A stretch of DNA of 64,000 nucleotides from positions 6,547-70,546 of the forward strand of contig CAIMUP010000027.1 of assembly GCA_903844645.1 (NCBI GenBank), written 5' to 3'. The notes below the pieces were generated by a model. The model was not told where the DNA came from. It did no database searches and saw only the letters and a list, made by a program, of their open reading frames with translations. The translations under genes were made by a program, and so were the position numbers. Below are positions 1 through 64,000 of this stretch, one piece after another; position 1 is the stretch's first letter, and every line of letters starts with the position of its first letter. The stretch comes from an uncultured Bacteroidota bacterium (lineage in GTDB: Bacteria; Bacteroidota; Bacteroidia; AKYH767-A; JABDAW01).

Positions 1-83
1 ACTCCTTCGCAAATATATTGCGGATTATTCATCGGGTTTGCCTGCGAATTCGGGATGCTTTGGATGAAACAAATCTGATTCCG

Positions 84-956
84 ATGCAAGCCCTCACCTT
101 CTACCTGCTGCTGCCGTTTATTTATTTGTTATCGGTTCTTCCGTTTTGGATTATGTATCGGATTTCAGACTTTATGTACTTCATCTTGTATTACATTATT
201 CGGTATCGGAGGGAGGTGGTGTACAAAAACTTGCGCAAGTCATTCCCCGAAAAAAGCGACGAGGATCTCATTAAATTATCCAAGAAATTCTATGCCTATC
301 TCTGCGACTTAACCCTCGAGGCGTTGAAGAAATTAACCATGACCGAGGCGCAAACCCTAAAACATATCAAGTTTAAAGACACCACCGTCCTGGATAAATT
401 ATATGCCGAAAACAAAAGCATTATCCTGCTGATGGGGCATTACGGAAACTGGGAATGGGCGGGGTCTGCCTTCACTTTGCAAAGCAAATACCAGCTTTAT
501 GTCATCTACCAGCCGCTCTCGAATAAGCATTTCGAGAACCTGATGGTGAAAACTCGGACGATGTTCGGCACGAAGCTCATCAAAGTAAATGCTACCTTGC
601 GAGACATGATTGCGCTGAAGAATACGATGACCGCGACTGCCTTTATTGCCGATCAAACGCCGCCACCGGAGAGTGCTTATTGGACTTCTTTTCTGAATCA
701 GGAAACGCCAGTTTTTACCGGTGCCGAGAAGATTGGGAAGAAGTTGGATTTCCCCATCGTTTTCATTAATATTGACCGCATCCGGCGGGGGTATTATGAA
801 ATAACAGCCGAGCTTTTGGTGGAGCATCCCAAAGAGACGGCGGAGAATGAAATCTCTGAACTTTTCATCCAGCGATTGGAGCAGGAAATTCATCGAAAAC
901 CGGAGATATGGCTCTGGTCTCACAAAAGATGGAAGCACAAACGGGTGAAGAATTAA
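84..956 (+). CDS. LpxL/HtrB-family lipid A biosynthesis (lauroyl/myristoyl) acyltransferase
   Basis: N-terminal TM helix, then 'RYRREVVYKNLRKSFPEKS' and 'LLMGHYGNWEWAG', typical of the LpxL/lysophospholipid acyltransferase family. The ORF track starts at a TTG at 18; the ATG at 84 (MQALTFYLL...) fits the family N-terminus better. Start is uncertain. Confidence 0.7.
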   Translation: MQALTFYLLLPFIYLLSVLPFWIMYRISDFMYFILYYIIRYRREVVYKNLRKSFPEKSDEDLIKLSKKFYAYLCDLTLEALKKLTMTEAQTLKHIKFKDTTVLDKLYAENKSIILLMGHYGNWEWAGSAFTLQSKYQLYVIYQPLSNKHFENLMVKTRTMFGTKLIKVNATLRDMIALKNTMTATAFIADQTPPPESAYWTSFLNQETPVFTGAEKIGKKLDFPIVFINIDRIRRGYYEITAELLVEHPKETAENEISELFIQRLEQEIHRKPEIWLWSHKRWKHKRVKN

Positions 957-1020
957 GCAAACTTTCGTATTTATTCGTTGTAAAGAGGTCTAATTCCTGT
1001 TTGGGGAGGAGTAAAACCTG

Positions 1021-1196
1021 TTTGGATTGCTCCTCCCCAAGTTTGGATTGTTCCTCCCCAAGCTTGGATTGCTTCTCCCCAAGCTTGGATTGTTCCTCCC
1101 CAAGCTTGGATTGTTCCTCCCCAAGCTTGGATTGTTCCTCCCCAAGCTTGGATTGCTCCTCCCCAAGCTTGGATTGCTCCATTCCAAGCTTGGAAT
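1021..1196. repeat. Tandem array of 21-bp units (ttggattgttcctccccaagc), about 8 copies; begins with an 11-bp-stem hairpin (ttggggaggag...ctcctccccaa)
   Basis: Direct reading of 1000-1235. It lies between the convergent ends of the lpxL-like gene and the giant T9SS gene. A degenerate copy follows at 1211-1235. Confidence 0.9.
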
Positions 1197-1339
1197 TGTT
1201 TAAAACCAATTGGTTTTGCTCCTCCCCAAACAGGGAATATTCCAAAAGAAAAAGGTTTTGCCATTCATCCCGAAGGGAAAAATGCAAAACCTTTTTGAAT
1301 AAGATGGATGAAATCTTAACGGGGAATGGTATTTAGGAG

Positions 1340-4300
1340 CTATTCCACGACCACCTTCCGCTGCATCACACCGTCCTCATTCTGCATCAAAACAAGGTAC
1401 AGTCCTTTTGGAATTTCAGACAGATTCAATTCAATTTGGTTGTCGCCAACGACGGAAGTATGGTTTTGATTCATCATAATCCTGCCCATCACATCTATCA
1501 AACGGAGGGTGTAGGCTTGCTCTTTATCTGATGAAAAAACGATCGTCAAATGGTCCTTTGCGGGATTGGGATAAATGTTGAATGTCGCTAAACTCGCAAC
1601 ATCGCCCTCCTCCATTCTTGGTGCAGTCGTAAAAGTTTGCGCTGCACTGAAGCCCGAATTAACGGTTCCGCTGGCATTGCAATTGGCTTGAATTTGCCAA
1701 TCGTAAGCCGTATTATGCGTCAGTTGCGAGAAGGTATAATGGGTATTCGGGCTTATCGTGTGGGTACTCCAAATAGTAGCATTGTGCTTGCTGATTCGGA
1801 TGGTATAACCATAGTAACAAGTCGGCTGAATCCAATTAGCCATAGCCGTAGTTGCCGCGATATTGGTGGTCGCATTCACAGGGAATGTCGGGAAATTGCA
1901 AGCCCCTGGAATAAGAGTCGAAGCCATACCGGTGCAGCCATTCACGCTGGTAACGGTTACAGAATAAGAGCCTCCGGTATTAATAATAATGCCTTGGGAG
2001 GTAGCATTGGTATTCCAAAGATAAGCCGCGAAAACGGGGCTTGCCGTAAGCGAGGCATTACCGCCGCCACAAATATTGGCGAGGTTCGCAGAAATAATAT
2101 TGGGGATAGGAGCCGTAAGCACCGTAACCGATTGGTGTGCCGCAGCCGAACAATTCCCGCCATTAGAAACGGTTACATAGTAGATGCCCGTAGCAGAAAT
2201 AGTGATGGATTGAGTCGTTGCACCATTGCTCCAAAGGTATGCGGAATAAGTATTATTAGTTGATAAAGATGAATTGCCACCAGTGCATGTAGTGGTTGCT
2301 CCAACAATCGCCAAGCCTGTAATAGTAGGCGTTACCGTAATATTAATTTGAGCAGCGGCGGCAGTACAACCATGCGCATTGGTAACCGTAACTCGATATG
2401 GATTTGATGCAACAACGGTGATGGATTGGGTGATTGCTCCATTGCTCCAAAGGTACGATGAATAGGCACCGGCATTCAGCAATACAGAGCCTCCCTGGCA
2501 GAATGTAGTAGGACCATTCGGGATGATGGTAGGAATCGGATTCTGGTAAACAGTAACGGTAGTAGAAGCCGATGCCGAACATCCCTGGCCATTAGAAACT
2601 GTAACAGAATAAGTACCGGAAGCGGAAGCATTGATTGTCGCTGTTGAAGCTCCGTCGCTCCAAGAATAAGCCGTTCCACCCGATGCCGTTAAAGCAACGC
2701 TGCCACCAGCACAGAAGGCAGTGGGACCATTAGGAGTAATAATTGCAGTCAGGTTAGAATAGACCGTAACCGACAAGCAGGTAGTTCCTGAACATCCGTT
2801 CACATCCGTAACCGTAACACAGTAGGGCTGTGTACCGAATGCAGTAATAGTTTCAGCAGAAGAACCATCGTTCCATAAGTAGGAAGCATAACTCCCGGCA
2901 TCTAATGAAACCGAACCACCATCGCAGAAAGTAGTAGGACCATTAGGAGCAATGGATGGTGTAGGCAAAGCATTAATAGTAACATAAGTCGAGGCAACAC
3001 CAGTACAACCATTACCATCAGTTACGGTAACTTGTATAGCACCACCCGTCGCAGTTGTGATTAATTGAATAGTTTCAGAAGTACTCCACAAATAGGAAAT
3101 CCATGAACCAGCATCCAAAGAAACGGGTGTTCCTGCACATGTACTTGTAAGCCCCATAATAGTTGGTATTGGATTTGGATTCACAGCAACCGCAATTGAA
3201 GCCGTTCCGGTGCAGGTGTTAGCATTAGTAACTGTAACGATATAAATGCCACCGATTGTAGTAATGATTGTTTGGGTTGTTGCTCCATTGCTCCAAGAAT
3301 AAGAAATAAATGTTCCTGCATCAAGCATAACAGAGCCACCATCACAAAAGGTAGTGGAACCAATTGAGGTAATTACAGGAGTGGGATTTGGATTAATAGA
3401 AACTGTAATTGAAGCAGTACCGGTGCAGGTGTTCGCATCGGTAACAGTAACGCCGCAAATACCACTGCTCGCAACGGTGATTGTTTGAGTCGTTGCCCCA
3501 TTGCTCCAGGAATAAGAAGTAAAAGTACCAGCATCTAAAGTTACATTGCCACCATCACAAAAGGTAGTGTTTCCATTAGATGTAATAATTGGAGTTGGAG
3601 GGTTGGCACAAGGAGTACAATTTAAACTGAAAGATTCCGAAGCATCAATATCTCCACTTACAACAGTCCAATTAGCAGTTGAATACACAATGTCATCTAC
3701 CTGTATGCAAGAAAGATTAGGGTTATGGCTTGCCCAAAAGTGAGCGGTAGTTATGTTGTGATTATGTCCATTTGCAACATTCAAATTGTGAAGGTCATTA
3801 TAAGGACAAAAGAAATAAATTAATTCAGGATTGTGGCTCACGTCTAAGCTACTTATGTTATTATGATTACATTCCAAGACCGTGAGAGCAGTATTGTTGC
3901 TCACATCAAGGCTATTGATGAAATTGTTGGCAGGAGTAAGTTCAATAAGCGAGGTATTGAGACTCACATCTAAACTCGTCAGGTTATTATATGCACACTG
4001 CAAATAGAGAAGTGCCGTATTGTGGCTAACATCTAAATTATTTAGACTGTTGTCATAACATACCAAATCTGTAAGTGCGATGTTATGGCTTAAATCCAAG
4101 CTGCTTAATACGGTATTGTCGTAACAATACAATGTATTAAGCGCAGGGTTATTTGTAACATTTATGCTGGTAAGCAAATCATTCCAACAATATAAATCCG
4201 TAAGGGCTGTACAGTGGCTCACATCCAAGCTACTTAAAGAATTATTGCCAGAGCAATCCAAATACGTGAGTGCTGTGTTGTGACTCATATCTAAACTAAT

Positions 4301-7300
4301 TAAGTTGTTATAGTTAGAATAAATATTATTGTTACAATAAAGTGTTATAAGTGCAGTGTTGTGGGTAACATCTAAGTTATCTAACATATCATCAGCACAA
4401 TGCAATTCCGCAAGTGATGTATTGTTGCTCACATCTAAGTTGCTAATTTGATTTTGAGAACAATCCAAATATGTAAGGGCTATGTTGTGAGAAATATCAA
4501 AACTATTCAAGTAATTGTTGAAACATATTAATCCGGTAAGTGAGGTGAATGCTTCAATGCCAGTTAAACTAGAAATGAAAAGATGAGAAACATCCATAGT
4601 ACCATGAAATGCCTCCGCCTCACAAAATTGAATCTCTCCATCTCCATTAGTATTAATTGCAGTGTCAGCAAGCAAAGCTGTTTTGAACGCAGCATTGGGG
4701 ATGTTCACAATATCGGAGCAATTACAATTCAAACTAAAATGAGCATTAGCATCTACGTTATCAATCCAATAATTAGTTGAATAATCAACATCATCAACCT
4801 GTACACAGAAAAGGTTAGGATTATTAACGGCATTAAAAAACTCTAAATTGGTATTGTTGCCATTCGCAAGATTCAAACTAGTTAGAGTATTAAAGCTACA
4901 ATCAAAATTATTAAGAAGTGGATTGTGACTGACATCTAACATTGTTAATGAATTATTATAAGTTACTAATGCCTGAAGAGCCGCATTATTACTAACATCT
5001 AAGCTGCTTAACATATTATCATAACAATAAATATAAGTAAGAGCTGTGTTTTGGCTAAAATCTATATTAGTAAGTGAATTGCTGGAACACTCTAAATAAG
5101 TTAGTGCCGTGCAGTTCATCAGGTTTAAACTGTTTAATGAATTATTGGAACAATAGACTGTGTTGAGGGCAATGTTATGGCTGAAATCTAAACTTCCTAT
5201 AGGATTGCTGTAACAATATAAAGTAGCAAGTCCAGTAAAGGCTTCTATTCCAGTAAGGTCTGTAATACCTAAACTTGGTACATAAATATAATCTGCGAAA
5301 GCAGTTGCTTCACATACCTGTATTTCATTATCACCATTAGTGTTGATGGCTGTATTTGCAAGTAAATAGGCTTTAAAGTTAGCATCTGGAATGTTTACTA
5401 TGGGTGCACAAGCAGCACAATTTAAACTAAAGGAAGCAGTGGCATCAATACTTCCATTTCCAACTGTCCAATTAGCAGATGAATAAAAAATATCATCTAC
5501 CGTGATACACGAAAGATTTGGATTAAGGGTTGCATCGAAAAGTGTGATGTTTGTGTTGTTGCCATTGGCTACATTTAAACTATTCAGATTGTTATTGGCA
5601 GTGCTGAAAAGTATAAGTGCGGTGTTGTTAGTAACATCCAAAGTTGTCATTGAATTACCATAACATCTTAAATATTGAAGAGCGGTGTTGTGGCTAACAT
5701 CTAAAGTGGTTAGTATGTTTCTTCCACAATTCAAATCAGTTAAGGCAGTGTTGTGGCTCAAGTCCAAAGACAAAATGAAGTTATCGTAGCAATCCAACAT
5801 CACAATATTTGGAAAAGCTTCGATACCTGTAAGATCAAATATTCCACGGCTGTCAACTTGAATGTCTCCTGCAAAAGCATTGGCTTCGCAAACTTGTATT
5901 TCTCCATCTCCATTCGTATTGATGTCTGTTCGTCCAACTAAGTAGGCTTTAAAAATAGCATCGGGAATATTGACTACGACAATGCAATTGCAATTCAAAC
6001 TAAAAGTTGCTGATGCATCAATATTAAAATTAGAAACCGTCCAATTGGCATTTGCCCAAATAGTATCATCAACTGATATGCAAGATAGAGCAGCATTATT
6101 AATGGCACTAAAAGTAGTCATGTTGGTGTTGTTTCCATTAGCCACAGTCAGGTTAGTAAGTGCATTGTTTGTACATTGCAAATTGGTGAGCGAAGTATTA
6201 TGACTCATGTCTAAATTTGTGATGGAATTGTAGTTGCAATTCAGCGTGGTCAGAGCTGGATTGTTGCTGACATCTATGCTTGTTAGCATGTTATTATAAC
6301 AATTAATAGTAGTCAGAGCAGGATTGTGGCTGACATCTAAACTACTGAAATTATTATGGTCGCAGTACAAATAAACAAGCGCATGGTTATAAGATAAATC
6401 AACAGTGCTAATAGTATTCCCTCCGCACAACAAACCAGTGATATTTGGAAAATTCTGAATACCGGCTAACTGTGCAATACTCAAACCATTCACATCAATT
6501 GTTCCGGTAAAAGCATCGGCTTCACAGACTTGTATTTCGTTGTCGCCATTGGTATTAATAGCAGGATTCGCAAGCAAGGCTGCTTTGAAATTGGCATCAG
6601 GAATGTTTAAGATAGCAGTACAGGCACAATTGAGACTAAAACTTGCCCCTGAATCTATGCTGCCATTACCCACTGTCCAAGTAGTTGTTGCATAAGCTAC
6701 ATCATCCACTTTGATACAGGTAAGATCAGGATTATTACTTGCATCAAAAGCAGAGAAATCTGTATTGTGACCATTGGCAATGTTTAAGGTATTTAATACT
6801 GGGTTACCACTGCAATAAAAATTAGAAAGGGTAGTGTTTACACTAACATCCAAATGGAATATTGAATTATGAGTACAATCGAAGGTTATAAGCGCACTGT
6901 TATGGCTTATATCAATATCGGTAAGGTTGTTATAATCGCAATACAATTTACTAAGTCCCGCATTGTTGCTCACATCTAAAACTCCTAATGAGTTATCGCT
7001 ACAGCCCAAAATATTAAGGGCTGTATTATGACTCACATCTAAAAAAAACAAAGGGTTCGAGTAACAATATAGATAGCCAAGAGCCGAATTGTGACTCACA
7101 TCTAAACCAACAAGACTATTGCCATTGCATTGTAAACCTACGAGATTTGAATTCTGGCTTACATCTAAATGTACAATACTATTATAACTGCAATCCAATG
7201 TTTGCAAACTGGTATTTTGGGTAACATCCAGGCTATTGAAATTATTATGATTACAAACCAATACCGTAAGAGCCGTGTTATGACTAACATCCAAAGTATT

Positions 7301-8473
7301 CAAGCTATTATCATAACAATACAATTCTGTAATTCCAGTAAATGCTTCAATGCCTATCATATCCTGTATTCCGAGTAAAGAAACATTAATTGCCCCATGA
7401 TATGCAGCAGCTTCATAGACTTCTATTTCATTGTTATGGTTTGTATTAATAGTAGTATCGCTCACCAATGCAGCTTTGAAAATAGAATCCTGAAAATAGA
7501 CTATATCTGGAGTGGGACAAAACAGGCTGAAAGATGCTGCATTATCTATATTAACTGAAGCCAGCCAATGGGCAGTTGCCCAGGCTACGTTGTCCACTTG
7601 TATGCAGGTCAGGTAGGGGTTACCATTGGCATAAAAGGTGGAATTTAAGGCGGCATTATTTCCATTGGCTATATTCAAATAAATAACACTATTATTGAAA
7701 CAATCGAAAAAAGTAAGTGCAGAGTTGTGGCTTGCATCTATACTGGATATATAATTATTCCAACAAATGAAATAAGTAAGCGCAGGGTTGTGGCTTAAAT
7801 CTATATCGGTTAATAAATTATTGAAACAGGTAAAATATGTAAGTGTTGGGTTATTACTTACATCTATATGTGTGAGATAATTATAGGTACAGCTAAGGTT
7901 GGACAGATTCAGATTATGGCTGACATCTAAGCTGGTCAGGTGATTTTGATCGCAATCAAGCATAAAAAGTTGGGTGTTATTACTCACATCTAAAGTAGTC
8001 AAGTTATTCTCAGAAATTTCTAAGGAATCTAAAACTGGATTATGACTTATATCTATGCTGGTTAGGTTATTATTGAAGGCATTAATATGAGTAAGAGAGG
8101 TATTGTTGCTAAAGTTTAAGCTGCTTAGACGATTTTCATAGCACCCCAGACGAATAAGTGCAGTATTGTGGCTCAAATCTAAATCATATAGTACATTGGT
8201 ACTACAATCCAGGTTTAATAAATTTATAAAAGCCTCTATACCGGTTAAGTCGTGAATGCCCAAATTCGAGACATTAATTCCATTTATCTCTGTTCCGATA
8301 AATGCTTCTGCCTCCGACACCTGAATTTCTCCATCACCATTCGTGTTAATGTCCAATCTTCCTACCAAATAAGCTTTAAAAGCAGGGTCAGGAATATTCA
8401 CGTTTTGACCAGCAGCATTCATTACCATCAAGAATGCCAGAACAAGAGTTACTGTTGTTAAGATTTGTTTCAT
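1340..8473 (-). CDS. Giant T9SS-secreted surface protein (2377 aa): signal peptide, 6 tandem modules (N-cap 'NIPDxxFKAxL..INTNGDGEIQ' + about 10 22-residue LRR-like repeats 'LDVSHNTALTxLxCxxNxLTSLDVS'), about 10 Cys-containing Ig-like domains, an FN3-like domain, and a Por_Secre_tail C-terminal domain
   Basis: Signal peptide MKQILTTVTLVLAFLMVMNAAGQ. The N-cap motif recurs six times. The Ig-like domains follow the pattern '...TFCxGGSVxLxAG..SYxWSNGATTQTITV...'. The C-terminus 'IYPNPAKDHLTIVF...LSEIPKGLYLVLMQNEDGVMQRKVVVE' matches the T9SS sorting-domain consensus. Confidence 0.85.
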   Translation of the reverse strand: MKQILTTVTLVLAFLMVMNAAGQNVNIPDPAFKAYLVGRLDINTNGDGEIQVSEAEAFIGTEINGINVSNLGIHDLTGIEAFINLLNLDCSTNVLYDLDLSHNTALIRLGCYENRLSSLNFSNNTSLTHINAFNNNLTSIDISHNPVLDSLEISENNLTTLDVSNNTQLFMLDCDQNHLTSLDVSHNLNLSNLSCTYNYLTHIDVSNNPTLTYFTCFNNLLTDIDLSHNPALTYFICWNNYISSIDASHNSALTFFDCFNNSVIYLNIANGNNAALNSTFYANGNPYLTCIQVDNVAWATAHWLASVNIDNAASFSLFCPTPDIVYFQDSIFKAALVSDTTINTNHNNEIEVYEAAAYHGAINVSLLGIQDMIGIEAFTGITELYCYDNSLNTLDVSHNTALTVLVCNHNNFNSLDVTQNTSLQTLDCSYNSIVHLDVSQNSNLVGLQCNGNSLVGLDVSHNSALGYLYCYSNPLFFLDVSHNTALNILGCSDNSLGVLDVSNNAGLSKLYCDYNNLTDIDISHNSALITFDCTHNSIFHLDVSVNTTLSNFYCSGNPVLNTLNIANGHNTDFSAFDASNNPDLTCIKVDDVAYATTTWTVGNGSIDSGASFSLNCACTAILNIPDANFKAALLANPAINTNGDNEIQVCEADAFTGTIDVNGLSIAQLAGIQNFPNITGLLCGGNTISTVDLSYNHALVYLYCDHNNFSSLDVSHNPALTTINCYNNMLTSIDVSNNPALTTLNCNYNSITNLDMSHNTSLTNLQCTNNALTNLTVANGNNTNMTTFSAINNAALSCISVDDTIWANANWTVSNFNIDASATFSLNCNCIVVVNIPDAIFKAYLVGRTDINTNGDGEIQVCEANAFAGDIQVDSRGIFDLTGIEAFPNIVMLDCYDNFILSLDLSHNTALTDLNCGRNILTTLDVSHNTALQYLRCYGNSMTTLDVTNNTALILFSTANNNLNSLNVANGNNTNITLFDATLNPNLSCITVDDIFYSSANWTVGNGSIDATASFSLNCAACAPIVNIPDANFKAYLLANTAINTNGDNEIQVCEATAFADYIYVPSLGITDLTGIEAFTGLATLYCYSNPIGSLDFSHNIALNTVYCSNNSLNSLNLMNCTALTYLECSSNSLTNIDFSQNTALTYIYCYDNMLSSLDVSNNAALQALVTYNNSLTMLDVSHNPLLNNFDCSFNTLTSLNLANGNNTNLEFFNAVNNPNLFCVQVDDVDYSTNYWIDNVDANAHFSLNCNCSDIVNIPNAAFKTALLADTAINTNGDGEIQFCEAEAFHGTMDVSHLFISSLTGIEAFTSLTGLICFNNYLNSFDISHNIALTYLDCSQNQISNLDVSNNTSLAELHCADDMLDNLDVTHNTALITLYCNNNIYSNYNNLISLDMSHNTALTYLDCSGNNSLSSLDVSHCTALTDLYCWNDLLTSINVTNNPALNTLYCYDNTVLSSLDLSHNIALTDLVCYDNSLNNLDVSHNTALLYLQCAYNNLTSLDVSLNTSLIELTPANNFINSLDVSNNTALTVLECNHNNISSLDVSHNPELIYFFCPYNDLHNLNVANGHNHNITTAHFWASHNPNLSCIQVDDIVYSTANWTVVSGDIDASESFSLNCTPCANPPTPIITSNGNTTFCDGGNVTLDAGTFTSYSWSNGATTQTITVASSGICGVTVTDANTCTGTASITVSINPNPTPVITSIGSTTFCDGGSVMLDAGTFISYSWSNGATTQTIITTIGGIYIVTVTNANTCTGTASIAVAVNPNPIPTIMGLTSTCAGTPVSLDAGSWISYLWSTSETIQLITTATGGAIQVTVTDGNGCTGVASTYVTINALPTPSIAPNGPTTFCDGGSVSLDAGSYASYLWNDGSSAETITAFGTQPYCVTVTDVNGCSGTTCLSVTVYSNLTAIITPNGPTAFCAGGSVALTASGGTAYSWSDGASTATINASASGTYSVTVSNGQGCSASASTTVTVYQNPIPTIIPNGPTTFCQGGSVLLNAGAYSSYLWSNGAITQSITVVASNPYRVTVTNAHGCTAAAAQINITVTPTITGLAIVGATTTCTGGNSSLSTNNTYSAYLWSNGATTQSITISATGIYYVTVSNGGNCSAAAHQSVTVLTAPIPNIISANLANICGGGNASLTASPVFAAYLWNTNATSQGIIINTGGSYSVTVTSVNGCTGMASTLIPGACNFPTFPVNATTNIAATTAMANWIQPTCYYGYTIRISKHNATIWSTHTISPNTHYTFSQLTHNTAYDWQIQANCNASGTVNSGFSAAQTFTTAPRMEEGDVASLATFNIYPNPAKDHLTIVFSSDKEQAYTLRLIDVMGRIMMNQNHTSVVGDNQIELNLSEIPKGLYLVLMQNEDGVMQRKVVVE

Positions 8474-8716
8474 GTTATTTATTATTAAAATTGTTTAAAA
8501 GATTCCATATTTATTTGGATTTGGCAAACCTACTAAAACATTCGACACTTCCGCTCGATGCAAAATAGGGTGTCCCCCGATCATCCATCAGCACCTTGTA
8601 ATTTCATTCATTTTTTTTAATTTTAATTGGATTAATATATATTAATTTTACTGTATTCTACTTGAAATCGCAGTGTTTGTAACTCCCTCCATCCCAGAAA
8701 GAGTTATCGCTGGCTT

Positions 8717-8864
8717 GGAAATAGTTATGGCTGCCGTGGAAATAGTTATGGCTGGCGTGGAAATAGTTGTGGCTGCCGTGGAAATAGTTATGGCTGGCGT
8801 GGAAATAGTTATAGCTGGCGTGGAAATAGTTATGGCTGGCGTGGAAATAGTTATCGCCAGCCCA
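8717..8864. repeat. Tandem array of 21-bp units (gaaatagttatggctggcgtg), about 7 copies, in a divergent promoter region
   Basis: Direct reading. It lies between the divergent starts of the 2377-aa gene (8473) and the SBBP gene (9053). The terminal unit carries an inverted variant (gctggc/gccagc). Confidence 0.9.
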
Positions 8865-9009
8865 GACGGAACTCTATTTTTCGGAATTTTATACCCCATC
8901 GCGAACCATTTTGAAGAAGTTTTCCTGCGAACAGGTACCGCCGAAGCTGACCTTGCAGCTTCGGGTAAAAGTAGTACAGTTAATACCAAACCTCTTTCCA
9001 TTCCCCTGC

Positions 9010-9030
9010 CATTTCCTATTTTCGCGGCAT
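9010..9030 (+). promoter_or_regulatory. Candidate Bacteroidota sigma-A -7 element 'TATTTTCG' inside a motif (ttttcgcggc[a/t]ttaataa) that recurs upstream of paaZ
   Basis: 'tattttcgcggcattaataa' sits about 30 bp upstream of the ATG at 9053. The near-identical 'tattttcgcggcttaataa' sits about 30 bp upstream of the ATG at 24112. It resembles the Bacteroidetes TAnnTTTG -7 consensus. Confidence 0.3.
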
Positions 9031-9052
9031 TAATAACATAATAAAAAGTAGT

Positions 9053-10705
9053 ATGAAGACAATAATAGGGTTCGTAATTCAATTAGTAATGATGGCTGGC
9101 ATCGCGAATGCGCAGAATCAAACGTGGCAATGGGCACATGGCTTCGGGGGAGGCAATGGCGACCAAAGCCTTTGCATCGCTGCCGATAGCTGGGGCAACT
9201 CCTACATCACGGGGTTTTATGGAAGCGACAGTATTCACTTCGGCAATTCGACGATTATTAATCATGGCAGCTCCGATATATTCATCGCGAAGTACAATAC
9301 CCTTGGCGACGCTATCTGGGCAAAAGGGTTCGGGAATGCAGGAGCCGATATTGCCCATGGTATCACGACGGATAGTTACGGCAATATCTATATCACAGGA
9401 TATTTTACCAGTGCTACCATCACCTTCGGGACATTCACGCTGAATAACCAGGGCGAGAACGACTTCTTCCTCGTAAAGTTAGATTCCGCAGGAACGGTGC
9501 AGTGGGCTAAGAGTGCCGGCGGGCAGTGGAATGAATATGGTTACTGCATCACGGCAGATCACGTTGGGAATATTTATGTGAGCGGGTATTATGAGAGTCC
9601 TATCATCACGCTTGGGACTGCCACCTTCACGAATTGGTATAGCTGCGGACAATACATCAGTTGGTTCGTGGCGAAGTTCGATGGTTCGGGGAATAACCTC
9701 TGGAGCACCTGCCCGAATAGTTGCGGAACCATCTACGGAATGCATTGCGACGATGCGAATAACCTCTTTCTTGCTGGTACTTACCAAAGCGACAGCACGG
9801 ATTTCGGGAATAATATCTACCTCTTAAACAATGGCGGAGCAGATGCCTTCATAGCCAAATACTCTTCCACAGGAACCATTCAGTGGGCGAAACAAATTGC
9901 AGGAACTGACTACGACTGGGGGCAGTGTGTTACCACAGACCCTGCCGGCAATGCGTACATCAGCGGGGACTTCTTAAGTCCTACGTTATCGGTTGGGAAT
10001 ACCACGCTCACGAACCACGGAAACTACGATATTTACCTTGCCAAATATACCAATGCAGGCAACTTCGTGTGGGCACGATGTGTCGGCGATACCGCCAGCG
10101 ACAATCCCATGGCAATCTGCACGGACAACTGGTGTTATGTCTATTTAAGCGGTGCGTATGGCAGTGGGCATCTCACCTTTGGCACGCATACGATTGCGAA
10201 TAATGGCTTCACGAATGCCTTCATTGCCAAATACGATTCCGCTGGCACTGCCGTCTGGGCAACGAACCTCGGAGGCAGCAATTTCGATTACGGCTACTCC
10301 ATCACTACTGATGGAAACAACAATATTTACCATACCTCCACCTTCAGCAGCAGTACGATTACGTATGGCAGTCAGGAGGTCTCCGACATTGGCAACTATG
10401 ACGGAGTGGTGGGCAAATTGTCTTACCTCGCGACGGATGTTATGAACCCATTTCAGCCCTCCCCTACCGCCCTTTACCCGAATCCCAACAACGGTTCGTT
10501 CACTATTACTAACACCAACCATTCTCTCGCTACCCGCCTGATGATTACCGATCTCTCGGGCAGGGAAATTGTTGGTTATACTCTGAATCCGAACAGGGAT
10601 ACCGAAGCCATTACGTTGCATCTATCAAGTGGCATTTACTTCTGGCAATTAATCACCGCAGAAGGCACGGTAGATAAAGGCAAATTGGTCATTATCGGTA
10701 ATTAA
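9053..10705 (+). CDS. T9SS-secreted beta-propeller (SBBP-type repeat) protein
   Basis: Signal peptide. Repeated 'SYGNIYITGYF / GNIYVSGYY / GNAYISGDF' beta-propeller-repeat motifs. C-terminus 'ALYPNPNNGSFTITNT...LSSGIYFWQLITAEGTVDKGKLVIIGN' is a Por_Secre_tail. Confidence 0.8.
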   Translation: MKTIIGFVIQLVMMAGIANAQNQTWQWAHGFGGGNGDQSLCIAADSWGNSYITGFYGSDSIHFGNSTIINHGSSDIFIAKYNTLGDAIWAKGFGNAGADIAHGITTDSYGNIYITGYFTSATITFGTFTLNNQGENDFFLVKLDSAGTVQWAKSAGGQWNEYGYCITADHVGNIYVSGYYESPIITLGTATFTNWYSCGQYISWFVAKFDGSGNNLWSTCPNSCGTIYGMHCDDANNLFLAGTYQSDSTDFGNNIYLLNNGGADAFIAKYSSTGTIQWAKQIAGTDYDWGQCVTTDPAGNAYISGDFLSPTLSVGNTTLTNHGNYDIYLAKYTNAGNFVWARCVGDTASDNPMAICTDNWCYVYLSGAYGSGHLTFGTHTIANNGFTNAFIAKYDSAGTAVWATNLGGSNFDYGYSITTDGNNNIYHTSTFSSSTITYGSQEVSDIGNYDGVVGKLSYLATDVMNPFQPSPTALYPNPNNGSFTITNTNHSLATRLMITDLSGREIVGYTLNPNRDTEAITLHLSSGIYFWQLITAEGTVDKGKLVIIGN

Positions 10706-10744
10706 GCTCGCCTCCCGCAGCGCGAGGCGGTACCTCCCACAATA

Positions 10745-10825
10745 TTTGGCAAAGGAGGCATCTAATATTCCCTCCCAACCACTCCTATTATATAGGCACC
10801 GTTTTGGGGAGGAATGTGAAATAAG
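10745..10825. repeat. Inverted-repeat arm A (~55-bp core ttcctccccaaaacggtgcctatataataggagtggttgggaggg, reverse-complemented here); partner at 23985-24070
   Basis: The reverse complement of 10770-10825 aligns at about 80% with 24000-24060. Confidence 0.75.
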
Positions 10826-10837
10826 TGATTTATAGCG

Positions 10838-11060
10838 TAACCGACTTCTGTTTCGACCTAAACCATGTGCTTTACTACGAAACAGAAGTCTGCTTCGGTC
10901 TAAAGCATGTGGTTTACTGCGAAACAGAAGTCGGCTTCGGTCTAAACCATGTGGTTTACTGCGAAACAGAAGTCGGCTTCGGTCTAAACAACATGGTTTA
11001 CTACGAAACAGAAGTCGGCTTCGGTCTAAACAACGTTGTTTAGACCGAAACAGAACTTCC
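10838..11060. repeat. Tandem array of 42-bp units (gtttactgcgaaacagaagtcggcttcggtctaaaccatgtg), about 5 copies, bounded by inverted partial copies
   Basis: Direct reading. The first partial unit 'gtaaccgacttctgtttcgacctaaacc' and the last 'gtttagaccgaaacagaac' are inverted relative to the internal units. There are no spacers, so it is not a CRISPR array. Confidence 0.9.
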
Positions 11061-11240
11061 TGAACATGCAAAGCACTCGATTTTGATGGAAATTCTTGCC
11101 GATTTTCGCAAAAGTGGCGTTATTTGGAATTTCGGCAAGTTTTCGGATGATTTGAAATAGATGGATTTTCCCCTAAATTCTTGCCGATTTTGAGGAAATC
11201 GTAGGTTTTGATGAAAACGGGAGGAAATCATCCAAAAAAA
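11041..11240. repeat. Inverted-repeat arm B (~190 bp; internal duplication of '...atcggcaagaattt...'); partner at 23440-23620
   Basis: The reverse complement of 11060-11238 aligns at about 85% with 23443-23615. Example: 'atcgtaggttttgatgaaaacgggaggaaatcatcc' against 'ggatgatttcctcccgttttcatcaaaacctacgat'. Confidence 0.85.
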
Positions 11241-11351
11241 TTATATGGGATAAAACCTCCATCGCGTAGCGACTCCAGCATCGCATCCTGAATTAATCAA
11301 AAACCGCTTGCCCCACTTTTTAATACTTTTGCATCCCTAAGAATAACAATT

Positions 11352-12053
11352 ATGCACCTCGTTTTCGCCCCCGATATTGCCGCCAAAGACTATGTCTTGA
11401 ACAAGGAAGAATCTATGCACATCATCAAGGTTTTGCGCCAACGGATGGATGATAAAATTATGCTGACAGATGGGAAAGGGAACTTTTATACGGCATTAAT
11501 TATGGATGATAACTCGAAGGGATGTGGCGTAAAAATCATCGAAACAACCCGAGAAAAGGAACGGGGATTTGCGCTTCATATCGCCATTGCTCCTACCAAA
11601 AATATGGATCGAATGGAATGGTTCGTTGAGAAGGCAGTGGAGATAGGGATTGATGAAATAACACCCATTATATGCACCCACTCCGAACGGAAAGTAGTGC
11701 GAATGGATAGACTCGAGAAGGTGATGGTTGCTGCGATTAAGCAATCTGTCAAGGCTACGCTGCCGGTACTTAATCCTCTGATTCCGTTTAAAGATTTTAT
11801 TAAAATACCGACTACGGCAGAGCGGTTTATTGCCAATTGCGAGGAGGATGCGGCGACGCATTTAGGGATAAAATATAGTAAAGGTGCGAAGGCGATTGTC
11901 TTGATAGGACCGGAAGGCGATTTCGCTCCCGAAGAGCTTGTGAATGCCGCGAAATCGGGCTATCAATCCATCAGCCTTGGGGCATCACGATTGCGCACTG
12001 AAACTGCGGGTGTAGTGGCATGCCATACCATTAATCTGATGAATGATATTTAG
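11352..12053 (+). CDS. rsmE: 16S rRNA (uracil1498-N3)-methyltransferase RsmE
   Basis: The length (233 aa), the N-terminal 'FAPDI...EESMHIIKVLR' and the C-terminal 'GPEGDF...ELV...G...ISLG.SRLRTETA' are characteristic of the RsmE/SPOUT family. Confidence 0.8.
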   Translation: MHLVFAPDIAAKDYVLNKEESMHIIKVLRQRMDDKIMLTDGKGNFYTALIMDDNSKGCGVKIIETTREKERGFALHIAIAPTKNMDRMEWFVEKAVEIGIDEITPIICTHSERKVVRMDRLEKVMVAAIKQSVKATLPVLNPLIPFKDFIKIPTTAERFIANCEEDAATHLGIKYSKGAKAIVLIGPEGDFAPEELVNAAKSGYQSISLGASRLRTETAGVVACHTINLMNDI

Positions 12054-12733
12054 TTGATGGTAGGATCGTTTTCGCGATACATATAAATTACTCTTGGTTC
12101 CTCGGGATTGTTTGGCGGTAAAAGATTATCATCCTCATCCTCGTCTTCAAAGGGATCTATCGGAGGTGGCGGTCCTTGGTTGCGGAAGATTAAGGCACAG
12201 AAAAAACCCATCAATAAACCGAATAAATGGGACTCCCATGATACTCTCAAATCCATTGGCATGATGCCCCAGACAATGCTTCCATAAAGAAAAGTTACTA
12301 GAAAGGTGATGGCTAATAACGGGATATTCCTTCTGATAATTCCACTTAAAAACAGGAAACCGAACAGCCCGTAAACAACCCCACTTGCACCGATGTGAAC
12401 ATTCTGCCGGGCAAATATCCATACTAATATTCCTCCGCCAAGATAGATGATAAAGAACGTTTTATATGCAAGGCTTCGGTAGAAATAGACCATCAGCAAA
12501 CAACATATAAACAGTGGAATGGTATTAGAGATTAGGTGAGAAAAGTCAGCATGAATCAGCGGGGCAGTAAGGATGCCGATCATGCCGGAAGCTTTGCGAG
12601 GGACTAAGCCGAGGGAGCCTAAACTACCGGTAAAGAATTGATAGATGTGGATTAGCCACAGTATTAAAATGAAGATTCCCGGCAGGTAGATGCTAAGGAA
12701 TATGCGGTTCTTTTCTTCTTTGTCTAATGCCAT
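12050..12733 (-). CDS. Rhomboid-family intramembrane serine protease
   Basis: Multi-pass membrane protein with the catalytic 'GASGVVYGLFG' (GxSG) motif and a downstream His-containing TM helix (ESHLFGLLMGFF). Confidence 0.8.
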   Translation of the reverse strand: MALDKEEKNRIFLSIYLPGIFILILWLIHIYQFFTGSLGSLGLVPRKASGMIGILTAPLIHADFSHLISNTIPLFICCLLMVYFYRSLAYKTFFIIYLGGGILVWIFARQNVHIGASGVVYGLFGFLFLSGIIRRNIPLLAITFLVTFLYGSIVWGIMPMDLRVSWESHLFGLLMGFFCALIFRNQGPPPPIDPFEDEDEDDNLLPPNNPEEPRVIYMYRENDPTIN

Positions 12734-12841
12734 ACTTTTCGGGATGCAAAGAAATAGAAAATTCGGACAATCAGATGCTGGAGATAATGTTCATATTTAT
12801 TATTCTATTTTTCTACTTTTGCCGCCACAAATAAATAACGA

Positions 12842-14071
12842 ATGAAGAAGATAATAGCATTACTAAGCTGCCTGATGACAGGAGTATTACTAACGATGGC
12901 GCAATCGCCGGAAGCATTGATGACACAGGCTTCTACGGAATACAAGAACGGAAATTATGTAGGCGCAATATCGCTTTGCAGTAAGATTATCCAGCAGAAG
13001 CCTGATGCTTACCTTGCCTTCTGTACGCGTGGGCTTTCGTATTATCAATTGGCAAAGTATGATGCCTCGATTTCTGATTATAATAAGGCTATTGAATACA
13101 ATCCGAACTTTGCGGAGGTGATCTATTATCGTGGTTTAGTCTATGATAAGATGAATAAATACGAGTCCTCTGTTTCTGATTATACCCGTGCCATCCAAAT
13201 CAATCCGAACTACATAGATGCCTATTACAAGCGGGGTTTGGCGTATTACCAGATAGGCAAGTACGATTATTCTGTGCTCGATTTCAGTAAGACAATTACT
13301 ATTGGAGGCGATAAGGCAGATGCTTACTTTAATCGTGGTCTTTGTTATTATAAGATGGATAAGTTCGAGGCTGCGATTGCTGATTTCGGGAAGACGATTA
13401 CCACGAATCCCAATTACAAAGAAGCCTTATATAATCGAGGTTTGTGTAATTATCGCTTAGATAATTTTGAGCCTGCTATTCAGGACTTTACGAAGGCAAT
13501 AACTTTAGATTTGAATTATACAGATGCTTATTTCAACCGCGGTTTGACGTATAATAAGTTGGATAAATACAACAACGCCATCCTCGATTTGTCGAAGACT
13601 ATTCAATTAAAAGTTGATTATGCCGATGCGTATTGCAACCTTGGTTACTCCTGCTTCAAGTCATCTAAATTCGATGATGCTCTTACTAATCTTAATAAAG
13701 CAATCAGCCTTAAATCTGACTTCTCGGATGCGTATTTCTTCCGTGGTTTGGTGAGGAATAAACAGAAGCAGTATGAATCTGCGGTCATTGATTTCTCTAA
13801 GTCATTGGATTTGAAGAAGGACAAGGATGCCTTTCCGCAGGGGTATTTCAACAGGGGTGTTTCCTTTATGTCTATCAACAAAAATGATGAAGCTGTTGAA
13901 GATTTCGACCGTGCAATCAAGTTAAATCCAGAGTACGCGGAGGCTTATTCCAAGCGGGGTTTGGTGAAGATTGCGATGAGTAAGAAAGCTGAAAGCTGTG
14001 CTGATTTAAAGAAGGCTGCCGACATGGGTTTGGAGGAAGCCATCAACGCTTATGTTAAGAATTGCGATTAA
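12842..14071 (+). CDS. Tetratricopeptide-repeat (TPR) secreted/lipoprotein
   Basis: Signal peptide, then about 10 consecutive 34-residue TPR units ('AY.NRGL.YY...KY..AI.DF.KAI..NPNY'). Confidence 0.8.
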   Translation: MKKIIALLSCLMTGVLLTMAQSPEALMTQASTEYKNGNYVGAISLCSKIIQQKPDAYLAFCTRGLSYYQLAKYDASISDYNKAIEYNPNFAEVIYYRGLVYDKMNKYESSVSDYTRAIQINPNYIDAYYKRGLAYYQIGKYDYSVLDFSKTITIGGDKADAYFNRGLCYYKMDKFEAAIADFGKTITTNPNYKEALYNRGLCNYRLDNFEPAIQDFTKAITLDLNYTDAYFNRGLTYNKLDKYNNAILDLSKTIQLKVDYADAYCNLGYSCFKSSKFDDALTNLNKAISLKSDFSDAYFFRGLVRNKQKQYESAVIDFSKSLDLKKDKDAFPQGYFNRGVSFMSINKNDEAVEDFDRAIKLNPEYAEAYSKRGLVKIAMSKKAESCADLKKAADMGLEEAINAYVKNCD

Positions 14072-14134
14072 TAATAAGTTGCGAATTACCCCAATTAAAT
14101 GCAATCAAACAGTGTAATCAGTAGCCATTAAAAG

Positions 14135-14788
14135 ATGATCAAAGCGCAGCAGATATTCAAAGCATACAACGACCTGAAGGTGCTTCAAGGCATTGATGTG
14201 GTGATCGAAACGGGAGAGATCGTTTCTATCGTTGGTCCTTCGGGTGCTGGCAAAAGTACGTTACTGCACATCCTCGGAACGCTGGATAAGGCAGACAAAG
14301 GCGTGGTCGAAATCAATGATATTAAAATAGGTGAATTGAATAGTAAACAACTCGCTGCGTTCCGCAATAAAAACATTGGTTTCATCTTTCAGTTTCATCA
14401 TTTGCTCCCTGAATTCACGGCGTTGGAGAATGTGTGCATCCCTGCTTTCATCGCTCATGCCAGCAAAAAAGATGCTGAAAAACGTGCTGCCGAACTTCTC
14501 GATTTCCTCGGTTTGAAAGATAGGTTAAATCATAAACCAAAAGAATTATCTGGTGGTGAACAGCAACGCGTCGCTGCTGCCCGCGCCTTAATTAATAGCC
14601 CTACCGTGATTATGGCGGATGAACCTTCGGGCAATCTGGACTCTCATTCCGCGACCGAACTCCACAATTTATTCTTCCAATTGCGGAAGGAATTCAACCA
14701 GACCTTTGTCATCGTAACGCACAATGAGGAGTTGGCGAATATGGCTGATCGAAAGCTGGTGATGAAGGACGGTAAATTGGTTGATTAA
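14135..14788 (+). CDS. ABC transporter ATP-binding protein, LolD/MacB-like
   Basis: Walker A 'GPSGAGKST', ABC signature '[15 protein letters not shown]', Walker B 'IMADEP'. The length (217 aa) is typical of LolD/FtsE-type ATPases. Confidence 0.85.
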
Positions 14789-14870
14789 TCCTCTTCTTTT
14801 ATCCTTCAGAATCCCCTCTTATTTTACCCTCGACAAAACATCTGGGGTTGGTTCAGGAATTAGATAATAT

Positions 14871-15138
14871 ATTGTAATACTTCCCTGTGACATTGTAATA
14901 CTTCCCTGTGACATTGTAATACTTCCCTGTGACATTGTAATACTTCCCTGTAACATTGTAATACTTCCCTGTAACATTGTAATACTTCCCTGTCACATTG
15001 TAGTACTTCCCTGTCACATTGTAGTACTTCCCTGTGACATTGTAATACTTCCCTGTGACATTGTAGTACTTCCCTGTGACATTGTAATACTTCCCTGTGA
15101 CATTGTAGTACTTCCCTGTGACATTGTAGTACTTCCCC
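14871..15138. repeat. Tandem array of 21-bp units (cattgtaatacttccctgtga), about 13 copies
   Basis: Direct reading. Intergenic, between the ABC ATPase stop and the next TPR gene. Confidence 0.9.
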
Positions 15139-15277
15139 ATCACTTTAGTAGTTTTCTCTGTTTTTAAACCCTATTTTACGTTGTAAACACCATTATATAA
15201 GAAGTAGAAATCGGAATTCGGAGCCACGAAACCCCCATTTTCAGTGTTTTTATCCGGAATTTTCCTTTCTTTGCCAG

Positions 15278-16348
15278 ATGAAAACATACCTCCATTTCCT
15301 GGCGAAGATTATTTGCATCTTTCTTCTGATGCTAATTACCATCAATAGTATTGGGCAAAACAAAAGTAATATTGATACCTTCCGAGTCATGTTAAAGAAA
15401 TACGATGAATTAAAAAAAGAACCGGCTAATAAAGTGAATTTCTCATTAGATAGTATGAAGGTTGAAATTCTAAATGCAATGAGTTATGAATACGCGAATA
15501 TTAATACTGATTCTGCCCTTTTGTATGCTAATAAAGCATTAAAATTCTCTGAAAAGATTCATTCTAAAAAGGGCATGGCGGATGCCTATTATTATACGGC
15601 TGTTGTATTTACTGAATTAGGTAAGTATGACAAGGCATTGAAATATCATAAAAAGTCTTTAAAGGTTCATTTAAGAATAAATGATATGAAAGGTTGCTCT
15701 ATGTCCTATACCAGTATGGGTATTATTTATGACCTTCAAGGCTCTTATTCCAAGGCTATAAAATATTATACAATGGCGTTGAAGTTCTCACTATTGTTGA
15801 AGGATGACAAAGGAATCGCAGCAGACTATGGAAACATAGGGGTGGTGTATATGAATGAAAAGAAATATGATAGTGCGCTATCTAATTTCTTTACATCGCT
15901 GAAGATAGAAGAAGAAATAAATAATGTATCAGGTATTGCTCAAACTCTTAATAATGTTGGCATGATTTATCATAAACAAGGAAAGTATCCTGAAGCATTA
16001 GAGAGCCTTAATTTATCCCTGCAAAAGAAAGAAGAGATAGGAGATAAACGGGGTATTTCTTATTCTTATAATAACATTGGCGATGTGTATTGTGCACAAG
16101 GCAATTGCCAGAAAGCATTGGATAATTGCTTGCTTTCAATCAAGATGAAAGAAGACCTTGGCGACAAGTATGGCATTGCCTATTCTTACAACAGTATAGG
16201 GCTTATTTATAAGAGTTTTAATAAGTACCAAGAGGCGATGGAGTATGCGCAAAAAGGACTTGCATTAGCCCATGCAATCGGTGCGAAAGACTTGGAACAA
16301 GAGCTACTTAAACACATCGAGGAGTTAAAAACTTTGATGAAGAAGTAG
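15278..16348 (+). CDS. TPR-repeat protein with N-terminal signal/anchor
   Basis: Hydrophobic N-terminus, then repeated 'GMADAYYY.A.V...GKYDKALKY..K.L' TPR-like units. Confidence 0.7.
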   Translation: MKTYLHFLAKIICIFLLMLITINSIGQNKSNIDTFRVMLKKYDELKKEPANKVNFSLDSMKVEILNAMSYEYANINTDSALLYANKALKFSEKIHSKKGMADAYYYTAVVFTELGKYDKALKYHKKSLKVHLRINDMKGCSMSYTSMGIIYDLQGSYSKAIKYYTMALKFSLLLKDDKGIAADYGNIGVVYMNEKKYDSALSNFFTSLKIEEEINNVSGIAQTLNNVGMIYHKQGKYPEALESLNLSLQKKEEIGDKRGISYSYNNIGDVYCAQGNCQKALDNCLLSIKMKEDLGDKYGIAYSYNSIGLIYKSFNKYQEAMEYAQKGLALAHAIGAKDLEQELLKHIEELKTLMKK

Positions 16349-16363
16349 ATTAATAAAGGCTTC

Positions 16364-17410
16364 TTAATTGTTTATATAAATAGCAAATTCATCCCTCGCG
16401 ATGAACTGTCCAATAGGCTTATTCGTGATAGAGGACAAGCCGAAATCGTGCATCACTTCTTGGAATTGATTAACCGTATCGGGATTCACAGAAACCAGCA
16501 AGCCACCAGAGGTTTGCGGGTCGCAAAGCGTGATAAAAGACATGCCTTCAATGCCACTTACTTTCTTTTCATAACTGTTCCAATTGCGATAGACATTATC
16601 GGGGAAACAAAACTGGTTGGTGTAGTATTCAATACCGTTAATCAAGGGAATATCCTGGTAATTCAATGCTGCCGAAAGGTCACTCCCATCAGCCATCTCG
16701 ATAAGATGACCGAGTAATCCGAATCCCGTAACATCTGTCATGGCAGACACTCCCTGCATCTTGCTTAATTCGACACCGACCTTGTTCAATTGGCACATTA
16801 AATCGAGAGCTGTTTTATAATCTTCATCCCGAACGATGCCACGCTTGAGTGCAGCAGTAATAATGCCGATTCCCAGGGGCTTGGTAAGGTACAATTGATT
16901 ACCGATATGGGCGGTGTTGTTCTTCTTTAAGTGAGCGGTTTCGATGATGCCATTCACCGCCAAGCCGAATATGGGTTCCGTGGTGGAAATACTGTGCCCG
17001 CCTGCCAATGGAATGCCTGCTTCTTCGCAGATAGCGCGACTGCCTTGCAATACTTGGTGCGCCAGTTCGGGGGTTAGTTTATCCATGTTCCAACCAAGGA
17101 TGGCGATGGCTAAAATCGGCTTGCCACCCATCGCATAAACGTCGTTGATGGCATTAACAGCGGCTATTCTCCCAAAATCAAAAGCATCATCCACGATAGG
17201 CGTGAAAAAGTCGGTCGTCGCGATGAGTGCCGAGCCATTACCCATGTCGAAAACGGCAGCATCATCGCGAGAATGATTCCCTACCAACAATTCTTTGAAG
17301 GCGTTTCTGTTCTCGCCGTCCTGCAAAATGATATCTAACTGCGAAGCCGGTATTTTGCAGCCACAGCCCGAGCCTTTGCTGTATTGCGTTAATCTGATTT
17401 GTTCGTTCAT
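16364..17410 (-). CDS. selD: Selenide, water dikinase (selenophosphate synthetase) SelD, Cys-type
   Basis: N-terminal 'LTQYSKGSGCGCKIPASQLDIIL' (SelD GxGCK motif with Cys, not Sec). AIR-synthase-related fold motifs 'DAAV...TTDFFTP..DD' and 'AMTDVTGFGLLGH'. Confidence 0.85.
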   Translation of the reverse strand: MNEQIRLTQYSKGSGCGCKIPASQLDIILQDGENRNAFKELLVGNHSRDDAAVFDMGNGSALIATTDFFTPIVDDAFDFGRIAAVNAINDVYAMGGKPILAIAILGWNMDKLTPELAHQVLQGSRAICEEAGIPLAGGHSISTTEPIFGLAVNGIIETAHLKKNNTAHIGNQLYLTKPLGIGIITAALKRGIVRDEDYKTALDLMCQLNKVGVELSKMQGVSAMTDVTGFGLLGHLIEMADGSDLSAALNYQDIPLINGIEYYTNQFCFPDNVYRNWNSYEKKVSGIEGMSFITLCDPQTSGGLLVSVNPDTVNQFQEVMHDFGLSSITNKPIGQFIARDEFAIYINN

Positions 17411-17460
17411 GTTGCAAAACTAAGAAAGAAAAGCGTTATCGCGTTTCGAGGATGCAAACA

Positions 17461-18033
17461 TCACTGAATGGTAGCTGCGATATGCGTGTCAGTGTAGGCG
17501 GCATACTTGCTCAATTCTGTTGCTATGTGGGCATTCCAGAGCTGTTGGTTGGCGGTATTGATATGATGATTCGTTTCTTTGTCGTACCGGTTCTCTTCCT
17601 TCTCCCACGCCTTGGAATTACTCTTATAAAGGTCGTTTAATTTCGCTTTTACGTTCCTTTTATTAAACGATGCATCGCGCAAAGCCTTCCTTAATTTACG
17701 GGCATACAACTCTGCAAGATCGAAATGCCCTTGTTCGTGTTTCAATCCTGATTCATCGCGACCGATGGGCTTCACCCACGACTGTTTTCTATAAAATATC
17801 GCCTTTACTTCGATGGTAATCGCGGCTCCTTGGTAGTGATAGTTGTACGACATGCCCGAACTCGTAACAGCCCCGTAGTTACTGGCGTTGTTAGGCGTTC
17901 CCTGGAAGTCATCCCACGATAATTGATGGGCAGTCCAAGGTATTTCATCGCCTTCTTTTGCTCTGTTATTCCCGAAAGAAAACAGTACAAAGGCGATACA
18001 CAGCAGGGCGGTTATAGAACTTGTTTTTTTCAT
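17461..18033 (-). CDS. DUF922-family protein (predicted Zn-metallopeptidase-like, HExxH)
   Basis: Signal peptide MKKTSSITALLCIAFVLF, then the 'KHEQGHFD' motif characteristic of DUF922. The ORF track extends the reading frame to 18309 through the repeat array; the true start is most likely the ATG at 18033. Confidence 0.65.
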   Translation of the reverse strand: MKKTSSITALLCIAFVLFSFGNNRAKEGDEIPWTAHQLSWDDFQGTPNNASNYGAVTSSGMSYNYHYQGAAITIEVKAIFYRKQSWVKPIGRDESGLKHEQGHFDLAELYARKLRKALRDASFNKRNVKAKLNDLYKSNSKAWEKEENRYDKETNHHINTANQQLWNAHIATELSKYAAYTDTHIAATIQ

Positions 18034-18099
18034 CAAATTAAGACTATACAAAAACGATTCCAAAGTTTTTTTATTGGATAAAAGCGACCTCGCGTTCGC

Positions 18100-18243
18100 C
18101 AATCGCGTACATGCCGTTACAATTCGCGTACATTGACTCGGAATTAGCGTACATGCCGTTAGAATTAGCGTACATTGACTCGGAATTAGCGTACATTTCA
18201 TGACATAAACACGTGTTTTTGTCATGAAATGTACGCTAATTTT
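18100..18243. repeat. Tandem 21/42-bp array (gcgtacatgccgttacaattc / gcgtacattgactcggaatta) ending in a ~58-bp near-perfect palindrome
   Basis: The palindrome 'aattagcgtacatttcatgacataaacacg|tgtttttgtcatgaaatgtacgctaatt' spans 18185-18242. It lies between the DUF922 start and the nnr stop. Confidence 0.9.
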
Positions 18244-18256
18244 AGCCTCAATTATG

Positions 18257-19792
18257 CTATCGGAGGAGGGAAAATCCGTTACTGATGCCTTCAATAATAT
18301 CTCTGGCAATCATGAATTCTTCTCCGAGTTTTTCTTTAGCAATATCGCCTGCAAGCCCATGCAAAAAGACCCCGATCATACAAGTCGCGGCAGCGGTATA
18401 ACCCTGTGCCATCAAGCCTGTCAGCATTCCGGTCAGCACATCGCCACTACCCGCCGTCGCCATCCCGGGATTGCCCGTAGAATTGAAAAATAATTGCCCA
18501 TCAGGGAAAGAAATACAAGTATGCGCCCCCTTCAGAATGACATAACATTGGTTTTTGATAGAGAACGCTCGCTGCATTTCCATCCGATTGAAATTATCGG
18601 ACGATTTCCCCACCAATCGCTCGAATTCCTTCGGATGTGGCGTAAAAACACATCCCTTCGGGAGGAAAGCGAGCCACGTTTTGTTCTCCGCAAGGATATT
18701 TATCGCATCGGCATCGAGGATTAAGGGGAGCGTGGTTTGCTGAATGAGCACTTTGAGGAAGTTTTGGGTAGATGAATGCATGCCGATGCCCGGTCCGATG
18801 CCGATTGCGGTATAATTATCGGGCTTAATGGGAGTAGAAATCATGTTTAATTCAGCATCGCACACCACCATCGCCTCCGGAATACTTGTTTGCAGAATGT
18901 CGTATCCGCATTTCGGAATGTTAGTAGTCAATAATCCCGCACCGACTCGCAAAGCCGCCATAGAAGCGAGAACTGCGGCACCTATCTTACCATAGCTGCC
19001 GGCAATAAGTAGCGCATGACCATAATTTCCCTTATGAGAGAAAGGGCTTCGCCGATGAATCATCGGTTTGATGCTGTCTTCGGTAAGGTAATGGAACATT
19101 GTGGATGTATTTTGGAGAAATTCCTCCGAAAGATGGATGTTTATCACCTCCCAATTCCCGATATATTCAGCATTTTCAGGCATCATAAAAGCAATCCTCG
19201 GCACTTGGAACGTGAGCGTACTATTTGCTTTAATAATCGGACTGTTTCTGGTAATGGAAGTACCATCGCCATGCAAGCCGGAGGGCATATCCACCGCTAT
19301 CACACGGGCATTGCCATTGTTAATTCTATTAATGACCTCGGCAGCCAGCCCTTCGACAGGTTTGTTCAGCCCCGAGCCAAAAATAGCATCAATAATAAGG
19401 TCGTCAGGATGAATTTCGGGGATGTCATTCTCGGAATTAATATCAACGATTCTATTTTTCTTCACCTCCACCATCTTAGAATGAAAAAAAAGGAAATCGT
19501 CGGAGCAATGCTCACTGTATCTCACAATATAAGTTTCGACTTTGAAGTTCCGCCTGCTCAATTCTCGAGCTATCACCAAGCCATCGCCACCATTATTCCC
19601 CGTTCCGCAAAAGATTTTGATAGTATGGTCATCAGCAATACTACTTCTGAAATGCCTATCCTCGATTATCTTAATAATTTCTTCAGTACACGCCTTGGCA
19701 GCCCGCTCCATGAGGCGAAAAGATTCGATAGGTTCATGGATTATCGTGTAAGCATCCCACTCTTTGATCTGTTGTTGAGAAAATAGCTTCAT
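18257..19792 (-). CDS. nnr: Bifunctional NAD(P)H-hydrate repair enzyme Nnr (NAD(P)HX epimerase / ADP-dependent dehydratase)
   Basis: N-terminal YjeF-N domain ('QQIKEWDAYTI...CGTGNNGGDGLV'). C-terminal YjeF-C/carbohydrate-kinase domain ('LILDADAIN...GSGDVLTG'). Confidence 0.85.
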   Translation of the reverse strand: MKLFSQQQIKEWDAYTIIHEPIESFRLMERAAKACTEEIIKIIEDRHFRSSIADDHTIKIFCGTGNNGGDGLVIARELSRRNFKVETYIVRYSEHCSDDFLFFHSKMVEVKKNRIVDINSENDIPEIHPDDLIIDAIFGSGLNKPVEGLAAEVINRINNGNARVIAVDMPSGLHGDGTSITRNSPIIKANSTLTFQVPRIAFMMPENAEYIGNWEVINIHLSEEFLQNTSTMFHYLTEDSIKPMIHRRSPFSHKGNYGHALLIAGSYGKIGAAVLASMAALRVGAGLLTTNIPKCGYDILQTSIPEAMVVCDAELNMISTPIKPDNYTAIGIGPGIGMHSSTQNFLKVLIQQTTLPLILDADAINILAENKTWLAFLPKGCVFTPHPKEFERLVGKSSDNFNRMEMQRAFSIKNQCYVILKGAHTCISFPDGQLFFNSTGNPGMATAGSGDVLTGMLTGLMAQGYTAAATCMIGVFLHGLAGDIAKEKLGEEFMIARDIIEGISNGFSLLR

Positions 19793-19801
19793 TGTATGAA
19801 T

Positions 19802-20788
19802 TTAATTGAGAATCCCGACATCAATTCCCTGCATAGAATAATGATATTGGAGATGTCTGCCATCGCCATGCACAGTTAATATCTTCTTCGGACTGACTTT
19901 CTCGACAAGTACCTGCAAATCCTGCCAATCGGCATGGTCGCTGATGTGTAAACGTACCGATGCGCTCTTGTAAAACCAATCCCAGCCCGTCGCAAATGTA
20001 GAATGGAACTTGGAATTATCCTTATAGCGATGATAAATATACGGCGGGACAATGTAGATACAATTATCAGAGAGTTTAAAGAGGTTTCGGCTGTATGGAA
20101 GCCAATTTCCAAGGTCGTAATTATGGGCTTTGTAAAGATGATGGAAAGGAATGATAGATGTATGGATCATTACAATCTTGTCGGGACAGTTCTTTAGTGC
20201 AAGATGCGTGATTCGCTGCGCTTTGCCAATAGCATAAGTACCAATAAGGATATTTCTGGCATCAAGATTATTCAATTTCTGTATTTCGAGGTCAGCATCG
20301 GGATGGATATGTCGAGGATTGGCAAAAGTAGTTTCAGTCATCAGCACATCGGCACTAACAATTTCGATGGGTTCACAAGATGCATCAGGCTGGAGTTTAA
20401 AATCACCGGTGTATAGGTATTTAATACCATCGTACTCCATCAAAACCATTGCACTTCCGAGCATGTGCCCTGCCGGATATAGCGTAATACGAACATCGTT
20501 AATATAAAATGGAGAACCGTATTCCTTTACATGAAACACCTCTGTAGATTTCTTATTAGGATTTCGGATATTCATCAAATCTTTGGTAGGAGCCGTACAA
20601 TAGATGTTCTTATTATTCTTAACAGCATGATCCGAGTGAGCATGGGAAACAACAGCATGGGCTACGGGCTTCTTCGGATCAAGATAAAACTCGCCGGCAG
20701 CACAATAAATCCCAGAAGGCGTTACCGTCAGAAGGTTATATTGCAAAGGATTAGCCGTATCGAAAATAGAAAGTTGAGAAAGATCCAA
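19802..20788 (-). CDS. MBL-fold metallo-hydrolase (beta-CASP-like, possible nucleic-acid processing exonuclease)
   Basis: 'VVSHAHSDHA' HxHxDH metallo-beta-lactamase motif plus downstream His/Asp ligands. About 330 aa. Confidence 0.6.
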   Translation of the reverse strand: MDLSQLSIFDTANPLQYNLLTVTPSGIYCAAGEFYLDPKKPVAHAVVSHAHSDHAVKNNKNIYCTAPTKDLMNIRNPNKKSTEVFHVKEYGSPFYINDVRITLYPAGHMLGSAMVLMEYDGIKYLYTGDFKLQPDASCEPIEIVSADVLMTETTFANPRHIHPDADLEIQKLNNLDARNILIGTYAIGKAQRITHLALKNCPDKIVMIHTSIIPFHHLYKAHNYDLGNWLPYSRNLFKLSDNCIYIVPPYIYHRYKDNSKFHSTFATGWDWFYKSASVRLHISDHADWQDLQVLVEKVSPKKILTVHGDGRHLQYHYSMQGIDVGILN

Positions 20789-20793
20789 AGCTA

Positions 20794-21396
20794 TTATCTA
20801 TAATCTTTGTACTGCTTTAAAAAGCTTTCATGCAATTCCAAAACCTGCGGTATGACGAGGTATTGATTGTCGTTGGTCACTACAAAGTCGGAACGCTTTA
20901 TCTTTTCAGTGCTCGACATTTGGTTCTTCATGATTGCCTCCACTCGTTCTTTGGTTACCTCATCGCGTTCCATGACTCTTTTAATCCGTAAATCGTTCGG
21001 TGCTACCACAGTTACAATCCGATCACAGTCTTCATCTGCTCCACTTTCAAAAAGTATGGCTGCTTCTTTTACCAAGTATTTGGAGTTCATATTCTCTTTC
21101 TTCCACTTCTGAAAATGTTTCTTTACGAAGGGATGAACGAGGTTGTTCAGTTTCTCTAATTGCTCTTTATTTTTAAAAACTACTTCTGCCATTTTCTTAC
21201 GATTCAAGCCTTCTTTGGCACTATACATATTGGCTCCGAATTGTTTCTTTATTTCTTTGATTAAAGCGGTATCGGTGTTCATTAAATTCTTGGCTTCGGT
21301 ATCGGCATTGTAAACAGCAATGCCTAAGCGTTCAAAAATTTTACAAACGACGGACTTGCCGCTGCCAATACCCCCTGTAACTCCTATTATCAACAT
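20794..21396 (-). CDS. coaE: Dephospho-CoA kinase
   Basis: 'IIGVTGGIGSGKS' P-loop directly at the N-terminus, 200 aa. Sits in the yajC-YbbR-coaE arrangement conserved in Bacteroidota. Confidence 0.85.
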   Translation of the reverse strand: MLIIGVTGGIGSGKSVVCKIFERLGIAVYNADTEAKNLMNTDTALIKEIKKQFGANMYSAKEGLNRKKMAEVVFKNKEQLEKLNNLVHPFVKKHFQKWKKENMNSKYLVKEAAILFESGADEDCDRIVTVVAPNDLRIKRVMERDEVTKERVEAIMKNQMSSTEKIKRSDFVVTNDNQYLVIPQVLELHESFLKQYKDYR

Positions 21397-21407
21397 ATCT
21401 GTATCCT

Positions 21408-22409
21408 TTATTTTATCATGATATAATCCACATAAGGCGGCGTTATCAGAATAGTTTTGACATAATCAGGAAAGGCGGATAAGGCGACCTTCACCTTCGT
21501 ATTGTTTTCAGGTGTAAAGTCTTTGAAGTCTGCTTCTGCCTTAAACAAATTTGCAGTTGCCCTGTTGTAGTCCTCAATAGATACCATGCAGGTTATCGTT
21601 GCCTTGGCGGGTAGTATCTTGATGTTATACTTTGGTTTCAGATTCGTAATCTTGATAGGTATCTCTATGGTCTTTTCGGTGAATTTCTCGATGGGTATTG
21701 TTACGAATACTTTGTCTGTCGAATAAAACGTAATCCCCGTTGTCTTCTTCTCGATGTTCATCATCTCCGAGATAGTCCTGTCTGCTTCCTTGAACTCCTC
21801 ATGCACGGTATTGATATAGGTCAACGAATCCAATTCCTCGCGAGAGCCTGAAACCGTGATGCTATCAGGAGAAATCGTTGCTTTTCCTTTTCGTTCGTAT
21901 TGCTTGCGACAACGAATTTCCACGTTTAATTTGATAGGGACTTTCTTAGACAAGAGATCGCTAAAGTAGAGCTTGATAGTATCCGGAGTGATGGAATTAA
22001 TGTCTATCTCATCGCCCATATATTTCTTTATTTCCGGCATAAAATTCGACGTCGCGATGTCGAATTCCTTTTCTTGTTTAGGAGATACCTTGAGATTACT
22101 TTTCGACAAATCCACAGTGATAGGAAGCTTATTGTTTTTGAAATAATACTTCACCAAGTCATATCCCTTTGCATTGATACCGATGCTAAATTGTTTCGGC
22201 AAGTTATTAGTTAACGTCTTATCGGTAGGCAAGTTCATATAGTCTATATTCAACCGAATCTTATAATCAAAATTGTTCTCCAGCACCAGCAAAATCCAGA
22301 AACCGCTGGCGATAAACACACAGGTTCCGAAGGCATATAACTTGGTTCGTAGCTTCGGCTCATTGGTAATGGTGTAGCCTCGGAGGAAGGAGAATAAGCT
22401 TGATTTCAA
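21408..22409 (-). CDS. YbbR-like domain protein
   Basis: N-terminal TM segment followed by repeated beta-rich YbbR-like modules. Lies between yajC and coaE, as is typical in Bacteroidota. Confidence 0.55.
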   Translation of the reverse strand: MKSSLFSFLRGYTITNEPKLRTKLYAFGTCVFIASGFWILLVLENNFDYKIRLNIDYMNLPTDKTLTNNLPKQFSIGINAKGYDLVKYYFKNNKLPITVDLSKSNLKVSPKQEKEFDIATSNFMPEIKKYMGDEIDINSITPDTIKLYFSDLLSKKVPIKLNVEIRCRKQYERKGKATISPDSITVSGSREELDSLTYINTVHEEFKEADRTISEMMNIEKKTTGITFYSTDKVFVTIPIEKFTEKTIEIPIKITNLKPKYNIKILPAKATITCMVSIEDYNRATANLFKAEADFKDFTPENNTKVKVALSAFPDYVKTILITPPYVDYIMIK

Positions 22410-22439
22410 GTCCGTATTGCATGGAGTGATTCCACTCTT

Positions 22440-22793
22440 TTATTTTCCCTTGCCGGCAGGAGCTGCAGCGATTTTCGGGTTCAGCGATTTCGTCGCATCC
22501 ACAGCTATAGAAGTTTTCTCTATCTTCAATCTGTTTTGTCCTTCAACCTCGATGATATAGGTGCCATTTTCATCGTCAATATCAAGAATCTTTCCGTGAA
22601 TACCGCCTATGGTAATCACTTTATCGCCCTTCTTGATGGTTTCCTTAAATTCTTTTTCCGTCTTTGCCTTCTTCATTTGAGGACGTATCATAAAGAAATA
22701 GAATACGATACCCATCATCGCAATCATGATTAAGGTGGACATCCCGCTGCCACCGCCTGGGGTGCCTTGTAATAAAATTGTACTTAGTTGCAT
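22440..22793 (-). CDS. yajC: Preprotein translocase subunit YajC
   Basis: 'ILLQ..GGGS.MSTLIMIAMMGIVFYFFMIRPQ.KK' matches the YajC consensus. Confidence 0.85.
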   Translation of the reverse strand: MQLSTILLQGTPGGGSGMSTLIMIAMMGIVFYFFMIRPQMKKAKTEKEFKETIKKGDKVITIGGIHGKILDIDDENGTYIIEVEGQNRLKIEKTSIAVDATKSLNPKIAAAPAGKGK

Positions 22794-22850
22794 ATTAATA
22801 TATATTATTTATTGTTTATTCCTTGTTAATTCTTCCCTGATTTTCTCCTA

Positions 22851-23351
22851 TTAATTCGTCCCCTCTGCCTTTACATCTCCGGTTATGGTAAGTGTATGCG
22901 AATTCGGGATGGTGTTCGCAATAACGGTAACGGTTTTATGGTTCGAGCCTGACTTGCCGGTACTGTTGAACGTAACTTCGATGATGCCGTCTTCGTTAGG
23001 GGCGACAGGCTTTGAGGAATACGTAGGGATGGTACAGCCGCAGCTTGCATGTGCATTGCTGATGACCAAATCCGTCGTCCCGACGTTTTTAAATTTGAAG
23101 GTATGATGCACCTTCTGTCCCTCTTTTATCCTACCAAAGTCGAAAGATTCTTCGGCAAATTTGAAGATAGGAATATTCTTAACCGAGTCCTTCGATGCCG
23201 CAGTGGCGGGGTTCGAGACCATGTCGGTATCTAATGTTTCGTCTTTCGGTTTCTTGCTATGTTCGCAAGATGCGAGTACTATGAGCAAGGGCATCAGCAG
23301 TATTAAAATAATTTTATTCATCACCATAACCGTTTTCTTATCAAGCCGCAA
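22851..23351 (-). CDS. DUF1573 domain protein (secreted)
   Basis: Signal peptide, then 'FKFKNVGTTDLVISNAHASCGCTIP', the hallmark of DUF1573. The start may be the internal Met (MNKIIL..., 23321). Confidence 0.7.
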   Translation of the reverse strand: MRLDKKTVMVMNKIILILLMPLLIVLASCEHSKKPKDETLDTDMVSNPATAASKDSVKNIPIFKFAEESFDFGRIKEGQKVHHTFKFKNVGTTDLVISNAHASCGCTIPTYSSKPVAPNEDGIIEVTFNSTGKSGSNHKTVTVIANTIPNSHTLTITGDVKAEGTN

Positions 23352-23439
23352 ATGTACGATTATTATGGGTAATGATACTATCGAAAATTTTATTCTTTAC
23401 TAAATCTTTCATTCCCCGCGGCTTTTATCCCGAATATTT

Positions 23440-23620
23440 TTTTAGGATGATTTCCTCCCGTTTTCATCAAAACCTACGATTTCCTTAAAATCGGCAAGAA
23501 TTTCGGGGGAAATTCATCTCCTTTAAATCATCCAAAAACAGGTCAGAATTCCAAATAACGCCACTTTTCCGAAATCCGGCAAGAATTTAGGGTAAAATCG
23601 AAGTGGTTTGCGTTTCATTC
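23440..23620. repeat. Inverted-repeat arm B' (partner of 11041-11240)
   Basis: See arm B. It carries the internal duplication 'aatcggcaagaatttcgggg / atccggcaagaatttaggg'. Confidence 0.85.
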
Positions 23621-23632
23621 TGCTCGCCTTCG

Positions 23633-23828
23633 GTATATATCACATGATATATAGCAATCGGGAGTTCGCCATCGCAATATATCATATGATATATTGCGAT
23701 CCCGAGCATAATAAAAGTGCATATCATATGATATATTGCAATCCCGAGCATAATGAAAGTGCATATCACATGATATATTGCAATCCCGAGCATAATGAAA
23801 GTGCATATCATATGATATATTGCGATCC
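23633..23828. repeat. Tandem array of 42-bp units (atatcatatgatatattgcaatcccgagcataatgaaagtgc), about 4.5 copies; each unit holds the palindrome atatcatatgatatat
   Basis: Direct reading. The first unit is partly inverted (gcaatcgggag against ctcccgat...). Confidence 0.9.
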
Positions 23829-23984
23829 CTAACTCCCGAACGTAGTAAACCATCTGATTTTGCCTTTTGGGGAATTCCGGAAATGTGCATACCATTTCGT
23901 TTAGACCGATGCCGACGAGCAGATTTTTGCATCTCATCTGATTTTTCCCAATCCCGACGAGTGGGTTTTGATAAATTTTCAAGT

Positions 23985-24070
23985 TTATTCCATTCCCCGA
24001 AAAGATACCTATATAATAGGAGTGGTTGGGAGGGAAATCGGGATGGCGGTGGCGCGGAATGGTATCATCC
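23985..24070. repeat. Inverted-repeat arm A' (partner of 10745-10825); overlaps the putative paaZ promoter
   Basis: 'gatacctatataataggagtggttgggaggg' against the reverse complement of the left arm, 'ggtgcctatataataggagtggttgggaggg'. Confidence 0.75.
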
Positions 24071-24111
24071 ATCGTTTTCGTATTTTCGCGGCTTAATAAA
24101 ATTTAATAATT

Positions 24112-26157
24112 ATGAATAAACTGAAAAACTATGCCCAAGGAATTTGGCAGGAAGGGGAAGGTACGGGAACGGCGTTGATTCACGCGGTTACGGGAGAACA
24201 GATTGGGGTGGCGACCTCGAAGGGATTGGATTTTAAAGCGATGCTGAACTATGCAAGAATGACCGGCAGCCCTGTGTTGCGGAAGATGACCTTCCACGAC
24301 CGAGCGTTGATGTTGAAGGCTTTGGCATTATACCTGACCGAAAAGAAGCCCTTGTTTTACGCTCTTTCGGCTTCCACCGGAGCGACCAAGGCAGATTCTT
24401 GGATAGATATTGATGGCGGTATCGGCAACCTGTTCGTCTATGCGAGTAAGGGCAGAAGGGAGTTGCCGAATGAGACATTTTATGTGGATGGCAAGGCAGA
24501 GCGGATCTCGAAGAATGGGACTTTTATAGGGCATCATATCTGCGTTCCGATGGAGGGCGTGGCGGTACATATTAATGCCTTCAACTTTCCGGTATGGGGC
24601 ATGTTGGAGAAGATTGCGGTGAACCTTCTGGCGGGGATGCCAGCCATCGTGAAGCCCGCCACCGTAACCTGTTACCTGACGGAATTAGTGGTGGAGGAAA
24701 TCATCAAATCGGGTATCTTGCCAGCGGGAAGTCTTCAGTTAATCTGTGGCAGCGCAGGCGATATATTAGACCATGTAACGGAACAAGATGTGGTAACCTT
24801 CACGGGCAGTGCATCTACTGGGAAAATGCTCAAAACCGGCAAGGCGATGATTGAAAATTCGGTGCGATTTAACATGGAGGCTGACTCCTTGAATTGCTCT
24901 GTCTTGGGTTTGGATTGTAGTCCCGACACGGAAGAGTTTAAACTATTCATTAAGGAAGTATCGCGAGAGATCACCGTGAAAGCAGGACAGAAATGTACCG
25001 CCATCCGTAGGGTAATCGTGCCAGAGAATTTGACAGAAGCCGTCATCAAATCCCTCTCCGAAAGATTAAAGACCACTACCCTCGGAAACCCCGCCGTAGA
25101 GGGCGTACGTATGGGACCCTTGGCAAGTATGGAGCAAGTGAAAGATGTACGAGCAAAGGTAGACGAACTGCGCCATTCCTGCGAAATAGTATTCGGGAAC
25201 TATGATAGCTTCGAGGTCATGGGAGCCGATCGAAATAAAGGAGCTTTCTTGCCCTCCCTCCTACTCTATTGTAAAGATCCTTTCAATAATAGTGAACCCC
25301 ACCAGGTAGAAGCCTTCGGACCCGTGAGTACGGTCATGTCTTATAAAACCACCGATGAAGCCATTCAGTTAGCGAAGCTCGGGCGTGGCAGTTTGGTAGG
25401 CTCTGTCTTCACTTCTGATGATGATTTCGCGAAAGATATGATACTCGGTTCGGCATCAATGCACGGCAGAATGATGGTCGTGAACGCGGCATGCGCTTTG
25501 GAGTCAACCGGTCATGGCTCTCCGATGCCACATCTGGTTCATGGCGGTCCCGGCAGGGCAGGTGGCGGAGAAGAGATGGGAGGTATCCGCGGAATCTTTC
25601 ATTACATGCAACGTACCGCCATTCAGGGTCATCCCACTACGCTGACCAAGATAACCAATGTATATCAACTCGGCGGATTCCAGAAAGAAGATTTGGTGCA
25701 TCCCTTCCGTAAGTATTTCGATGAATTGGAGATAGGAGAAACCTTGGTTACACATAAACGCACCGTTACCGAAACCGATATCGTGAACTTTGCAAACATC
25801 AGTGGCGACAACTTCTATGCCCATATGGATATTACTTCCTTAGAAGGTTCGATATTTACATCAAGGGTAGCGCATGGGTACTTCATCCTTTCCGCGGCAG
25901 CGGGGCTTTTTGTGGATCCTAAGAAAGGACCAATCCTCGCTAATTACGGGCTTGACGAATGTCGCTTTCTGAAGCCCGTCTATGTCGGAGCTACGATCGG
26001 TGTTCGCTTAACCTGCAAGGAAAAGATTGCGAAAGAAAAGCGCGAAGGCGAAACCCCGCAAGGCGTAGTGAAATGGCAGGTAGATGTATATGATGAAACT
26101 GGCGATACCGTAGCATTGGCAACGATCCTTACCCTTGTAGCAAGGAAGGAAGTATAG
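24112..26157 (+). CDS. paaZ: Bifunctional PaaZ (ring-opening oxepin-CoA hydrolase / 3-oxo-5,6-dehydrosuberyl-CoA semialdehyde dehydrogenase): N-terminal ALDH fold, C-terminal MaoC hot-dog hydratase
   Basis: 681 aa. The N-terminus 'YAQGIWQEGEGTG...LRKMTFHDRALMLKALA' follows the PaaZ-type aldehyde dehydrogenase layout. The C-terminal ~140 aa 'HAMDITSLEGSIFTSRVAHGYF' is a MaoC/R-hydratase hot-dog fold. Confidence 0.8.
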   Translation: MNKLKNYAQGIWQEGEGTGTALIHAVTGEQIGVATSKGLDFKAMLNYARMTGSPVLRKMTFHDRALMLKALALYLTEKKPLFYALSASTGATKADSWIDIDGGIGNLFVYASKGRRELPNETFYVDGKAERISKNGTFIGHHICVPMEGVAVHINAFNFPVWGMLEKIAVNLLAGMPAIVKPATVTCYLTELVVEEIIKSGILPAGSLQLICGSAGDILDHVTEQDVVTFTGSASTGKMLKTGKAMIENSVRFNMEADSLNCSVLGLDCSPDTEEFKLFIKEVSREITVKAGQKCTAIRRVIVPENLTEAVIKSLSERLKTTTLGNPAVEGVRMGPLASMEQVKDVRAKVDELRHSCEIVFGNYDSFEVMGADRNKGAFLPSLLLYCKDPFNNSEPHQVEAFGPVSTVMSYKTTDEAIQLAKLGRGSLVGSVFTSDDDFAKDMILGSASMHGRMMVVNAACALESTGHGSPMPHLVHGGPGRAGGGEEMGGIRGIFHYMQRTAIQGHPTTLTKITNVYQLGGFQKEDLVHPFRKYFDELEIGETLVTHKRTVTETDIVNFANISGDNFYAHMDITSLEGSIFTSRVAHGYFILSAAAGLFVDPKKGPILANYGLDECRFLKPVYVGATIGVRLTCKEKIAKEKREGETPQGVVKWQVDVYDETGDTVALATILTLVARKEV

Positions 26158-26281
26158 TATCATAAAGAATATCCAATACAAATCTCCCCCTGTTATTTTT
26201 ATTTGGGAATTCAATTTCTTTTCATTAACTTTGTGGTTCAATAATCTTAAATTAAGAACTAACCAATTAAAAACTACGATC

Positions 26282-27688
26282 ATGAACAACAACTACCGAA
26301 TCCTCGTCCTTCTTACCCTGAACACCTTGTTCTTTTTCCTTCATTCAATGGCACAATGGAATGCCCCTTTCCCACTATCTCCTAATGCTGTCAATGCGAA
26401 TCTGAATGAAAGCATGGGTTCTTGCCTTGGCGTTAGCGGGGATTCGGTGCATGTGGTCTGGACTGATAAAATCAATTCCACCCATGCCATTCTGTATTAC
26501 CGTCATTCGTTGGATACGGGCTTAACTTGGTCTGCCCCTATTGCTATCACCAATGCTACTGGTAATGCCTGGAATCCTGCTATTGCGGTCAATGGCCGCA
26601 ACGTGCATGTGGCTTGGCGAGAGATTGATACCGTTACCAATCGTCGTGCTTCGTGGTATAAACATTCGTTGGATGGAGGCACTACCTGGAGCCCCAGTAT
26701 GTTCCTTGATTCCACTGCTGATTGGCCCGCAATAGCAGTATCTGGAAGTATGGTGTATATTGCGAACGACAGGGTGGTTTCTCAAAATCCTTATAACACC
26801 GAAATATTTTTTATGAGATCATTAGATAATGGAAATTCATGGAGTATTCCGCAGCAACTCACCGACTCTGTGGGGCGGTCAGAGGATGAATCCATCACGG
26901 CGGAGGGTGCCCACATTTTCATGTCGTGGAATGATAACCGAACCAATCAATTCCAAATATTATACAAAGAATCTGCCGACTATGGCGCAACATGGGGACC
27001 CGATGTGGTTGTGGATTTACCCTTCGATTACAATACGATGGTGAATGTGAATGGCAGCTTCGTGGATGTTATTTCATGCGGCGCACCGTCTGGTCATTAC
27101 CAACTGTTGTTGGCGCAATCAGCCGATACGGGGGCTACCTGGAGCGTAATGAACAACAATTTATCGCACGATACGGCGCATACTTTTTTCCTGCCGCACA
27201 TGACTCGCGATGGCTGCGAACTGCATATCGTGGTGAATTCCAGTGGGGGTGCGAAATACTTCCATTCCCTTGATGGTGGGGCAACGTGGGACCTTCCCTA
27301 CGTTATGAGCGGCGTGAGTTTTATTGCTTATACCTATCACGTGTTGCATGTTATTTATGTTACCTCGGGACGTATTTATTATCTTCATAACAGCACCGGG
27401 AATGCCGGTATGCCGTGCATTACGACGGAGGTTATGCAGCCTGATAACTTGCATTCTATAATTACAATTTATCCGAATCCTGCGACATCCAGCATCACTA
27501 TTCATTCTCCGTTCTCAACGCTCCATTCCCTACTCTCGATTAAAAATATGATGGGGCAAACGGTTTTAAATATGATATTAAACGATGAAACTACGGTGAT
27601 AGATATTTCAAAATTCAGCAAAGGAATTTATTTTATCGAGACAAGAAACGGGGCTGAATTGATTCATCAAAAAATAGTGATAGAATAA
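26282..27688 (+). CDS. T9SS-secreted BNR/Asp-box repeat protein (sialidase-like beta-propeller)
   Basis: Six 'S.D.G.TW' Asp-box motifs (SLDTGLTWS, SLDGGTTWS, SLDNGNSWS, SADYGATWG, SADTGATWS, SLDGGATWD). C-terminal 'IYPNPATSSITIH...KGIYFIETRNGAELIHQKIVIE' Por_Secre_tail. The start is taken at the internal Met before the signal peptide. Confidence 0.8.
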   Translation: MNNNYRILVLLTLNTLFFFLHSMAQWNAPFPLSPNAVNANLNESMGSCLGVSGDSVHVVWTDKINSTHAILYYRHSLDTGLTWSAPIAITNATGNAWNPAIAVNGRNVHVAWREIDTVTNRRASWYKHSLDGGTTWSPSMFLDSTADWPAIAVSGSMVYIANDRVVSQNPYNTEIFFMRSLDNGNSWSIPQQLTDSVGRSEDESITAEGAHIFMSWNDNRTNQFQILYKESADYGATWGPDVVVDLPFDYNTMVNVNGSFVDVISCGAPSGHYQLLLAQSADTGATWSVMNNNLSHDTAHTFFLPHMTRDGCELHIVVNSSGGAKYFHSLDGGATWDLPYVMSGVSFIAYTYHVLHVIYVTSGRIYYLHNSTGNAGMPCITTEVMQPDNLHSIITIYPNPATSSITIHSPFSTLHSLLSIKNMMGQTVLNMILNDETTVIDISKFSKGIYFIETRNGAELIHQKIVIE

Positions 27689-27850
27689 ATCGTATCTTTG
27701 CCCCCTCAAATAAAAAAGATGAATTCAAGAAATCATAAAATAATCCTAAACCAGTTTCTCTCGGAGCTTAACGCCCTTCGCCTGTCTTTGCCTACTCGCG
27801 AAAGCTCCAAAAGATGGTCGTAAATTATTCTTGTAAAATCGCCTTTTTCA

Positions 27851-28069
27851 TGCATGTAATCTCGCTTTTGTCGCGAGTAAAATTGCTTTTATTGCATGTA
27901 ATATCCTTTTTGTTGGATGTAATTTCATTCCCGCTGCATGAAACGTCATTCCGGTTGCATGAAATGTCATTCCGTCTGCATGTAATCTCCTTTTTGTTGC
28001 ATGTAATTTCATTCCCGTTGCATGAAATTTCATTCCCGTTGAGTGAAATTTCATTTTTCACTCAACGGG
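27851..28069. repeat. Tandem array of 21-bp units (tgcatgtaatttcattcccgt), about 10 copies, ending in a 13-bp-stem hairpin (ccgttgagtgaaa...tttcactcaacgg)
   Basis: Direct reading. The hairpin at 28034-28069 lies about 60 bp upstream of the ATG at 28131. Confidence 0.9.
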
Positions 28070-28130
28070 CAAAACTATATTATGCTATAAATCAGTACAT
28101 TAAATAAACAATAATCAAAAAATATAAATT

Positions 28131-28814
28131 ATGAGTTTCAAAAAAGCAATTAAAAAAATGATCGTAGTGCTGGGTTTGGCACACAAAACAGACGACGAAA
28201 AAATCACGAAATACGAAGAAGTCATCGCCGGTTTGGATGCCAATATTCCGATCTTCGGCGTGATGACTCCGACAACGGCTTCGACAACCGTAAAAATCAA
28301 TTTCGTGGTGAACGAAATGAGTGTTCGCGATGGACATATTGCTTCGGCACACACGCTGGCATTGTCCATTTTTGGACACATGAACGAGTTGAACGATATT
28401 TATGTGGATAATTATTTGCCTGTTATCCAAACAAAAGCGGCTGGCGATTCAGCAAAAGTAGCGTTGGTTCATCTGACCACTAAGGCAGATGCCGGCGTCA
28501 ATCCAGACGAAATTCCGGAGGTAGAAAATTTGAGCATAACGACCGGACATGTGAACCGTTCTTTCGACGTTCATTGGGATACCTTGGATAAAAAAAAGGT
28601 GCGCGGATATAATGTTATGATCTCCGTAAACCCTACTGCCCCCGTGCCTTTGTACACATTGTACTTATTCACAAAAAAGTCGAAATGTATCATCAAAGAC
28701 CAAATTCTTGGCACCGATGTAGGGATAAAAATTGTATCCCTCGGCAAGAAAGACGGGGTACAAAGCGATGGCAGCAACATCATCATCCGGAAGGTGGTGA
28801 ATCCGCATAATTAG
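28131..28814 (+). CDS. Hypothetical protein
   Basis: Clean 227-aa ORF with a terminator-like hairpin plus T9 downstream. No motif I can recognise. Confidence 0.5.
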   Translation: MSFKKAIKKMIVVLGLAHKTDDEKITKYEEVIAGLDANIPIFGVMTPTTASTTVKINFVVNEMSVRDGHIASAHTLALSIFGHMNELNDIYVDNYLPVIQTKAAGDSAKVALVHLTTKADAGVNPDEIPEVENLSITTGHVNRSFDVHWDTLDKKKVRGYNVMISVNPTAPVPLYTLYLFTKKSKCIIKDQILGTDVGIKIVSLGKKDGVQSDGSNIIIRKVVNPHN

Positions 28815-28824
28815 GTCTAATAAA

Positions 28825-28851
28825 AGCCATCGGAAACGGTGGTTTTTTTTT
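28825..28851 (+). terminator. Rho-independent terminator candidate (ccatcg-gaaa-cggtgg + T9)
   Basis: A 6-bp stem (one G-U pair) with a GAAA tetraloop, followed by nine T's immediately after the stop at 28814. Confidence 0.5.
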
Positions 28852-28984
28852 GGATATTAGTTTTTATTAACAAAATCGGGGTTGGATATTTTGAAATGTT
28901 AAAAGAATTTCTTGCTGGAGAACGAAATTTTTTGTAATTTTGTACCCTTAAATAAAAGGAGTATTTCCAAGAAACTAAATTACC

Positions 28985-31900
28985 ATGATTCAAAACTTAC
29001 AAAATGCCGTCAGAATGCTTGTCGTGAGCCTGTTCTGCATCGTTTCCATCAATGCCTTCGGGGTATTAAACCAGTATAATGTACAACGATTACAACTTTA
29101 TACCAGTGGTAACCACCCGACCAGTATATACTGGCAAGATATGTACAGTGCAACGTATAACTCTGGGCGGGTGCTTCCCACTTGGAATTATACTGCGACT
29201 ACCTACACAGATAATAACTTGAGTACACCGCAGGCATTGCCTTTTACTTTTAACTATGATGGAATAAATAATAATTATTTTTATATCTCAACGAATGGCT
29301 TTATTGTATTAGATACCCTCTCATCGGCTACCCTTGCCTCGAAGCAATTGCCGATGTATGCATCTAATGCCAATCGTGGTCGCAATGCAGGAACAGCCTC
29401 TGCTGATACGGCTTACAATGGAAGTTATTTGTCATTTGTTCATAGCCCAAATCCGGTATCACCCTACTCGAATAATAAATCCTATTCGGCACGAACGATT
29501 GCCCCGTTTTATACGGACCTTGTACCAGGAACTGTAAATAGCACTCCAAGTACGCTTGCTGCGGATATTTGCTGGTATTACAGTCCTGGAAATATTACCA
29601 CAGGCGATACCATGGTTATTATTGAATGGAGGCAATTAAAATTAGTGGCTTGGACGGGTGATTATCGCAGATGCTGGTTTCAGGCAAGGCTTCATAAGAC
29701 TACAGGTATTATTGAATTCTATTACTTCTGGAATGCAAATCAATATACCACTGCTTATCCCCAAAATTACCTTTGCGGCTTAAACTCTGCAACCTGGGCA
29801 GCAGCACCTACTTATGCTAATAATTTTATGCAATCAACGGCGAATAGTACCACCTTTGCCGCCTCGAGTACCGCATCGGCATTGTCTGCTCCCGAAGCCC
29901 AAAAATATAAATTGGTCTTTACAAAAGTCGTTGCAACCGCCGATCTCACCGTATCTAATATTTCACCACCAATTTCCGATACTTGTGGATATAGCAGTTC
30001 GCAAATCATTGTAGATTCTATTCATAATACCGGTAGTACCTTGACTTTTGATGCTACGCACATCCTGAAAGTATATTCCCAAATTACCGATAGCGTAAAT
30101 GGTGCACAAGTGTGGACTGCCTTGGATTCCGGGACTTATACCAGCACCTTCACCACCAATACTACCATCGGAGTTCAGATGCTGCATACCTGGAATTTTT
30201 CTGCCGGAGGGCAATATACCATTCGGACATACTTGAAAGATTCTGTTTACTGTAATCCAACTACGCTCATTGATGGTAATCTTCTTGATAATTCTACGAC
30301 AGTTACAATATACAACAGCAAAGTAACAGCCTCATCGGATGTATCAACTATGTGCAGTGGAGTCTATACTTACCTTCATGCCTCACCAACAATAAATCAT
30401 GCTGTTGATTCTTTGTACTATACTCACTACACAAAAATGACCTACTCTGCACCTGCTGTCCCAACCCACCAAATTACATCTTGGACAGGAGGAAGTAATG
30501 ATGGAACAGCTTATGTTGCTTTACCATTTACATTTCATTTTTTCGGGTATAATAGAAGTGCCTTATATGTTTGCACAAATGGGTTTGTTGAATTTGAATG
30601 TGCTTATACGACTCCTTCAACATCGTTACCAGACAATAATGCAATCTGTCCAAGTGCTTTGGATTGTATTGGAGTTGCTTGGTCTGATATGAGACTTGAT
30701 CTTGGAGGTTCCATTTACTGGGATACTGTTGGAACCACTCCAAACAGAGAGTTTATTTTAAGGTATAATAGAGTTTATGATTCTACAAATGCCACCGCAG
30801 TTTCTGCGTATATGATTTTGCATGAAACAACAAATCTTATCGAATTTCAAAATGATACAATTCCTAGCGGTTCCTATACCCAAGGGATACAGGATTCATT
30901 AGGAGTTAATGCTTATGCTTTAAGTAGCCGGAATTTTAATACCTGGTCAGCTACCCACGATGCTTATTTGTTTTCATCCCAACCGACTTACTATTGGACA
31001 GCATCTCCTACGGATGCATCGCTTACATCTACCGAAGCCTGCAAACAAAATCCTTATGTTTCTCCAACGGTAACTACGATATATACCGTTACGATGAATG
31101 GAGGAAACACCGGCTACCCGGATAGCATCGGCATCTGTCCGAAAACAAGTACTGTTACCGTAACGGTTACTGCTGGCTTGGGAGCTATCGGGGCTATATC
31201 AGGACCTGCCACCGTTTGTGCATACACAAACGTAACCTACATCGTTCCTACAGTAACCAATGCAACAAGTTATATTTGGGATTATTCTGGTTTGACAGGT
31301 TGTACTTTTTTGAGTCAACATACTGATACCATAAACTTAACATTAGGCGGAAGCCCAGGTGGATACATCAGAGTAAGAGCATACATGTCATCTTGCGGAA
31401 CCTATACCGCTTGGGCACAATTGTATGTAACCATCGTTGATAATGTGTACGGAGCAGGGCAATGGGTGGGCGGAATCAGTACCGACTGGTTCACGGTTCT
31501 TAATTGGTGTGGTGGTCTTCCAACCTCCACGATTGATGCCAATATTGATAACACGTATTATACTTCTACCTACTTCCCTGTCATCTATTCAAGTGGTGCC
31601 GTTTGTAAAGATTTAAGAATGGGTGGCGTCAACGAAGCTCTGACAATTAATACCGGATATAATTTAGATGTCTATGGATCATGGTGGAATGGATGGAATG
31701 GGTATTCCGCAACTGTTACCGCAAATTCTGGTAGCACAGTAACTTTCAAAGGAACAAGCTCCTTAGAATATATTGATGGATACATCCCTACCACATTTGC
31801 TAATATTATCATTAACCGAGGAAGTGATACAACATCTGTTATCGAAAATATTTACGGCAACTCACCTCCTTCAACTATGAACATGACTGGAAACTTAACC

Positions 31901-33754
31901 ATTACAAATGGTTTATTCAGAGTGAGTGAAACAACTTCTTCCGTTCAATATACTGCTTCGACAACCATGACCATTCCTTCGACAGGTGGTTTGGAATTGA
32001 ATGGTGGAAATCTTGTTTCCGGTAATTATTCTATAACTAATAATGGTTTATTCCGAATGACATCTTTAGCTGCCGATGATACATTAGGAACAACAGCGGG
32101 CAATTCCATTACCAATAGCGGAGCTGGTTCCTTAATGGATATTCAGGGTGGTAAATTAACTGTGGCATCACAAATTATTGTGAAAAGCGGTGCCACTTTT
32201 AAGTTTGATGATATGAACACCAATAACTACATCAACAACGGCGGTCAGCAAGATACCATCGTTCTTAATAAACAAGGAACTACCAATAATACCCAAGCCC
32301 TTTTTGAAGTAGATGCCACCTCGAAAATGTACATCACCGATGGATACTTTATTTTCCACAATCCTAATTCAGGTACTGGGTATGATTTAAGATTCAGCAA
32401 CGGGTCAGGAACAAAATTCTTAGACGCAAATAACAGCAGCACCTTCCAATTTGGTGAGGCAAGCACCACTTCGGCTTCCGCAATTTTCAAAATGGTAGAT
32501 ACTGCCGGGCTGGTGTTCAGTAATATCACCATCAATCCGGGTGGAGGTCATGATACAGTCTATTTTTATTCCCCAATTTCGTTGAATTCAAACGGAGCAT
32601 TTGCCTTGAATAGCGGAATATTAAAATTGAACAGCAACAAGCTCACTTTAATGAACTCCAGTACCAACGCCATCACCCGTACTACCGGTTTTGTAATCTC
32701 TGAAAGTGCTACAAATTTAAGTTCTATCAAGTGGAATATCCCTATTGATTTCGTTGCCCATCGGTATCCTTTTGCGAATAGCAGCGGTACGTTCATCCCC
32801 TTCTATTTCCAAGGAACGGGAGGCACCGGAACGTATGTAACAGTAGCCACTTATGCCCCTACTACCAATGTTATTTCGCATACACCGTACCCGCCTACCG
32901 TTACCCATATCCGGAATACCGCAGGCGTGAACGATAGCGCATATATGGTCAATAGATTCTGGCAAATTGATGCCGATACCTCTATCGGACATCCTACAGC
33001 AACGATGTATTTCAAATATGCCGCTGCCGAAGCTCCCGCAATAAATAATACCACCGCCCTCAATGCCCAACGATGGAATGCAGGAAATACAGGATGGTTT
33101 CAGCCAACAGGTTCCCAATCGTGGGTCGGTGGTGCAAGCGATTCGGTGAGAACACCCAGTGTTTCTACATTTTCTCCCTGGACATTAGCCCAAACAGGGC
33201 ATTCATTGCCGATTGAATTATTAAACTTTACAGCGACATATAATGGATTGAATGTGGACTTAAACTGGTCAACAGCCTCTGAAACGAACAACGAATATTT
33301 CACTATTTTAAGGACAGTAAACAATTCAGATTTCGATTTCATTACCTCCGTTGCAGGTGCGGGGAATACCAATATTTTTACCAATTACCACGCCGTAGAT
33401 TACAAGCCCTTGACCGGACTTTCTTATTATCAATTGAAGCAAACCGATTTCGATGGGCATACCACGCTGTCGGACCTGAAACCGATTACCATCGGCAACA
33501 CGGTGTTCGAGATTAAGAACATTTATTCCAATCACGATGAAAGCACCATCCACGTGTTGGTGAATGATAATGTGAACGAAAATATCACCGTGCTGTTGGT
33601 AGATGTATTGGGGAATGTGATGGTTCGTCAAAAAGAAGCTCTCACAAGCACCGCTTCCGACATTAAAATTAATGCCGCCAATCTCCCACTCGGCATCTAT
33701 TTTATCACCGTCCAATCCGATACCAAGGTGATTACCGGAAAGGTGATTTATTAA
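28985..33754 (+). CDS. Large T9SS-secreted surface protein (1589 aa), function unknown
   Basis: Signal peptide. Duplicated 'PFTFNYDG..NYFYISTNGFIVL / LPFTFHFFGYNRSALYVCTNGFVEF' domains. Long Thr/Asn/Gly-rich beta-helix-like middle. C-terminal 'KNIYSNHDESTIHVLVND...LPLGIYFITVQSDTKVITGKVIY' Por_Secre_tail. Confidence 0.75.
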   Translation: MIQNLQNAVRMLVVSLFCIVSINAFGVLNQYNVQRLQLYTSGNHPTSIYWQDMYSATYNSGRVLPTWNYTATTYTDNNLSTPQALPFTFNYDGINNNYFYISTNGFIVLDTLSSATLASKQLPMYASNANRGRNAGTASADTAYNGSYLSFVHSPNPVSPYSNNKSYSARTIAPFYTDLVPGTVNSTPSTLAADICWYYSPGNITTGDTMVIIEWRQLKLVAWTGDYRRCWFQARLHKTTGIIEFYYFWNANQYTTAYPQNYLCGLNSATWAAAPTYANNFMQSTANSTTFAASSTASALSAPEAQKYKLVFTKVVATADLTVSNISPPISDTCGYSSSQIIVDSIHNTGSTLTFDATHILKVYSQITDSVNGAQVWTALDSGTYTSTFTTNTTIGVQMLHTWNFSAGGQYTIRTYLKDSVYCNPTTLIDGNLLDNSTTVTIYNSKVTASSDVSTMCSGVYTYLHASPTINHAVDSLYYTHYTKMTYSAPAVPTHQITSWTGGSNDGTAYVALPFTFHFFGYNRSALYVCTNGFVEFECAYTTPSTSLPDNNAICPSALDCIGVAWSDMRLDLGGSIYWDTVGTTPNREFILRYNRVYDSTNATAVSAYMILHETTNLIEFQNDTIPSGSYTQGIQDSLGVNAYALSSRNFNTWSATHDAYLFSSQPTYYWTASPTDASLTSTEACKQNPYVSPTVTTIYTVTMNGGNTGYPDSIGICPKTSTVTVTVTAGLGAIGAISGPATVCAYTNVTYIVPTVTNATSYIWDYSGLTGCTFLSQHTDTINLTLGGSPGGYIRVRAYMSSCGTYTAWAQLYVTIVDNVYGAGQWVGGISTDWFTVLNWCGGLPTSTIDANIDNTYYTSTYFPVIYSSGAVCKDLRMGGVNEALTINTGYNLDVYGSWWNGWNGYSATVTANSGSTVTFKGTSSLEYIDGYIPTTFANIIINRGSDTTSVIENIYGNSPPSTMNMTGNLTITNGLFRVSETTSSVQYTASTTMTIPSTGGLELNGGNLVSGNYSITNNGLFRMTSLAADDTLGTTAGNSITNSGAGSLMDIQGGKLTVASQIIVKSGATFKFDDMNTNNYINNGGQQDTIVLNKQGTTNNTQALFEVDATSKMYITDGYFIFHNPNSGTGYDLRFSNGSGTKFLDANNSSTFQFGEASTTSASAIFKMVDTAGLVFSNITINPGGGHDTVYFYSPISLNSNGAFALNSGILKLNSNKLTLMNSSTNAITRTTGFVISESATNLSSIKWNIPIDFVAHRYPFANSSGTFIPFYFQGTGGTGTYVTVATYAPTTNVISHTPYPPTVTHIRNTAGVNDSAYMVNRFWQIDADTSIGHPTATMYFKYAAAEAPAINNTTALNAQRWNAGNTGWFQPTGSQSWVGGASDSVRTPSVSTFSPWTLAQTGHSLPIELLNFTATYNGLNVDLNWSTASETNNEYFTILRTVNNSDFDFITSVAGAGNTNIFTNYHAVDYKPLTGLSYYQLKQTDFDGHTTLSDLKPITIGNTVFEIKNIYSNHDESTIHVLVNDNVNENITVLLVDVLGNVMVRQKEALTSTASDIKINAANLPLGIYFITVQSDTKVITGKVIY

Positions 33755-33819
33755 GGCAATGTTGCCATTTAATCAAACTATCCTTTATAACAATAACGCT
33801 GTTCAGGCATTGAATAACG

Positions 33820-34138
33820 TAAGTCGGGGACTGACTTACATCATTCAATCCCCGAACAACGAAGTTCGGGGACTGAATGATGTACTTCGGGGACTGAATG
33901 ATGTACTTCGGGGACAGAATGATGTACTTCGGGGACTGAATGATGTAAATCGGGGACAGAATGATGTACTTCGGGGACTGAATGATGTAAATCGGGGACT
34001 GAATGATGTACTTCGGGGACCGAATGATGTACTTCGGGGACTGAATGATGTACTTCGGGGACTGAATGATGTACTTCGGAGACCGAATGATGTACTTCGG
34101 GGACTGAATGATGTACTTCGGGGACCGAATGATGTAAT
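33820..34138. repeat. Tandem array of 21-bp units (ggactgaatgatgtacttcgg), about 13 copies, preceded by two short hairpins (gtaagtc-ggggact-gacttac; ccccgaac-aacgaa-gttcgggg)
   Basis: Direct reading. It fills the gap between the 1589-aa gene stop and the next T9SS gene start. Confidence 0.9.
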
Positions 34139-34252
34139 CCTTACACACAAATGCCCATTCCTTATATACAATAGCGAAGTCCGGGTATATGACAGGGATG
34201 TTATCTTGGAAAATCTTAAATAAATTATAGTAACGAATAAAAATTAAAGACA

Positions 34253-35179
34253 ATGAAAAGAAAACTTACAACAATCGTAATCATGTTGCCGCTTGTGTTC
34301 TTTGCATTGAGCAGCCACGCACAGTTGATGCTACTGTTCAATGAGGACTTCAATGCTGGCGGCGGAACTTTCACCCTTAACGGCACCGGTGTCGGCACAA
34401 ATACCGGCAGCAATCTATGGGTCGTGAATAACCATTACTTCCCCACGAACTGGGCTTTTCCTGCCACAATTGATGAGGACCAGGTATGTAGCACCGGGCA
34501 TATTACGGCTGCACCCTTCAGCGGATATTTGCATATCAATAATGTGTCATTGCCTACCGATAGTAATTCGGATTATAACCCTATGCATGCATCGGACCGA
34601 TTTGCTTATATGACCAATGGTGTTTCCACGATTGGCAGAGATAGCGTAGAGGTAGCGTTCTTCTACAACTGTCAAGGCTCTTCGACTGCATACGCAGAGT
34701 TCTATTATAGCAAGAACAACGGTCCGTGGATACAGGCAGGGCTGCCGAATTATAACAACGATTCTTGCTGGAAGTATGAAACAATTACCGACACGAATTT
34801 TTTAAATGCAGCGAGTTTCAGAATTGGTTTCCGATGGGTGAATGACTCCAGTTTTACCGATACTGTAAGCCAGGGAATGGGTATTGATGATATTTTTATC
34901 GTCGGACATACAGCAACAGGTGTGGAAGAAATTGCTGGAAAGTCAGCTATTACCCTCTTCCCCAACCCCGCCTCCACCATTCTTAACATGCATCAATCCA
35001 CCCCATCCCCAAATCAGCAATTAATCATCACAGACCTTCTCGGCACTGAAGTTTATAAAGAAATGCTTACCGGCATTGATAATACCATCTCTATCTCCAC
35101 TTGGAGCGCAGGTATTTATTTCTATGAAGTAAGAACCGAAAAAGAAAGCGCAAGAGGGAAGTTCGTCGTGCAGAAGTAA
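34253..35179 (+). CDS. T9SS-secreted hypothetical protein
   Basis: Signal peptide. C-terminal 'ITLFPNPASTILNM...SAGIYFYEVRTEKESARGKFVVQK' Por_Secre_tail. Confidence 0.75.
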   Translation: MKRKLTTIVIMLPLVFFALSSHAQLMLLFNEDFNAGGGTFTLNGTGVGTNTGSNLWVVNNHYFPTNWAFPATIDEDQVCSTGHITAAPFSGYLHINNVSLPTDSNSDYNPMHASDRFAYMTNGVSTIGRDSVEVAFFYNCQGSSTAYAEFYYSKNNGPWIQAGLPNYNNDSCWKYETITDTNFLNAASFRIGFRWVNDSSFTDTVSQGMGIDDIFIVGHTATGVEEIAGKSAITLFPNPASTILNMHQSTPSPNQQLIITDLLGTEVYKEMLTGIDNTISISTWSAGIYFYEVRTEKESARGKFVVQK

Positions 35180-35207
35180 AGCATACTACCTAAATCATAA
35201 AATAAAA

Positions 35208-35236
35208 AAGCGGTACAAAGCGTGCCGCTTTTTTAT
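35208..35236 (+). terminator. Rho-independent terminator (agcggtac-aaag-cgtgccgct + T6)
   Basis: GC-rich 8-bp stem with one mismatch, then TTTTTT, 30 bp after the stop at 35179. Confidence 0.6.
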
Positions 35237-35278
35237 GATGATAAATGTCATATTTAAGATTCCCATTTCTTTTTAATT

Positions 35279-36475
35279 TTGCCCCAACAAATAAATAAAA
35301 ATACTATGCCACAATATCACTCCCAAGGGAAGTTCCCCCACAAGCGTCACACCATCTATCGCAAGCCCGATGGAAAACTCTATGCCGAAGAATTGGTCTC
35401 CTCCGAAGGCTTCTCCAACATCTATTCTTTAATCTATCATGCCCACCCGCCGACCATGATTAAACACGTCGGCGAATCCTATTCCGTCGAACCAAAAGTC
35501 GCCTATCAAAGGCATTTGAATCATGAAAGTTTCATCGGCTTCATGGTAGCTCCCGAGAATGATTATCTGCAAAGCCGCAAACATATTCTCGTCAATAACG
35601 ATCTGAATATTTGCCTCGCCTCGCCATTGGATTCCATGAAAGATTATTTCTATAAGAATGCCGATTCCGATGAAGTAATTTTTGTCCATATCGGCTCCGG
35701 AACTTTGAAAACAATCTATGGCAGCATCGAATTCTCCTATGGCGATTACCTGGTCATCCCACGAGGCACAATTTATCAAATAGAATTCAACAGTCCCGAC
35801 AACCGCCTCCTGATTGTAGAATCCCATTCCCCGATAATTACCCCGAAGCGATACCGCAATGAATACGGGCAACTCCTCGAACATTCCCCCTACTGCGAGC
35901 GCGACATCCGCAAGCCCATGAACCTCGAAACGCATGATGAAAAAGGCGACTTCAAAGTCATGATTAAAAAGCAAGGAATGATGTATCCCTTCACCTACGG
36001 AACCCACCCTTTCGATGCCATAGGCTGGGATGGAAACCTCTATCCCTGGGCGTTCTCCATCCACGATTTCGAGCCCATAACAGGTCGCGTGCACCAGCCG
36101 CCTCCCGTGCATCAAACCTTCGAAGCCCACAACTTCGTCATCTGTTCATTCTGCCCTCGCCTCTTCGATTATCATCCACAATCCATCCCTGCGCCCTACA
36201 ACCACTCCAACATAGATTCCGACGAAGTGCTCTACTATGTTGATGGCGATTTCATGTCCCGCAAAAGTGTCGTAAAAGGACAGATAACCCTGCATCCCGG
36301 CGGCATTCCACACGGTCCCCATCCCGGCACAGTAGAGAAAAGCATCGGAGCAAAAGAAACCCTCGAACTCGCAGTAATGATAGACACCTTCAAGCCCCTC
36401 TGGCTCACCGAAGACTCTCTTAAAATCAAAACCGATGACTACCATTTATCATGGATGGAATTAGGATCAGAATAA
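35279..36475 (+). CDS. hmgA: Homogentisate 1,2-dioxygenase (Bacteroidota short form)
   Basis: About 390 aa cupin-type protein. N-terminus 'YHSQGKFPHKRHTIYRKPDG.LY.EEL...GF' and conserved His/Glu ligands ('HIGSGTL', 'HPGGIPHGPHPG') typical of HGD. The start could also be the Met at 35309. Confidence 0.65.
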   Translation: MPQQINKNTMPQYHSQGKFPHKRHTIYRKPDGKLYAEELVSSEGFSNIYSLIYHAHPPTMIKHVGESYSVEPKVAYQRHLNHESFIGFMVAPENDYLQSRKHILVNNDLNICLASPLDSMKDYFYKNADSDEVIFVHIGSGTLKTIYGSIEFSYGDYLVIPRGTIYQIEFNSPDNRLLIVESHSPIITPKRYRNEYGQLLEHSPYCERDIRKPMNLETHDEKGDFKVMIKKQGMMYPFTYGTHPFDAIGWDGNLYPWAFSIHDFEPITGRVHQPPPVHQTFEAHNFVICSFCPRLFDYHPQSIPAPYNHSNIDSDEVLYYVDGDFMSRKSVVKGQITLHPGGIPHGPHPGTVEKSIGAKETLELAVMIDTFKPLWLTEDSLKIKTDDYHLSWMELGSE

Positions 36476-36552
36476 TCATCATCTTCCTTTTATTGCAGCA
36501 CCGCCAGAGCGGGTGGTAGCATAAAAGGATGAAAGAAAAAATTGAACAATGG

Positions 36553-37392
36553 TCAAATTGGAAAATCAATAATTGAAATATCTAAACCATTCTCTGCAAT
36601 AACAGATTTCTTAAATTCAACATGTGGAATATTGATTCTTGCAATTTTAATAATTTCATTAATATTTTCTTCAGTCATTAATGAGCCGAAAATAATTTCT
36701 TTATAAGCAATTGAAGGCAATGTTTTTGTCCTTGTTTCTCTGGTATATGGAATTTGAGACCACCGAAACGCCCTATATTCTTCTTCAAAATTCCAGTTAT
36801 CTAATTTGTTAAAAATTTGCGTAAGCATTTGTTCCTCAAAACACATTCTTGGATACGGCATAATTTTCGGTAATTCATTACGATATTTAACAACATCACC
36901 ACCACCTACAAATTTAAACAAGATTTTTGACTCGAATCCAATACAAAAGCCTTTATGATTATTGCTATACTTTTTCCACATTTCAAAATTACTTGGGTTA
37001 GCAGTTAAACTGAGAATTCCAACAGTACTGTCAAATTCATTAAAACTCTCCCCTTCAAGTTTTTTTAAGTATTCTTTGTTTTTAAAAGGATTGCTGCTTG
37101 CAAAATCACTTGCATTTTTTCTGCGCTGTATTCTACTCAATCCTTCATTAGACTCTTTTGATAATTCCGCATGTCTTTTTTTAATTTCGTCTCTTTTTAA
37201 CAAATCATATCTTGTTGGATTTTTACAGTCAAAAGGATCCTCAAACCCTGAAGCTGGAGACAAATAGACTTGTAAATCTTGAATTATAGATTTATGAAAC
37301 TTATCACCCCAATCTCTATATTTATAAATTGGATTGGGGAATTTTAGGTCTTCGTATTTAATTTGTACTGTTTTGCATTTTGATTTCATCAC
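36553..37392 (-). CDS. DUF2971-family protein
   Basis: 'IYKYRDW...YLSPASGFEDPFDC' matches the DUF2971 'FNDPFE' signature. The gene is markedly AT-rich compared with its surroundings. Confidence 0.55.
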   Translation of the reverse strand: MMKSKCKTVQIKYEDLKFPNPIYKYRDWGDKFHKSIIQDLQVYLSPASGFEDPFDCKNPTRYDLLKRDEIKKRHAELSKESNEGLSRIQRRKNASDFASSNPFKNKEYLKKLEGESFNEFDSTVGILSLTANPSNFEMWKKYSNNHKGFCIGFESKILFKFVGGGDVVKYRNELPKIMPYPRMCFEEQMLTQIFNKLDNWNFEEEYRAFRWSQIPYTRETRTKTLPSIAYKEIIFGSLMTEENINEIIKIARINIPHVEFKKSVIAENGLDISIIDFPI

Positions 37393-37517
37393 GCAAAACT
37401 ATAAAAAAGCCCGCATGTATGAGATTTCTTGGTCTAATAAAATTTCCTTCTCCAAGGATTCTACACTTAGAAACCCGCCGAATCCTTGAAAAACCCAATT
37501 TTGCCCCCCCTCACTCC

Positions 37518-37783
37518 CAACTTTGGTCGTCTCGGGTTTAACTTTAGCCTCCACGGGTTTGACTTTGGTCGTCTCGGGTTTAACTTTAGCCTCCACGGGT
37601 TTGACTTTGGTTGTCTCGGGTTTAACTTTAGCCCCCAAGTCTCCAACTTTAGCCCCCTCGGGTTTGACTTTAACGCCCACGAGTCCAACTTTAGCCCCCT
37701 CCGGTCCGACTTTAAGACCCACTGGTTTAACTTTAATCGCCTCCATTTTAACTTTACTCCCCCTGCCTCCAACTTTAATATTC
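37518..37783. repeat. Tandem array of two interleaved 21-bp units (gactttggtcgtctcgggttt / aactttagcctccacgggttt), about 12 copies
   Basis: Direct reading. Lies upstream of the DUF2971 gene start. Confidence 0.9.
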
Positions 37784-37810
37784 TCAAGTCAGATAAATAT
37801 TGGCAAGTAA

Positions 37811-38085
37811 ATTCCACAACACTCATGTAAATCTGGAACACTCATGTAAATTCCACAACACTCATGTAAAACCCAAGAACACTCATGTAAGCATCAAGAA
37901 CAGTCATGTAACTACCAACAACACTCATGTAAGCACCAACAACACTCATGTAAAACCCAAGAACACTCGTGTAACTCCCAACAACACTCATGTAAGTACC
38001 AAGAACATTCGTGTAACTACCAAGAACACTCATGTAAGCACTAAGAACACTCATGTAATTACCAAAAACACTCGTTACAAAACCC
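37811..38085. repeat. Tandem array of 21-bp units (aacactcatgtaaaacccaag), about 13 copies; only about 25 bp from the preceding array
   Basis: Direct reading. Two unrelated arrays sit back-to-back between the DUF2971 gene and the fadD-like gene. Confidence 0.9.
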
Positions 38086-38110
38086 TAAACCTTAGACTTT
38101 AAACCTTAAA

Positions 38111-39907
38111 CTATTCTTCATAAATCCTCTCAATCAACCCCGCATTCCTCCCCATAATAATCTTCCTCTTCAACTTCATAGTAGGTGTCAAATCGCCTGA
38201 TTCCACAGTCCATTCAGCAGGTAGCAACTCAAACTTCTTGATTTGTTCCACATGCCCAAGGTCGTTATTAAACCTTGTAACTTCTTCCTGTATTCTTTCA
38301 ATCACAGAAGCATTTTTGCAAATATCTTCATGACTATTCGGCAATGCAATTCCTTTTATCTTAGCCCAATCTTTTATGTAATGAATATCAGGAATAATCA
38401 ACGCAGCAGGGAATCTCTGGTTCTCACCGATAACCATTATCTGCTCGATGAAAGGCGATTCCTTAAACTTATTTTCGATAGCCTGTGGCGCAATATATTT
38501 CCCTCCCGAAGTCTTGAATATCTCCTTCTTCCGATCCGTGATCTTCAAAAACTTCCCATCAAACATCCCGATGTCGCCGGTATGAAAGTAGCCATCCTTA
38601 TCAATGGCTTCGGCAGTTAAATCAGGGCGTTTGTAATATCCCAGCATCACATTCGGACCTCTCACAATGATCTCTCCATCCTCTGCTAGCTTAACTTCAA
38701 CATCCTTAATTACCGGACCAATAGTCCCGAATTTACAATCCCCCTTATCCAAAGTATTGACAGAAATAACAGGTGAAGTTTCCGTTAATCCATACCCCTC
38801 AATAACAGGAATCCTCGCCGCCCAAAAGATGCGTTGTAAGCGAGGTTGAAGCGCAGCGCTGCCGGTAACAATCCCACGAATATTCCCTCCCAAAGCCTCT
38901 CTCCATTTGCTAAAGATAAGTTTGTTGGCGATCTTCAACTGGAACTCGTACCACCAACCATTCGCCCCATCAAATTCATATCGCAATCCCAAATCAACTG
39001 CCCAGAAGAAAAGAAATTTCTTAATGCCTTTCTGTTCCTTTCCCTTGTTAATAATCTTTGCATAAACCTTCTCAATCAATCGCGGCACAGCAGAGAAAAA
39101 ATAGGGTTTAATCTCCCGAATATTATCCCCGATCTTATCAATACTCTCTGCATAACAAATCGTTGCGCCAAGATAAATATACATGTAAACAATAGTCCGC
39201 TCGAAGATGTGATTGATAGGCAAAAAACTCAGCACCTTCTCCCGAAAAGAAACCGGCACAAGATGATCGCAAGAAATAATATTACTCAAGATATTCGCAT
39301 GAGACAACATCACTCCTTTCGGCGTGCCAGTAGTGCCCGAAGTATAAATGATAGTAGCCAGATCATTCCCCTTGATGCTATCTTTCAGCCTGTTTAATTT
39401 CTCCAAATCAACATGCTGATTGCCTAAATCTCTAACCTCTGTCCAATGCTTTGCACCATCAATTTTATTAAAAGTATAAACAGCTTTTATTGTGGTAGAA
39501 TCTTTAAGGATACTTTGAACCTTATTATATAAAATCTCATCCGAAACAAACACCAACTTCACCTCCGCATCATTAAAGATAAACTTAAATTCCTCCTCAC
39601 TAATGGTAGGATAAATCGGAACATGCACAGCCCCGATCTGCAACATAGCCATGTCCAAATAATTCCATTCAGGACGATTATTCGAGATGGTAGCAATCTT
39701 ATCTCCAACACCAATCCCCAATGAAATCAAGCCATAGGAGAGGCTTTCAGAATTCGCAACAAATTCATCAATGGTATGATTAATCCATTTTCCATCTTCT
39801 TTGTAAACAAAAATATCTCCCTCTTTGTATGTCTCTTTGAGGCGTGTCAGCAGATCGAACAAGCGTGTTGGTTGGTTGGTAATGTTCATTATGTTTATTG
39901 AGTTCAT
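38111..39907 (-). CDS. Long-chain fatty acid-CoA ligase (AMP-dependent synthetase/ligase family)
   Basis: AMP-binding signature 'IYTSGTTGTPKGVMLSHANI', 'YGLTE' motif, C-terminal 'GDLTPTMKLKR'. Confidence 0.85.
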   Translation of the reverse strand: MNSINIMNITNQPTRLFDLLTRLKETYKEGDIFVYKEDGKWINHTIDEFVANSESLSYGLISLGIGVGDKIATISNNRPEWNYLDMAMLQIGAVHVPIYPTISEEEFKFIFNDAEVKLVFVSDEILYNKVQSILKDSTTIKAVYTFNKIDGAKHWTEVRDLGNQHVDLEKLNRLKDSIKGNDLATIIYTSGTTGTPKGVMLSHANILSNIISCDHLVPVSFREKVLSFLPINHIFERTIVYMYIYLGATICYAESIDKIGDNIREIKPYFFSAVPRLIEKVYAKIINKGKEQKGIKKFLFFWAVDLGLRYEFDGANGWWYEFQLKIANKLIFSKWREALGGNIRGIVTGSAALQPRLQRIFWAARIPVIEGYGLTETSPVISVNTLDKGDCKFGTIGPVIKDVEVKLAEDGEIIVRGPNVMLGYYKRPDLTAEAIDKDGYFHTGDIGMFDGKFLKITDRKKEIFKTSGGKYIAPQAIENKFKESPFIEQIMVIGENQRFPAALIIPDIHYIKDWAKIKGIALPNSHEDICKNASVIERIQEEVTRFNNDLGHVEQIKKFELLPAEWTVESGDLTPTMKLKRKIIMGRNAGLIERIYEE

Positions 39908-39941
39908 TAAGATTAATTAGTTTTGCAAAAATAGAAAAGCG

Positions 39942-40958
39942 ATGACAATAGAAAACGACCTCACCCAAATGCTGAATATTAAGTTCCCGATGATCATGGC
40001 ACCAATGTTTTTAGTATCCAACGAAGAGATGATGAAAGCAGCGATGAACAGGGGAATTATGGGCGTATTCCCGACATTGAATTATCGGAAGGAAGATGAA
40101 TTATCAACCATTCTGAATCATCTTAACGAACATAAATTAACCCCTCCGCCCAAGACCGGCAGCTTCGGTGTAAACCTGATTGTTCAGAAAACGAATCCCT
40201 TTTTCCAGAAGCATTTGAAGATTTGCATAGATAAGAAAGTTCCCTTTTATATCACGTCTCTCGGCAATCCCAAAGAGGTCATTGAGGCAGCGCACAGCTA
40301 TGGTGCCAAGGTCTTTTGCGATGTCACCAATCTCCTACATGCAGCCAAGGCAGCCAGTGTTTCCTGCGATGGATTCATAGCCGTTGGGCAAGGTGCTGGC
40401 GGTCATGCGGGTCCCCATCCCTTGTCGGTTTTGATACCTGCTTTGAAGCGCGATTTTCCACATATTCCCGTCATTGCCGCAGGTGGAATAGCCAATGGAC
40501 ACGGCATCGCATCTGCCCTGATGGCTGGGGCTTCAGGCGTTTCCATCGGCACACGATTCATTGCCTCCGATGAAGCCAAAGTCAGCCAGGCATACAAAGA
40601 TGCCATCGTGAATTCCGGTATGGATGACATCGTCATGACAGACCGTCTTTCGGGCACTCCAAGCTCCATACTCAATACCGATTATGCAAAGAAAATCGGA
40701 ACGAAACAAAATTTCATAGAGCGATATTTATCCAATCACAAAGCCACAAAAAAGTATTTCAAGATGCTCATCCAGCTACGCGGCATGAAGAAATTAGAAC
40801 AAGCCATCATCCCCGGCAATTACAAAACCCTGTGGGAAGCCGGGCAATCCGTCGAGCTAATCACCGACATAAAACCCTGCTCCGAAATCATCAAAACATT
40901 AATCCAAGAAACCGAAGCCGCTATTCAGGAATTCGAGAAGACAATTCGTAATTCCTAA
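39942..40958 (+). CDS. Nitronate monooxygenase / FabK-like FMN-dependent oxidoreductase (NMO family)
   Basis: 'GFIAVGQGAGGHAG' and 'IAAGGIANG' TIM-barrel FMN-binding motifs of the 2-nitropropane dioxygenase family. Confidence 0.8.
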   Translation: MTIENDLTQMLNIKFPMIMAPMFLVSNEEMMKAAMNRGIMGVFPTLNYRKEDELSTILNHLNEHKLTPPPKTGSFGVNLIVQKTNPFFQKHLKICIDKKVPFYITSLGNPKEVIEAAHSYGAKVFCDVTNLLHAAKAASVSCDGFIAVGQGAGGHAGPHPLSVLIPALKRDFPHIPVIAAGGIANGHGIASALMAGASGVSIGTRFIASDEAKVSQAYKDAIVNSGMDDIVMTDRLSGTPSSILNTDYAKKIGTKQNFIERYLSNHKATKKYFKMLIQLRGMKKLEQAIIPGNYKTLWEAGQSVELITDIKPCSEIIKTLIQETEAAIQEFEKTIRNS

Positions 40959-41095
40959 TTTTAATTTCCTGATACTATTCATCATCGTTTTGTTGCACCT
41001 CCCCGAGGTCGGTATCACAAAACGATGATAAAATAAAAAATGTAAATCCCACGAATGAATCCTGACAGCTGCCCCCTGCTGCTGTCAGGTTTCAT

Positions 41096-41704
41096 TCAGC
41101 TTAATAAACTCGACTTATTATACATTTTAATAAACTCCTGAAACCCCTGATAATAGTCAAAAGGCATACTAAGTTCATCATACATTTTCTCATATTTATT
41201 CAACCAAGGAAGATAATCTTCTTTAGTTGAATTAGCAGAATCAATTATTGAAACTTCCTCTAATGCTCTATTACAAATCTCAAGTGTAGATAGATACCAC
41301 TTTGAAGGAACGTAATCAGCTTTCTCATCAGTTCCAAAGATAAGAGATAGACCTCCCATAGATTTTACTCCAGGAGCATCAGTTATAAATTCAGAACAAT
41401 GGTAAATATCAGTAACATCTGTCTCGCTTCCAAAAAAGATTAAGTTGATATATTTCCTCGAATGATTACCCATAAAACAATAACCCTTACTACCAAAATT
41501 ACAACTTTTCAATCCACACTCCCCTTTATGAATCTCCAATTCACTATCACCAAACTTTTTAAATTCCTCGAAAACTCCATTCACCTTCCTCAAAAAGACA
41601 TCCTTCTTTACACCATAATAAATGCTCGAATCATCAATAACCATCCCAAGCATCTCAATATCCATTTGAGAAAAGTATTTTACTATTGCATCTTTTTTAA
41701 GCAT
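41096..41704 (-). CDS. Hypothetical protein (Cys-rich; co-transcribed with the Cas4-like nuclease gene)
   Basis: 202-aa ORF ending 40 bp downstream of the nuclease gene on the same strand. Very AT-rich. Contains a 'HKGECGLKSCNFGSKGYCF...YHCSEF' cysteine cluster. No recognisable family. Confidence 0.5.
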   Translation of the reverse strand: MLKKDAIVKYFSQMDIEMLGMVIDDSSIYYGVKKDVFLRKVNGVFEEFKKFGDSELEIHKGECGLKSCNFGSKGYCFMGNHSRKYINLIFFGSETDVTDIYHCSEFITDAPGVKSMGGLSLIFGTDEKADYVPSKWYLSTLEICNRALEEVSIIDSANSTKEDYLPWLNKYEKMYDELSMPFDYYQGFQEFIKMYNKSSLLS

Positions 41705-41743
41705 ATCATTTACTTAAATTTTTTATCATTGGAAATTTTTTTG

Positions 41744-43531
41744 TTACAAAGGAAGATCATCAGAACTTTCATTCCCTGGCAAAAATTCTTGAAGAGTTCG
41801 CCTCTCATAAGGCAAAGTAAGTTCATCTAATCTCCCTGTTTTATGATAACAGTATTTACAAACTCCACAATTAACACATTTGTTTGAATTCAATTCGTCA
41901 ACAGCAAAAAGAGATATTTTATCCTGTTTAAATTCCTTAACATTTTGAAGAACTTTAGCTAATGTTTCTTTATCATTTTGGTCAGGAGTAATTTTGAAAA
42001 TACTAAATCCCTTTATCTTGTAATGTGCCTTAGAGTTTTCTTGGTGGGGTTGTTCTTGATTATTTTGTTTTACAAAATCCCAATACCAGTATATTAGAAT
42101 CCCATATTTTGAATCCAGTTCATTTAGCTCTAGTATATGATTTAGGATTTCTATTCTATGATTGGGAAATTCTGTTTGAACTTGTTCCTTATTCAATTGA
42201 TATTTCGAAAATTTTTCTTCAACAACATAAACCGTTTGATTAGAATCTTTGAATACATAATCAGGGGCACCACAATTATCCGTTGAGGTGTTATAAAATA
42301 CTTTGGTTGTTTTACCCGATTTATTTTCAAGAAGTAAAGTTGAGCTAAAAATATTTTTGATTAGAGCATTAACAGTCGGATCAATCCCTATTTCTAAAAA
42401 ATCAGCAAAAGCTTTTTCAATGTTTTGCGTTGCCTTGAAAATATTGAGTCTGTCTAATAGTAACTTTTTTTCAGTCCAAACTAATTCTATATTAATGTCA
42501 TGATCATCTTCAGTCGGGATAGATTGTTGTATTGCAAAGCTAACTGGGCAATACACAAAGTCAGCAATTTTACTTGAACTGATAATCTCAGTTTCAATTC
42601 TGTTAGTTGTCCAAGTTTGTGTTTTAAAATCAATTTCTATAAGAATCTTCTTTATTGCATTACCGATTGATTTAAGTTCCCAAGATGCTTCATAATCATT
42701 CAAGCCATTAAAATTATTCTCCCAATGTTTTAGATATTGAATTTGCCCGCTCATAAGTGACATTAAGTAATTGTCTCTTATTTCATCATTTGAAAATCCG
42801 ATTTTAGAAAGTAGTAGATTGAATAGATTTTCTCCCTTAGAATGTAAAATGATTGCTGTATGAAAGGCTAAAGTTTCTACAAGATCAGGATACTCTTTAA
42901 GCCCAATAAGAGCTATCCCTTTGAATTTTTCATAATCGTTCATGTAAAATAATGCTATTGAATAGAGCTTAAAATATTTTTTTCTTTCTGGTTCATTGTT
43001 TATTGGAATACCATATTCGTTTATAAAAGTCGAGTTGGTTTGTAATGAATTTGGGTCAAGTGGTTTCAACCATTCAATAACCTTTTCATATTCTCTTTGA
43101 CCATTGTAATACTCTACTACCGAAAAAATTGCTTTATAATATGGGGAGTATTTTTTATCTAACTGGGATTGGTATTGAATTTTTATCTCGGTACCATATT
43201 TTAATAAAACATCTTCTTTATTGTAAATATATTCCTTTTGATTTTCGTCCCATTTCTTTTTAATTTTAGTGTAGTAAATGTTCCAATAGTAATCATCGAT
43301 TATTGTGTCTTTCCATTCAGGATAACGAGACATGATAGTTTCACAAATCATTAGTGCTTCTTCATATTGCCCATTTTTCCTTAAACAAAATGCATAATTT
43401 TTTCCATAAAAAATACTCAAATTTGAAGGTGGATTCTCCCAAAGTTTTTTAAAAATGGGAATAGCCGCTTTGTATTTTTTGTCTTTTAAAAGTTGGTTAG
43501 CTTGCTTATATATTTCTTCTGATGTTGGCAT
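41744..43531 (-). CDS. TPR/helical N-domain fused to a Cas4/RecB-like PD-(D/E)xK nuclease with a Cys cluster (Fe-S or Zn)
   Basis: About 330 aa N-terminal TPR-like helical region. Then 'ADFVYCP' (Cas4-like N-terminal Cys), 'GAPDYVF' (motif II Asp), 'VYVVEEK' (ExK) and C-terminal 'CVNCGVCKYC' (CxxCxxCxxC). Confidence 0.55.
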   Translation of the reverse strand: MPTSEEIYKQANQLLKDKKYKAAIPIFKKLWENPPSNLSIFYGKNYAFCLRKNGQYEEALMICETIMSRYPEWKDTIIDDYYWNIYYTKIKKKWDENQKEYIYNKEDVLLKYGTEIKIQYQSQLDKKYSPYYKAIFSVVEYYNGQREYEKVIEWLKPLDPNSLQTNSTFINEYGIPINNEPERKKYFKLYSIALFYMNDYEKFKGIALIGLKEYPDLVETLAFHTAIILHSKGENLFNLLLSKIGFSNDEIRDNYLMSLMSGQIQYLKHWENNFNGLNDYEASWELKSIGNAIKKILIEIDFKTQTWTTNRIETEIISSSKIADFVYCPVSFAIQQSIPTEDDHDINIELVWTEKKLLLDRLNIFKATQNIEKAFADFLEIGIDPTVNALIKNIFSSTLLLENKSGKTTKVFYNTSTDNCGAPDYVFKDSNQTVYVVEEKFSKYQLNKEQVQTEFPNHRIEILNHILELNELDSKYGILIYWYWDFVKQNNQEQPHQENSKAHYKIKGFSIFKITPDQNDKETLAKVLQNVKEFKQDKISLFAVDELNSNKCVNCGVCKYCYHKTGRLDELTLPYERRTLQEFLPGNESSDDLPL

Positions 43532-43628
43532 AGTATTTTAAATCAACTTTGGTAATTCCTTTCTACAAGTTCAATCCTATTATATAATATCTTATTTCAT
43601 CGCGACAAAACTAACAAATCTCCATAAA

Positions 43629-43662
43629 ACAAAAAAGCCCAACACTTCGTGTCGGGCTTTCC
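43629..43662 (-). terminator. Rho-independent terminator for the 43678..44706 gene
   Basis: Read on the minus strand: gaaagcccgacacgaagtgttgggcttttttgtttt. A 10-bp GC-rich stem followed by a T-run, 15 bp after the stop. Confidence 0.6.
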
Positions 43663-43677
43663 TGTTATTTAATTCCC

Positions 43678-44706
43678 TTATACCAAAGGAGGTGTCGGAG
43701 CACTCGAAGAACTCTTCCCCTTAGCCAATATCCCCGTCACATGAGCATCATCAGTAGCACTCAAACTCTCCACTATTACATTATGCCCGAATACACCACC
43801 AAAATCATCAGGAATAGACAATTTAATTTCACTGTCGGGAGCTAAAACATAGCCACCTGTAGCGGGTACCGTCGTCCCATCAGAAATAAAAACTTTCACG
43901 CTCGCCAATACACTATGATTCCTCAAAGTCAAAGTATCACCAGGCAAATATTTATTATGAAACCAAGCCACATGTTCCCCTGGGTGCAACACATCTTCTT
44001 CTGTCTTCATCGTCTTTCCGAGGTCAATAATTTTCCTTCCGTTATCGTAAGTCGTAACAAAAGTTCCGTGAAGCAGTCTATAAGTATGAATCAAATTATC
44101 CTGCTTTTTCATTGCCTTTTTCAACAGTTTCATTTGAGCCACGATGTCGCCGGTAGCAGCACTTTTCACCACCTGTGCTATCCTGAATTGAGGATTCGCC
44201 AAAGTCAATGCCGCAATGTCAGAAGTATAAGTAGTAATCTGTAAAGGAGTGATATTAACATTCGGCAACTCCAAAACAGGAATCGCATTTACTTTACCTA
44301 AAATAAAATTCATTTTCACCAAAGCCTCCTGAATAGCACACTGTGTCAGATCAGTATAAGTATAATGCATCGCCTCCGCCAAAACAGGTTGTTCAGGAGT
44401 AGTATTCTCCGCCCAAGCCTTCGTCCCGATATTCATGTGAACACCCATCGTAGCAGTATCTTTCCACAATTGCTCCTTGTTCGTGGTATTGCCATGCAGG
44501 TCAGCTTCCGTCAATCCTGCATCCAAAAGAATCTGGTCAAATATCTGTTGCACCTTGGCCTTAGCCTGCACCACAAAAGTATTTCCAATCCATATTGCAC
44601 TGTTGGTTGGTATGTCCAAAACTCCCCGCTCCACGGGTACCATTCTCAAATAATTTAATTGCTTGTCGGTCATTGTATTTAATTTTAACGGAGCGAAGAT
44701 AAACAA
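43678..44706 (-). CDS. Hypothetical protein
   Basis: 342-aa ORF with its own terminator hairpin. A second in-frame Met (MTDKQLNYL, 44673) is a possible start. No recognisable motifs. Confidence 0.5.
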   Translation of the reverse strand: MFIFAPLKLNTMTDKQLNYLRMVPVERGVLDIPTNSAIWIGNTFVVQAKAKVQQIFDQILLDAGLTEADLHGNTTNKEQLWKDTATMGVHMNIGTKAWAENTTPEQPVLAEAMHYTYTDLTQCAIQEALVKMNFILGKVNAIPVLELPNVNITPLQITTYTSDIAALTLANPQFRIAQVVKSAATGDIVAQMKLLKKAMKKQDNLIHTYRLLHGTFVTTYDNGRKIIDLGKTMKTEEDVLHPGEHVAWFHNKYLPGDTLTLRNHSVLASVKVFISDGTTVPATGGYVLAPDSEIKLSIPDDFGGVFGHNVIVESLSATDDAHVTGILAKGKSSSSAPTPPLV

Positions 44707-44766
44707 ACTTTCATCAGTTCAAAGAAAAATCGTCTATCCTACCAAAAAAATATTCCCCTGCCAGAT

Positions 44767-45018
44767 TAGTATTTGCATGTCAGAACCACTATTTACTGGT
44801 CAGCATCAAATATTTGGTAGGCAGCATTAAGTATTTACTGGTCAGCATCGTATATTTGGTTGGCAGGAACAAGTATTTAGTAGGCAGCAACGAGTATTTG
44901 AAGGTCAGCCTCAAGTATTGACAGGTCAGCATCGTCTATTTGAAGGTTAGCACCAAGTATTTGGTAGGCAGCATCAAGTATTTAGTCGTCAGCACCATGT
45001 ATTTGAATGTCAGCACCA
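44767..45018. repeat. Tandem array of 21-bp units (agtatttggtaggcagcatca), about 12 copies
   Basis: Direct reading. Lies between the start of the 43678..44706 gene and the stop of the FAH-family gene. Confidence 0.9.
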
Positions 45019-45025
45019 ACAAAAA

Positions 45026-45637
45026 CTATTTCACCTCCACCTTCAGCAATTCTTTCCCCTCAATAAAAGCGGTAAGCACATCCCCGATCTTCACAGCACC
45101 AACACCCACAGGAGTTCCGGTAAATATCAAATCGCCCTTCTTCAAAGTAAAATAAGAAGAAACATGAGCAATAATATCATCAATAGAATGCAACATAAGT
45201 CCGGTATTCCCCTGCTGAACCGTCTTGCCATTAATATCCAAATGAAAGTTGATATTGCGAAGATTCTCGAAATTACTTTTGCTCTGAAACTTCCCGATAG
45301 GCGCCGACCCATCGAAGCCTTTCGCCTTCTCCCACGGCAATCCGTCGGTCTTGCATTTGTTTTGAATATCACGAGCAGTGAAGTCAATTCCTATCCCGAT
45401 CTCTTCGTAATACTTGTAAGCAAATTGCTTAGCAATATTCTTTCCGGTCTGCGAAATCTTATAAACAATCTCTACCTCGTGATGAATGTTTTTGGAGAAT
45501 TCAGGATAATAAAAAGGATTATTATTAATAATAATAGCCGAGTCAGGCTTCATAAAAATCACAGGCTCATCCGGAATAGGAGAGTTCATTTCCTTGGCAT
45601 GTTCAGCGTAGTTTCTACCTATAGCAACTATTTTCAT
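45026..45637 (-). CDS. Fumarylacetoacetate hydrolase (FAH)-family protein
   Basis: 'MKIVAIGRNYAEHAKEMNSPIPDEPVIFMKP...' and 'GTPVGVG' are typical of the short FAH/HpcE-type hydratase-isomerase family. Confidence 0.8.
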   Translation of the reverse strand: MKIVAIGRNYAEHAKEMNSPIPDEPVIFMKPDSAIIINNNPFYYPEFSKNIHHEVEIVYKISQTGKNIAKQFAYKYYEEIGIGIDFTARDIQNKCKTDGLPWEKAKGFDGSAPIGKFQSKSNFENLRNINFHLDINGKTVQQGNTGLMLHSIDDIIAHVSSYFTLKKGDLIFTGTPVGVGAVKIGDVLTAFIEGKELLKVEVK

Positions 45638-45649
45638 GGGAGTATAAAT

Positions 45650-46441
45650 TTATTTTATTGTAACGATTCGTTTACGAATCTCTGTGATGACTTTCTTGGT
45701 ATTGGCAGCGAAATCGCCTTGCATCATCCAATCGTAATACGATAATTCTTTTCTGAAAACATCCTCCACAATCTTGCCTTTGTGCTTTCCGAAGTTGAAG
45801 ATTTCTTTGCCATTTTCATCACGCACAATCCTCGCCGCGAAGTCCACATTGTTCTTTTGTTGAGAGAAGTTATGTAAGAATTCAATATCGTTCTTCAATT
45901 CAGAATAACGCAACAATTGAGCTTTGAAAACCTCGAAGGTAGCGACTATATCAGCTTCTGCACTGTGAGCATTGTCAAGGTTTTTGCCACAATAAAACTT
46001 GTATGCAGCACCGAGATTTCTTGACTCCATTTTATGGAAAATTGTTTGCACATCCACCAATCTCCGATTGTCCATACTGAAGTCAATCCCTGCACGGGAG
46101 AACTCTTCATTCAATAAAGGCACATCAAATTTATTGGAATTGAAGCCCCCTAAATCACAATCAACAAGCACAGAAATTAAGTTCGTTGCATCATCTTTAA
46201 AGGTGATACAATCCTTGACATCGGCATCATATATACCATGCACTTTCGAAGCACCAATGGGAATCGGAATCGTAGGATTGTAACGCTTGGTATAGATTTC
46301 TCGTGAATTATTTGTGGCGATTTTAAGAATAGAAATTTCAACAATTCTATCACTGCTTACTTCAACTCCCGTAGTTTCTAAATCAATAAAAGCAAGAGGT
46401 TTTGTGAGATTAAGAAAGAAGGAAGTTTCTAAAGTCTCCAT
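45650..46441 (-). CDS. DEDD-family 3'-5' exonuclease (DnaQ/RNase T-like)
   Basis: Exo I motif 'AFIDLETTG', then 'HGIYDADV' and 'HSAEADI' (Exo II/III), plus a C-terminal extension. Confidence 0.8.
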   Translation of the reverse strand: METLETSFFLNLTKPLAFIDLETTGVEVSSDRIVEISILKIATNNSREIYTKRYNPTIPIPIGASKVHGIYDADVKDCITFKDDATNLISVLVDCDLGGFNSNKFDVPLLNEEFSRAGIDFSMDNRRLVDVQTIFHKMESRNLGAAYKFYCGKNLDNAHSAEADIVATFEVFKAQLLRYSELKNDIEFLHNFSQQKNNVDFAARIVRDENGKEIFNFGKHKGKIVEDVFRKELSYYDWMMQGDFAANTKKVITEIRKRIVTIK

Positions 46442-46444
46442 TCT

Positions 46445-48085
46445 TTATTTGGTGATGTAAAATGATTTTTGCATTTCGGCAGGTTGCATTTTATCAGGGA
46501 TAATAAAGTCTTCGGTATAGGTCTTCAATCCAGCAGATTCAGCAGCAAGATGATATTTACCGGCGGGAAGAATCATGATAAATTTACCACCTTTTATTTT
46601 TGAATTATAGATTCCTACTGTTTTGTTTTCAGCATTTGTCAAAGTTACTTTTACTTTTCCATCAGCAGCGGAATCACCAGAAATAGTTCCCTGAACAATA
46701 GTGGTTCTTGAATTGCTTACACCCGGCTCGGTATTAAAGGTAATTCGGTAAATATCTAAATCGCCCATGCCATCCTCGCGTTGTGCAGCAATGTAGGCGT
46801 GTTTTTTATCGGCTGTAACAGAGAAATAAATATTATCATCACTGGTGTTAATCGGAAAGCCAAGATTGACCGGTTCCGACCACTCATCTTTGTCGGCATT
46901 GTAATCAGATTTAAAATAATCATAGCCACCCATCGAGTTAAATCCTTTAGAGCTAAAGTAAAGAGTTTTATCATCAGCGGTGAGAAACGGACCATCTTCA
47001 TCTTCTTTAGAATTGATTGTATTTCCAAGGTTTTCGGGAGTGCTCCAATCTCCGTTAGGCAGGCGTTTCGACTTATATAAATCCTTACCACCGAAGCCGC
47101 CCTTTCTATCGCTCGAAAAAATTAGAAACTTCCCATCAGATGAAAGTGCACCACCCGATTCTACACTTTTCGTATTAACATTAGAACCCATAGTTTCTGG
47201 TTTAAGCCATTGCTTTGATTGCAATGTTGATAAGTATAGATCAGAAAAATCAGTTTTTGAATCAAAGAACAAAATCATCTTATCACCTGTTGCATTCAAA
47301 CCCACACACTCTTCCGATTCTTCAGTATTAATAGTATATCCAATGTTCTTTGCCTTTTGCCATTGTCCGTCTTTCATAACAGAAAAATAAACATCGGCAG
47401 GGTTTTGACCTATGTCTTCTGGGTTATCGTAACTCCCTCCAGTATTGCCTTGTCGTTGACTTGAGAACACAAGAAATGTTTCACTTGCATTTACATAAGG
47501 ACCATAATCTGCACCCGAAGAATTAATCATTTTGCCTAAGTTTTCAAATTTTACATCTACAGGTTTGGCAACCAATTCCCTCGCATTTTCACAATATTCT
47601 AATAGTTTGTCAACATTCGTCAAAGTTTCTACTTTAAGTTTACTTCCTTCTTTGTAAGTATTTAAAGCTGCTATTGCCTCGTCGAATTTATTAGCATATT
47701 GATAAGCTTTTCCAAGTAATAGAAACACGTCTTTAGGAGCATCTTTTTGTTTAGAGGCATATTCTAAATAAGATACCGCTTTAGATCTCCCTAAAGTCGT
47801 TTTAAGATAACATAAACCTATTTTATAATTTACTAAACCATCCTTAGGGTTATCCTTATATACCTCCAGAAACGCCATCAAAGCAGCATAATAATTATCT
47901 GCGGATAGATAACTATTTGCTTCTTTCTTATCAAAGTTTACTGTTGTTGCAGTACTTGCTTTTTTTACATGCGGAGGACGAGCTGCCTTTGTTGTATCGT
48001 GAGCAGCATGATGCTGGGCGTTAGTATTAGAGGCAAAAATAAATAATACTAAAAGGCTAATGAAAAACTTATTAAAATAGTTCAT
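46445..48085 (-). CDS. Secreted TPR + PD40/WD40-like beta-propeller repeat protein (TolB-like)
   Basis: Signal peptide, TPR-like N-domain, then repeated 'S.D...L.FSS.R.GG.GG.DLY' PD40 units. Confidence 0.6.
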   Translation of the reverse strand: MNYFNKFFISLLVLFIFASNTNAQHHAAHDTTKAARPPHVKKASTATTVNFDKKEANSYLSADNYYAALMAFLEVYKDNPKDGLVNYKIGLCYLKTTLGRSKAVSYLEYASKQKDAPKDVFLLLGKAYQYANKFDEAIAALNTYKEGSKLKVETLTNVDKLLEYCENARELVAKPVDVKFENLGKMINSSGADYGPYVNASETFLVFSSQRQGNTGGSYDNPEDIGQNPADVYFSVMKDGQWQKAKNIGYTINTEESEECVGLNATGDKMILFFDSKTDFSDLYLSTLQSKQWLKPETMGSNVNTKSVESGGALSSDGKFLIFSSDRKGGFGGKDLYKSKRLPNGDWSTPENLGNTINSKEDEDGPFLTADDKTLYFSSKGFNSMGGYDYFKSDYNADKDEWSEPVNLGFPINTSDDNIYFSVTADKKHAYIAAQREDGMGDLDIYRITFNTEPGVSNSRTTIVQGTISGDSAADGKVKVTLTNAENKTVGIYNSKIKGGKFIMILPAGKYHLAAESAGLKTYTEDFIIPDKMQPAEMQKSFYITK

Positions 48086-48115
48086 AGATAAAAATTAAAA
48101 AGATAAATGCTTTTT

Positions 48116-49429
48116 TTAAATGGTTCTTTTGATATCGAAAGCTTCGAGATAATCAGCAACGCGCCTCAAGAAACTCCCTCCCAATGCTCCATCAACAACC
48201 CGATGATCATAAGACAATGAAAGAAACATCATCTGGCGGATACCAATGAAATCTCCTTGAGAAGTTTCAATGACCGCTGGTTTCTTTTTGATTGCCCCAG
48301 TAGCCATAATCGCAACTTGTGGTTGATTGATAATTGGTGTCCCCATTGCGTTACCAAAAGTGCCGACATTGGTTACAGTAAAGGTTCCTCCTTGAATATC
48401 ATCGGGACTTAGCTTATTATTCCGTGCTTTACTGGCAAGGCTGTTCACCGCTTTTGTTAAGCCGAGAAGATTCAAGGTATCAGTTTTTTTTATTACCGGG
48501 ACAATCAAATTTCCAGTTGGAAGAGCTGTTGCCATGCCTATGTTAATATCTTTCTTCACAATGATTTTTGTTCCGTCAACAGAAACATTTACCATCGGGA
48601 AATCTTTCAATGCTCTTGCAATTGCTTCAATAAATATCGGGGTGTATGTAATCTTTTCATTCTCTCTTTTCTCAAATGCCGCTTTATTCTTTTCTCTCCA
48701 AACAACCATGTTTGTAACATCCACTTCAACATAAGAAGTTACATGTGGAGAAACTCTTTTCGACATCACCATGTGCTCTGCAATCAACTTACGCATACGA
48801 TCCATCTCAATGATTTCGTATTCGCCACTTACTGAAACAGCCGCTGCTGCTGGTTTCTCGGCAACAGATGCTGTAGAAGTAACTGGTTGTTTAGTTTTGT
48901 TTGAAAGATAATTCAGTAAATCATTTTTTGTTACTCTTCCTTCATTTCCAGAACCTTGAATCCTATCCAATTCCTCAATAGAAACATTTTCCTGCTTCGC
49001 AATATTCTTTATCAAAGGAGAATAAAACCGATTGCCTGAATTAGTGGGTATTGGTGTTGAACTTGGGATAAATGGGACTACTCTTCCAAGTATTTCAACT
49101 TTAGTTTCGGTAAATGGTGTTTCTGTAACAACTTGTTTTGTTGATGGAGCAACAGGAGTTCCATTTGATGAAGGTGTAACAGCTTTCGCATCACTTTCAA
49201 TCAAAGCAATCACTGAACCAACTTGTACCACTTGCCCTTCTTCAAAAAGCCTTTTAGTTAATATCCCTGATGAAGGAGAAGGAATATCAGAATCCACTTT
49301 ATCAGTGGCTATCTCAAGGATAGACTCATCCGCTTCGATTTTGTCACCAACATTCTTTAACCATTTCAGAACGGTTGCTTCTGCAACGCTCTCGCCCATT
49401 TTGGGCATTATCATTTCTACTATCGCCAT
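48116..49429 (-). CDS. 2-oxoacid dehydrogenase complex E2 component (dihydrolipoamide acyltransferase)
   Basis: Lipoyl domain 'LEIATDKVDSDIPSPSSGIL', a Pro/Ala-rich linker, and the catalytic 'DHRVVDGA' motif. Confidence 0.85.
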   Translation of the reverse strand: MAIVEMIMPKMGESVAEATVLKWLKNVGDKIEADESILEIATDKVDSDIPSPSSGILTKRLFEEGQVVQVGSVIALIESDAKAVTPSSNGTPVAPSTKQVVTETPFTETKVEILGRVVPFIPSSTPIPTNSGNRFYSPLIKNIAKQENVSIEELDRIQGSGNEGRVTKNDLLNYLSNKTKQPVTSTASVAEKPAAAAVSVSGEYEIIEMDRMRKLIAEHMVMSKRVSPHVTSYVEVDVTNMVVWREKNKAAFEKRENEKITYTPIFIEAIARALKDFPMVNVSVDGTKIIVKKDINIGMATALPTGNLIVPVIKKTDTLNLLGLTKAVNSLASKARNNKLSPDDIQGGTFTVTNVGTFGNAMGTPIINQPQVAIMATGAIKKKPAVIETSQGDFIGIRQMMFLSLSYDHRVVDGALGGSFLRRVADYLEAFDIKRTI

Positions 49430-49530
49430 GTCATTATTTATCTTTTCAGAGCGTCAAAATTAAAAATAAAAAGGGAAAAAAATCTGCAGCAAATTTCACG
49501 AAGAATAATTTCTGAAATCAGTAGCAAAGA

Positions 49531-51390
49531 TTATTTAGGAGATGGTTCGTTGTGCTGTATTAAATCCAACTTGCCTTGAATGACTTTAGGATTATCGGGA
49601 GCTTTCTCGAAACGTAAATCTTGGAACTTAGACATTACCCCACTTGGCATTTCAGCATCGGCAACATTACAAACAATAGTATAAGTGAATGGTGTGTTTG
49701 ATGTGCCACCATTAAGTTCTACAACATCAAAACCTGTTGCAGTTTTATTTTTTACAACTACCCCTTTACAATTTTCATTATCCTCTAATTGGATAAAAAC
49801 ACGTAGCGGATGTTGAGAGCTTATAGCAACATTCTTTGCAAGAATTGGGTCTAAGTTGATATGCACAGACCCATTTACCAATTTCCCTTGTCCATAATCT
49901 TGAAAATAAAATTCAGGGGTTTCGGCGCAATGCATCACAACATATTTTCCATTCAAATCCTTGACAGCACAAGAAACGGAGCCTACTGTCGCTTCTAAAA
50001 TTTTATAATTTGTTCCATTATAATAATTAAGATATTCAAAAGTATTGTTGATGGCGTTATACATTTCAATTGATGCAGATGGGTTAGCAGCGTTGTTGGT
50101 GGTTGCTGCATAAAGCCCTACCGTTGTCCCGAAGAAAGCTGCTCCAGAACCCGATGACAAAACTCCTGGTGTAGAGTTATTCCCTATCGCAACAATACCT
50201 GTAGATGAAGCTCCCGCTGCCTGTGCATAGAACCCATAACCATGACCTTTTGTTGAATAACTAAAAGCTCCAATAGAATCTCCATTGAATGCTCCACCCG
50301 CTCCACAGGATAGTACCGTCGGGTTGTTTATTGCATTTCCTGCACCCACAACACCAGTGGCTGAAGTGCCTGATGCTTGCCCATAAACTCCGAAGCCATG
50401 CGTCTTTGTTTCATATCCAAAAGCTCCAACAGAATCTCCTTTGAACGAGCCGCCCGAACCACCCGGAGCATAGGTCGCATTGCCAAGATTATTCCCTACG
50501 CCGATGACTCCCGTGCCTGATGAATTCGTATTCTGTCCCCATACGGCTGCTGCATTTGATGACAAGGTACAGTATGCCAAAAGACCACATGATACCGATG
50601 AATAAGCAATAATTGCCGATGCAATATTAGTCCCTGAACTCGATGCTATGATTGCTGGTGTGCCGCCACTTCCCGCTGTTAATGGGGCATTGGCATACAC
50701 GACTGGTTTTTTATAAGGATTCCCCGCAATCGTTATCGAGCCGGTATATCCTAAAAACACTTCATCTGTCGTGGTATCTACTGCATGCAGTGCATAACCA
50801 GTCGCAGAAGTATTTGCTGTTGTAATATTTATTCCGCTTATCGAACCGCCCGCCACAGTAAGCATTTCGGTGCTTGTCGGTGTTATATTTATTCCTGCCA
50901 TTCCGGTAGAAAGAAAACGCATCCGTTCGACATTAGTGGTTTTAAAAACCAAATCTTTCGCATCGGTTGTTCCTAAAAAATTAGTCCCTGGTACGGTTCC
51001 GGTATTCCCTGTCAATGTCCATTGTGTGGTGGCGGTGGTATAAAACATTTGCCATTGTGTTCCATCATAATACCAAAATCCGATAGAGCCACTCGTCATC
51101 GAGGCATTGGTATTATACACCAGCAAACTGGTGGCAGGACTGCTGATGGTTACTACATCGGTAGTGGATAGCAGGGCTACACGCGGCATTAAAAAACCTG
51201 AACTGGTGCTGGTAATATCCAGCATGGCGGAGGCAGCTGGTGATGCTCCGGTGGAATTGATTCCTACGTTTTGGCTTTTCGCTGTGGAGATAAAAATCAG
51301 GACAGAAAAAAATAAACCTACAAGCGTACGGGTCTTGGAAATCTTCTTCTCAAGAACTTTTTCTTTGCTGTTTGTAATGATCTTTTTCAT
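49531..51390 (-). CDS. Secreted Gly/Thr/Ala-rich protein (tail-fibre-like beta-helix?), function unknown
   Basis: Signal peptide. N-terminal 'QNVGINSTGASPAASAMLDITSTSSGFLMPRVAL' resembles tail-fibre/collagen-like domain openings. Low-complexity G/A/S/T body. No T9SS sorting domain visible. Confidence 0.5.
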   Translation of the reverse strand: MKKIITNSKEKVLEKKISKTRTLVGLFFSVLIFISTAKSQNVGINSTGASPAASAMLDITSTSSGFLMPRVALLSTTDVVTISSPATSLLVYNTNASMTSGSIGFWYYDGTQWQMFYTTATTQWTLTGNTGTVPGTNFLGTTDAKDLVFKTTNVERMRFLSTGMAGINITPTSTEMLTVAGGSISGINITTANTSATGYALHAVDTTTDEVFLGYTGSITIAGNPYKKPVVYANAPLTAGSGGTPAIIASSSGTNIASAIIAYSSVSCGLLAYCTLSSNAAAVWGQNTNSSGTGVIGVGNNLGNATYAPGGSGGSFKGDSVGAFGYETKTHGFGVYGQASGTSATGVVGAGNAINNPTVLSCGAGGAFNGDSIGAFSYSTKGHGYGFYAQAAGASSTGIVAIGNNSTPGVLSSGSGAAFFGTTVGLYAATTNNAANPSASIEMYNAINNTFEYLNYYNGTNYKILEATVGSVSCAVKDLNGKYVVMHCAETPEFYFQDYGQGKLVNGSVHINLDPILAKNVAISSQHPLRVFIQLEDNENCKGVVVKNKTATGFDVVELNGGTSNTPFTYTIVCNVADAEMPSGVMSKFQDLRFEKAPDNPKVIQGKLDLIQHNEPSPK

Positions 51391-51521
51391 ATTTATTAAT
51401 TACGATGTCAAAAGGAAAATAGTTGGTTCGCGGCACAAAATTAAGTAAAATTTCGGAAATACCAAAATATTGTTAAAAAAAGTTTTTTTGAACAAAAGAA
51501 CTTTCCTTCCCTTTTTCCTAA

Positions 51522-51571
51522 AAAAAAGCAGATGAGAGCTATAAAATTTACAGCCGCCATCTGCTTTTTCA
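51522..51571 (-). terminator. Hairpin with a T-run; putative terminator for the 51589..52227 gene
   Basis: aaaaagcagatg...catctgctttttttt (9-12-bp stem, large loop), followed on the minus strand by T8. Confidence 0.4.
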
Positions 51572-51588
51572 TCACCAAAATCTTATTC

Positions 51589-52227
51589 TTAATGGAAAGG
51601 AAATCCGCCAAAAGGGTCTGACCATACGCCATCGCCAGTGGTATTTCGACCAAAAATCCGATAAGTCGTCTTGATGTCTTTATTTTTCGGATATACCACG
51701 CCGCCTCTTGAATTATTAAAAGAAGTAGGGTTGGCAGGATAATACACCGCCTCATTCGTAATATCGGCACTTTGGGTTTCCATTACCTGATAAGAATCCG
51801 AATGCGACTCTTTATGCATGTGCATCAAGCCTTGACCGGTGTGGTCGCCTTGCACTACCGAACATCCATCCACCTTGCCCGGAACGGGGCGTTTATGATT
51901 TTCCTCCGTCAAAACAATCCCCAAACCGGTCAGTTTTGCCTCGTTATGAGGATAAATTTCATTCGCCTTATCTACCCCGGCATTATAGCTAAGGATGAAG
52001 GTTGCTTTCGCAGTTTCCTCCACCACTCTTGCTTCCAAGAGGGCGATTTCGAGGTTCTCTACGATTAATTTTTTCGCAGCCAATGCCGCCACATCGGTAT
52101 TGATGACATCGCCCTTGGCAATGACCTGCGCATTGGCATCGGAGTGCATTAAGGGTCCGACTATTTCTCCCTGGTCAATCAAGTCCTGGATGGTTTCATT
52201 TGGTGAAACATGTTTTCCTTTTCTCAT
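51589..52227 (-). CDS. Hypothetical protein
   Basis: 212-aa ORF directly upstream of the Gly-rich secreted protein, on the same strand. Confidence 0.45.
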   Translation of the reverse strand: MRKGKHVSPNETIQDLIDQGEIVGPLMHSDANAQVIAKGDVINTDVAALAAKKLIVENLEIALLEARVVEETAKATFILSYNAGVDKANEIYPHNEAKLTGLGIVLTEENHKRPVPGKVDGCSVVQGDHTGQGLMHMHKESHSDSYQVMETQSADITNEAVYYPANPTSFNNSRGGVVYPKNKDIKTTYRIFGRNTTGDGVWSDPFGGFPFH

Positions 52228-52332
52228 TTTCTTAAATTTTAATTGTTAATTTATGGTTATTACTATTTATTTTATTACTAATTCACTGATAATGAAGATC
52301 ATAAAATGTCTTTTACCTATCTCATCCATCTT

Positions 52333-52538
52333 GTTATTTGGTAAATAACAACTGTTATTTACCAAATAACAACTGTTTTCTGCCAAATAACAACTGTTAT
52401 TTTCCAAGAAACAACTGTTATTTTTCCGGCAACAGTTGTTATTTTCCAAAAAACGACTGTTATTTTTCAGCCAACAGTTGTTATTTTCTAAGAAACAACT
52501 GTTATTTTAGAGATAACACCTGTTGTTTTCCAAAAAAC
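52333..52538. repeat. Tandem array of 21-bp units (ccaaataacaactgttatttt), about 9 copies; each unit holds the palindrome aacaactgtt, and some copies are inverted
   Basis: Direct reading. Lies upstream of the 51589..52227 gene start. Confidence 0.9.
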
Positions 52539-52745
52539 AATCCCTCCAAACCCGTCTCTCTTTTTTCCAACCTGTTAAAGAACCTCTACTTTTTTCTGTG
52601 GGATTTTTTACCCTCCTTCTCTTCGTATAATTTTTCTTCGGAAGGGCAGTAGAAAGATTGTCATTTCAATTTCCTACTCAACTCTGAAAGTTATCGGCGG
52701 CAAATATAGAAAAGTTTTCGGGAATGGAATGGGAGAGGGAAAGAT

Positions 52746-53711
52746 TTAATGAAAGATAAAGGAGAAAACATAAATGGTACCTATTACTAAAAACATTGCC
52801 AAATCTATAATCCCAATGGCTAATCCAATATAGGCATACGTTTTACCATCATATTCTACTCGCCTGTCGTCCGTTTTTTCAAGGCATGCAATGCTAAAGG
52901 CAAAGCCTAAAATTCCAAATAATAACAGCAATAGCATCGCTATCCCGAACGATGAATTTACTATCATTCCAAAACAAATTAATGCGATAATACTAAACGC
53001 TAAACCCAGCAAGGCATAGGTATTTCCTTTCGTTTGTTCGGATAGAATTTGTTCTGAAGTAAGGGGTGGAATAATTTTCTTTGGAGGCTTTGGTTCGGCA
53101 TGGTTTGGCGTTCTGAAATATTCAAGTAATAATATTCCTCCGACAATTAAAATAGAAGGTGGGGAAGTACGCGAAGCTGGCATAAGCAAGAACATGTATG
53201 TCGCGATTGCCAATAAAATGATGGCTATTGTTAAATAATTATTTTTCTTTTTTAATTGCCCTGGATCAATCGTTGTGTCCTCCTTTTTCAAAGAATCCTT
53301 TTCCTGAATAATAAAAGGAAGGGCATGGTGAATAAAAAGCGTTGTATTACTAATGGATGCGGTGAAGTTGCCATCCACAAAATCCCGAAGGGATTCCATG
53401 TTTATAGCAAAAGAATGGGGCAATGAATCCGACCCTTTCAGGGTCGCAGCGAGTAGTTGCGAATTATTATTTCTATAAACATTGGATGCCTTCGGCATCT
53501 CTTCGGGAGGCATCGCTTTGGTATTCTTCGCTGCCCAATCTATATGGTAGCCCTTGTTGTATTTCCTCTTTTGGAGGAAGCCTCCCGCAGCAAACTTACG
53601 GGAAGTATTGCAGGAGGAAAGTATCGCAACCATAATTAATGTCGGGATTACAAATCCCAACCAGCATTTTATTTTCATGGAAGCAAAAGTAGGAAATATT
53701 ATATAAAACAA
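52746..53711 (-). CDS. Membrane protein (lipoprotein-like N-terminus, C-terminal multi-TM DUF4190-like region)
   Basis: 'ILSSC' lipobox-like. C-terminal TM helices rich in G/A/I/L. The start is possibly the internal Met at 53678. Confidence 0.45.
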   Translation of the reverse strand: MFYIIFPTFASMKIKCWLGFVIPTLIMVAILSSCNTSRKFAAGGFLQKRKYNKGYHIDWAAKNTKAMPPEEMPKASNVYRNNNSQLLAATLKGSDSLPHSFAINMESLRDFVDGNFTASISNTTLFIHHALPFIIQEKDSLKKEDTTIDPGQLKKKNNYLTIAIILLAIATYMFLLMPASRTSPPSILIVGGILLLEYFRTPNHAEPKPPKKIIPPLTSEQILSEQTKGNTYALLGLAFSIIALICFGMIVNSSFGIAMLLLLLFGILGFAFSIACLEKTDDRRVEYDGKTYAYIGLAIGIIDLAMFLVIGTIYVFSFIFH

Positions 53712-53777
53712 AACCGCCCCTCCATTGCTGAAGGGGCGGTAAGTTTTAAGAAATTAGATTTCTAATTCCTATTGGAA

Positions 53778-56700
53778 TTACTGAACCATAATCTTAGTTT
53801 GTAATGTCTGTCCACCTGTTTCGAGGCTTAAGAAATATACACCCTTAACGATGTTTGCAGTATTTAATTCAACTTGGTTATCGCCGATTGCAGAAGCATT
53901 CACTTGGCTCATGATAACTCTTCCTGTAAGATCTACTAAACGCAAGGTATAGTTGTCAGATGTTTGAGAATTGAAGACAACAGTAGCATGGTCAGTAGCT
54001 GGATTTGGATAAACATTGAAAGCAGAGATTGTTTCGATGTCGCCATCAGCCATTCTTGCAGCAGTGAATAATTGTGGAGCACTTGGACCTGAATTCGTTG
54101 TTGTGCTACAGTTAGTTTGGATAGTCCATGAATAGTTATGTCCATGAGTTAAACCAGAGAACGTGTAGTGAGAATTCGGTGCGAAAGTGAAAGTAGCAAC
54201 TGCCAATGTGTTCAAGTCTGTACGAACGATTGTATAACCAGAAACGCATGAAGGCTGATTCCAAGAAACATAAGCAGAGTTCGTAGTGATGCTTGAAGTA
54301 GCCATGTTAGTAGGCAATACGCAATCAACACTTAAATTAACACATGCAACTCCTGAACAACCGTTAGTGCTTGTAATTGTTACACAATACAATCCTGGAT
54401 GACCTGGAGTAATTGTGATAGAAGCTAAAGTAGCACCTGTGCTCCAGTTGTAAGCATAACCAGCTTGAGCAGCTAAAGTTACGTTACCTGTGTTAGCGCA
54501 ATACGTAGCAAGACCGGTTGTGGTAATGTTAGTATTAACACCTGTTAACACCTGTACAGAGTGAGTAGCTGTTCCTGTGCAACCACAAGCATTGGTAACG
54601 GTTACTGTGTAACCAGCAGAACCAGAAGCAATAGTAGTTGTTTGAGTAGTAGCGCCATTGCTCCATAAATAAGCAGCATAGCCAGCACCAGCATTAATGG
54701 TTACAGGACCACAATTTGCGAAAGAAGGAGAAGCTGTCATTGTAACAACTGGTCTTGGGCAGAAACTGGTAGTAGTGTAAGAAGCTGTACCGCTACATCC
54801 ATTTGCATTAGTTACAGAAACAGTGTATGTTCCTGCAGCAGTAATGTTAATGTTTTGAGTAGTAGCACCAGTGCTCCATAAGTAAGTAGCGAAACCAGAG
54901 TTAGCACTTAATACCATTGAAGAGGCAGTACAAGGAGCAGGAACTGGACCAGCAGTGATTATTGGAGTTACGAAATCGGTTACTGTAACAGTAGCACAAA
55001 CAGTACCTGTACAACCATTGGAATAAGAAACGGTTACGCAATAAGTTCCTGAAGTGGTTATAGTAGTTCCATAATCTGCAACTGTAGAGCCATTACTCCA
55101 AATATAAGAAGTATAATGTGGATTGTAAATAACATTTAAGTTAACAGAACCACCTTGACAGAAAGTCAAAGGACCATTTGAAGTAATATTTGGAACAGGT
55201 GCCACACCAACAGTAATTGAATGGTGAGCAGTACCTGTACAACCTGCAGCATTAGAAACAGTTACTATGTAATTTCCTGTATTAGTAACAGTGATAGATT
55301 GGGTTGTTGCACCAGTACTCCATAAATAACCTGCATAAACACCAGTAGTTAAAATAGAAGAACCACCTTGACAGTCATAAACAGCACCAGAGATGGTAGG
55401 AATTGGATTCTGACTAACTGTAACAGATTTGCAAGCAGTTCCTGTACATCCGTTACCATCAGTAACAGTTACACAATAGGTACCAGCAGCAGTAACTGTA
55501 ATAGAAGAAGAATGAGAACCATTGCTCCATGTATAAGAAGCCCAAGTACCAGCATTTAATGTTCCTGAACCAGGAGCACAAATTTGAGATGGACCAGAGA
55601 TAGTTGGAGTTGGAGCAGAATTAATCGCTACTGATTGACAAGCTACACCTGTACATCCGTTACCATCGGTTACAGTTACACAATAGTTTCCTGAAGTAGT
55701 AACAGTTGCAGAAGCATTAGTTCCACCATTGCTCCATGAATAAGAAGCATAAGTTCCAGTGCTTAAAGTAATAGAACCACCGCAAGAACTGGAAGGACCA
55801 GAAACAGCAGGAGTTGGAGCAGAATGAACGCTTACTTGTTGACAAGCAACACCTGTACAACCATGAATATTTGCAACAGTTACACAATAGTTACCACTAG
55901 ATGTAACAGTAATAGAACCATTAGTTCCACCATTGCTCCATGAATAAGAAGCCGCTGTTCCTGTACTTAATGTTAAAGAACCAGAGCATGAACTTGTAGG
56001 TCCAGAGATACTTGGTTGAGGATTATCATAAATTGTAACGCCTACACATGTAGAACCTGAACAACCATGACCATCAGTTACAGTAACACAATTTTGTCCT
56101 GTAGAACATGCTGAAATAGTTTGGTTAGTTCCTCCATTTGACCAGTTGTAACCAGCATAAGAACCAGCGTCTAAAGTTACGCAAGAACCAGCACAAGCAG
56201 TAGTAGCACCAGAGATAGAAGGAGTTGGGTTATCATAAATTGTTACATCAACACAAGTAGAACCTGAACAACCGTTACCATCAGTTACAGTTACACAATT
56301 TTGTCCTGTAGAACAAGCTGTAATAGATTGGTTTGTTCCTCCATTTGACCAGTTGTAACCAGCATAAGAACCAGCATCTAAAGTTACGCAAGAACCTGCA
56401 CAAGCACTAGTAGCACCAGATATAGAAGGAGTTGGATTATCATAAATTGTAACATCTGTACAAGCAGTTCCCATACATCCATTACCATCAGTAACCATTA
56501 CACAATAGTTACCTGATGAACATACAGTAGTATTTTCGGAATTATCTCCTGTTGTCCAAGCGTAATCAGCCCAAGAACCTGCATCTAAAGTTACGCAAGA
56601 ACCAGAACAAGCAGTAGTAGTACCAGAAATAGAAGGAGTTGGATTGTCATAGATAGTTACCCACTGACAAGCTGAACCCATACAACCGTTACCATCAACT

Positions 56701-58520
56701 ACAGTAACACAATAGTTATCTGAAGAACAAGCAGAAGTTGTTGGTGTCATATCTCCATTGCTCCAAGAATAACCATCCCAAGAACCTGCATCTAAAGTAA
56801 CACAAGAACCTGCACAAGCAGAAGTATTTCCAGAGATTGAAGGAGTTGGATTTGCATTAAAAGAAACAAATTGGCTAGCTGAACCCATACAACCATTTCC
56901 ATCAGTAACAGTTACTATTTCGGTAGCAGCACCACTTGTAAAGGTATAACTTTCATCTGTTGAAAAATAACCTGTAATACTATTATACCAAGAATAACTT
57001 GCCCAAGAACCAGCATCCAAAGTTACTGTATTACCATCACATACTGTTGTAGGTCCATTAGATGTAATAACTGGAACTGGATTAGTATTAACTGTTACAT
57101 CCATACAATCTTCACCTGTACATCCATTAGGATCTGTAATAACTACACAATATGTTCCTGAAGTAGTAGCTGTAACAGTTTCGTCTGTTCCGCCATTATA
57201 ATTCCAAGAATAATTATCCCATGTTCCGCCATCTAAAACAACTGAACCTCCATCGCAGAAAGTAGTGTTACCACCAGCTGTGATATGTGGATGAGGTGTT
57301 GGATTAACAGTTACATCTTGACAAGCAACGCCTGTACAACCATTATCATCAGTTACTGTACAGCAGAATGTTCCGCCATTGTCTAAAGTAATCATTTCAG
57401 CTGATGAACCGTTGCTCCAGCTATAAGAAGCATAAGTTCCTGCATCTAAAGTTACATTTCCTCCATTACAGAATACTGGAGGTGAGCTATAAGTAAGTGT
57501 AGGTGTTGGAGAATCATGAACCACTACATCAATACAACCTACGCAAGTACATCCACCTGCATCAGTAACAGTACAGCAATAAGAACCTGCAGTTACAGCA
57601 GTAAGAGTTTGAGAATGTGAACCATTGCTCCAGGTATAAGCTGCCCAAGAACCAGCATCTAAAGTTACATTACCGCCTGAACAGAATGATAAATTACCAG
57701 AAGCGGTGATTGAACAAGAAATGTTGTTGTTTCCACCTGTTACATCATGGCAAGCAGCGGCTGTACAGCCCCAGAAAGAAGTAGCAGTTACGCAATAAGT
57801 GCCTGCTGATGTTACATCAATACTTGGTGTGTTTGCGCTGTTGCTCCAAGAATAAGCATTAACTCCCCAGCTACCATTAGCAGTAAGGGTTGCATGTCCG
57901 CCTCCGCAATTCAAATTGCCTGTTTGGCTGATTGAAACTGATGGATTTGGCAATACAATAATAAAACGATACGCGACGCCTGTACATCCCCAAACATTGG
58001 TTACTGTACAAGAATACCAACCGATGTTGGTAGCCGATGTGGTTTGTGTGGTAGCACCGTTGCTCCACATGTAAGAAGAATACCCTGCGCCTGCATCCAA
58101 ATTCATGTGACCTGCGCACCAGTTAAATGGTCCGCCGATGTGAATGACTGGATGTGGACGTGGATGAACCGTTACGTGAATCGAAGCTACACCTGTGCAG
58201 CCGTTCGAAGCAGTAACCGTTACATGGTACGTGCCGGTGAAAAACGCATTAATACTTTGCGTGTTTGCACCTGTGTTCCAATGATAATGGGAATAATTCC
58301 CTGTGCTTAAATGCACATGTCCACCAGCACAAATGGTCGTCGGACCATTCGCTGTAATGGTTGGAGGTACCGGAATAGTACATTCCGAATTCACCGAAAT
58401 TTCGGTGTTGATAGAAGGTGTCCCATTTCCTTCTGTAGTCGGGGTTTTTGCAGACAGGTTAGTGCCGAATAAGGCAAGAACCAAGCAAAGGATGACTGGT
58501 AAAAGTTTTAATTTGTTCAT
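53778..58520 (-). CDS. Giant T9SS-secreted adhesin-like protein (1580 aa): about 18 Cys-containing Ig-like repeats, FN3-like domain, Por_Secre_tail
   Basis: Signal peptide. Repeats of '...TxCxGxxVTLDAGS.A.Y.WSNG...TIT...G.YCVTVTDGNGC.G..C..VT....P.P' including near-identical copies. C-terminal 'ISAFNVYPNPATDHATVVF...KGVYFLSLETGGQTLQTKIMVQ'. Confidence 0.85.
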   Translation of the reverse strand: MNKLKLLPVILCLVLALFGTNLSAKTPTTEGNGTPSINTEISVNSECTIPVPPTITANGPTTICAGGHVHLSTGNYSHYHWNTGANTQSINAFFTGTYHVTVTASNGCTGVASIHVTVHPRPHPVIHIGGPFNWCAGHMNLDAGAGYSSYMWSNGATTQTTSATNIGWYSCTVTNVWGCTGVAYRFIIVLPNPSVSISQTGNLNCGGGHATLTANGSWGVNAYSWSNSANTPSIDVTSAGTYCVTATSFWGCTAAACHDVTGGNNNISCSITASGNLSFCSGGNVTLDAGSWAAYTWSNGSHSQTLTAVTAGSYCCTVTDAGGCTCVGCIDVVVHDSPTPTLTYSSPPVFCNGGNVTLDAGTYASYSWSNGSSAEMITLDNGGTFCCTVTDDNGCTGVACQDVTVNPTPHPHITAGGNTTFCDGGSVVLDGGTWDNYSWNYNGGTDETVTATTSGTYCVVITDPNGCTGEDCMDVTVNTNPVPVITSNGPTTVCDGNTVTLDAGSWASYSWYNSITGYFSTDESYTFTSGAATEIVTVTDGNGCMGSASQFVSFNANPTPSISGNTSACAGSCVTLDAGSWDGYSWSNGDMTPTTSACSSDNYCVTVVDGNGCMGSACQWVTIYDNPTPSISGTTTACSGSCVTLDAGSWADYAWTTGDNSENTTVCSSGNYCVMVTDGNGCMGTACTDVTIYDNPTPSISGATSACAGSCVTLDAGSYAGYNWSNGGTNQSITACSTGQNCVTVTDGNGCSGSTCVDVTIYDNPTPSISGATTACAGSCVTLDAGSYAGYNWSNGGTNQTISACSTGQNCVTVTDGHGCSGSTCVGVTIYDNPQPSISGPTSSCSGSLTLSTGTAASYSWSNGGTNGSITVTSSGNYCVTVANIHGCTGVACQQVSVHSAPTPAVSGPSSSCGGSITLSTGTYASYSWSNGGTNASATVTTSGNYCVTVTDGNGCTGVACQSVAINSAPTPTISGPSQICAPGSGTLNAGTWASYTWSNGSHSSSITVTAAGTYCVTVTDGNGCTGTACKSVTVSQNPIPTISGAVYDCQGGSSILTTGVYAGYLWSTGATTQSITVTNTGNYIVTVSNAAGCTGTAHHSITVGVAPVPNITSNGPLTFCQGGSVNLNVIYNPHYTSYIWSNGSTVADYGTTITTSGTYCVTVSYSNGCTGTVCATVTVTDFVTPIITAGPVPAPCTASSMVLSANSGFATYLWSTGATTQNINITAAGTYTVSVTNANGCSGTASYTTTSFCPRPVVTMTASPSFANCGPVTINAGAGYAAYLWSNGATTQTTTIASGSAGYTVTVTNACGCTGTATHSVQVLTGVNTNITTTGLATYCANTGNVTLAAQAGYAYNWSTGATLASITITPGHPGLYCVTITSTNGCSGVACVNLSVDCVLPTNMATSSITTNSAYVSWNQPSCVSGYTIVRTDLNTLAVATFTFAPNSHYTFSGLTHGHNYSWTIQTNCSTTTNSGPSAPQLFTAARMADGDIETISAFNVYPNPATDHATVVFNSQTSDNYTLRLVDLTGRVIMSQVNASAIGDNQVELNTANIVKGVYFLSLETGGQTLQTKIMVQ
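56020..56460. repeat. Near-identical 213-bp (71-codon) tandem duplication inside the 1580-aa gene
   Basis: 'atcataaattgt[a/t]ac...agatagaaggagttgg' occurs twice in succession with only a few substitutions. Lower-identity copies extend to about 56900. Confidence 0.8.
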
Positions 58521-58619
58521 TGATAATTTATTTAATTAATTTATTTTTTTTGCTTACTCTATTAGGTTTTCGGCATCCCCTTTTTTAATTATTTATTTAA
58601 GTTCTCTATAATTTTAATT

Positions 58620-59282
58620 TTATGAAATAATCCCCAAATACCGTGTCGCGGCTTTCCCTAACTTCTTATCCCCTGTCAAATACCGAGTATAACTTACGAA
58701 GCTCATGCCCAAATTTTCCGCATCATATACTATAACATCTTTCCCACTATTAATAACATCGGTTTGGGTACACTGTTTTTCGGTCGGAATCGGTCCGCCC
58801 AACAAATAAAACCCTGTTTTAATCCGAAAACTCGCCTGCCCTACCGGTTTTTTCCTCGGCGTAAATTTATATTTTCCGACCAAGGTAGCCTTATTTGTAT
58901 ATCCCACGGCTGGTGCTACTTCGCTTGCCACCGATTTCGTCTTCGATTTCGGGGCGTTCGGAACACCGATTTCGGTACGGTTTTCATCAGGAATCAAGGT
59001 ATTATTCTTCACCTCCTCCTTCGTGATTTTCCGGATATACGCTATCAATGCCACCCTCGCCGTTTCGGTATTGTCATAATCAATCTGTCTCGCCGTCGCA
59101 GTAAGCTTCGAGATAGCATAATATGCTGCATAAGTGGTATGAAGCCCTTGCAAAATCGTATTCTTACCAGTCGTAATGTGCCATGCCGAAATATTGGCAC
59201 CGATTTCCGAACAAAAAGTCGTCTGAAACGTGTCAAACGCCTCCACTGCAATAGGTATCCAATCTTTATTTCCGCCTGCCAT
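58620..59282 (-). CDS. Hypothetical protein
   Basis: 220-aa ORF with no recognisable motifs. Confidence 0.45.
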   Translation of the reverse strand: MAGGNKDWIPIAVEAFDTFQTTFCSEIGANISAWHITTGKNTILQGLHTTYAAYYAISKLTATARQIDYDNTETARVALIAYIRKITKEEVKNNTLIPDENRTEIGVPNAPKSKTKSVASEVAPAVGYTNKATLVGKYKFTPRKKPVGQASFRIKTGFYLLGGPIPTEKQCTQTDVINSGKDVIVYDAENLGMSFVSYTRYLTGDKKLGKAATRYLGIIS

Positions 59283-59317
59283 AATCTATTTTATTGACTA
59301 ATTTTATACGTAATAAG

Positions 59318-59478
59318 GTACAATGTTGCCAACATTGTACTTCTTTTCATTAACATCGTTCCACCTTTCATTGACATCGTTCCTTTTGTCATTAACATCG
59401 TTCCACTTGTCAATAACATCGTCCTAAATTCCATTAACTTCGTCCTACTTTTCATTAACTTCGTTCCACAATTTAATA
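59318..59478. repeat. Tandem array of 21-bp units (cattaacatcgttccacttgt), about 7 copies, beginning with an 11-bp-arm palindrome (gtacaatgttg c caacattgtac)
   Basis: Direct reading. Lies upstream of the 58620..59282 gene start. Confidence 0.9.
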
Positions 59479-59790
59479 CCATCGCCAAGCCCCCTTTGGT
59501 AAGGGATTCTATCGTTGAGGCATTAAAATTTAAGGTCATCATGTATGTTTTGTAAGGCGTTATTTTGTTATTTAGCGGCTGCAAAGATAAGGAATGGAAT
59601 CATACCATCCAAATTTTTCTTCATATTTAATGATAATTTATTCTTGGAAACCATAAAATACAACTTGAAATAAGTAAAAAAGCAACCGACAACCTTCCGT
59701 TGCCGATTGCTAATTTTTAATTCGCTATTGCTTCTCGTGGAATTCGTCATCAAAAAATGCGCTCTATATATAAGGAGTGTTTTGACGGAA

Positions 59791-60177
59791 TTAGAATGGT
59801 AAATCGTCTCCAGTAGCTAACGGAGTTTCCGTTTCGGCAGGTATCGGCGGCGCACTGGCGATGCTTGGTGCAGCACTTCCAGAAGCTGAAACCAGTTCCA
59901 CTTTCCAAGCTTCGAGGTTCGTAATATAACCCGATTTACCATCTTTTTCCCAATGGCGACCCCTCACATTGAAGGTAACTTTCACTTCCATCCCTTTCTC
60001 GAACGGGTCAATGATGGCGCATTTATCATTGTTCAATTGAAATTTGATTTGGTTCGTGGACATGAAATCCTGCCTTTGTTCCACCAACTCCACGACAAAT
60101 TCGCGGTTCTTAAATTTTTCTGTCTTCTGGACAGCATCAAATTTTTCGATTAATTTTCCTGTAAATTCGTAACTCAT
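59791..60177 (-). CDS. DUF3127 domain protein
   Basis: 'MSYEFTGKLIEKFDAVQKTEKFKNREFVVE...FQLNNDKC..ID.F..G..V.V.FN..GR.W' matches the DUF3127 pattern. Acidic/Pro-rich tail. Confidence 0.6.
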   Translation of the reverse strand: MSYEFTGKLIEKFDAVQKTEKFKNREFVVELVEQRQDFMSTNQIKFQLNNDKCAIIDPFEKGMEVKVTFNVRGRHWEKDGKSGYITNLEAWKVELVSASGSAAPSIASAPPIPAETETPLATGDDLPF

Positions 60178-60229
60178 AATCTTTAGTATTTAATAATTTA
60201 TTTGCGGGGCAAAGATAAATAAACTTTCG

Positions 60230-61264
60230 TTACTGCAAAACAATTTTGCGAATCACCGATTCTTTATCCGTAATAATCTGAATGAAATAAATGCCCTTTG
60301 CGAGGTCTTTCAGGTCTATCATTTTGTTAAATTCTCCCGTCGTTGCGTCATTCATCGAGGTATAAACCGTTTGTCCTTCGGGATTCAAAATATTTAATTT
60401 CAGCGAAGAATTATCATTAGTAATAAAATTTAGATGAACCACCCCCGTCGCCGGATTCGGGAAGATATTCAAGGAATTGGCGATCGTATTTTCCTCCGCC
60501 ACGCCCGTCGTAGTTAAATAACTCAATCGCACCGAATCAATCGCAATCGAAGGATCACCGCCCATAGCATCATCATTATTAGTCCAGTTAAACCCAATCT
60601 TTACATTAGGATTATTATTCGCCGAAGCGGGCAAAATAACCATCGGATATGCCGTCCAGGTTCCTTGCGGAATGCAAGCCGTATTATCGCTGAAGGCGAT
60701 TTGTTGAAGCGTGCTCCAGGTAATTCCATCATAGTAATCTATCCTCGCATAATCGTAGGCAGTATCGCCATCCGCCATGTAATTAAAGTTAAGATGGATA
60801 GAATACTTTCCCGTGCAGTTAATGGTCGGTGAAGCGGCTCTGGCATTGGCTTTCACGCTGCCATCGGTAATACCGGCATCGTACGCCGCGCCACAGTCGC
60901 CAGTAGGGCAAAACAAAGTGGAAAGTGGCGATCCGGCAACATTGCCCACATGAAGGGTAGCGTTGTTCGAGGTGCAAGAAGTTCCGCAGTCGCCCACGGC
61001 ATTTCCGTTCTCTGCGCAGCTTACGAACCATGTGTTCGCAAAAGAATTGTTTGTACCTGTGCTCATCCATGTCCACGCACCGTTAGGACCGGTGGTATAC
61101 GATGAAACGAGGCACCCCGAGGAGCAATTGTTGGTAAAGTTTTCTGTCCAAAAAACCGTCTGGCTTTTGGTAATTGTAGCATTTAAGAAGATAAAGATAA
61201 ACGCAAGAACCATGATGGTTAGTGCCTTTCGGAATGTTTCGGTGTTTGTAATTTTTGATTTCAT
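60230..61264 (-). CDS. T9SS-secreted hypothetical protein
   Basis: Signal peptide. C-terminal 'LNIFPNPATGVVHLNF...LAKGIYFIQIITDKESVIRKIVLQ' Por_Secre_tail. Confidence 0.75.
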   Translation of the reverse strand: MKSKITNTETFRKALTIMVLAFIFIFLNATITKSQTVFWTENFTNNCSSGCLVSSYTTGPNGAWTWMSTGTNNSFANTWFVSCAENGNAVGDCGTSCTSNNATLHVGNVAGSPLSTLFCPTGDCGAAYDAGITDGSVKANARAASPTINCTGKYSIHLNFNYMADGDTAYDYARIDYYDGITWSTLQQIAFSDNTACIPQGTWTAYPMVILPASANNNPNVKIGFNWTNNDDAMGGDPSIAIDSVRLSYLTTTGVAEENTIANSLNIFPNPATGVVHLNFITNDNSSLKLNILNPEGQTVYTSMNDATTGEFNKMIDLKDLAKGIYFIQIITDKESVIRKIVLQ

Positions 61265-61424
61265 AAGAATAATTTTTGATACTAATTTAATTTGTTCGAG
61301 GGCACAATATTATAAATAATTTGAGAGATTGCAAACAGATGTCAGCGGTTAAATTATGGTTAAAGTCTGCTACATGATGAACTTTAAGCTAATTTTGCCG
61401 TCTTAAAGAATATAAAATTCCACA

Positions 61425-63944
61425 ATGAACACAAAAAATAATGAACAAAATACACAGCAAACATTCCCTTTCCATCTCGGGTTTTGCATGCTTGTAATGA
61501 TGCTTTTTTTGCATGCCATCGCTTATTCACAAAACTATAACCGGATGGGCGGCGGTGCCGGCAAAGTGTATGGAATCATCCAAGATTCAGCCGATAATAA
61601 AGCGATAGAATATGCTACCATCACCCTGCTTCGAGCTTCCGATTCGAGCGTCATCAGCGGCACCGTAAGCGATGGTAAGGGAGAATTCAAGATGGAAGAC
61701 ATTGCCAACGGGCAGTACAAACTTAATGTTTCTTTCATCGGGTATAAGGCGTTTATGTCGGCAGCGTTTTATGTCTCCAATCAAAACTCGGAAGTGGATA
61801 AAGGGAAGATAAAAATTTCATCCGGTGCCAAGAAATTGGAAGAAGTAATTGTATCCGCCGAGAAAGCCGATTTCCAAAATACATTGGATAAAAGAATTTA
61901 TAATGTGAGTAAAAACATTACTAATGCTGGTGGTACGGCTACCGATTTATTACAAAACATTCCTTCCGTAACCGTGGATATGAATGGTACGGTGAGCTTC
62001 CGCGGCAATGCCAATGTTACTGTTTTGATTGACGGTAAACCCTCTGGATTAACGGGTGGCGACCGTCAGGCATTGTTAGATCAGTTGTCTGCAAGTTCCA
62101 TCGAATCCATCGAAATAGTGACCAACCCTTCCGCAAAATATGATGCAGAAGGAATGGCAGGTATCATCAATATCATTACTAAGAAAGATAAACTGAAAGG
62201 TATCAACGGGAATGTATCTGGAGGTGCCGGAACGCACGAAACATATCATGGGTCGTGCGGGATTAATTACCGCACCTCGAAGTATAACATCTATGGCAGT
62301 TATAATTACCGCCACGAGATACGATTAATCACTAACCGCGGCCTTCAGCATAACTATTTAAGCGATACATCTTATACCTATAGCACCAATACCTCCAGCG
62401 AACACGAAGGGAATAATAATAACGGAAAATTGGGTGTTGATTTCTTTTTGAGCAACTATACCACGCTGGGCATTTACGGCACCTTCGGCACCCGAAACCA
62501 GAACGAACCCGGGACTAACATCTATGAATATAAAACTATAGATGGAGTACCTATAAAAACTTACACCAAGGATGATTACAACTCCGATAGAAACAAAACA
62601 TTCCAAGGGAATTTCGATTACAAACATTCCTTCCCGAATTCAAAAAGAGAGTTAAACATTAGCGGCAACTTTTCGCAGAATGTAAAGAATGAAAACACCT
62701 CCTTCCACAACAGTCTTTATGATGCCGAGATAGGCGATTCCATTTACCAATATAACTACACCACGGCGAAGTATATTACCTCCGTTGCGCAGGCTGATTA
62801 CATCCATCCATTCAATGCAAAATCGAAGCTGGAGGCGGGATTGAAGGGTAACTACCGAATCAATGATAACAACCAGCAGACGGATACTTACGACTTCCTT
62901 GCCCAGAATTATCCGAACGATCCTTTATACACAAATCACTATAAATATACCGAACAAATATATGCCACATATCTGATGTACACTGGCTCGTATAAATACT
63001 TCGATTACCATGTCGGATTGCGCAGCGAACAGACCCTGACCAGCATCCAGCAAGAGACTATTGACTCTGTTTATCACAATAATTATCTGGGCTTGTTTCC
63101 CAGTGCTTCCGTCAAGGTTTCATTGGGATATCAGGAGGATATTCAGTTTAGTTACAGCCGCAGAATCAACCGCCCGAACGTGTGGTCTATGAACCCTTTC
63201 AAGGATATTACCGATTCCATGAACATCCGTCAGGGCAATCCCTATCTGCATCCTGAATACATCAACTCGTTTGAATTAGGCTATACCAAATCAACCAATA
63301 AAATCTCTCTGGGTGCCACGATTTATTACAAACACTCTACCGATTTGATTTCTTATTACCGCATTTTTGATCCTCAAACAGGCAAGTCCATCCTTACGCA
63401 TCAGAACTATAGCTCTTCAGAAAACATGGGCGTGGAAGGATTCTTTCGGTATGATTTAGGCAAGGCTGGGAGTTTGCAGTGGAGCTTCAACGGATACAAC
63501 AATAAAGTGAATGCGACCAACCTCCAAACAGACCTCCAGAGCAGTGCCATTAATTGGAATACCCGCTTGGTCGCGAATCTCAAATTAGCCCGATATACCT
63601 CCATGCAAATTACCGGGTATTATGCCGCGCCTTCGACCTCGCCACAAAGCACTGTCAAGGGTTTCAGCACGGTGGATGGAGGCATCAAACAAGACTTTTG
63701 GAAGAGTAAAGCGTCCTTGAGTTTCAACTGCGGGGACATCTTTAATATCCGCGAGATGGACATGAGCAGCCAGACGATTATTAATGGCAAAACGGTCTAT
63801 ACTTATGAAGGTGTTCGGAAGCGCGAATCGAGAATTGCGATGCTTACTTTCTCCTATCGGTTTGGGACGAATAATGATAAATCGAAGAAGAAAAAGCAAG
63901 ACACCAACCAACTCGAATCAGGCGAGGAACCAGTCGGGTATTAA
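61425..63944 (+). CDS. TonB-dependent receptor / outer-membrane beta-barrel protein with N-terminal carboxypeptidase-regulatory-like domain
   Basis: 'KVYGIIQDSADNKAIEYATITLL...GEFKMEDIANGQYKLNVSFIGY' (CarbopepD_reg). Plug-like 'TVDMNGTVSFRGN..VTVLIDGKP'. Long beta-strand-rich C-terminus ending in an aromatic residue. Confidence 0.8.
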   Translation: MNTKNNEQNTQQTFPFHLGFCMLVMMLFLHAIAYSQNYNRMGGGAGKVYGIIQDSADNKAIEYATITLLRASDSSVISGTVSDGKGEFKMEDIANGQYKLNVSFIGYKAFMSAAFYVSNQNSEVDKGKIKISSGAKKLEEVIVSAEKADFQNTLDKRIYNVSKNITNAGGTATDLLQNIPSVTVDMNGTVSFRGNANVTVLIDGKPSGLTGGDRQALLDQLSASSIESIEIVTNPSAKYDAEGMAGIINIITKKDKLKGINGNVSGGAGTHETYHGSCGINYRTSKYNIYGSYNYRHEIRLITNRGLQHNYLSDTSYTYSTNTSSEHEGNNNNGKLGVDFFLSNYTTLGIYGTFGTRNQNEPGTNIYEYKTIDGVPIKTYTKDDYNSDRNKTFQGNFDYKHSFPNSKRELNISGNFSQNVKNENTSFHNSLYDAEIGDSIYQYNYTTAKYITSVAQADYIHPFNAKSKLEAGLKGNYRINDNNQQTDTYDFLAQNYPNDPLYTNHYKYTEQIYATYLMYTGSYKYFDYHVGLRSEQTLTSIQQETIDSVYHNNYLGLFPSASVKVSLGYQEDIQFSYSRRINRPNVWSMNPFKDITDSMNIRQGNPYLHPEYINSFELGYTKSTNKISLGATIYYKHSTDLISYYRIFDPQTGKSILTHQNYSSSENMGVEGFFRYDLGKAGSLQWSFNGYNNKVNATNLQTDLQSSAINWNTRLVANLKLARYTSMQITGYYAAPSTSPQSTVKGFSTVDGGIKQDFWKSKASLSFNCGDIFNIREMDMSSQTIINGKTVYTYEGVRKRESRIAMLTFSYRFGTNNDKSKKKKQDTNQLESGEEPVGY

Positions 63945-64000
63945 TTTATTAACCATCTTCAATAAATTTAATAAAATAGATCAGTTAAGCAAAAACAAGC

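What the first reader, a model, noticed from the sequence alone, without database searches (positions are those of the whole stretch)
1000..59480. Thirteen intergenic tandem arrays with a strict 21/42-bp period, each with a different unit sequence
Almost every intergenic gap longer than about 250 bp in this window holds an array of 5-14 direct repeats. The arrays sit at 1021, 8717, 10838, 14871, 18100, 23633, 27851, 33820, 37518, 37811, 44767, 52333 and 59318.

The period is 21 bp, or 42 bp made of two 21-mers, which is two helical turns. So every copy faces the same side of the DNA helix. The unit sequences are unrelated from one locus to the next. These are therefore not copies of one mobile element. 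They look more like one process or one class of DNA-binding machinery acting at many loci.

Many units contain short palindromes (aacaactgtt, atatcatatgatatat, aaaccatgtggttt). None of the arrays has spacers, so they are not CRISPR arrays. They are not plausibly coding: each is 150-300 bp, intergenic, and the ORF-track 'heptad' peptides run on both strands.

Several arrays flank T9SS cargo genes. Possible roles: phased protein-binding platforms (nucleoid or silencing), slipped-strand copy-number (phase) variation that tunes adjacent promoters, or structured RNAs. P. gingivalis 'BrickBuilt' arrays look loosely similar, but the 21-bp quantisation and the diversity of units here are distinctive.
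Basis: seen in the sequence. Interest (0 to 1): 0.85.

Follow-up and report, generated by a model that had tools for sequence, protein, structure and literature searches.

The report
Intergenic 21-bp-period minisatellite arrays
Every long gap between genes in this uncultured Bacteroidota genome holds a non-coding tandem repeat whose sequence differs from gap to gap and changes fast, yet whose unit length is always 21 bp or a multiple of it (two turns of the DNA helix); I found no description of this pattern, and what causes it is unresolved.

Summary
Tandem Repeats Finder finds 13 arrays of period 21 or 42 bp at the stated sites. All 12 intergenic gaps over 250 bp hold one; no gap under 200 bp does. 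The arrays make up 5% of the window and 40% of its intergenic DNA. Five arrays (2, 3, 8, 11, 13) are reproduced with 0-1 mismatches in independent assemblies.

The arrays are not CRISPR, not coding and not a known or generally structured RNA. Their units share no consensus.

- Arrays 3 and 6 are two copies of one dispersed leader-array-tail element, like BrickBuilt of P. gingivalis.
- The class is wider than this genome. In 2.2 Mb of related and control loci, 36 of 46 sizeable arrays have period 21n and none has 19, 20, 22, 23, 41 or 43.
- Near-identical strains differ by one clean 42-bp unit. One orthologous array is 53% diverged between flanks that are 92-97% identical.
- About a third of arrays are capped by an inverted unit that forms a long hairpin.

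Best reading: hypervariable minisatellites that evolve by whole-unit slippage and concerted evolution, with the register locked at two helical turns. The constraint itself, whether helical phasing, a dedicated machine or simple inheritance, is inferred and not shown.

The parts
985..1290 (.). Array 1. Unit TTGGATTGCTCCTCCCCAAGC, 8 homogeneous copies plus degenerate copies to about 1290. The two left-most units (985-1026) are inverted copies and form a 14-bp-stem hairpin at 1001-1040. Lies between two convergent 3' ends.
8697..8864 (.). Array 2. Unit GAAATAGTTATGGCTGGCGTG, 8 copies, in a divergent promoter gap. A Bacteroidota -7 box at 8525 (- strand) lies between the array and the gene start at 8473.
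   Evidence: Gene coordinates in one other assembly imply a copy of this array that is 21 bp shorter.
10837..11067 (-). Array 3. 42-bp unit, about 5 copies. It is the interior of a leader-array-tail element that is inverted relative to array 6.
14871..15143 (.). Array 4. Unit ATTGTAATACTTCCCTGTGAC, 13 copies, 96% matches.
   Evidence: Other assemblies break or carry Ns here.
18105..18241 (.). Array 5. 21/42-bp units starting GCGTACAT, about 4.4 copies, plus a capping hairpin at 18184-18241 (26 paired positions, z = -11.4). One arm of the hairpin is an inverted unit.
23637..23960 (+). Array 6. 42-bp unit ATATCATATGATATATTGCAATCCCGAGCATAATGAAAGTGC (core 23679-23829), followed by older degenerate units that still resemble the units of array 3.
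23423..23611 (+). Leader of the dispersed element, with its second copy at 11068-11255 on the minus strand. 189 bp, 86% identical, with an internal direct repeat about 85 bp apart (CGGCAAGAATTT occurs twice in each copy).
23987..24036 (+). Tail of the dispersed element, with its second copy at 10768-10815 on the minus strand. It ends in TATAATAGGAGTGGTTGGGAGGGAA, which is identical in both copies.
27851..28069 (.). Array 7. Unit TGCATGAAATTTCATTCCCGT, about 10 copies with 84-bp higher order. Capped at the distal edge by a perfect 14-bp-stem hairpin at 28035-28069.
33802..34200 (.). Array 8. Unit TTCGGGGACTGAATGATGTAC, 13 copies (core 33865-34136). Degenerate and different units continue in the same register on both sides. 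An inverted unit at the left edge forms a 20-bp-stem hairpin at 33837-33884.
37496..37785 (.). Array 9. 21/42-bp unit CCAACTTTGGTCGTCTCGGGT / TTAACTTTAGCCCCCACGGGT, about 13 units.
37807..38079 (.). Array 10. Unit GTAAATACCAAGAACACTCAT, 12.9 copies. It abuts the stop codon of gene 38111-39907. The first three units are 19-20 bp long.
44769..45020 (.). Array 11. Unit TATTTAGTGGTCAGCATCAAG, 11 degenerate copies. It starts 5 bp after the stop of gene 45026-45637. No reading frame is open over 80% or more of the array.
52332..52541 (.). Array 12. Palindromic unit TGTTATTTGCCAAATAACAAC, 10 copies.
59343..59489 (.). Array 13. Unit CTTTTCATTAACATCGTTCCA, 6-7 copies.

Best explanation
The arrays are a clade-wide class of non-coding, hypervariable intergenic minisatellites in uncultured Bacteroidota.

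Shown:
- They change length by gain or loss of whole units.
- Each locus homogenises its own unit (concerted evolution). Orthologous arrays therefore keep their place and their 21-bp register while the unit sequence turns over far faster than the flanks.
- At least one family spreads or duplicates as a leader-array-tail element.
- In the sampled loci of the window's clade, every gap of 480 bp or more between real genes carries an array.

Inferred:
- The register is actively constrained to 21n bp, which is an integral number of pairs of helical turns at 10.5 bp per turn. Unit sequence is free, but periods of 19, 20, 22, 23, 41 and 43 never appear.
- The most likely reason is that only 21n arrays keep every unit, and the DNA on either side, in the same rotational phase. 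This could act as a phased, sequence-independent structural or protein-binding spacer between transcription units. It could also act as a tolerance filter that lets only phase-neutral expansions survive.
- Growth is by replication slippage or unequal recombination, possibly seeded or stalled at the inverted-unit hairpins that cap about a third of the arrays.
For: - Period and location.
- Non-coding: a mean of 2.8 of 6 frames open over 80% or more of an array, against my rough estimate of about 3.8 expected by chance, and none for array 11. Variation between copies shows a 3-bp bias only in arrays 1 and 4, partly in 8, of 13 arrays. In an orthologous pair, mismatches fall 36/36/38 over the three codon positions.
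- No shared unit motif. No general excess of folding. No Rfam match to any array.
- Whole-unit length change: L152 and L153 are 96.8% identical overall and differ by one clean 42-bp unit in an otherwise near-identical array. Gene coordinates in another assembly put array 2 at 21 bp shorter.
- Fast turnover with the register kept: the L152/L153 array at about 4850-5040 has the same length but 53% mismatches, beside a flank 92% identical and an overall 96.9% identity. L005 and L007 are 80-86% identical in flanking genes and both hold a 21-bp array after rlmH, with different units.
- Presence and absence differ among relatives at 76-88% protein identity.
- Dispersed element with leader and tail.
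- Sharp period spectrum: 36 of 46 arrays of at least 80 bp in 2.2 Mb have period 21n. The rest have periods 7-15, 24, 51 and 108. None has 19, 20, 22, 23, 41 or 43.
- Array-bearing loci cluster on the tree of the neighbouring AMP-binding protein.
- Long gaps: all 12 in the window. My count from the gene tables and TRF rows gives 9 of 9 in L148, L152 and L153, treating ORFs called on the arrays as non-genes; one of the nine is a weak 3.3-copy array cut off by the locus end.
Against: - Units carry no internal 10.5-bp periodicity of A/T or any single base. The classic signature of curvature or wrapping is therefore absent.
- Indels inside arrays are rare but not dramatically rarer than a neutral ratio would give. 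My rough estimate is that about 5% of units are not 21 bp long (for example the first units of array 10, and L095). Within one clade, simple inheritance of the period is hard to exclude.
- Arrays occur in convergent, divergent and co-directional gaps alike, with no consistent position relative to promoters. That fits junk as well as function.
- L077 carries an intergenic 24-bp-period array, so the rule is not universal.
- Arrays 2, 3, 8, 11 and 13 are invariant where independent assemblies of one population span them.
- No protein, transcript or phenotype is linked to any array.
Confidence: 0.5

Rival explanations
1. Pure inheritance with no constraint or function. All arrays descend from one ancestral element carrying a 21-bp array. 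They spread as MITE-like leader-array-tail units, lost their flanks and drifted in sequence. The period is a frozen accident, because slippage copies the existing register.
For: Arrays 3 and 6 share a leader and tail yet have already diverged units. Newly amplified units sit beside older degenerate ones in array 6. Arrays sit in any kind of gap. Presence and absence vary among relatives. Homogeneity ranges from 96% to 69% matches, like a birth-to-decay life cycle.
Against: Only 2 of 13 arrays share flanks, and the leader and tail are absent from relatives. Units are randomised relative to each other, which implies many rounds of turnover. Even so, no array of 19, 20, 22, 23, 41 or 43 bp exists among 46 arrays in several deeply separated lineages. 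Units that are not 21 bp long do exist and could have been amplified.
Confidence: 0.25
2. A dedicated machine creates the period. This could be an integrase, transposase or nuclease that cuts with a 21-bp stagger, in the way repeat duplication happens at CRISPR spacer integration or target-site duplication happens at transposition. It could also be a filament-forming DNA-binding protein that sets the slippage step. Either would generate 21-bp duplications of whatever local sequence it meets.
For: Unit sequences are local and arbitrary while the length is fixed. The trait follows lineages. L040 2880-2921 is a perfect 21-bp duplication of unique sequence covering a start codon, which could be a birth event.
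Against: Isolated single 21-bp duplications are not clearly enriched over other lengths in 316 kb of array-bearing loci (21 bp: 2; 17 bp: 2; 18, 19 and 20 bp: 1 each). No transposase, integrase or cas gene was seen among the 30 window proteins scanned. As far as I recall, no insertion-sequence family makes a fixed 21-bp target duplication.
Confidence: 0.12
3. The arrays encode heptad-repeat (7-amino-acid) small proteins or repeat-containing peptide precursors.
For: 21 bp equals 7 codons. Gene callers place ORFs of 97-154 aa on the arrays. In arrays 1 and 4, variation between copies is mostly synonymous in one frame (10 of 11 changes in frame VTGKYYN, 6 of 8 in SKLGEEQ).
Against: There are fewer open frames than I estimate by chance, and no frame is open over 80% or more of array 11. 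There is no 3-bp bias in 10 of 13 arrays or in the orthologous L152/L153 pair, where mismatches fall 36/36/38. Units show no period-3 harmonic. Intergenic periods of 18, 24, 27 or 30 bp, which are equally in frame, are absent from this clade.
Confidence: 0.04
4. The arrays are transcribed and act as RNA: tandem hairpins, sRNA or guide precursors, protein sponges, or terminator or stabiliser modules in 3' untranslated regions.
For: Some units are strong palindromes (array 12 z = -3.5, array 3 z = -2.1). Hairpin caps lie 16-85 bp after the stop codons of the upstream genes in arrays 1, 5 and 8. Arrays 10 and 11 start 5-30 bp after a stop codon, so they are probably part of a transcript. Possible -7 boxes lie upstream of arrays 7, 12 and 13 on the strand of the downstream gene.
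Against: There is no general excess of folding (mean z = -0.33). No Rfam family matches an array. No T-run follows the hairpins (my reading of the sequence). An RNA role does not explain an exact 21n period.
Confidence: 0.07
5. The arrays are assembly artefacts or collapsed repeats.
For: Contigs of other assemblies end in arrays 3, 4, 8 and 13 or carry N gaps in array 4.
Against: Five arrays are reproduced with 0-1 mismatches in independent assemblies from different samples and assemblers. The same class is present in many unrelated MAGs and metagenomes.
Confidence: 0.02

Closest known systems
BrickBuilt MITE minisatellite of Porphyromonas gingivalis, and the related MITEPgRS/464 element with 41-nt repeats (PMC4596501)
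   Same: Both are from Bacteroidota. Both are spacer-less tandem direct repeats of about 20 nt, always intergenic, with imperfect copies that have conserved and variable positions. Some copies have a non-repetitive leader and tail; 11 of 19 BrickBuilt copies have both. Annotation pipelines call spurious ORFs on them. The window element in gaps 3 and 6 has the same leader-array-tail layout.
   Different: BrickBuilt has one 23-nt unit shared by all 19 copies, IS5-like terminal inverted repeats, and makes up 0.44% of the genome. Here the period is 21/42 bp and the units are unrelated between loci. Only 2 of 13 arrays share flanks, and no convincing terminal inverted repeats or target-site duplications were found. 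The arrays are 5% of the window. The class also spans several lineages instead of one species.
Bacterial VNTR/minisatellite loci, such as MLVA markers and mycobacterial MIRUs (from my own knowledge)
   Same: Head-to-tail units of 10-100 bp. Length changes by whole units between strains. Many such loci are intergenic.
   Different: Known VNTR sets in a genome have many different periods. Here a single quantum of 21 bp governs dozens of unrelated loci, and arrays occupy essentially every long intergenic gap.
Plasmid iterons and centromere arrays, such as the R6K 22-bp iterons and F sopC 12 x 43 bp (from my own knowledge)
   Same: Contiguous direct repeats with a period of about two or four helical turns, so that bound proteins line up on one face. 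Some units contain an inverted repeat.
   Different: Iterons and centromere arrays are one locus per replicon, lie next to rep or par genes, and have a unit recognised by one cognate protein. Here there are 13 unrelated units in 64 kb of chromosome, with no rep or par gene among the 30 proteins scanned.
AraC-family operator sites, which are direct repeats with 21-bp periodicity, including in Bacteroides (PMC3870299)
   Same: The same 21-bp centre-to-centre spacing of direct repeats. This is an established case where two helical turns is the natural step for a DNA-binding protein.
   Different: Operators have two half-sites next to a regulated promoter. The arrays have 5-14 copies and also occur between convergent 3' ends.
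CRISPR arrays
   Same: Short direct repeats, intergenic, some of them palindromic.
   Different: There are no spacers at all, and no cas genes among the proteins scanned. The repeat sequence differs at every locus.
Heptanucleotide intergenic direct repeats of cyanobacteria and Beggiatoaceae (STRR, TAACTGA; PMC4679880)
   Same: Abundant intergenic direct repeats that are a hallmark of a lineage. Per the paper's title, a regulatory role is proposed but unproven.
   Different: Those repeats have a 7-bp unit with one conserved sequence. The 21-bp units here have no 7-bp sub-period (harmonic 3).

Membership tests
CRISPR array | Repeats separated by unique spacers of similar length | tested here: not met
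   Units are contiguous. TRF copies are head to tail with 0-3% indels.
CRISPR array | Same repeat sequence throughout an array family, with cas genes nearby | tested here: not met
   Units are unrelated between loci. No Cas family passed its curated cut-off among the 30 proteins scanned; the only Cas-named match, cas14_MBL_CASP at 64.6 bits against a cut-off of 800, is a beta-CASP nuclease domain match. Not every ORF was scanned.
BrickBuilt-type MITE with internal minisatellite | Spacer-less tandem repeats of about 20-23 nt, strictly intergenic | tested here: met
   definition from PMC4596501
BrickBuilt-type MITE with internal minisatellite | Conserved non-repetitive leader and tail flanking the repeats in multiple genomic copies | tested here: inconclusive
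   Met for arrays 3 and 6 (189-bp leader at 86% identity, 50-bp tail). Not met for the other 11 arrays within this 64-kb window. The rest of the genome could not be searched.
BrickBuilt-type MITE with internal minisatellite | One repeat-unit sequence shared by all copies | tested here: not met
   No common consensus. Even arrays 3 and 6 have diverged units.
BrickBuilt-type MITE with internal minisatellite | Terminal inverted repeats matching a resident IS family, and target-site duplications | tested here: inconclusive
   By my reading of the ends shown, there is only a weak inverted match of about 10 nt (ATTTCCTCCC against GGGAGGGAAAT). No target-site duplication was seen, and there is no IS in the window to compare with.
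VNTR / minisatellite | Head-to-tail units of 10-100 bp | tested here: met
VNTR / minisatellite | Copy number differs between strains by whole units | tested here: met
   A clean 42-bp indel between L152 and L153. A 21-bp difference in array 2 is inferred from gene coordinates. Arrays 2, 3, 8, 11 and 13 are invariant in the assemblies that span them.
Iteron / partition-site array | Direct repeats in helical phase next to a cognate rep or par gene, one locus per replicon | tested here: not met
   The period fits. However, there are 13 unrelated arrays, and no Rep, ParA or ParB among the scanned proteins.
Protein-coding heptad repeats | An open frame with a start codon across the array, and substitutions biased to third codon positions | tested here: not met
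Described structured RNA family (Rfam) | Match to a covariance model, or folding energy beyond shuffled controls | tested here: not met
   Only DUF805b at 58551-58583, which lies outside any array, passes its gathering score. Mean folding z-score is -0.33.
AraC-type operator | Two direct half-sites 21 bp apart, upstream of a regulated promoter, with a cognate regulator | not testable with these tools
   The period matches. The copy number of 5-14 and the placement between convergent 3' ends argue against it. No regulator was identified.

The most novel reading that the evidence does not exclude
A clade of uncultured Bacteroidota has a sequence-independent but phase-dependent system acting on intergenic DNA. 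It would be either a protein machine that makes 21-bp duplications, or a nucleoid or chromatin-like protein that requires arrays repeating exactly every two helical turns. Under this reading, 21-bp-phased arrays are actively created or maintained between transcription units while their sequence evolves freely, much as fast-evolving satellite DNA in eukaryotes keeps a conserved structural role.
Probability: 0.22. Interest if true: 0.85.

Novelty: new variant of a known kind. Interest (0 to 1): 0.62.

Why it matters
If the 21-bp lock is real, it would be one of the few bacterial cases where the physical phase of DNA, and not its sequence, is the conserved property of an abundant genomic element. 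That would make questions about nucleoid organisation, insulation of transcription units and minisatellite dynamics directly testable in a bacterium.

There are practical consequences as well:
- The arrays take up about 5% of the DNA.
- They break short-read assemblies of these MAGs.
- Gene callers annotate them as hypothetical proteins of 97-154 aa.
- They offer ready-made strain-typing loci for an uncultured lineage.

Tried and rejected
- Coding (heptad peptides): rejected on open-frame counts, codon-position tests and harmonics.
- Common unit motif: rejected by Gibbs alignment over all rotations and both strands.
- Hairpin or structured RNA as a class property: rejected.
- Internal 10.5-bp A/T phasing in units: not found.
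- Units as copies of other window sequence, such as antisense targets: none found beyond chance, except the link between arrays 3 and 6.
- Units as promoters: the Bacteroidota -7 box TAnnTTTG is almost absent from the arrays, with 1 hit. The sigma-70 and terminator scan was uninformative.
- Leader and tail in viral contigs: no hits. In relatives' loci: none.
- A 21-bp-specific birth process: isolated single duplications are too few and not enriched.
- Taxonomy below phylum: not obtainable. The closest representative genome has only 59% identity for the selenophosphate-synthetase-like protein at 16364-17410. A relative at 79% identity is labelled only 'Bacteroidota bacterium', and the cluster look-up returned no organism names.
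- Literature: seven full-text searches found no description of a class of 21-bp-period arrays.
- Association with T9SS cargo genes: 7 of 26 flanking gene ends against 18% expected (my count), which is not significant.

Full report
**Observation.** Tandem Repeats Finder reports 13 arrays of period 21 or 42 bp (some also 63 or 84 bp as higher order) at 985-1229, 8697-8854, 10858-11055, 14871-15137, 18105-18197, 23679-23829, 27851-28058, 33865-34136, 37517-37722, 37807-38073, 44790-45019, 52332-52540 and 59343-59469. Laid out in rows of 21, the units stay in perfect register. Degenerate copies continue beyond the TRF limits. All arrays lie between long ORFs. Pooled intergenic DNA matches itself 44-47% at lags 21, 42 and 84 and 42% at lag 63, against 24-29% at other lags from 4 to 89, whereas genic DNA shows only the codon ripple. 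All 12 gaps longer than 250 bp peak at lag 21 or 42, and none of the five tested gaps of 137-198 bp does. The arrays total about 3.2 kb, which is 5% of the window and 40% of its intergenic DNA.

**Are the arrays real?** Arrays 2, 3, 8, 11 and 13 are reproduced with 0-1 mismatch and the same length in independent assemblies from other samples. The most homogeneous arrays end contigs or carry N gaps in other assemblies. They are therefore real, but the copy numbers of arrays 1, 4 and 8 are the least secure.

**Organism.** The window carries T9SS C-terminal sorting domains, a PorE-like protein and housekeeping genes. Bacteroidota-type -7 boxes (TAnnTTTG) lie 17-52 nt upstream of many start codons. 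The closest species representative has only 59% identity for the selenophosphate-synthetase-like protein at 16364-17410. A relative at 79% identity is labelled only 'Bacteroidota bacterium'. This is an uncultured lineage known from metagenomes.

**What the arrays are not.**
- *CRISPR:* there are no spacers.
- *Coding:* on average 2.8 of 6 frames stay open over 80% or more of an array, below my rough estimate of about 3.8 for 41% G+C, and array 11 has none. Variation between copies shows a 3-bp bias only in arrays 1 and 4, and partly in 8. Units have no period-3 harmonic. In an orthologous pair, 110 mismatches fall 36/36/38 over the three codon positions. Gene callers nevertheless place 97-154-aa ORFs on the arrays, and these should be treated as spurious.
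- *A known or generally structured RNA:* Rfam matches nothing in the arrays. Folding of 126-nt concatemers gives a mean z-score of -0.33 over 26 units, with about five clearly palindromic units and the rest at or above shuffled energy.
- *One sequence family:* the best joint alignment of 31 units over all rotations and both strands carries 7.22 bits, against 7.35 +/- 0.17 for shuffled units.

A search for unit-like sequence elsewhere in the window linked array 3 to the flank of array 6. The two gaps, in opposite orientation, share a 189-bp leader at 86% identity (23423-23611 and 11255-11068). They also share a 50-bp tail ending in the identical 25-mer TATAATAGGAGTGGTTGGGAGGGAA. Between leader and tail, both hold 42-bp arrays. 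The older, degenerate units of array 6 still resemble the units of array 3, whereas a newer variant unit has been amplified 4-5 times next to them. This is the leader-repeat-tail layout of BrickBuilt in P. gingivalis (PMC4596501). I found no convincing terminal inverted repeats or target-site duplication. No other array in the window shares flanks. The leader and tail are absent from relatives' loci and from viral contigs.

**The class extends beyond this genome.** I used 59 loci around homologues of that protein as a control sample. Unexpectedly, 21 bp was the commonest period there too, with multi-copy arrays in L005, L007 (two) and L040. Metagenome and exact-protein look-ups of closer relatives gave more 21/42-bp arrays, at 76-88% identity for two flanking proteins: L062 (three arrays in 10 kb), L063, L065, L148, L152 and L153. 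Over the whole 2.2-Mb sample, 36 of 46 arrays of at least 80 bp with at least 3.5 copies have period 21n. The others have periods 7-15, 24, 51 or 108, and none has 19, 20, 22, 23, 41 or 43. Array-bearing loci cluster on the tree of the neighbouring AMP-binding protein, while a large sister group has none. In L148, L152 and L153, by my count from the gene tables and TRF rows, all 9 gaps of 480 bp or more between real genes contain an array, treating the ORFs called on the arrays as non-genes; one of the nine is a weak 3.3-copy array cut off by the locus end. One exception exists outside the window's clade: L077 has an intergenic 24-bp-period array.

**Dynamics.** L152 and L153 are 96.8% identical over 16 kb, and three gaps tell three stories:
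- One array is identical in both except for a clean 42-bp unit. This is classical VNTR change.
- One array of about 9 units has the same length in both but is 53% mismatched, beside a flank 92% identical and an overall 96.9% identity. The units remain recognisably related, and by my reading they differ by a +1 and a -1 indel that together restore 21 bp. That is a single case and depends on how the units are aligned.
- The gap after the FAA-hydrolase gene is replaced outright, 1.7 kb against 0.4 kb, and each version has its own 42-bp array.

L005 and L007 are 80-86% identical in flanking genes. Both have a 21-bp array directly after rlmH. The sequence between the conserved flanks cannot be aligned, and the units differ. 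In the window's own population, one assembly has gene coordinates implying that array 2 is 21 bp shorter. Arrays 2, 3, 8, 11 and 13 are invariant wherever assemblies span them. Position and register therefore persist, sequence turns over quickly, and length changes by whole units.

**An unexplained structural feature.** Arrays 1, 5, 7 and 8 are capped at one edge by an inverted copy of the unit. This creates stems of 14-26 bp with z-scores of -3.7 to -11.4. Similar caps occur in L153 (both edges), L065 and L005. Nine of 27 arrays have an inverted match of at least 12 of 14 bases within 70 bp of the array, against 1.1% when arrays are paired with the flanks of other arrays. Part of this is trivial where the unit itself is palindromic. 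In arrays 1, 5 and 8 the cap lies 16-85 bp after the stop codon of the upstream gene, but no T-run follows it. Strand-switching during replication, or seeding of arrays at pre-existing hairpins, are both possible. I could not decide between them.

**Why 21?**
- *Coding* would also allow 18, 24, 27 or 30 bp, which are absent from this clade.
- *Unconstrained slippage* would allow any length.
- *Exact rotational coherence* over ten or more units at 10.5 bp per turn allows only 21n, which is what is seen.
- *Inheritance* from one ancestral array also gives 21n. Given that units are randomised between loci and lineages, some drift to 20 or 22 would then be expected, and odd-length units do exist (the first units of array 10, and L095).

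Against the helical reading, units show no internal 10.5-bp signal, and I have no evidence of binding or curvature. Against a dedicated 21-bp duplication machine, isolated single 21-bp duplications are not enriched. The one clean candidate birth event is L040 2880-2921, a perfect 21-bp duplication across a start codon.

**Verdict on mechanism.** I rank a DNA-level phase constraint on otherwise ordinary minisatellite dynamics first, at about 0.5. Pure inheritance follows at about 0.25, a dedicated machine at about 0.12, RNA roles at about 0.07, coding at about 0.04 and artefact at about 0.02.

**Comparison with known systems, and novelty.** The closest known system is BrickBuilt/MITEPgRS. It differs in having a single 23- or 41-nt unit, IS5-like ends, restriction to P. 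gingivalis and its close relative P. gulae, and 0.44% of the genome. Iterons, sopC-type centromeres and AraC operators (PMC3870299) show that two helical turns is a natural step for DNA-binding proteins, but the arrays fail their membership tests. Seven full-text searches found no description of a clade-wide class of arrays with a 21-bp quantum and unrelated units. I classify it as a new variant of a known kind (minisatellite/VNTR, partly MITE-borne). It is moderately to highly interesting because of the unexplained period lock and the near-saturation of long intergenic gaps.

Noticed in passing
window 58551-58583 (- strand): Rfam DUF805b cis-regulatory RNA motif (42.4 bits against a gathering score of 35.6), in the 99-bp gap upstream of the 1580-aa gene 53778-58520. 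It is the only Rfam hit above threshold in the window.
   Followed up: no
window 16364-17410 and 22851-23351: A selenophosphate-synthetase-like AIRS protein and an OS_HP2 family (seleno)protein-like ORF lie 5 kb apart. In-frame UGA recoding may be used in this organism, so ORF limits near 22851-23351 may be wrong.
   Followed up: no
window 3171-3569, 7691-7869, 55441-56912: The giant T9SS cargo genes contain in-frame repeats of 204-213 bp (about 70 aa) and 63 bp. These are ordinary coding repeats and not part of the 21-bp class.
   Followed up: partly
window 1001-1040, 18184-18241, 28035-28069, 33837-33884; L153 4829-4865 and 5018-5039; L065 3627-3665: Inverted copies of the repeat unit cap one edge of about a third of the arrays and form hairpins with 14-26-bp stems. 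Their origin and role are unexplained.
   Followed up: partly
L040 2880-2921: A perfect tandem duplication of exactly 21 bp (TTAAATTATGGAACTACCTAC x2) covers the start codon of an 874-aa ORF at 2908-5532, which I guess is valS-like. It may be a newborn array in an array-bearing lineage.
   Followed up: partly
L152 10659-12397 vs L153 10662-11064: Two genomes 96.8% identical have entirely different DNA between the FAA-hydrolase gene and mfd: 1.7 kb with two ORFs lacking any Pfam hit and a small 42-bp array, against 0.4 kb with a 6-copy 42-bp array. This is a replacement hot spot.
   Followed up: partly
L077 8823-8989, 9885-9990, 11854-12085: Repeats of 25/51-bp period bracket two overlapping small ORFs at 9084-9714, which I guess to be a PIN-type toxin-antitoxin pair. 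A 24-bp-period intergenic array (95% matches) follows the AMP-binding gene. These are exceptions to the 21n rule in a more distant lineage.
   Followed up: partly
window 23492-23503 / 23577-23588 and 11175-11186 / 11090-11101: The leader of the element in gaps 3 and 6 contains an internal direct repeat about 85 bp apart (CGGCAAGAATTT plus context). At roughly 4 x 21 bp, the leader may itself be an old degenerate array.
   Followed up: partly
L005 (CAVXOV010000026.1): This contig is labelled 'uncultured Candidatus Saccharibacteria' but is syntenic with, and 80-86% identical to, a 'Bacteroidetes bacterium' MAG contig (L007). It is probably a mis-binned or mislabelled record.
   Followed up: no

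What the first reader, a model, noticed from the sequence alone, without database searches (positions are those of the whole stretch)
1340..8473. 2377-aa T9SS cargo built from six near-identical LRR modules plus about 10 Ig-like domains that are paralogous to the 1580-aa protein
The N-terminal two-thirds is six tandem copies of a ~200-300-aa module. Each copy has an N-cap ('NIPDANFKAxLL..INTNGDNEIQVCEAxAF'), about 10 LRR-like 22-mers ('LDVSHNTALTxL.C..N.L.SLDVS') and a Cys-capped C-cap ('NIANGNNT....F.A..NP.L.CI.VDD..Y....W').

The C-terminal third carries Cys-containing Ig-like repeats of the same family as those filling the 1580-aa protein at 53778..58520.

Such internally repetitive, DNA-level redundant giant adhesins are prone to recombinational expansion and contraction, and to domain shuffling between paralogues. 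The module count and exact boundaries are also classic sources of mis-assembly.
Basis: seen in the sequence. Interest (0 to 1): 0.55.

Follow-up and report, generated by a model that had tools for sequence, protein, structure and literature searches.

The report
Giant secreted LRR-plus-Ig surface adhesin
This is a real 2377-residue secreted surface protein of an uncultured Bacteroidota bacterium, made of six internalin-J-like leucine-rich-repeat domains on a stalk of eight Ig-like domains, but it is an ordinary member of a very large family and its repeats are too diverged to cause recombination or mis-assembly.

Summary
The ORF 1340..8473 (-) is real. The layout is: signal peptide, six capped LRR modules (191-369 aa), eight ~71-aa Ig-like repeats, one FN3-like domain and a type A T9SS sorting domain.

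- The LRR unit is 21 residues, not 22.
- Modules hold 9, 9, 5, 4, 6 and 12 LRRs, not about 10 each.
- The modules are 49-65% identical in protein and 54-73% in cap DNA, so they are not near-identical.

The longest exact DNA repeat in the gene is 22 bp. The best DNA self-match is 77% over 216 bp. Three near-identical variants in public assemblies are all 2377 aa, and an independent assembly matches 7134/7134 bases. The recombination and mis-assembly reading is therefore not supported.

The LRRs belong to the InlJ "cysteine-ladder" (IRREKO subtype 2) class. The stalk repeats are homologous to the Ig-like stem repeats of the Aureispira grappling-hook protein GhpA.

A profile of one capped module hits 22,709 cluster representatives at E<=1e-30. 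Relatives carry up to 14 modules.

The most likely function is a T9SS-exported, cell-anchored, multivalent adhesin. It is a new member of a known kind, of low interest.

More unusual are the copy-number-variable 21-bp tandem arrays that flank the gene and fill most intergenic gaps in the window.

The parts
1340..8473 (-). Complete gene for the 2377-aa protein, stop codon included.
   Evidence: ORF list and translation. The identical protein P0121 occurs in public assemblies.
8408..8473 (-). Sec signal peptide, aa 1-22 (MKQILTTVTLVLAFLMVMNAAG | Q23).
   Evidence: Lys2 is followed by a hydrophobic core (11-residue Kyte-Doolittle means of 1.8-2.9 over residues 3-12). Small residues A-A-G precede Gln23. 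No dedicated signal-peptide predictor was available.
7517..8404 (-). LRR module M1 (aa 24-319): N-cap, 9 LRRs of 21 aa, C-cap. It lacks the N-cap Cys (QVSEA).
6626..7516 (-). LRR module M2 (aa 320-616): degenerate N-cap (VYFQDSIFK...IEVYEA), 9 LRRs, C-cap.
   Evidence: phmmer against PDB 3bz5 (InlJ) gives E 4e-57.
5990..6625 (-). LRR module M3 (aa 617-828): N-cap, 5 LRRs, C-cap.
5417..5989 (-). LRR module M4 (aa 829-1019): N-cap, 4 LRRs, C-cap. This module was modelled.
   Evidence: AlphaFold2 model of aa 822-1030: pLDDT 93.2, pTM 0.88. The best PDB fold match is InlJ 3bz5, E 5.8e-8.
4724..5416 (-). LRR module M5 (aa 1020-1250): N-cap, 6 LRRs, C-cap.
3617..4723 (-). LRR module M6 (aa 1251-1619): N-cap, 12 LRRs (one with a 6-aa insertion), C-cap.
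   Evidence: plus reading of the sequence.
1889..3592 (-). Eight tandem Ig-like stalk repeats of about 71 aa (aa 1628-2195). They are 31-75% identical to each other.
   Evidence: HMM delimitation and identity matrix. AlphaFold2 model of repeats 4-5: pLDDT 97.7. The top six PDB fold matches are GhpA fragments, TM 0.62-0.70. Sequence match to GhpA 9flp: E 3e-25.
3171..3599 (-). The only fairly recent internal duplication: Ig repeats 1 and 2, 75% identical in protein and 77-79% in DNA.
   Evidence: TRF period 213 x 1.9 copies, 79% matches. blastn 77.3% over 216 bp. Protein matrix.
1619..1888 (-). FN3-like domain (about aa 2196-2285; Pfam match at aa 2199-2267).
   Evidence: PF00041 scores 22.9 bits, just below the 25-bit cut-off. 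The region is 47% identical to the paralogue's tail, whose FN3 scores 27.5 bits.
1343..1576 (-). Type A T9SS C-terminal sorting domain (aa 2300-2377).
   Evidence: PF18962 E 2.2e-14, 53.9 bits. TIGR04183 E 5.7e-11, 42.2 bits.
53778..58520 (-). Paralogous 1580-aa T9SS cargo: 19 repeats of the same Ig-like family, then FN3 and CTD. It has no LRR head.
   Evidence: blastp 42% over 818 columns, E 8e-179. 19 HMM hits. Pfam and TIGRFAM CTD matches.

Best explanation
The gene encodes a fibrillar, multivalent cell-surface adhesin exported by the type IX secretion system.

Proposed route and layout:
- The signal peptide takes the protein across the inner membrane.
- The C-terminal type A sorting domain takes it through the T9SS. 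There it is expected to be cleaved by the PorU-type sortase, which links the protein to the outer-membrane surface.
- Because the anchor is C-terminal, the FN3 domain and the eight GhpA-like Ig domains form a stalk. The stalk holds the six LRR domains away from the cell.
- Each LRR domain is a self-contained InlJ-type solenoid of 21-residue repeats (consensus LtxLxCxxNxLtsLDVShNtA). It has a buried Cys ladder (40 of 45 repeats), a helical N-cap and a compact C-cap.
- The C-cap carries two Cys that are invariant across 30 aligned modules and probably form a disulfide.
- In modules 3-6 an extra linker Cys probably staples to the N-cap Cys.
- The six concave faces differ in sequence. They would offer several ligand-binding surfaces for proteins or glycans on other cells or particles.

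Shown: the domain composition, the folds, the homologies and the sorting signal. Inferred: surface anchoring, the disulfides, the adhesive function and the ligand, which is unknown.
For: Export signals:
- The CTD scores above the curated cut-offs of two models, at the extreme C-terminus.
- The N-terminus looks like a signal peptide.
- At least seven CTD-bearing genes lie in the window, so the organism uses a T9SS.

LRR head:
- NCBIfam internalin_J E 6.6e-185. PDB InlJ 3bz5 E 4e-57 by sequence.
- InlJ 3bz5 is also the best fold match to a pLDDT 93 model.
- The 21-residue consensus and position-6 Cys match IRREKO subtype 2, LxxLxCxxNxLxxLDLxx (PMC2946307).

Stalk:
- The model has pLDDT 97.7 and is all-beta.
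- Its six best PDB matches are GhpA stem and neck fragments. GhpA is described as rows of Ig-like repeats with disulfides in a T9SS substrate (bioRxiv 10.1101/2024.01.29.577165).

Functional precedents:
- Porphyromonas gingivalis InlJ is a T9SS cargo and an adhesin that binds Candida Als3 (PMC5915736).
- LRR proteins with a TIGR04183 domain are depleted from the extracellular proteome of Flavobacterium psychrophilum gldD/gldG gliding mutants (PMC5682007).
- The architecture fits the fibrillar-adhesin definition of adhesive region, repetitive stalk and anchor (PMC9210967).

Disulfide inference:
- C168 and C198 of the module are invariant in 30 of 30 aligned modules.
- An N-cap Cys co-occurs with an extra upstream Cys in 23 of 27 modules, against 1 of 152 modules without it (Fisher p 7e-24).
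- The model shows a beta-bridge between model residues 12 and 39, next to those two Cys.
Against: - No ligand, expression data or localisation data exist.
- Type A CTD cargo is released rather than anchored in some Bacteroidota, so anchoring is an assumption.
- Model coordinates could not be inspected, so Cys-Cys distances were not measured.
- The Cys covariation counts paralogous modules from only 8 proteins, so the events are not independent.
- No T9SS machinery gene lies in the window.
- No conserved partner gene points to a function. The neighbours differ at the closest homologue's locus.
Confidence: 0.62

Rival explanations
1. The protein is a recombination-prone, length-variable ('periscope'-type) adhesin. 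Its module number expands and contracts through homologous recombination between near-identical DNA repeats, and the assembled copy number may be wrong.
For: The protein is internally repetitive at the protein level. One pair of Ig repeats is 77-79% identical in DNA. Stalk repeat number differs widely among homologues: 8, 9, 19, 24, 29 and 37.
Against: - The longest exact internal repeat is 22 bp, and the best DNA self-match is 77% over 216 bp.
- Module caps are 54-73% identical in DNA.
- The modules are no closer to each other than to modules of other organisms' proteins.
- Three variants from at least six contigs are all 2377 aa.
- An independent assembly is identical over 7134 bases, although it differs in the flanking 21-bp arrays.
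Confidence: 0.05
2. The protein is secreted by the T9SS but released into the medium after CTD cleavage. It would act as a soluble binding or agglutinating factor rather than a cell-anchored adhesin.
For: The type A CTD is compatible with release. By my own knowledge, several Flavobacterium johnsoniae type A cargo proteins such as ChiA are soluble. LRR proteins with a TIGR04183 domain were detected in the extracellular proteome of F. psychrophilum.
Against: A stalk of nine beta-sandwich domains directly before the sorting domain makes most sense as a spacer from a surface. The closest studied analogues, P. gingivalis InlJ and GhpA, are cell-attached.
Confidence: 0.2
3. The protein assembles, like GhpA, into a multi-stranded rigid extracellular fibre. 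The distal hook would be replaced by chains of LRR domains, and the fibre would be used to catch other cells.
For: The stalk repeats are homologous in sequence and fold to GhpA stem repeats. They carry conserved Cys, as GhpA does. Aureispira-like LRR proteins are among the homologues (P0044 and P0045).
Against: - There are only 8 stem repeats, against 52 in GhpA.
- No PorP/PorE-like ghpB/C genes are adjacent. The neighbours are a lipid A acyltransferase and an SBBP beta-propeller cargo.
- Nothing here bears on oligomerisation.
Confidence: 0.06

Closest known systems
Listeria monocytogenes internalin J (InlJ, PDB 3bz5)
   Same: Both have 21-residue LRRs with Cys at the sixth position (the 'cysteine ladder') and a helical N-cap. 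The logic is the same: LRR head distal, beta-sandwich spacer, C-terminal sorting signal cleaved by a sortase-type enzyme. Sequence E 4e-57 and the best fold match.
   Different: InlJ has one LRR domain fused to an Ig-like inter-repeat domain, MucBP repeats and an LPXTG anchor in a Gram-positive wall. This protein has six separate LRR domains, each closed by its own ~55-aa Cys-containing C-cap. It has no LPXTG and carries a T9SS CTD. Its NF033187 score of 617 is far below the 1700 cut-off.
Porphyromonas gingivalis InlJ (internalin-family T9SS cargo)
   Same: It is a Bacteroidota LRR protein of the internalin-J type that the paper lists among T9SS substrates. It is shown to be an adhesin in biofilm formation and in binding Candida Als3 (PMC5915736).
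   Different: By my own knowledge it is a much smaller protein with a single LRR domain and no GhpA-like Ig stalk. Direct sequence comparison was not done here.
IRREKO@LRR proteins, subtype 2 (Matsushima et al. 2010)
   Same: The consensus LxxLxCxxNxLxxLDLxx of 21 residues matches the consensus LtxLxCxxNxLtsLDVShNtA derived here. The class was reported in Listeria InlJ and lmo0331 and in Flavobacterium, Cytophaga, Bacteroides and Porphyromonas proteins.
   Different: That paper defines a repeat class, not this multi-domain architecture.
Aureispira GhpA grappling-hook protein (PDB 9flp, 9flu and others) and SprB-like T9SS filaments
   Same: The Ig-like stalk repeats are homologous (E 3e-25; TM 0.62-0.70; 22-26% identity). 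Both have conserved Cys and a C-terminal T9SS sorting domain.
   Different: GhpA has 52 stem repeats, a loop-like hook, heptameric assembly and adjacent PorP/PorE-like anchor genes. This protein has 8 repeats, an LRR head and no such neighbours.
Uncharacterised multi-module LRR T9SS proteins of Tenacibaculum, Kordia, Flavobacterium, Aquimarina, Lutibacter and Aureispira
   Same: They carry the same capped module in tandem, with 0-14 C-caps per protein (mode 8) among the best 120 hits. Many end in a T9SS CTD. The module profile hits 22,709 cluster representatives at E<=1e-30.
   Different: Most combine the modules with other tails or heads, such as M4 or matrixin peptidases, PKD, HYR or lectin domains. 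Among the 120 best homologues, repeats of this Ig family follow the LRR modules only in P0005 (9 repeats; 43% identity, 80% coverage), P0059 (5) and P0046, P0060 and P0113 (2 each); an FN3-CTD tail like this one was confirmed for P0005.

Membership tests
T9SS type A cargo protein | A C-terminal sorting domain of about 75 aa at the extreme C-terminus that matches PF18962 / TIGR04183 above the curated cut-offs. | tested here: met
   PF18962 scores 53.9 bits (cut-off 27) over aa 2300-2376. TIGR04183 scores 42.2 bits (cut-off 23).
T9SS type A cargo protein | An N-terminal Sec signal peptide. | tested here: met
   Lys2, a hydrophobic core with Kyte-Doolittle means up to 2.9, and A-A-G before Gln23. 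This is a reading of the sequence only; no dedicated predictor was available.
T9SS type A cargo protein | T9SS machinery (SprA/Sov, PorK/L/M/N, PorU/V) encoded in the genome. | not testable with these tools
   Only 64 kb is available, and the genome is not among the GTDB representatives scanned. Indirect support: at least seven CTD-bearing genes lie in the window.
InlJ-type / IRREKO subtype 2 LRR class | A 21-residue repeat with consensus LxxLxCxxNxLxxLDLxx. | tested here: met
   There are 45 repeats, spaced 21 residues apart with few exceptions. The consensus is LtxLxCxxNxLtsLDVShNtA, compared with PMC2946307.
InlJ-type / IRREKO subtype 2 LRR class | Cys replaces the hydrophobic residue at repeat position 6 in most repeats (the cysteine ladder). 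| tested here: met
   39 of 45 repeats in the automatic register. The count is 40 of 45 once the repeat at aa 1375, which carries an insertion, is put in register (sequence). Stacking in three dimensions was not inspected.
InlJ-type / IRREKO subtype 2 LRR class | An LRR solenoid fold closest to InlJ. | tested here: met
   The model has pLDDT 93.2. The best Foldseek PDB hit is 3bz5, E 5.8e-8 at 30% identity, followed by other internalins.
Listeria class 1 internalin InlJ (orthologue, NF033187) | A whole-protein score at or above the curated cut-off. | tested here: not met
   617 bits against a cut-off of 1700.
Listeria class 1 internalin InlJ (orthologue, NF033187) | An LPXTG sortase A anchoring signal, and an Ig-like inter-repeat domain fused to the LRR. 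| tested here: not met
   No LPXTG-like motif is present. Each LRR run ends in a compact C-cap of strand, helix and strand, not an Ig-like domain.
GhpA-type grappling hook | Stem built from GhpA-family Ig-like repeats. | tested here: met
   phmmer E 3e-25 to 9flp. The top six fold matches are GhpA fragments.
GhpA-type grappling hook | A long stem of about 52 repeats with an N-terminal hook region, and adjacent PorP/PorE-like anchor genes (ghpB/C). | tested here: not met
   There are 8 repeats and an LRR head. The flanking genes are a lipid A acyltransferase, a small ORF and an SBBP cargo.
GhpA-type grappling hook | Heptameric parallel assembly. | not testable with these tools
   This needs biochemistry or cryo-EM.
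Periscope protein / recombination-prone repeat adhesin | Highly identical tandem repeats at the DNA level. | tested here: not met
   TRF finds only two arrays, at 76-79% matches. blastn self-matches are at most 77% over 216 bp. The longest exact repeat is 22 bp.
Periscope protein / recombination-prone repeat adhesin | Repeat number varies between related strains. | tested here: inconclusive
   All three variants are 2377 aa, and an independent contig is identical. However, they differ by at most one residue, so they sample a single population. The next relative is only 43% identical.
Fibrillar adhesin (adhesive region + repetitive stalk + surface anchor) | All three parts are present in the order expected for a C-terminal anchor. 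| tested here: met
   LRR modules, then 8 Ig-like repeats plus FN3, then the CTD. The definition is from PMC9210967. Adhesive activity itself was not tested.

The most novel reading that the evidence does not exclude
The stalk is GhpA-like, so the protein might not be a simple monomeric adhesin. It could form a short, disulfide-stiffened, possibly multi-stranded T9SS appendage. Its distal end would be a chain of six rigidly coupled LRR solenoids. This would be a 'grappling' fibre of a new design, used by an uncultured Bacteroidia lineage to capture other cells.
Probability: 0.06. Interest if true: 0.55.

Novelty: new member of a known kind. Interest (0 to 1): 0.18.

Why it matters
The direct value is modest.
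- It gives a clean, corrected domain map of one representative of a very large, almost unstudied family of Bacteroidota surface proteins: tandem capped InlJ-type LRR domains on T9SS stalks.
- It links the stalk repeats to the only solved relative, GhpA.
- It gives a testable prediction of two disulfide types in the module caps.
- It removes a false alarm. The gene is not a recombination or assembly hazard.
- The unstable elements at this locus are the 21-bp intergenic arrays on both sides of the gene. These deserve their own look.

Tried and rejected
- **Recent tandem duplication or collapsed assembly.** Rejected on the DNA self-comparison, the longest exact repeat and the identity of independent assemblies.
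- **Orthology to Listeria InlJ.** Rejected: the score is below the cut-off, there is no LPXTG and there is no IR domain.
- **The Pfam DUF642 hit at aa 1997-2092 (29.8 bits).** Treated as a beta-sandwich cross-match, because it lies across Ig repeats 6-7.
- **A search for the source genome or orthologues among GTDB species representatives.** It found only partial matches to the Ig region, in a Chitinophagales MAG, Emticicia and Pseudarcicella. The organism could not be named.
- **A housekeeping E2 acyltransferase query.** It placed the organism only among uncultured Bacteroidota/Bacteroidia MAGs, at most 86% identity, with the best named hit at 74%.
- **Conserved gene neighbourhood.** None was found. 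The closest same-architecture homologue, P0005, sits next to transposase, sigma-factor and CRISPR-Cas9 genes.
- **Rfam.** It found nothing upstream of this gene.
- **The sigma-70 and terminator scan of the 3' flank.** It found nothing.
- **A Bacteroidota-type -7 box.** TAGGTTTG lies at 8525-8532 (-), 52 nt before the ATG. It was seen by eye, but a match to six specified bases in an AT-rich spacer is weak evidence.
Full report
**Observation**

The ORF at 1340..8473 on the minus strand is the longest in the window and encodes 2377 aa. Motif searches place six N-caps (NIPDxxFK...INTNGDxEIQVCEA; the second is degenerate) and six C-caps (LNxANGNN...NPxLxCIxVDD...FSLNC). These delimit modules at aa 24-319, 320-616, 617-828, 829-1019, 1020-1250 and 1251-1619.

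Three details are not.
- The LRR unit is 21 residues (63-nt period; 21-residue spacings), not 22.
- The modules contain 9, 9, 5, 4, 6 and 12 LRRs, 45 in all, rather than about ten each.
- The modules are not near-identical. Whole modules are 49-65% identical. The caps are 44-74% identical in protein and 54-73% in DNA.

**C-terminal third**

An HMM built from the repeats finds eight ~71-aa units at aa 1628-2195. It finds 19 units in the 1580-aa protein at 53778..58520. A weak FN3 match follows (22.9 bits). A type A T9SS sorting domain above both curated cut-offs closes the protein.

The two proteins align at 42% over 818 columns, E 8e-179, so the paralogy claim holds. It is not a special relationship, though. 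The FN3-CTD tail is 62% identical to that of a metagenomic protein (P0002) and only 47% identical to the in-window paralogue. Ig repeats 4, 6, 7 and 8 pair collinearly with P0002 repeats 33, 35, 36 and 37 at 56-72%.

The same stalk-anchor cassette sits behind different heads in other proteins: LRR modules in this protein and in P0005, a galactose-lectin domain in P0006, Laminin_G_3 in P0002, and no head domain in the 1580-aa protein. Domain shuffling is thus real over evolutionary time.

**DNA redundancy, recombination and assembly**

- Tandem Repeats Finder reports only two arrays inside the gene, at 76-79% matches.
That hit is Ig repeats 1 and 2. Everything else is at 64-75%, apart from a few matches of 32-47 bp at 85-91%.
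- The longest exact repeat is 22 bp.
- The cap regions of each module score about as well against modules of proteins from other organisms as against their own sister modules. The six-module array is therefore old and is not being homogenised.
- Public assemblies hold three variants of the protein, which differ from the window's protein by 0 or 1 residue. All are 2377 aa and come from at least six contigs.
- An independent MEGAHIT contig (L014) matches the gene at 7134 of 7134 bases.

The mis-assembly and expansion-contraction reading is not supported.

That same contig does differ from the window, but only in the two 21-bp tandem arrays that flank the gene. It has two fewer units downstream and one fewer unit upstream, and the aligned stretch of about 10.3 kb contains no mismatches.

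**Nature of the modules**

- NCBIfam's internalin_J model matches with E 6.6e-185 in seven stretches, although at 617 bits it is far below the 1700-bit orthologue cut-off.
- Module 2 hits the InlJ crystal structure 3bz5 at E 4e-57.
- The consensus over the 45 repeats is LtxLxCxxNxLtsLDVShNtA, with Cys at position 6 in 40 of 45 (and the sequence).
- This is the 'cysteine ladder' class of InlJ. It is also the second subtype of the IRREKO LRR class, LxxLxCxxNxLxxLDLxx, already reported from Listeria, Flavobacterium, Cytophaga, Bacteroides and Porphyromonas (PMC2946307; PMC5915736).
- An AlphaFold2 model of module 4 with its linkers (30-sequence alignment of same-length modules) has pLDDT 93.2 and pTM 0.88. 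It shows two N-cap helices, a ladder of short strands and a C-cap of strand, helix and strand.
- Its best PDB fold match is InlJ, followed by other internalins and engineered repebodies.

**Cysteines in the caps**

Two C-cap Cys (LSC and FSLNC) are invariant in 30 of 30 aligned modules from many proteins. I infer a conserved C-cap disulfide.

Modules 3-6 also have a Cys in the N-cap helix (QVCEA) and a second Cys in the preceding linker (NCxC). Modules 1 and 2 lack both.

Across 179 modules of homologues that could be scored:
- An N-cap Cys goes with an extra upstream Cys in 23 of 27 cases.
- Only 1 of 152 modules without the N-cap Cys has the extra upstream Cys (Fisher p 7e-24).
- Several of the exceptions are modules with no preceding C-cap, and in one the extra Cys lie before the first module, probably in the signal peptide.

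The model shows a beta-bridge between the linker strand and the IQVC strand. This suggests a linker-to-N-cap staple. The counts are not independent events, and I could not measure distances.

**Nature of the stalk**

- The C-terminal 758 aa match the cryo-EM chain of the Aureispira grappling-hook protein GhpA at E 3e-25.
- A model of repeats 4-5 (44-sequence alignment) has pLDDT 97.7 and is all-beta.
- Its six best PDB matches are all GhpA stem or neck fragments (TM 0.62-0.70, 22-26% identity). Classical tandem Ig domains come next.
- GhpA is a T9SS substrate whose stem is 52 Ig-like repeats stiffened by disulfides (bioRxiv 10.1101/2024.01.29.577165).

'Ig-like' is therefore confirmed, and a solved relative exists.

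**How common it is**

- The whole protein has 1924 hits at E<=1e-10 among the 8000 candidates scored. They come from Tenacibaculum, Kordia, Flavobacterium, Aquimarina, Lutibacter, Aureispira and many MAGs.
- Among the best 120 hits the number of C-caps per protein runs from 0 to 14, with a mode of 8. Six modules is unremarkable.
- A profile of one capped module matches 87,192 cluster representatives at E<=0.001, 48,712 at E<=1e-10 and 22,709 at E<=1e-30, many with 10-30 matched stretches.
- The closest relative with the same overall architecture is P0005: 2045 aa, 43% identity, 80% coverage, nine Ig repeats, FN3 and CTD. Its gene neighbourhood is unrelated.
- The host is an uncultured Bacteroidota/Bacteroidia lineage.

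**Mechanism**

The best-supported reading is a T9SS-exported fibrillar adhesin.
- The signal peptide (aa 1-22; Gln23 would become the mature N-terminus) and the type A CTD give the export route.
- The C-terminal anchor puts the FN3 domain and eight Ig domains next to the cell and the six LRR solenoids at the tip.
- The LRR part is acidic and nearly free of Lys and Arg. The stalk is almost uncharged.
- As a rough estimate from general domain dimensions, the extended molecule would reach several tens of nanometres.

Functional precedents are P. gingivalis InlJ, a T9SS cargo and adhesin. A second precedent is that the CTD-bearing LRR surface proteins of F. psychrophilum are depleted from the extracellular proteome of gldD/gldG gliding mutants. 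The ligand is unknown. Anchoring rather than release is an assumption.

**Comparison and verdict**

The protein works like an internalin: LRR head, beta-sandwich spacer, C-terminal sortase-type signal. It is not a member of the Listeria InlJ family.

It shares stalk repeats with GhpA. It lacks GhpA's length, its hook and its neighbouring PorP/PorE-like genes.

It meets the definition of a fibrillar adhesin. It does not meet that of a 'periscope' protein with highly identical repeats.

It is a new member of a known and very abundant kind. Interest is low.

**Seen in passing**

- Thirteen tandem arrays with a period of 21 bp, or multiples of it, and mutually unrelated unit sequences occupy 11 of the 14 intergenic gaps longer than 150 nt. 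They make up about a third of that DNA.
- The two arrays that flank this gene vary in copy number between assemblies.
- No such arrays occur in about 170 kb of other Bacteroidota loci, but one lies upstream of the P0005 gene.
- A DUF805b RNA motif sits 31 nt upstream of the paralogue's start codon.

Noticed in passing
window 1022-1229, 8697-8854, 10858-11055, 14871-15137, 18105-18197, 23679-23829, 27893-28058, 33865-34136, 37517-37722, 37807-38073, 44790-45019, 52332-52540, 59343-59469: Thirteen tandem arrays with period 21 bp (or 42, 63 or 84) have mutually unrelated unit sequences and 4-13 copies at 69-97% matches. They lie in 11 of the 14 intergenic gaps longer than 150 nt and make up about a third of that intergenic DNA. 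None occurs in about 170 kb of other Bacteroidota loci (L001-L013). One 21-bp x 3.6 array lies upstream of the homologous gene in L015. No paper was found on this. It is unexplained and may be more unusual than the finding in hand.
   Followed up: partly
window 1022-1194 and 8697-8854, compared with L014: The two 21-bp arrays that flank the 2377-aa gene differ in copy number from an independent assembly: two fewer units downstream and one fewer unit upstream. The aligned stretch of about 10.3 kb has no mismatches. This is either real hypervariability or collapse by the short-read assembler. Gene callers place small ORFs of varying length (97 or 104 aa, 83 or 67 aa) in the two spacers that hold the arrays.
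   Followed up: partly
window 58551-58583 (-): A DUF805b RNA motif (Rfam RF02914, 42.4 bits against a gathering score of 35.6, E 1e-8) lies 31 nt upstream of the start codon of the 1580-aa paralogue. It is just downstream of the 220-aa ORF at 58620..59282. No equivalent motif lies upstream of the 2377-aa gene.
   Followed up: partly
window 55441-56912 (inside 53778..58520, -): The 1580-aa paralogue has younger internal duplications than the 2377-aa gene. TRF finds arrays of period 204-207 with 2.8-4.3 copies at 73-79% matches, and there is a 41-bp exact repeat. Two adjacent Ig repeats are almost identical in protein.
   Followed up: partly
window 1340-8473, 9053-10705, 26231-27688, 28985-33754, 34253-35179, 53778-58520, 60230-61264: Seven genes in 64 kb end in a T9SS sorting domain. 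Besides the two large repeat proteins they include an SBBP beta-propeller protein, a BNR/sialidase-like protein, a 1589-aa protein with a PKD-like domain, and two small proteins of 308 and 344 aa.
   Followed up: partly
L015 10315-11143 and 11361-13849: The contig that carries the closest same-architecture homologue (P0005) has a CRISPR-like array with a 66-bp period next to cas2, cas1 and a Cas9-like gene. It also has transposase genes upstream of the LRR gene.
   Followed up: no
window 8525-8532 (-): TAGGTTTG matches the Bacteroidota -7 promoter consensus TAnnTTTG (consensus from my own knowledge). It lies 52 nt upstream of the ATG of the 2377-aa gene. It is a six-base match in an AT-rich spacer, so it could be chance.
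   Followed up: no

Follow-up and report, generated by a model that had tools for sequence, protein, structure and literature searches.

In an uncultured freshwater Bacteroidota, two copies of a composite non-coding module lie in inverted orientation at either end of a housekeeping-gene block of about 12.2 kb. We lean towards the view that they are paralogous copies of one lineage-specific spacer module, itself an old minisatellite with a 42-bp phase, and that the pair is a passive product, not a working inversion switch. The analysis covered a stretch of 64,000 nucleotides, referred to here as the window. The explanation is based on about 74 kb of the genome, beyond which a larger dispersed family may exist.

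When the window was compared with itself by blastn, the two arms B (Table 1) aligned in reverse complement with 85.2% identity over 196 columns (E about 1e-51). A repeat search of the window reported the inverted match of arm B as 179 nt at 86%. The two arms A aligned at 88% over 50 nt, or at 91% over 43 nt. The 29-nt core of arm A, TTCCCTCCCAACCACTCCTATTATATAGG, does not differ between the copies and is absent from the rest of the window, and the expectation from shuffled sequences is zero. The longest runs identical between the copies are 41, 29 and 22 nt, at an overall identity of 85%. The inverted pair was the sole non-coding dispersed repeat that self-comparison of the window revealed, the arm pair is present in two copies in the approximately 74 kb examined (the window plus 10 kb), and the homology boundaries of the two modules are fairly sharp. 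A first-pass annotation had described an inverted arm pair with embedded 42-bp arrays and had estimated its identity by eye as 80-85%. The pair is real, the estimate was right (85% for arm B, 88% for arm A), and the earlier coordinates were off by at most about 20 nt. The internal duplication noticed in arm B was also recovered: each copy has the motif AAATTCTTGCCGATTTT at two places 85 nt apart, the four occurrences in the window being confined to the arms, and arm B is self-similar at 85 nt in both copies (z = 4-5).

Identity along arm B is uneven. The permutation P for the perfect 41-nt run is 0.017. The last 65 columns contain 5 mismatches versus 24 in the first 131, a difference that is marginal (Fisher P = 0.055), and the final 60 or so aligned columns, to 11239, contain two mismatches with the 41-nt run inside. 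Together with the perfect core of arm A, this unevenness could reflect binding-site constraint or gene conversion rather than passive decay.

Table 1. Positions of the two modules and neighbouring features, counted from the first nucleotide of the window.
Feature	Position	Strand	Remarks
Left module: arm A, 42-bp array, arm B	10768..11255	+	non-coding; SBBP/T9SS gene stop at 10705, rsmE ATG at 11352
Arm A	10768..10815	+	core 10768-10796 shared with 24036-24008
Left 42-bp array	10825 to about 11055-11061	+	about 5.5 units
Arm B	11061..11255	+	85-nt tandem duplication; AAATTCTTGCCGATTTT at 11090 and 11175
Putative -7 box TACTTTTG	11324..11331	+	68 nt after arm B, 20 nt before rsmE ATG
Enclosed block, two convergent gene groups	11352..23321	.	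genes by Pfam
Two further 21n arrays inside the enclosed block	14871-15137 and 18105-18197		
-7-type box TACATTTG	23349..23356	-	66 nt beyond arm B', 27 nt before DUF1573 ATG (23321)
Right module: arm B', young array, degenerate rows, arm A'	23423..24036	-	reverse complement of left
Arm B'	23423..23617	-	AAATTCTTGCCG motifs at 23487-23503 and 23572-23588
Right 42-bp array	23637..23829	-	about 4.5 copies; young unit holds palindrome ATATCATATGATAT
Degenerate 42-nt rows	23830..23994	-	left-unit relic at 23891-23916
Arm A'	23987..24036	-	76 nt upstream of paaZ ATG (24112)
Likely -7-like box of paaZ TATTTTCG	24081-24088		45 nt from arm A'
161-aa ORF across right module, annotated by gene callers	23587..24072	-	judged spurious

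The housekeeping character ascribed earlier to the enclosed genes was backed by Pfam. The plus-strand group encodes RsmE, a TPR protein, an ABC ATPase and a second TPR protein, with a rhomboid gene among them on the minus strand, and the minus-strand group encodes DUF1573, YajC, YbbR, CoaE, an MBL-fold protein, Nnr, DUF922 and SelD. GC skew over the block tracks gene orientation and was uninformative. Both copies of the module have a common polarity, running from arm A through the array and arm B to a gap of about 67 nt, a -7 box and the gene. The -7 promoter consensus of Bacteroidetes is TAnnTTTG, and both TACTTTTG before rsmE and TACATTTG before DUF1573 are boxes of this type. Since the two copies share their polarity to the downstream operon and the two operons converge, the copies come to lie in inverted orientation. 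The bracket is thus a pair of converging transcription units with one copy of the module at the head of each, and related non-coding DNA is indeed present at both borders of the block. Arm A' had been said to overlap the putative paaZ promoter; the likely -7-like box of paaZ lies outside the arm, so there is no such overlap. Scans for sigma-70 promoters and terminators gave no result above shuffled expectation. That arm B lies at a similar distance from the -7 box in the two copies (68 and 66 nt) may hint at function and counts against the passive view.

The 42-nt register links the two modules beyond the arms. As written in rows of 42 nt starting from arm A, both copies keep one register throughout, the span from arm A to arm B being 6x42 nt in the left copy versus 9x42 nt in the right. 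The degenerate rows of the right copy (42-periodicity z = 7.8) are identical to the left consensus at 20-25 of 42 positions and fall between the unit types of the two copies, and they include a relic at 23916-23891 that shares 88% identity with the left unit. In register, the consensus units of the two arrays agree at 18 of 42 positions (43%, P about 0.01), a value tied with that of one other rotation. The claim that the arrays share a period but not a sequence therefore needs amendment: the period of 42 bp holds, but the sequences are not wholly unrelated, as the right copy keeps relics and rows resembling the left unit. In the same register, arm A is identical to the left array consensus at 20 of 42 positions, which makes it probably a fossil array unit as judged by sequence, and the arms as a whole look like fossil array units.

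The units behave as those of a minisatellite or VNTR locus, being arranged head to tail with decayed edges and with a copy number that varied among short-read assemblies. The right array is two units (84 bp) shorter in one contig (L006). Differences of -21 and -84 bp were found between samples, in short-read assemblies where assembly collapse may account for part of them. Apparent variants of +76 and +139 bp proved to be 100-N scaffold gaps; in two scaffolds (L001 and L004) the array at 14871 is interrupted by 100-N gaps. Each unit of the left array consists of two 21-nt halves in inverted orientation and forms a quasi-palindrome, and the left array as a single strand is strongly prone to hairpins (DNA fold z = -10.8). 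A CRISPR array was rejected, as no spacers separate the head-to-tail units and there is no cas gene in the window.

We propose that arm A and arm B, the latter with its old 85-nt duplication, are edge units of the module that had degenerated before the module was duplicated, and it would be because of this early decay that the arms can still be aligned at 85-90%. In the centre, slipped-strand mispairing or unequal exchange would have continued to replace units in steps of 21 or 42 bp, which would explain the difference between the left and right units. The left copy would still amplify the ancestral unit, and the right copy would have amplified a diverged variant and kept the old unit only as relics. 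The pair is most likely the passive outcome of an old duplication or rearrangement. It is possible that it arose through an inversion with staggered breaks, in which one breakpoint spacer was copied to both ends. The inverted pair, a low-copy non-coding duplication that shows no sign of activity, matters little by itself. It nevertheless provides a natural experiment at about 15% divergence, in which the flanks decay, the register is kept and the central unit is replaced.

The arrays in the two modules belong to a wider pattern. Each of the 12 spacers of more than 300 bp in the window holds arrays whose period is 21 or 42 and whose units are unrelated. The 64 kb contain 13 arrays with a period of 21n, about one per 5 kb, both 42-bp arrays of the inverted pair among them. 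The first-pass annotation missed that such arrays characterise the genome at large and are not peculiar to this pair; relatives have them too. The trait is present in congeners and absent in a relative with a 61%-identical RsmE. Among 17 array units, no shared motif was found beyond shuffled expectation. No coding signal was detected in the arrays, one of which has stops in all six frames. Hairpin propensity was discarded as a general property of the arrays, since only 5 of 13 show it. A length of 21 bp corresponds to two helical turns and to seven codons. A second explanation, which we regard as tentative, is that the arms are fossils of a clade-specific and sequence-independent process that builds and maintains arrays in fixed 21-bp steps in essentially every long spacer of this lineage, caused by a molecular ruler in replication or repair or by selection for helical phasing of upstream DNA. 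The pair would then be a spacer that was duplicated by rearrangement and later re-seeded by a new unit that kept to the existing register. The 21-bp quantisation is a more interesting lead than the inverted pair, and a literature search for the 21n intergenic-array pattern found no description of it. If it reflects a dedicated mechanism or a phasing constraint upstream of promoters, it would add a new feature to what is known of bacterial genome architecture. The arrays also have a practical cost in broken assemblies and spurious gene calls.

A less probable explanation is that the module is a member of a dispersed and possibly mobile family of BOX-type composite repeats and that the two copies are two insertions. 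Pneumococcal BOX elements, boxA-(boxB)n-boxC, also occupy spacers, contain a variable number of internal units and give rise to spurious ORFs (PMC3049150). The composite architecture of an end module, tandem internal units and a second end module is present in both copies and resembles that of BOX (PMC3049150), and the fairly sharp homology boundaries point in the same direction, as do the equivalent spacers of relatives, from which the modules are absent. No arm homologue was found upstream of rsmE in a 67%-identical relative (L014), whose spacer has its own unrelated 42-bp array, or upstream of DUF1573-yajC in a 69%-identical relative (L022), where the spacer is 112 bp, and the orthologous spacers of further relatives (L018-L021) showed no arm homology. 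However, there are no terminal inverted repeats. Arms A and B share no complementarity of at least 12 nt, and a fold of the whole element pairs arm A only with itself. No target-site duplication is visible at the borders, in that no direct repeat is common to the flanks of both copies, and the internal units differ between the copies. Copies are also few, with two in about 74 kb of this genome and none in the 45 kb examined from relatives, and the window contains no transposase gene. Wider searches returned nothing related: a scan of metagenome contigs with an arm B 24-mer and a scan of viral contigs with arm A each gave 0 matches, and a scan of genome contigs with AAATTCTTGCCGN{68,78}AAATTCTTGCCG gave 6 loci, all unrelated, this pattern being too generic.

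It seems more doubtful still that the arms are cis-regulatory DNA. Under this explanation, far-upstream sites (the two AAATTCTTGCCGATTTT motifs, 85 nt or about 8 helical turns apart, and the arm A core) would bring rsmE and the yajC-coaE-nnr-selD operon under the control of a common regulator, and the 42-bp array would be a phase-preserving spacer. The shared polarity and near-equal distance to the -7 box are in keeping with such a role, as are the perfect 29-nt and 41-nt tracts within DNA of 80-85% identity and the restriction of the four AAATTCTTGCCGATTTT motifs to the arms. Changes of array length by multiples of 21 bp would also preserve helical phase. Against this, the nearest relatives do not have the arms ahead of the orthologous genes, no adjacent gene encodes a regulator, and the AAATTCTTGCCGATTTT motif is not palindromic. 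The heterogeneity of identity is only marginally significant, and two copies give no statistical power.

We consider it very unlikely that the inverted copies serve as a recombination substrate for inversion of the 12-kb block, whether this were polymorphic or acted as a switch. The first-pass annotation had pointed to a geometry ready for inversion. The inverted copies around the block are indeed there, but a role as inversion substrate was unsupported. All contigs spanning the junctions, from six samples (ERZ18667900, ERZ18667851, ERZ1426548, ERZ1426621, ERZ27313596 and ERR4194711), are in window order, although these are assemblies in which a rare minority orientation may escape. One 40-kb scaffold covers both copies, also in window order. 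The minimal processing segment for RecA recombination is about 25 nt, and the identical tracts of 41 and 29 nt exceed it, but with 15% divergence between them the copies would make a permissible yet poor substrate. The segment is bounded by inverted repeats as in an inverton, but a recombinase gene and both orientations were not found: Pfam searches of all genes in the window gave no transposase, recombinase, invertase or integrase. The earlier statement that the block is not a mobile element agrees with this lack of transposase and recombinase genes. Moreover, a crossover in the arms would leave each operon on its own core promoter and would therefore switch nothing. Gene order around paaZ is not conserved among relatives even at 92% PaaZ identity, so gene order was uninformative as a test of an evolutionary inversion.

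That the module encodes a product, either a structured ncRNA or a 161-aa repeat protein, is largely refuted: the ORF at 23587-24072 was called in several assemblies and the arrays fold strongly as single strands, but the fold signal arises because the units are palindromic, and the ORF has no homologue or Pfam match, is closed in the left copy by a stop at 10819-10821 and shifts in length with array copy number. Arm B has stops in all six frames in both copies. RNA folds of the arms gave z between -1.5 and +1.3 against shuffles, with predicted stems that differ between the copies, and Rfam gave nothing at gathering score, only sub-threshold matches to eukaryotic miRNA hairpins as noise at E<=1. 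A search for tRNAs found none.

The pair can be compared with four known systems. Like the invertible promoters and shufflons of Bacteroidales, it consists of inverted repeats flanking DNA in a Bacteroidota genome. However, the repeats of those invertons are about 10-30 bp, near-identical and placed around a few hundred bp with a promoter, together with an invertase gene, whereas here repeats of 200 bp at 85% identity surround 12 kb with no recombinase. Pneumococcal BOX elements likewise have two conserved end modules around tandem units of about 45 bp whose number varies between copies and strains, and they are likewise non-coding, lie beside genes whose expression they may influence, and can give spurious ORFs. 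BOX has terminal inverted repeats, pairing end modules, one boxB unit throughout and more than 100 copies per genome; the module described here has unpaired ends, internal units that differ between copies and two copies known in about 74 kb.

A third system is that of inversion breakpoints in Drosophila, where staggered breaks yield inverted duplications (PMC1885836). One breakpoint region is found inverted at both ends of a segment, and the repeats are a result of the rearrangement, not its cause. The precedent is eukaryotic, and the inversion suggested here is a possible one, no outgroup with the ancestral gene order having been recovered. Minisatellite or VNTR loci such as the mycobacterial MIRUs are similar in that repeats of tens of bp follow one another head to tail in spacers between operons or inside them, with a homogenised centre, decayed edges and copy numbers polymorphic between strains. 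MIRU-type loci have unit sequences and sizes specific to a family, whereas the units here are unrelated between loci with a period that is always 21 or a multiple of it, and the arrays occupy every long spacer, at about one per 5 kb.

Each module is a non-coding spacer element composed of arm A, an array of 42-bp period and arm B, the left copy (10768-11255, plus strand) preceding rsmE and the right copy (23423-24036, minus strand) preceding DUF1573-yajC. As shown by comparison of the window with itself, arm B at 11061-11255 matched 23617-23423 on the opposite strand (85.2% identity over 196 columns, E ~1e-51) and arm A at 10768-10815 matched 24036-23987 (88% identity), which bears out the inverted pair with embedded 42-bp arrays of the first-pass annotation. 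The internal duplication described there in arm B was recovered as well: the motif AAATTCTTGCCGATTTT occurred twice per copy with a spacing of 85 nt and was absent elsewhere, and arm B of both copies was self-similar at 85 nt (z = 4-5). Pfam confirmed the enclosed housekeeping genes as RsmE, rhomboid, two TPR proteins, an ABC ATPase, SelD, DUF922, Nnr, an MBL-fold protein, CoaE, YbbR, YajC and DUF1573. The pair is not an assembly artefact; the same configuration was seen at 99.9% identity in independent assemblies from several samples and several assemblers. Membership in a dispersed composite repeat family, which the modular plan might suggest, is unlikely; the 29-nt arm A core and a 24-nt arm B piece were found in the window at the two module sites only (shuffles expect zero).

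Tandem arrays and the -7-like box upstream of paaZ
Feature	Position	Remark
Window array	985-1229	
Window array	8697-8854	
Window array	10825-11055	left 42-bp tandem array
Window array	14871-15137	
Window array	18105-18197	
Window array	23637-23829	right 42-bp tandem array
Window array	27851-28058	
Window array	33865-34136	
Window array	37517-37722	
Window array	37807-38073	
Window array	44790-45019	
Window array	52332-52540	
Window array	59343-59469	
L016 array	12596-12642	
L016 array	17275-17389	
L016 array	17422-17535	
L016 array	20364-20601	
-7-like box TATTTTCG	24081-24088	inside 25-nt stretch common to paaZ and SBBP upstream regions

Both copies were laid out in 42-nt rows from arm A onward. 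A single 42-nt register ran through each copy: the left one covered the distance between arms A and B in six rows, the right one in nine, and their arm B rows aligned exactly. In the right copy, the DNA that separates arm A from the array found by TRF proved to be an array as well, decayed but still 42-periodic (autocorrelation z = 7.8), and its rows shared 20-25 of 42 positions with the left consensus unit; the segment 23916-23891 was 88% identical to the left unit. In register, arm A agreed with the left consensus at 20 of 42 positions, and the left and right consensus units agreed at 18 of 42 (shuffle mean 10.8, P ~0.01), a score tied by one other rotation. The module is best taken as one old minisatellite, with the arms as decayed edges and a centre still turning over, and the duplication producing two copies would postdate the decay of the edges. 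The best explanation, which we consider somewhat probable, is that two paralogous minisatellite spacers stand as a passive pair at the heads of two operons that converge.

Both copies have the same orientation relative to the gene beyond arm B. rsmE is transcribed rightwards and DUF1573-yajC-ybbR-coaE-MBL-nnr-DUF922-selD leftwards; the copies are by necessity mutually inverted, because the same upstream module heads two oppositely reading gene groups. The Bacteroidetes -7 consensus is TAnnTTTG. On the left, arm B ended at 11255, followed by a consensus match at 11324-11331 and the rsmE ATG at 11352. In the right copy, arm B' ended at 23423, followed by a match at 23356-23349 (minus strand) and the DUF1573 ATG at 23321. 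The distance from arm B to the box was 68 nt on the left and 66 nt on the right, and by eye the intervening DNA could not be aligned between the copies. Related upstream DNA at both block borders, as first annotated, was thus upheld. Arm A' had also been placed over the putative paaZ promoter, which was not borne out, as the likely box lies beyond it. The surrounding 25-nt stretch (TATTTTCGCGGCnTTAATAA; 24076-24099 and 9012-9036, 92% identical), 13-40 nt upstream of the start codons of paaZ and the T9SS-type SBBP gene, probably constitutes a promoter or leader box common to the two genes and includes a -7-like TAttTTCG.

This is an isolated lineage: the closest relatives by RsmE are 69-62% identical, while those by PaaZ reach 92% and 89%. 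In the relative L014 (RsmE 67%), the rsmE-upstream spacer contained a 42-bp array whose unit is unrelated, and it lacked arm homology. In L022 (DUF1573 69%), DUF1573-yajC followed co-directional genes after a compact 112-bp spacer with neither arm nor array, and no arm homology was found in L018-L021. It follows that the arms are restricted to this one species-level lineage and do not represent conserved regulatory DNA. A functional far-upstream cis-module, with which the common polarity would agree, is rather improbable. The L014 spacer also contained a near-perfect palindrome of ~100 nt (4278-4380), ~100 nt from its array. Gene order around paaZ and rsmE varied even between close relatives, and both modules were located at synteny breakpoints. 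Inverted duplication from rearrangement with staggered breaks is documented in Drosophila (PMC1885836); by analogy, such a rearrangement may have left the pair.

Contigs with the RsmE, PaaZ, DUF1573 or SBBP protein were collected from ERZ18667900, ERZ18667851, ERZ1426548, ERZ1426621, ERZ27313596 and ERR4194711. All junction-crossing contigs had the window's order, in assemblies that could miss a rare minority orientation, and one 40-kb scaffold covered both copies. Contigs starting within modules (L003 at 11193, L006 at 23434) were 99-100% identical to the copy they belong to and only 86-94% to its counterpart, and hybrid junctions were absent. RecA-dependent exchange needs roughly 25 nt, a figure just exceeded by the longest identical tracts between copies (arm B 41, 22 and 17 nt; arm A 29 nt), amid DNA diverged by 15%. 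Inversion would switch nothing, because a crossover in the arms keeps each operon on its own core promoter. The geometry allows inversion and there was no sign of its occurrence; an active inversion substrate is very improbable. The inverted geometry and related border DNA of the first interpretation stand, but the inversion that it suggested is unsupported; contigs from six samples agree in order.

An RNA or protein product of the module is barely credible: arm B had stop codons in all six frames of both copies, and arm RNAs folded no better than shuffles (z -1.5 to +1.3), with predicted stems unlike between copies. Arm A and arm B were not complementary. Rfam gave nothing at gathering score on the module, where palindromic arrays matched eukaryotic miRNA hairpins below threshold only, and a tRNA search found none. 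No target-site duplication was visible at the module borders, and no gene of the window carried a transposase, integrase or invertase domain. Gene callers annotated a 161-aa ORF across the right module, with no Pfam match or homologue found; it was rejected as a real gene, as a stop at 10819-10821 ends the same frame in the left module. Public gene calls place ORFs of 85-161 aa across arrays (23587-24072, minus; 27814-28107, plus; 33732-34253, minus; 14853-15143, minus; and others). Such ORFs lacked Pfam matches, varied in length with copy number and are likely spurious, arising because the period is divisible by three. The window's only Rfam family was the DUF805b RNA motif (RF02914; 58551-58583, minus strand; 42.4 bits, gathering 35.6).

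The pair itself is of modest interest; the genome-wide arrays of 21-bp step are the lead to follow. TRF detected 13 intergenic arrays in the window, with periods all 21, 42, 63 or 84, and four further arrays lay in the 10 kb to its right. An array was present in each spacer above 300 bp, and over the window and contig L016 the periods were all multiples of 21 bp (21, 42, 63, 84, 126), at about one array per 5 kb. Autocorrelation was strongest at 21, 42 or 84 in all 12 spacers above 300 bp (z = 8-22), and the three shorter spacers (160-200 bp) had no such periodicity. Array units were non-coding and unrelated to one another: no k-mer was common to the 17 consensus units above shuffled expectation, the arrays had no codon-position bias and one was closed in all six frames. 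Hairpin-prone arrays numbered five of 13. A k-mer artefact was ruled out as the source of the period, as units 70-80% identical are unique sequence and were seen again with different assembler k. From sample to sample, array length changed by -21 and -84 bp. Apparent variants of +76 and +139 bp were rejected as 100-N scaffold gaps, which indicates that assemblers have trouble with these arrays. Such gaps lay at 13699-13798 of contig L001 and 863-962 of L004, within the most homogeneous array (window 14871-15137), and other contigs stopped within arrays (L002 at 14905, L007 at 23794). Because short-read assemblies fail to resolve the arrays, the window's array copy numbers are uncertain.

Arrays of 21/42 bp were also present in two congeners (L014, L018, L020), and none were found across 20 kb of L015 (RsmE 61%). 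One L018 spacer (PaaZ 92%; 17702-18026) combined an 8-bp x 13 array with a 24-bp x 7 one, which shows that the rule of 21-bp multiples has exceptions in relatives. A literature search found no published account of the trait. A palindrome of 29+29 nt (18184-18241, 97% complementary), adjoining array 18105-18197, contained the array unit AATTAGCGTACAT inverted; it lies between nnr and DUF922, in N-terminal sequence of the DUF922 ORF at its longest. The adjacent 21-bp arrays of L016 at 17275-17389 and 17422-17535 had mutually reverse complementary units (GGTACATT, AATGTACC), an arrangement that resembles the left module's 21+21 palindromic unit. Two T9SS (Por_Secre_tail) proteins of very large size contained coding repeats of 204-213 bp (3171-3569 and 55383-57671), and their genes had ~80% DNA similarity.

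The module does not match invertons, MITEs, CRISPR arrays or Rfam RNAs in the features that define them. In architecture it comes closest to the pneumococcal BOX element, in which boxB units, variable in number, stand between boxA and boxC (PMC3049150); the likeness lies in modular plan, spacer location and spurious ORFs. BOX elements have end modules that pair, one internal unit used throughout and many copies per genome; here the arms are without complementarity, the internal units differ between the copies, and two copies were counted in about 74 kb. In their dynamics, the arrays behave like ordinary minisatellites or VNTRs.
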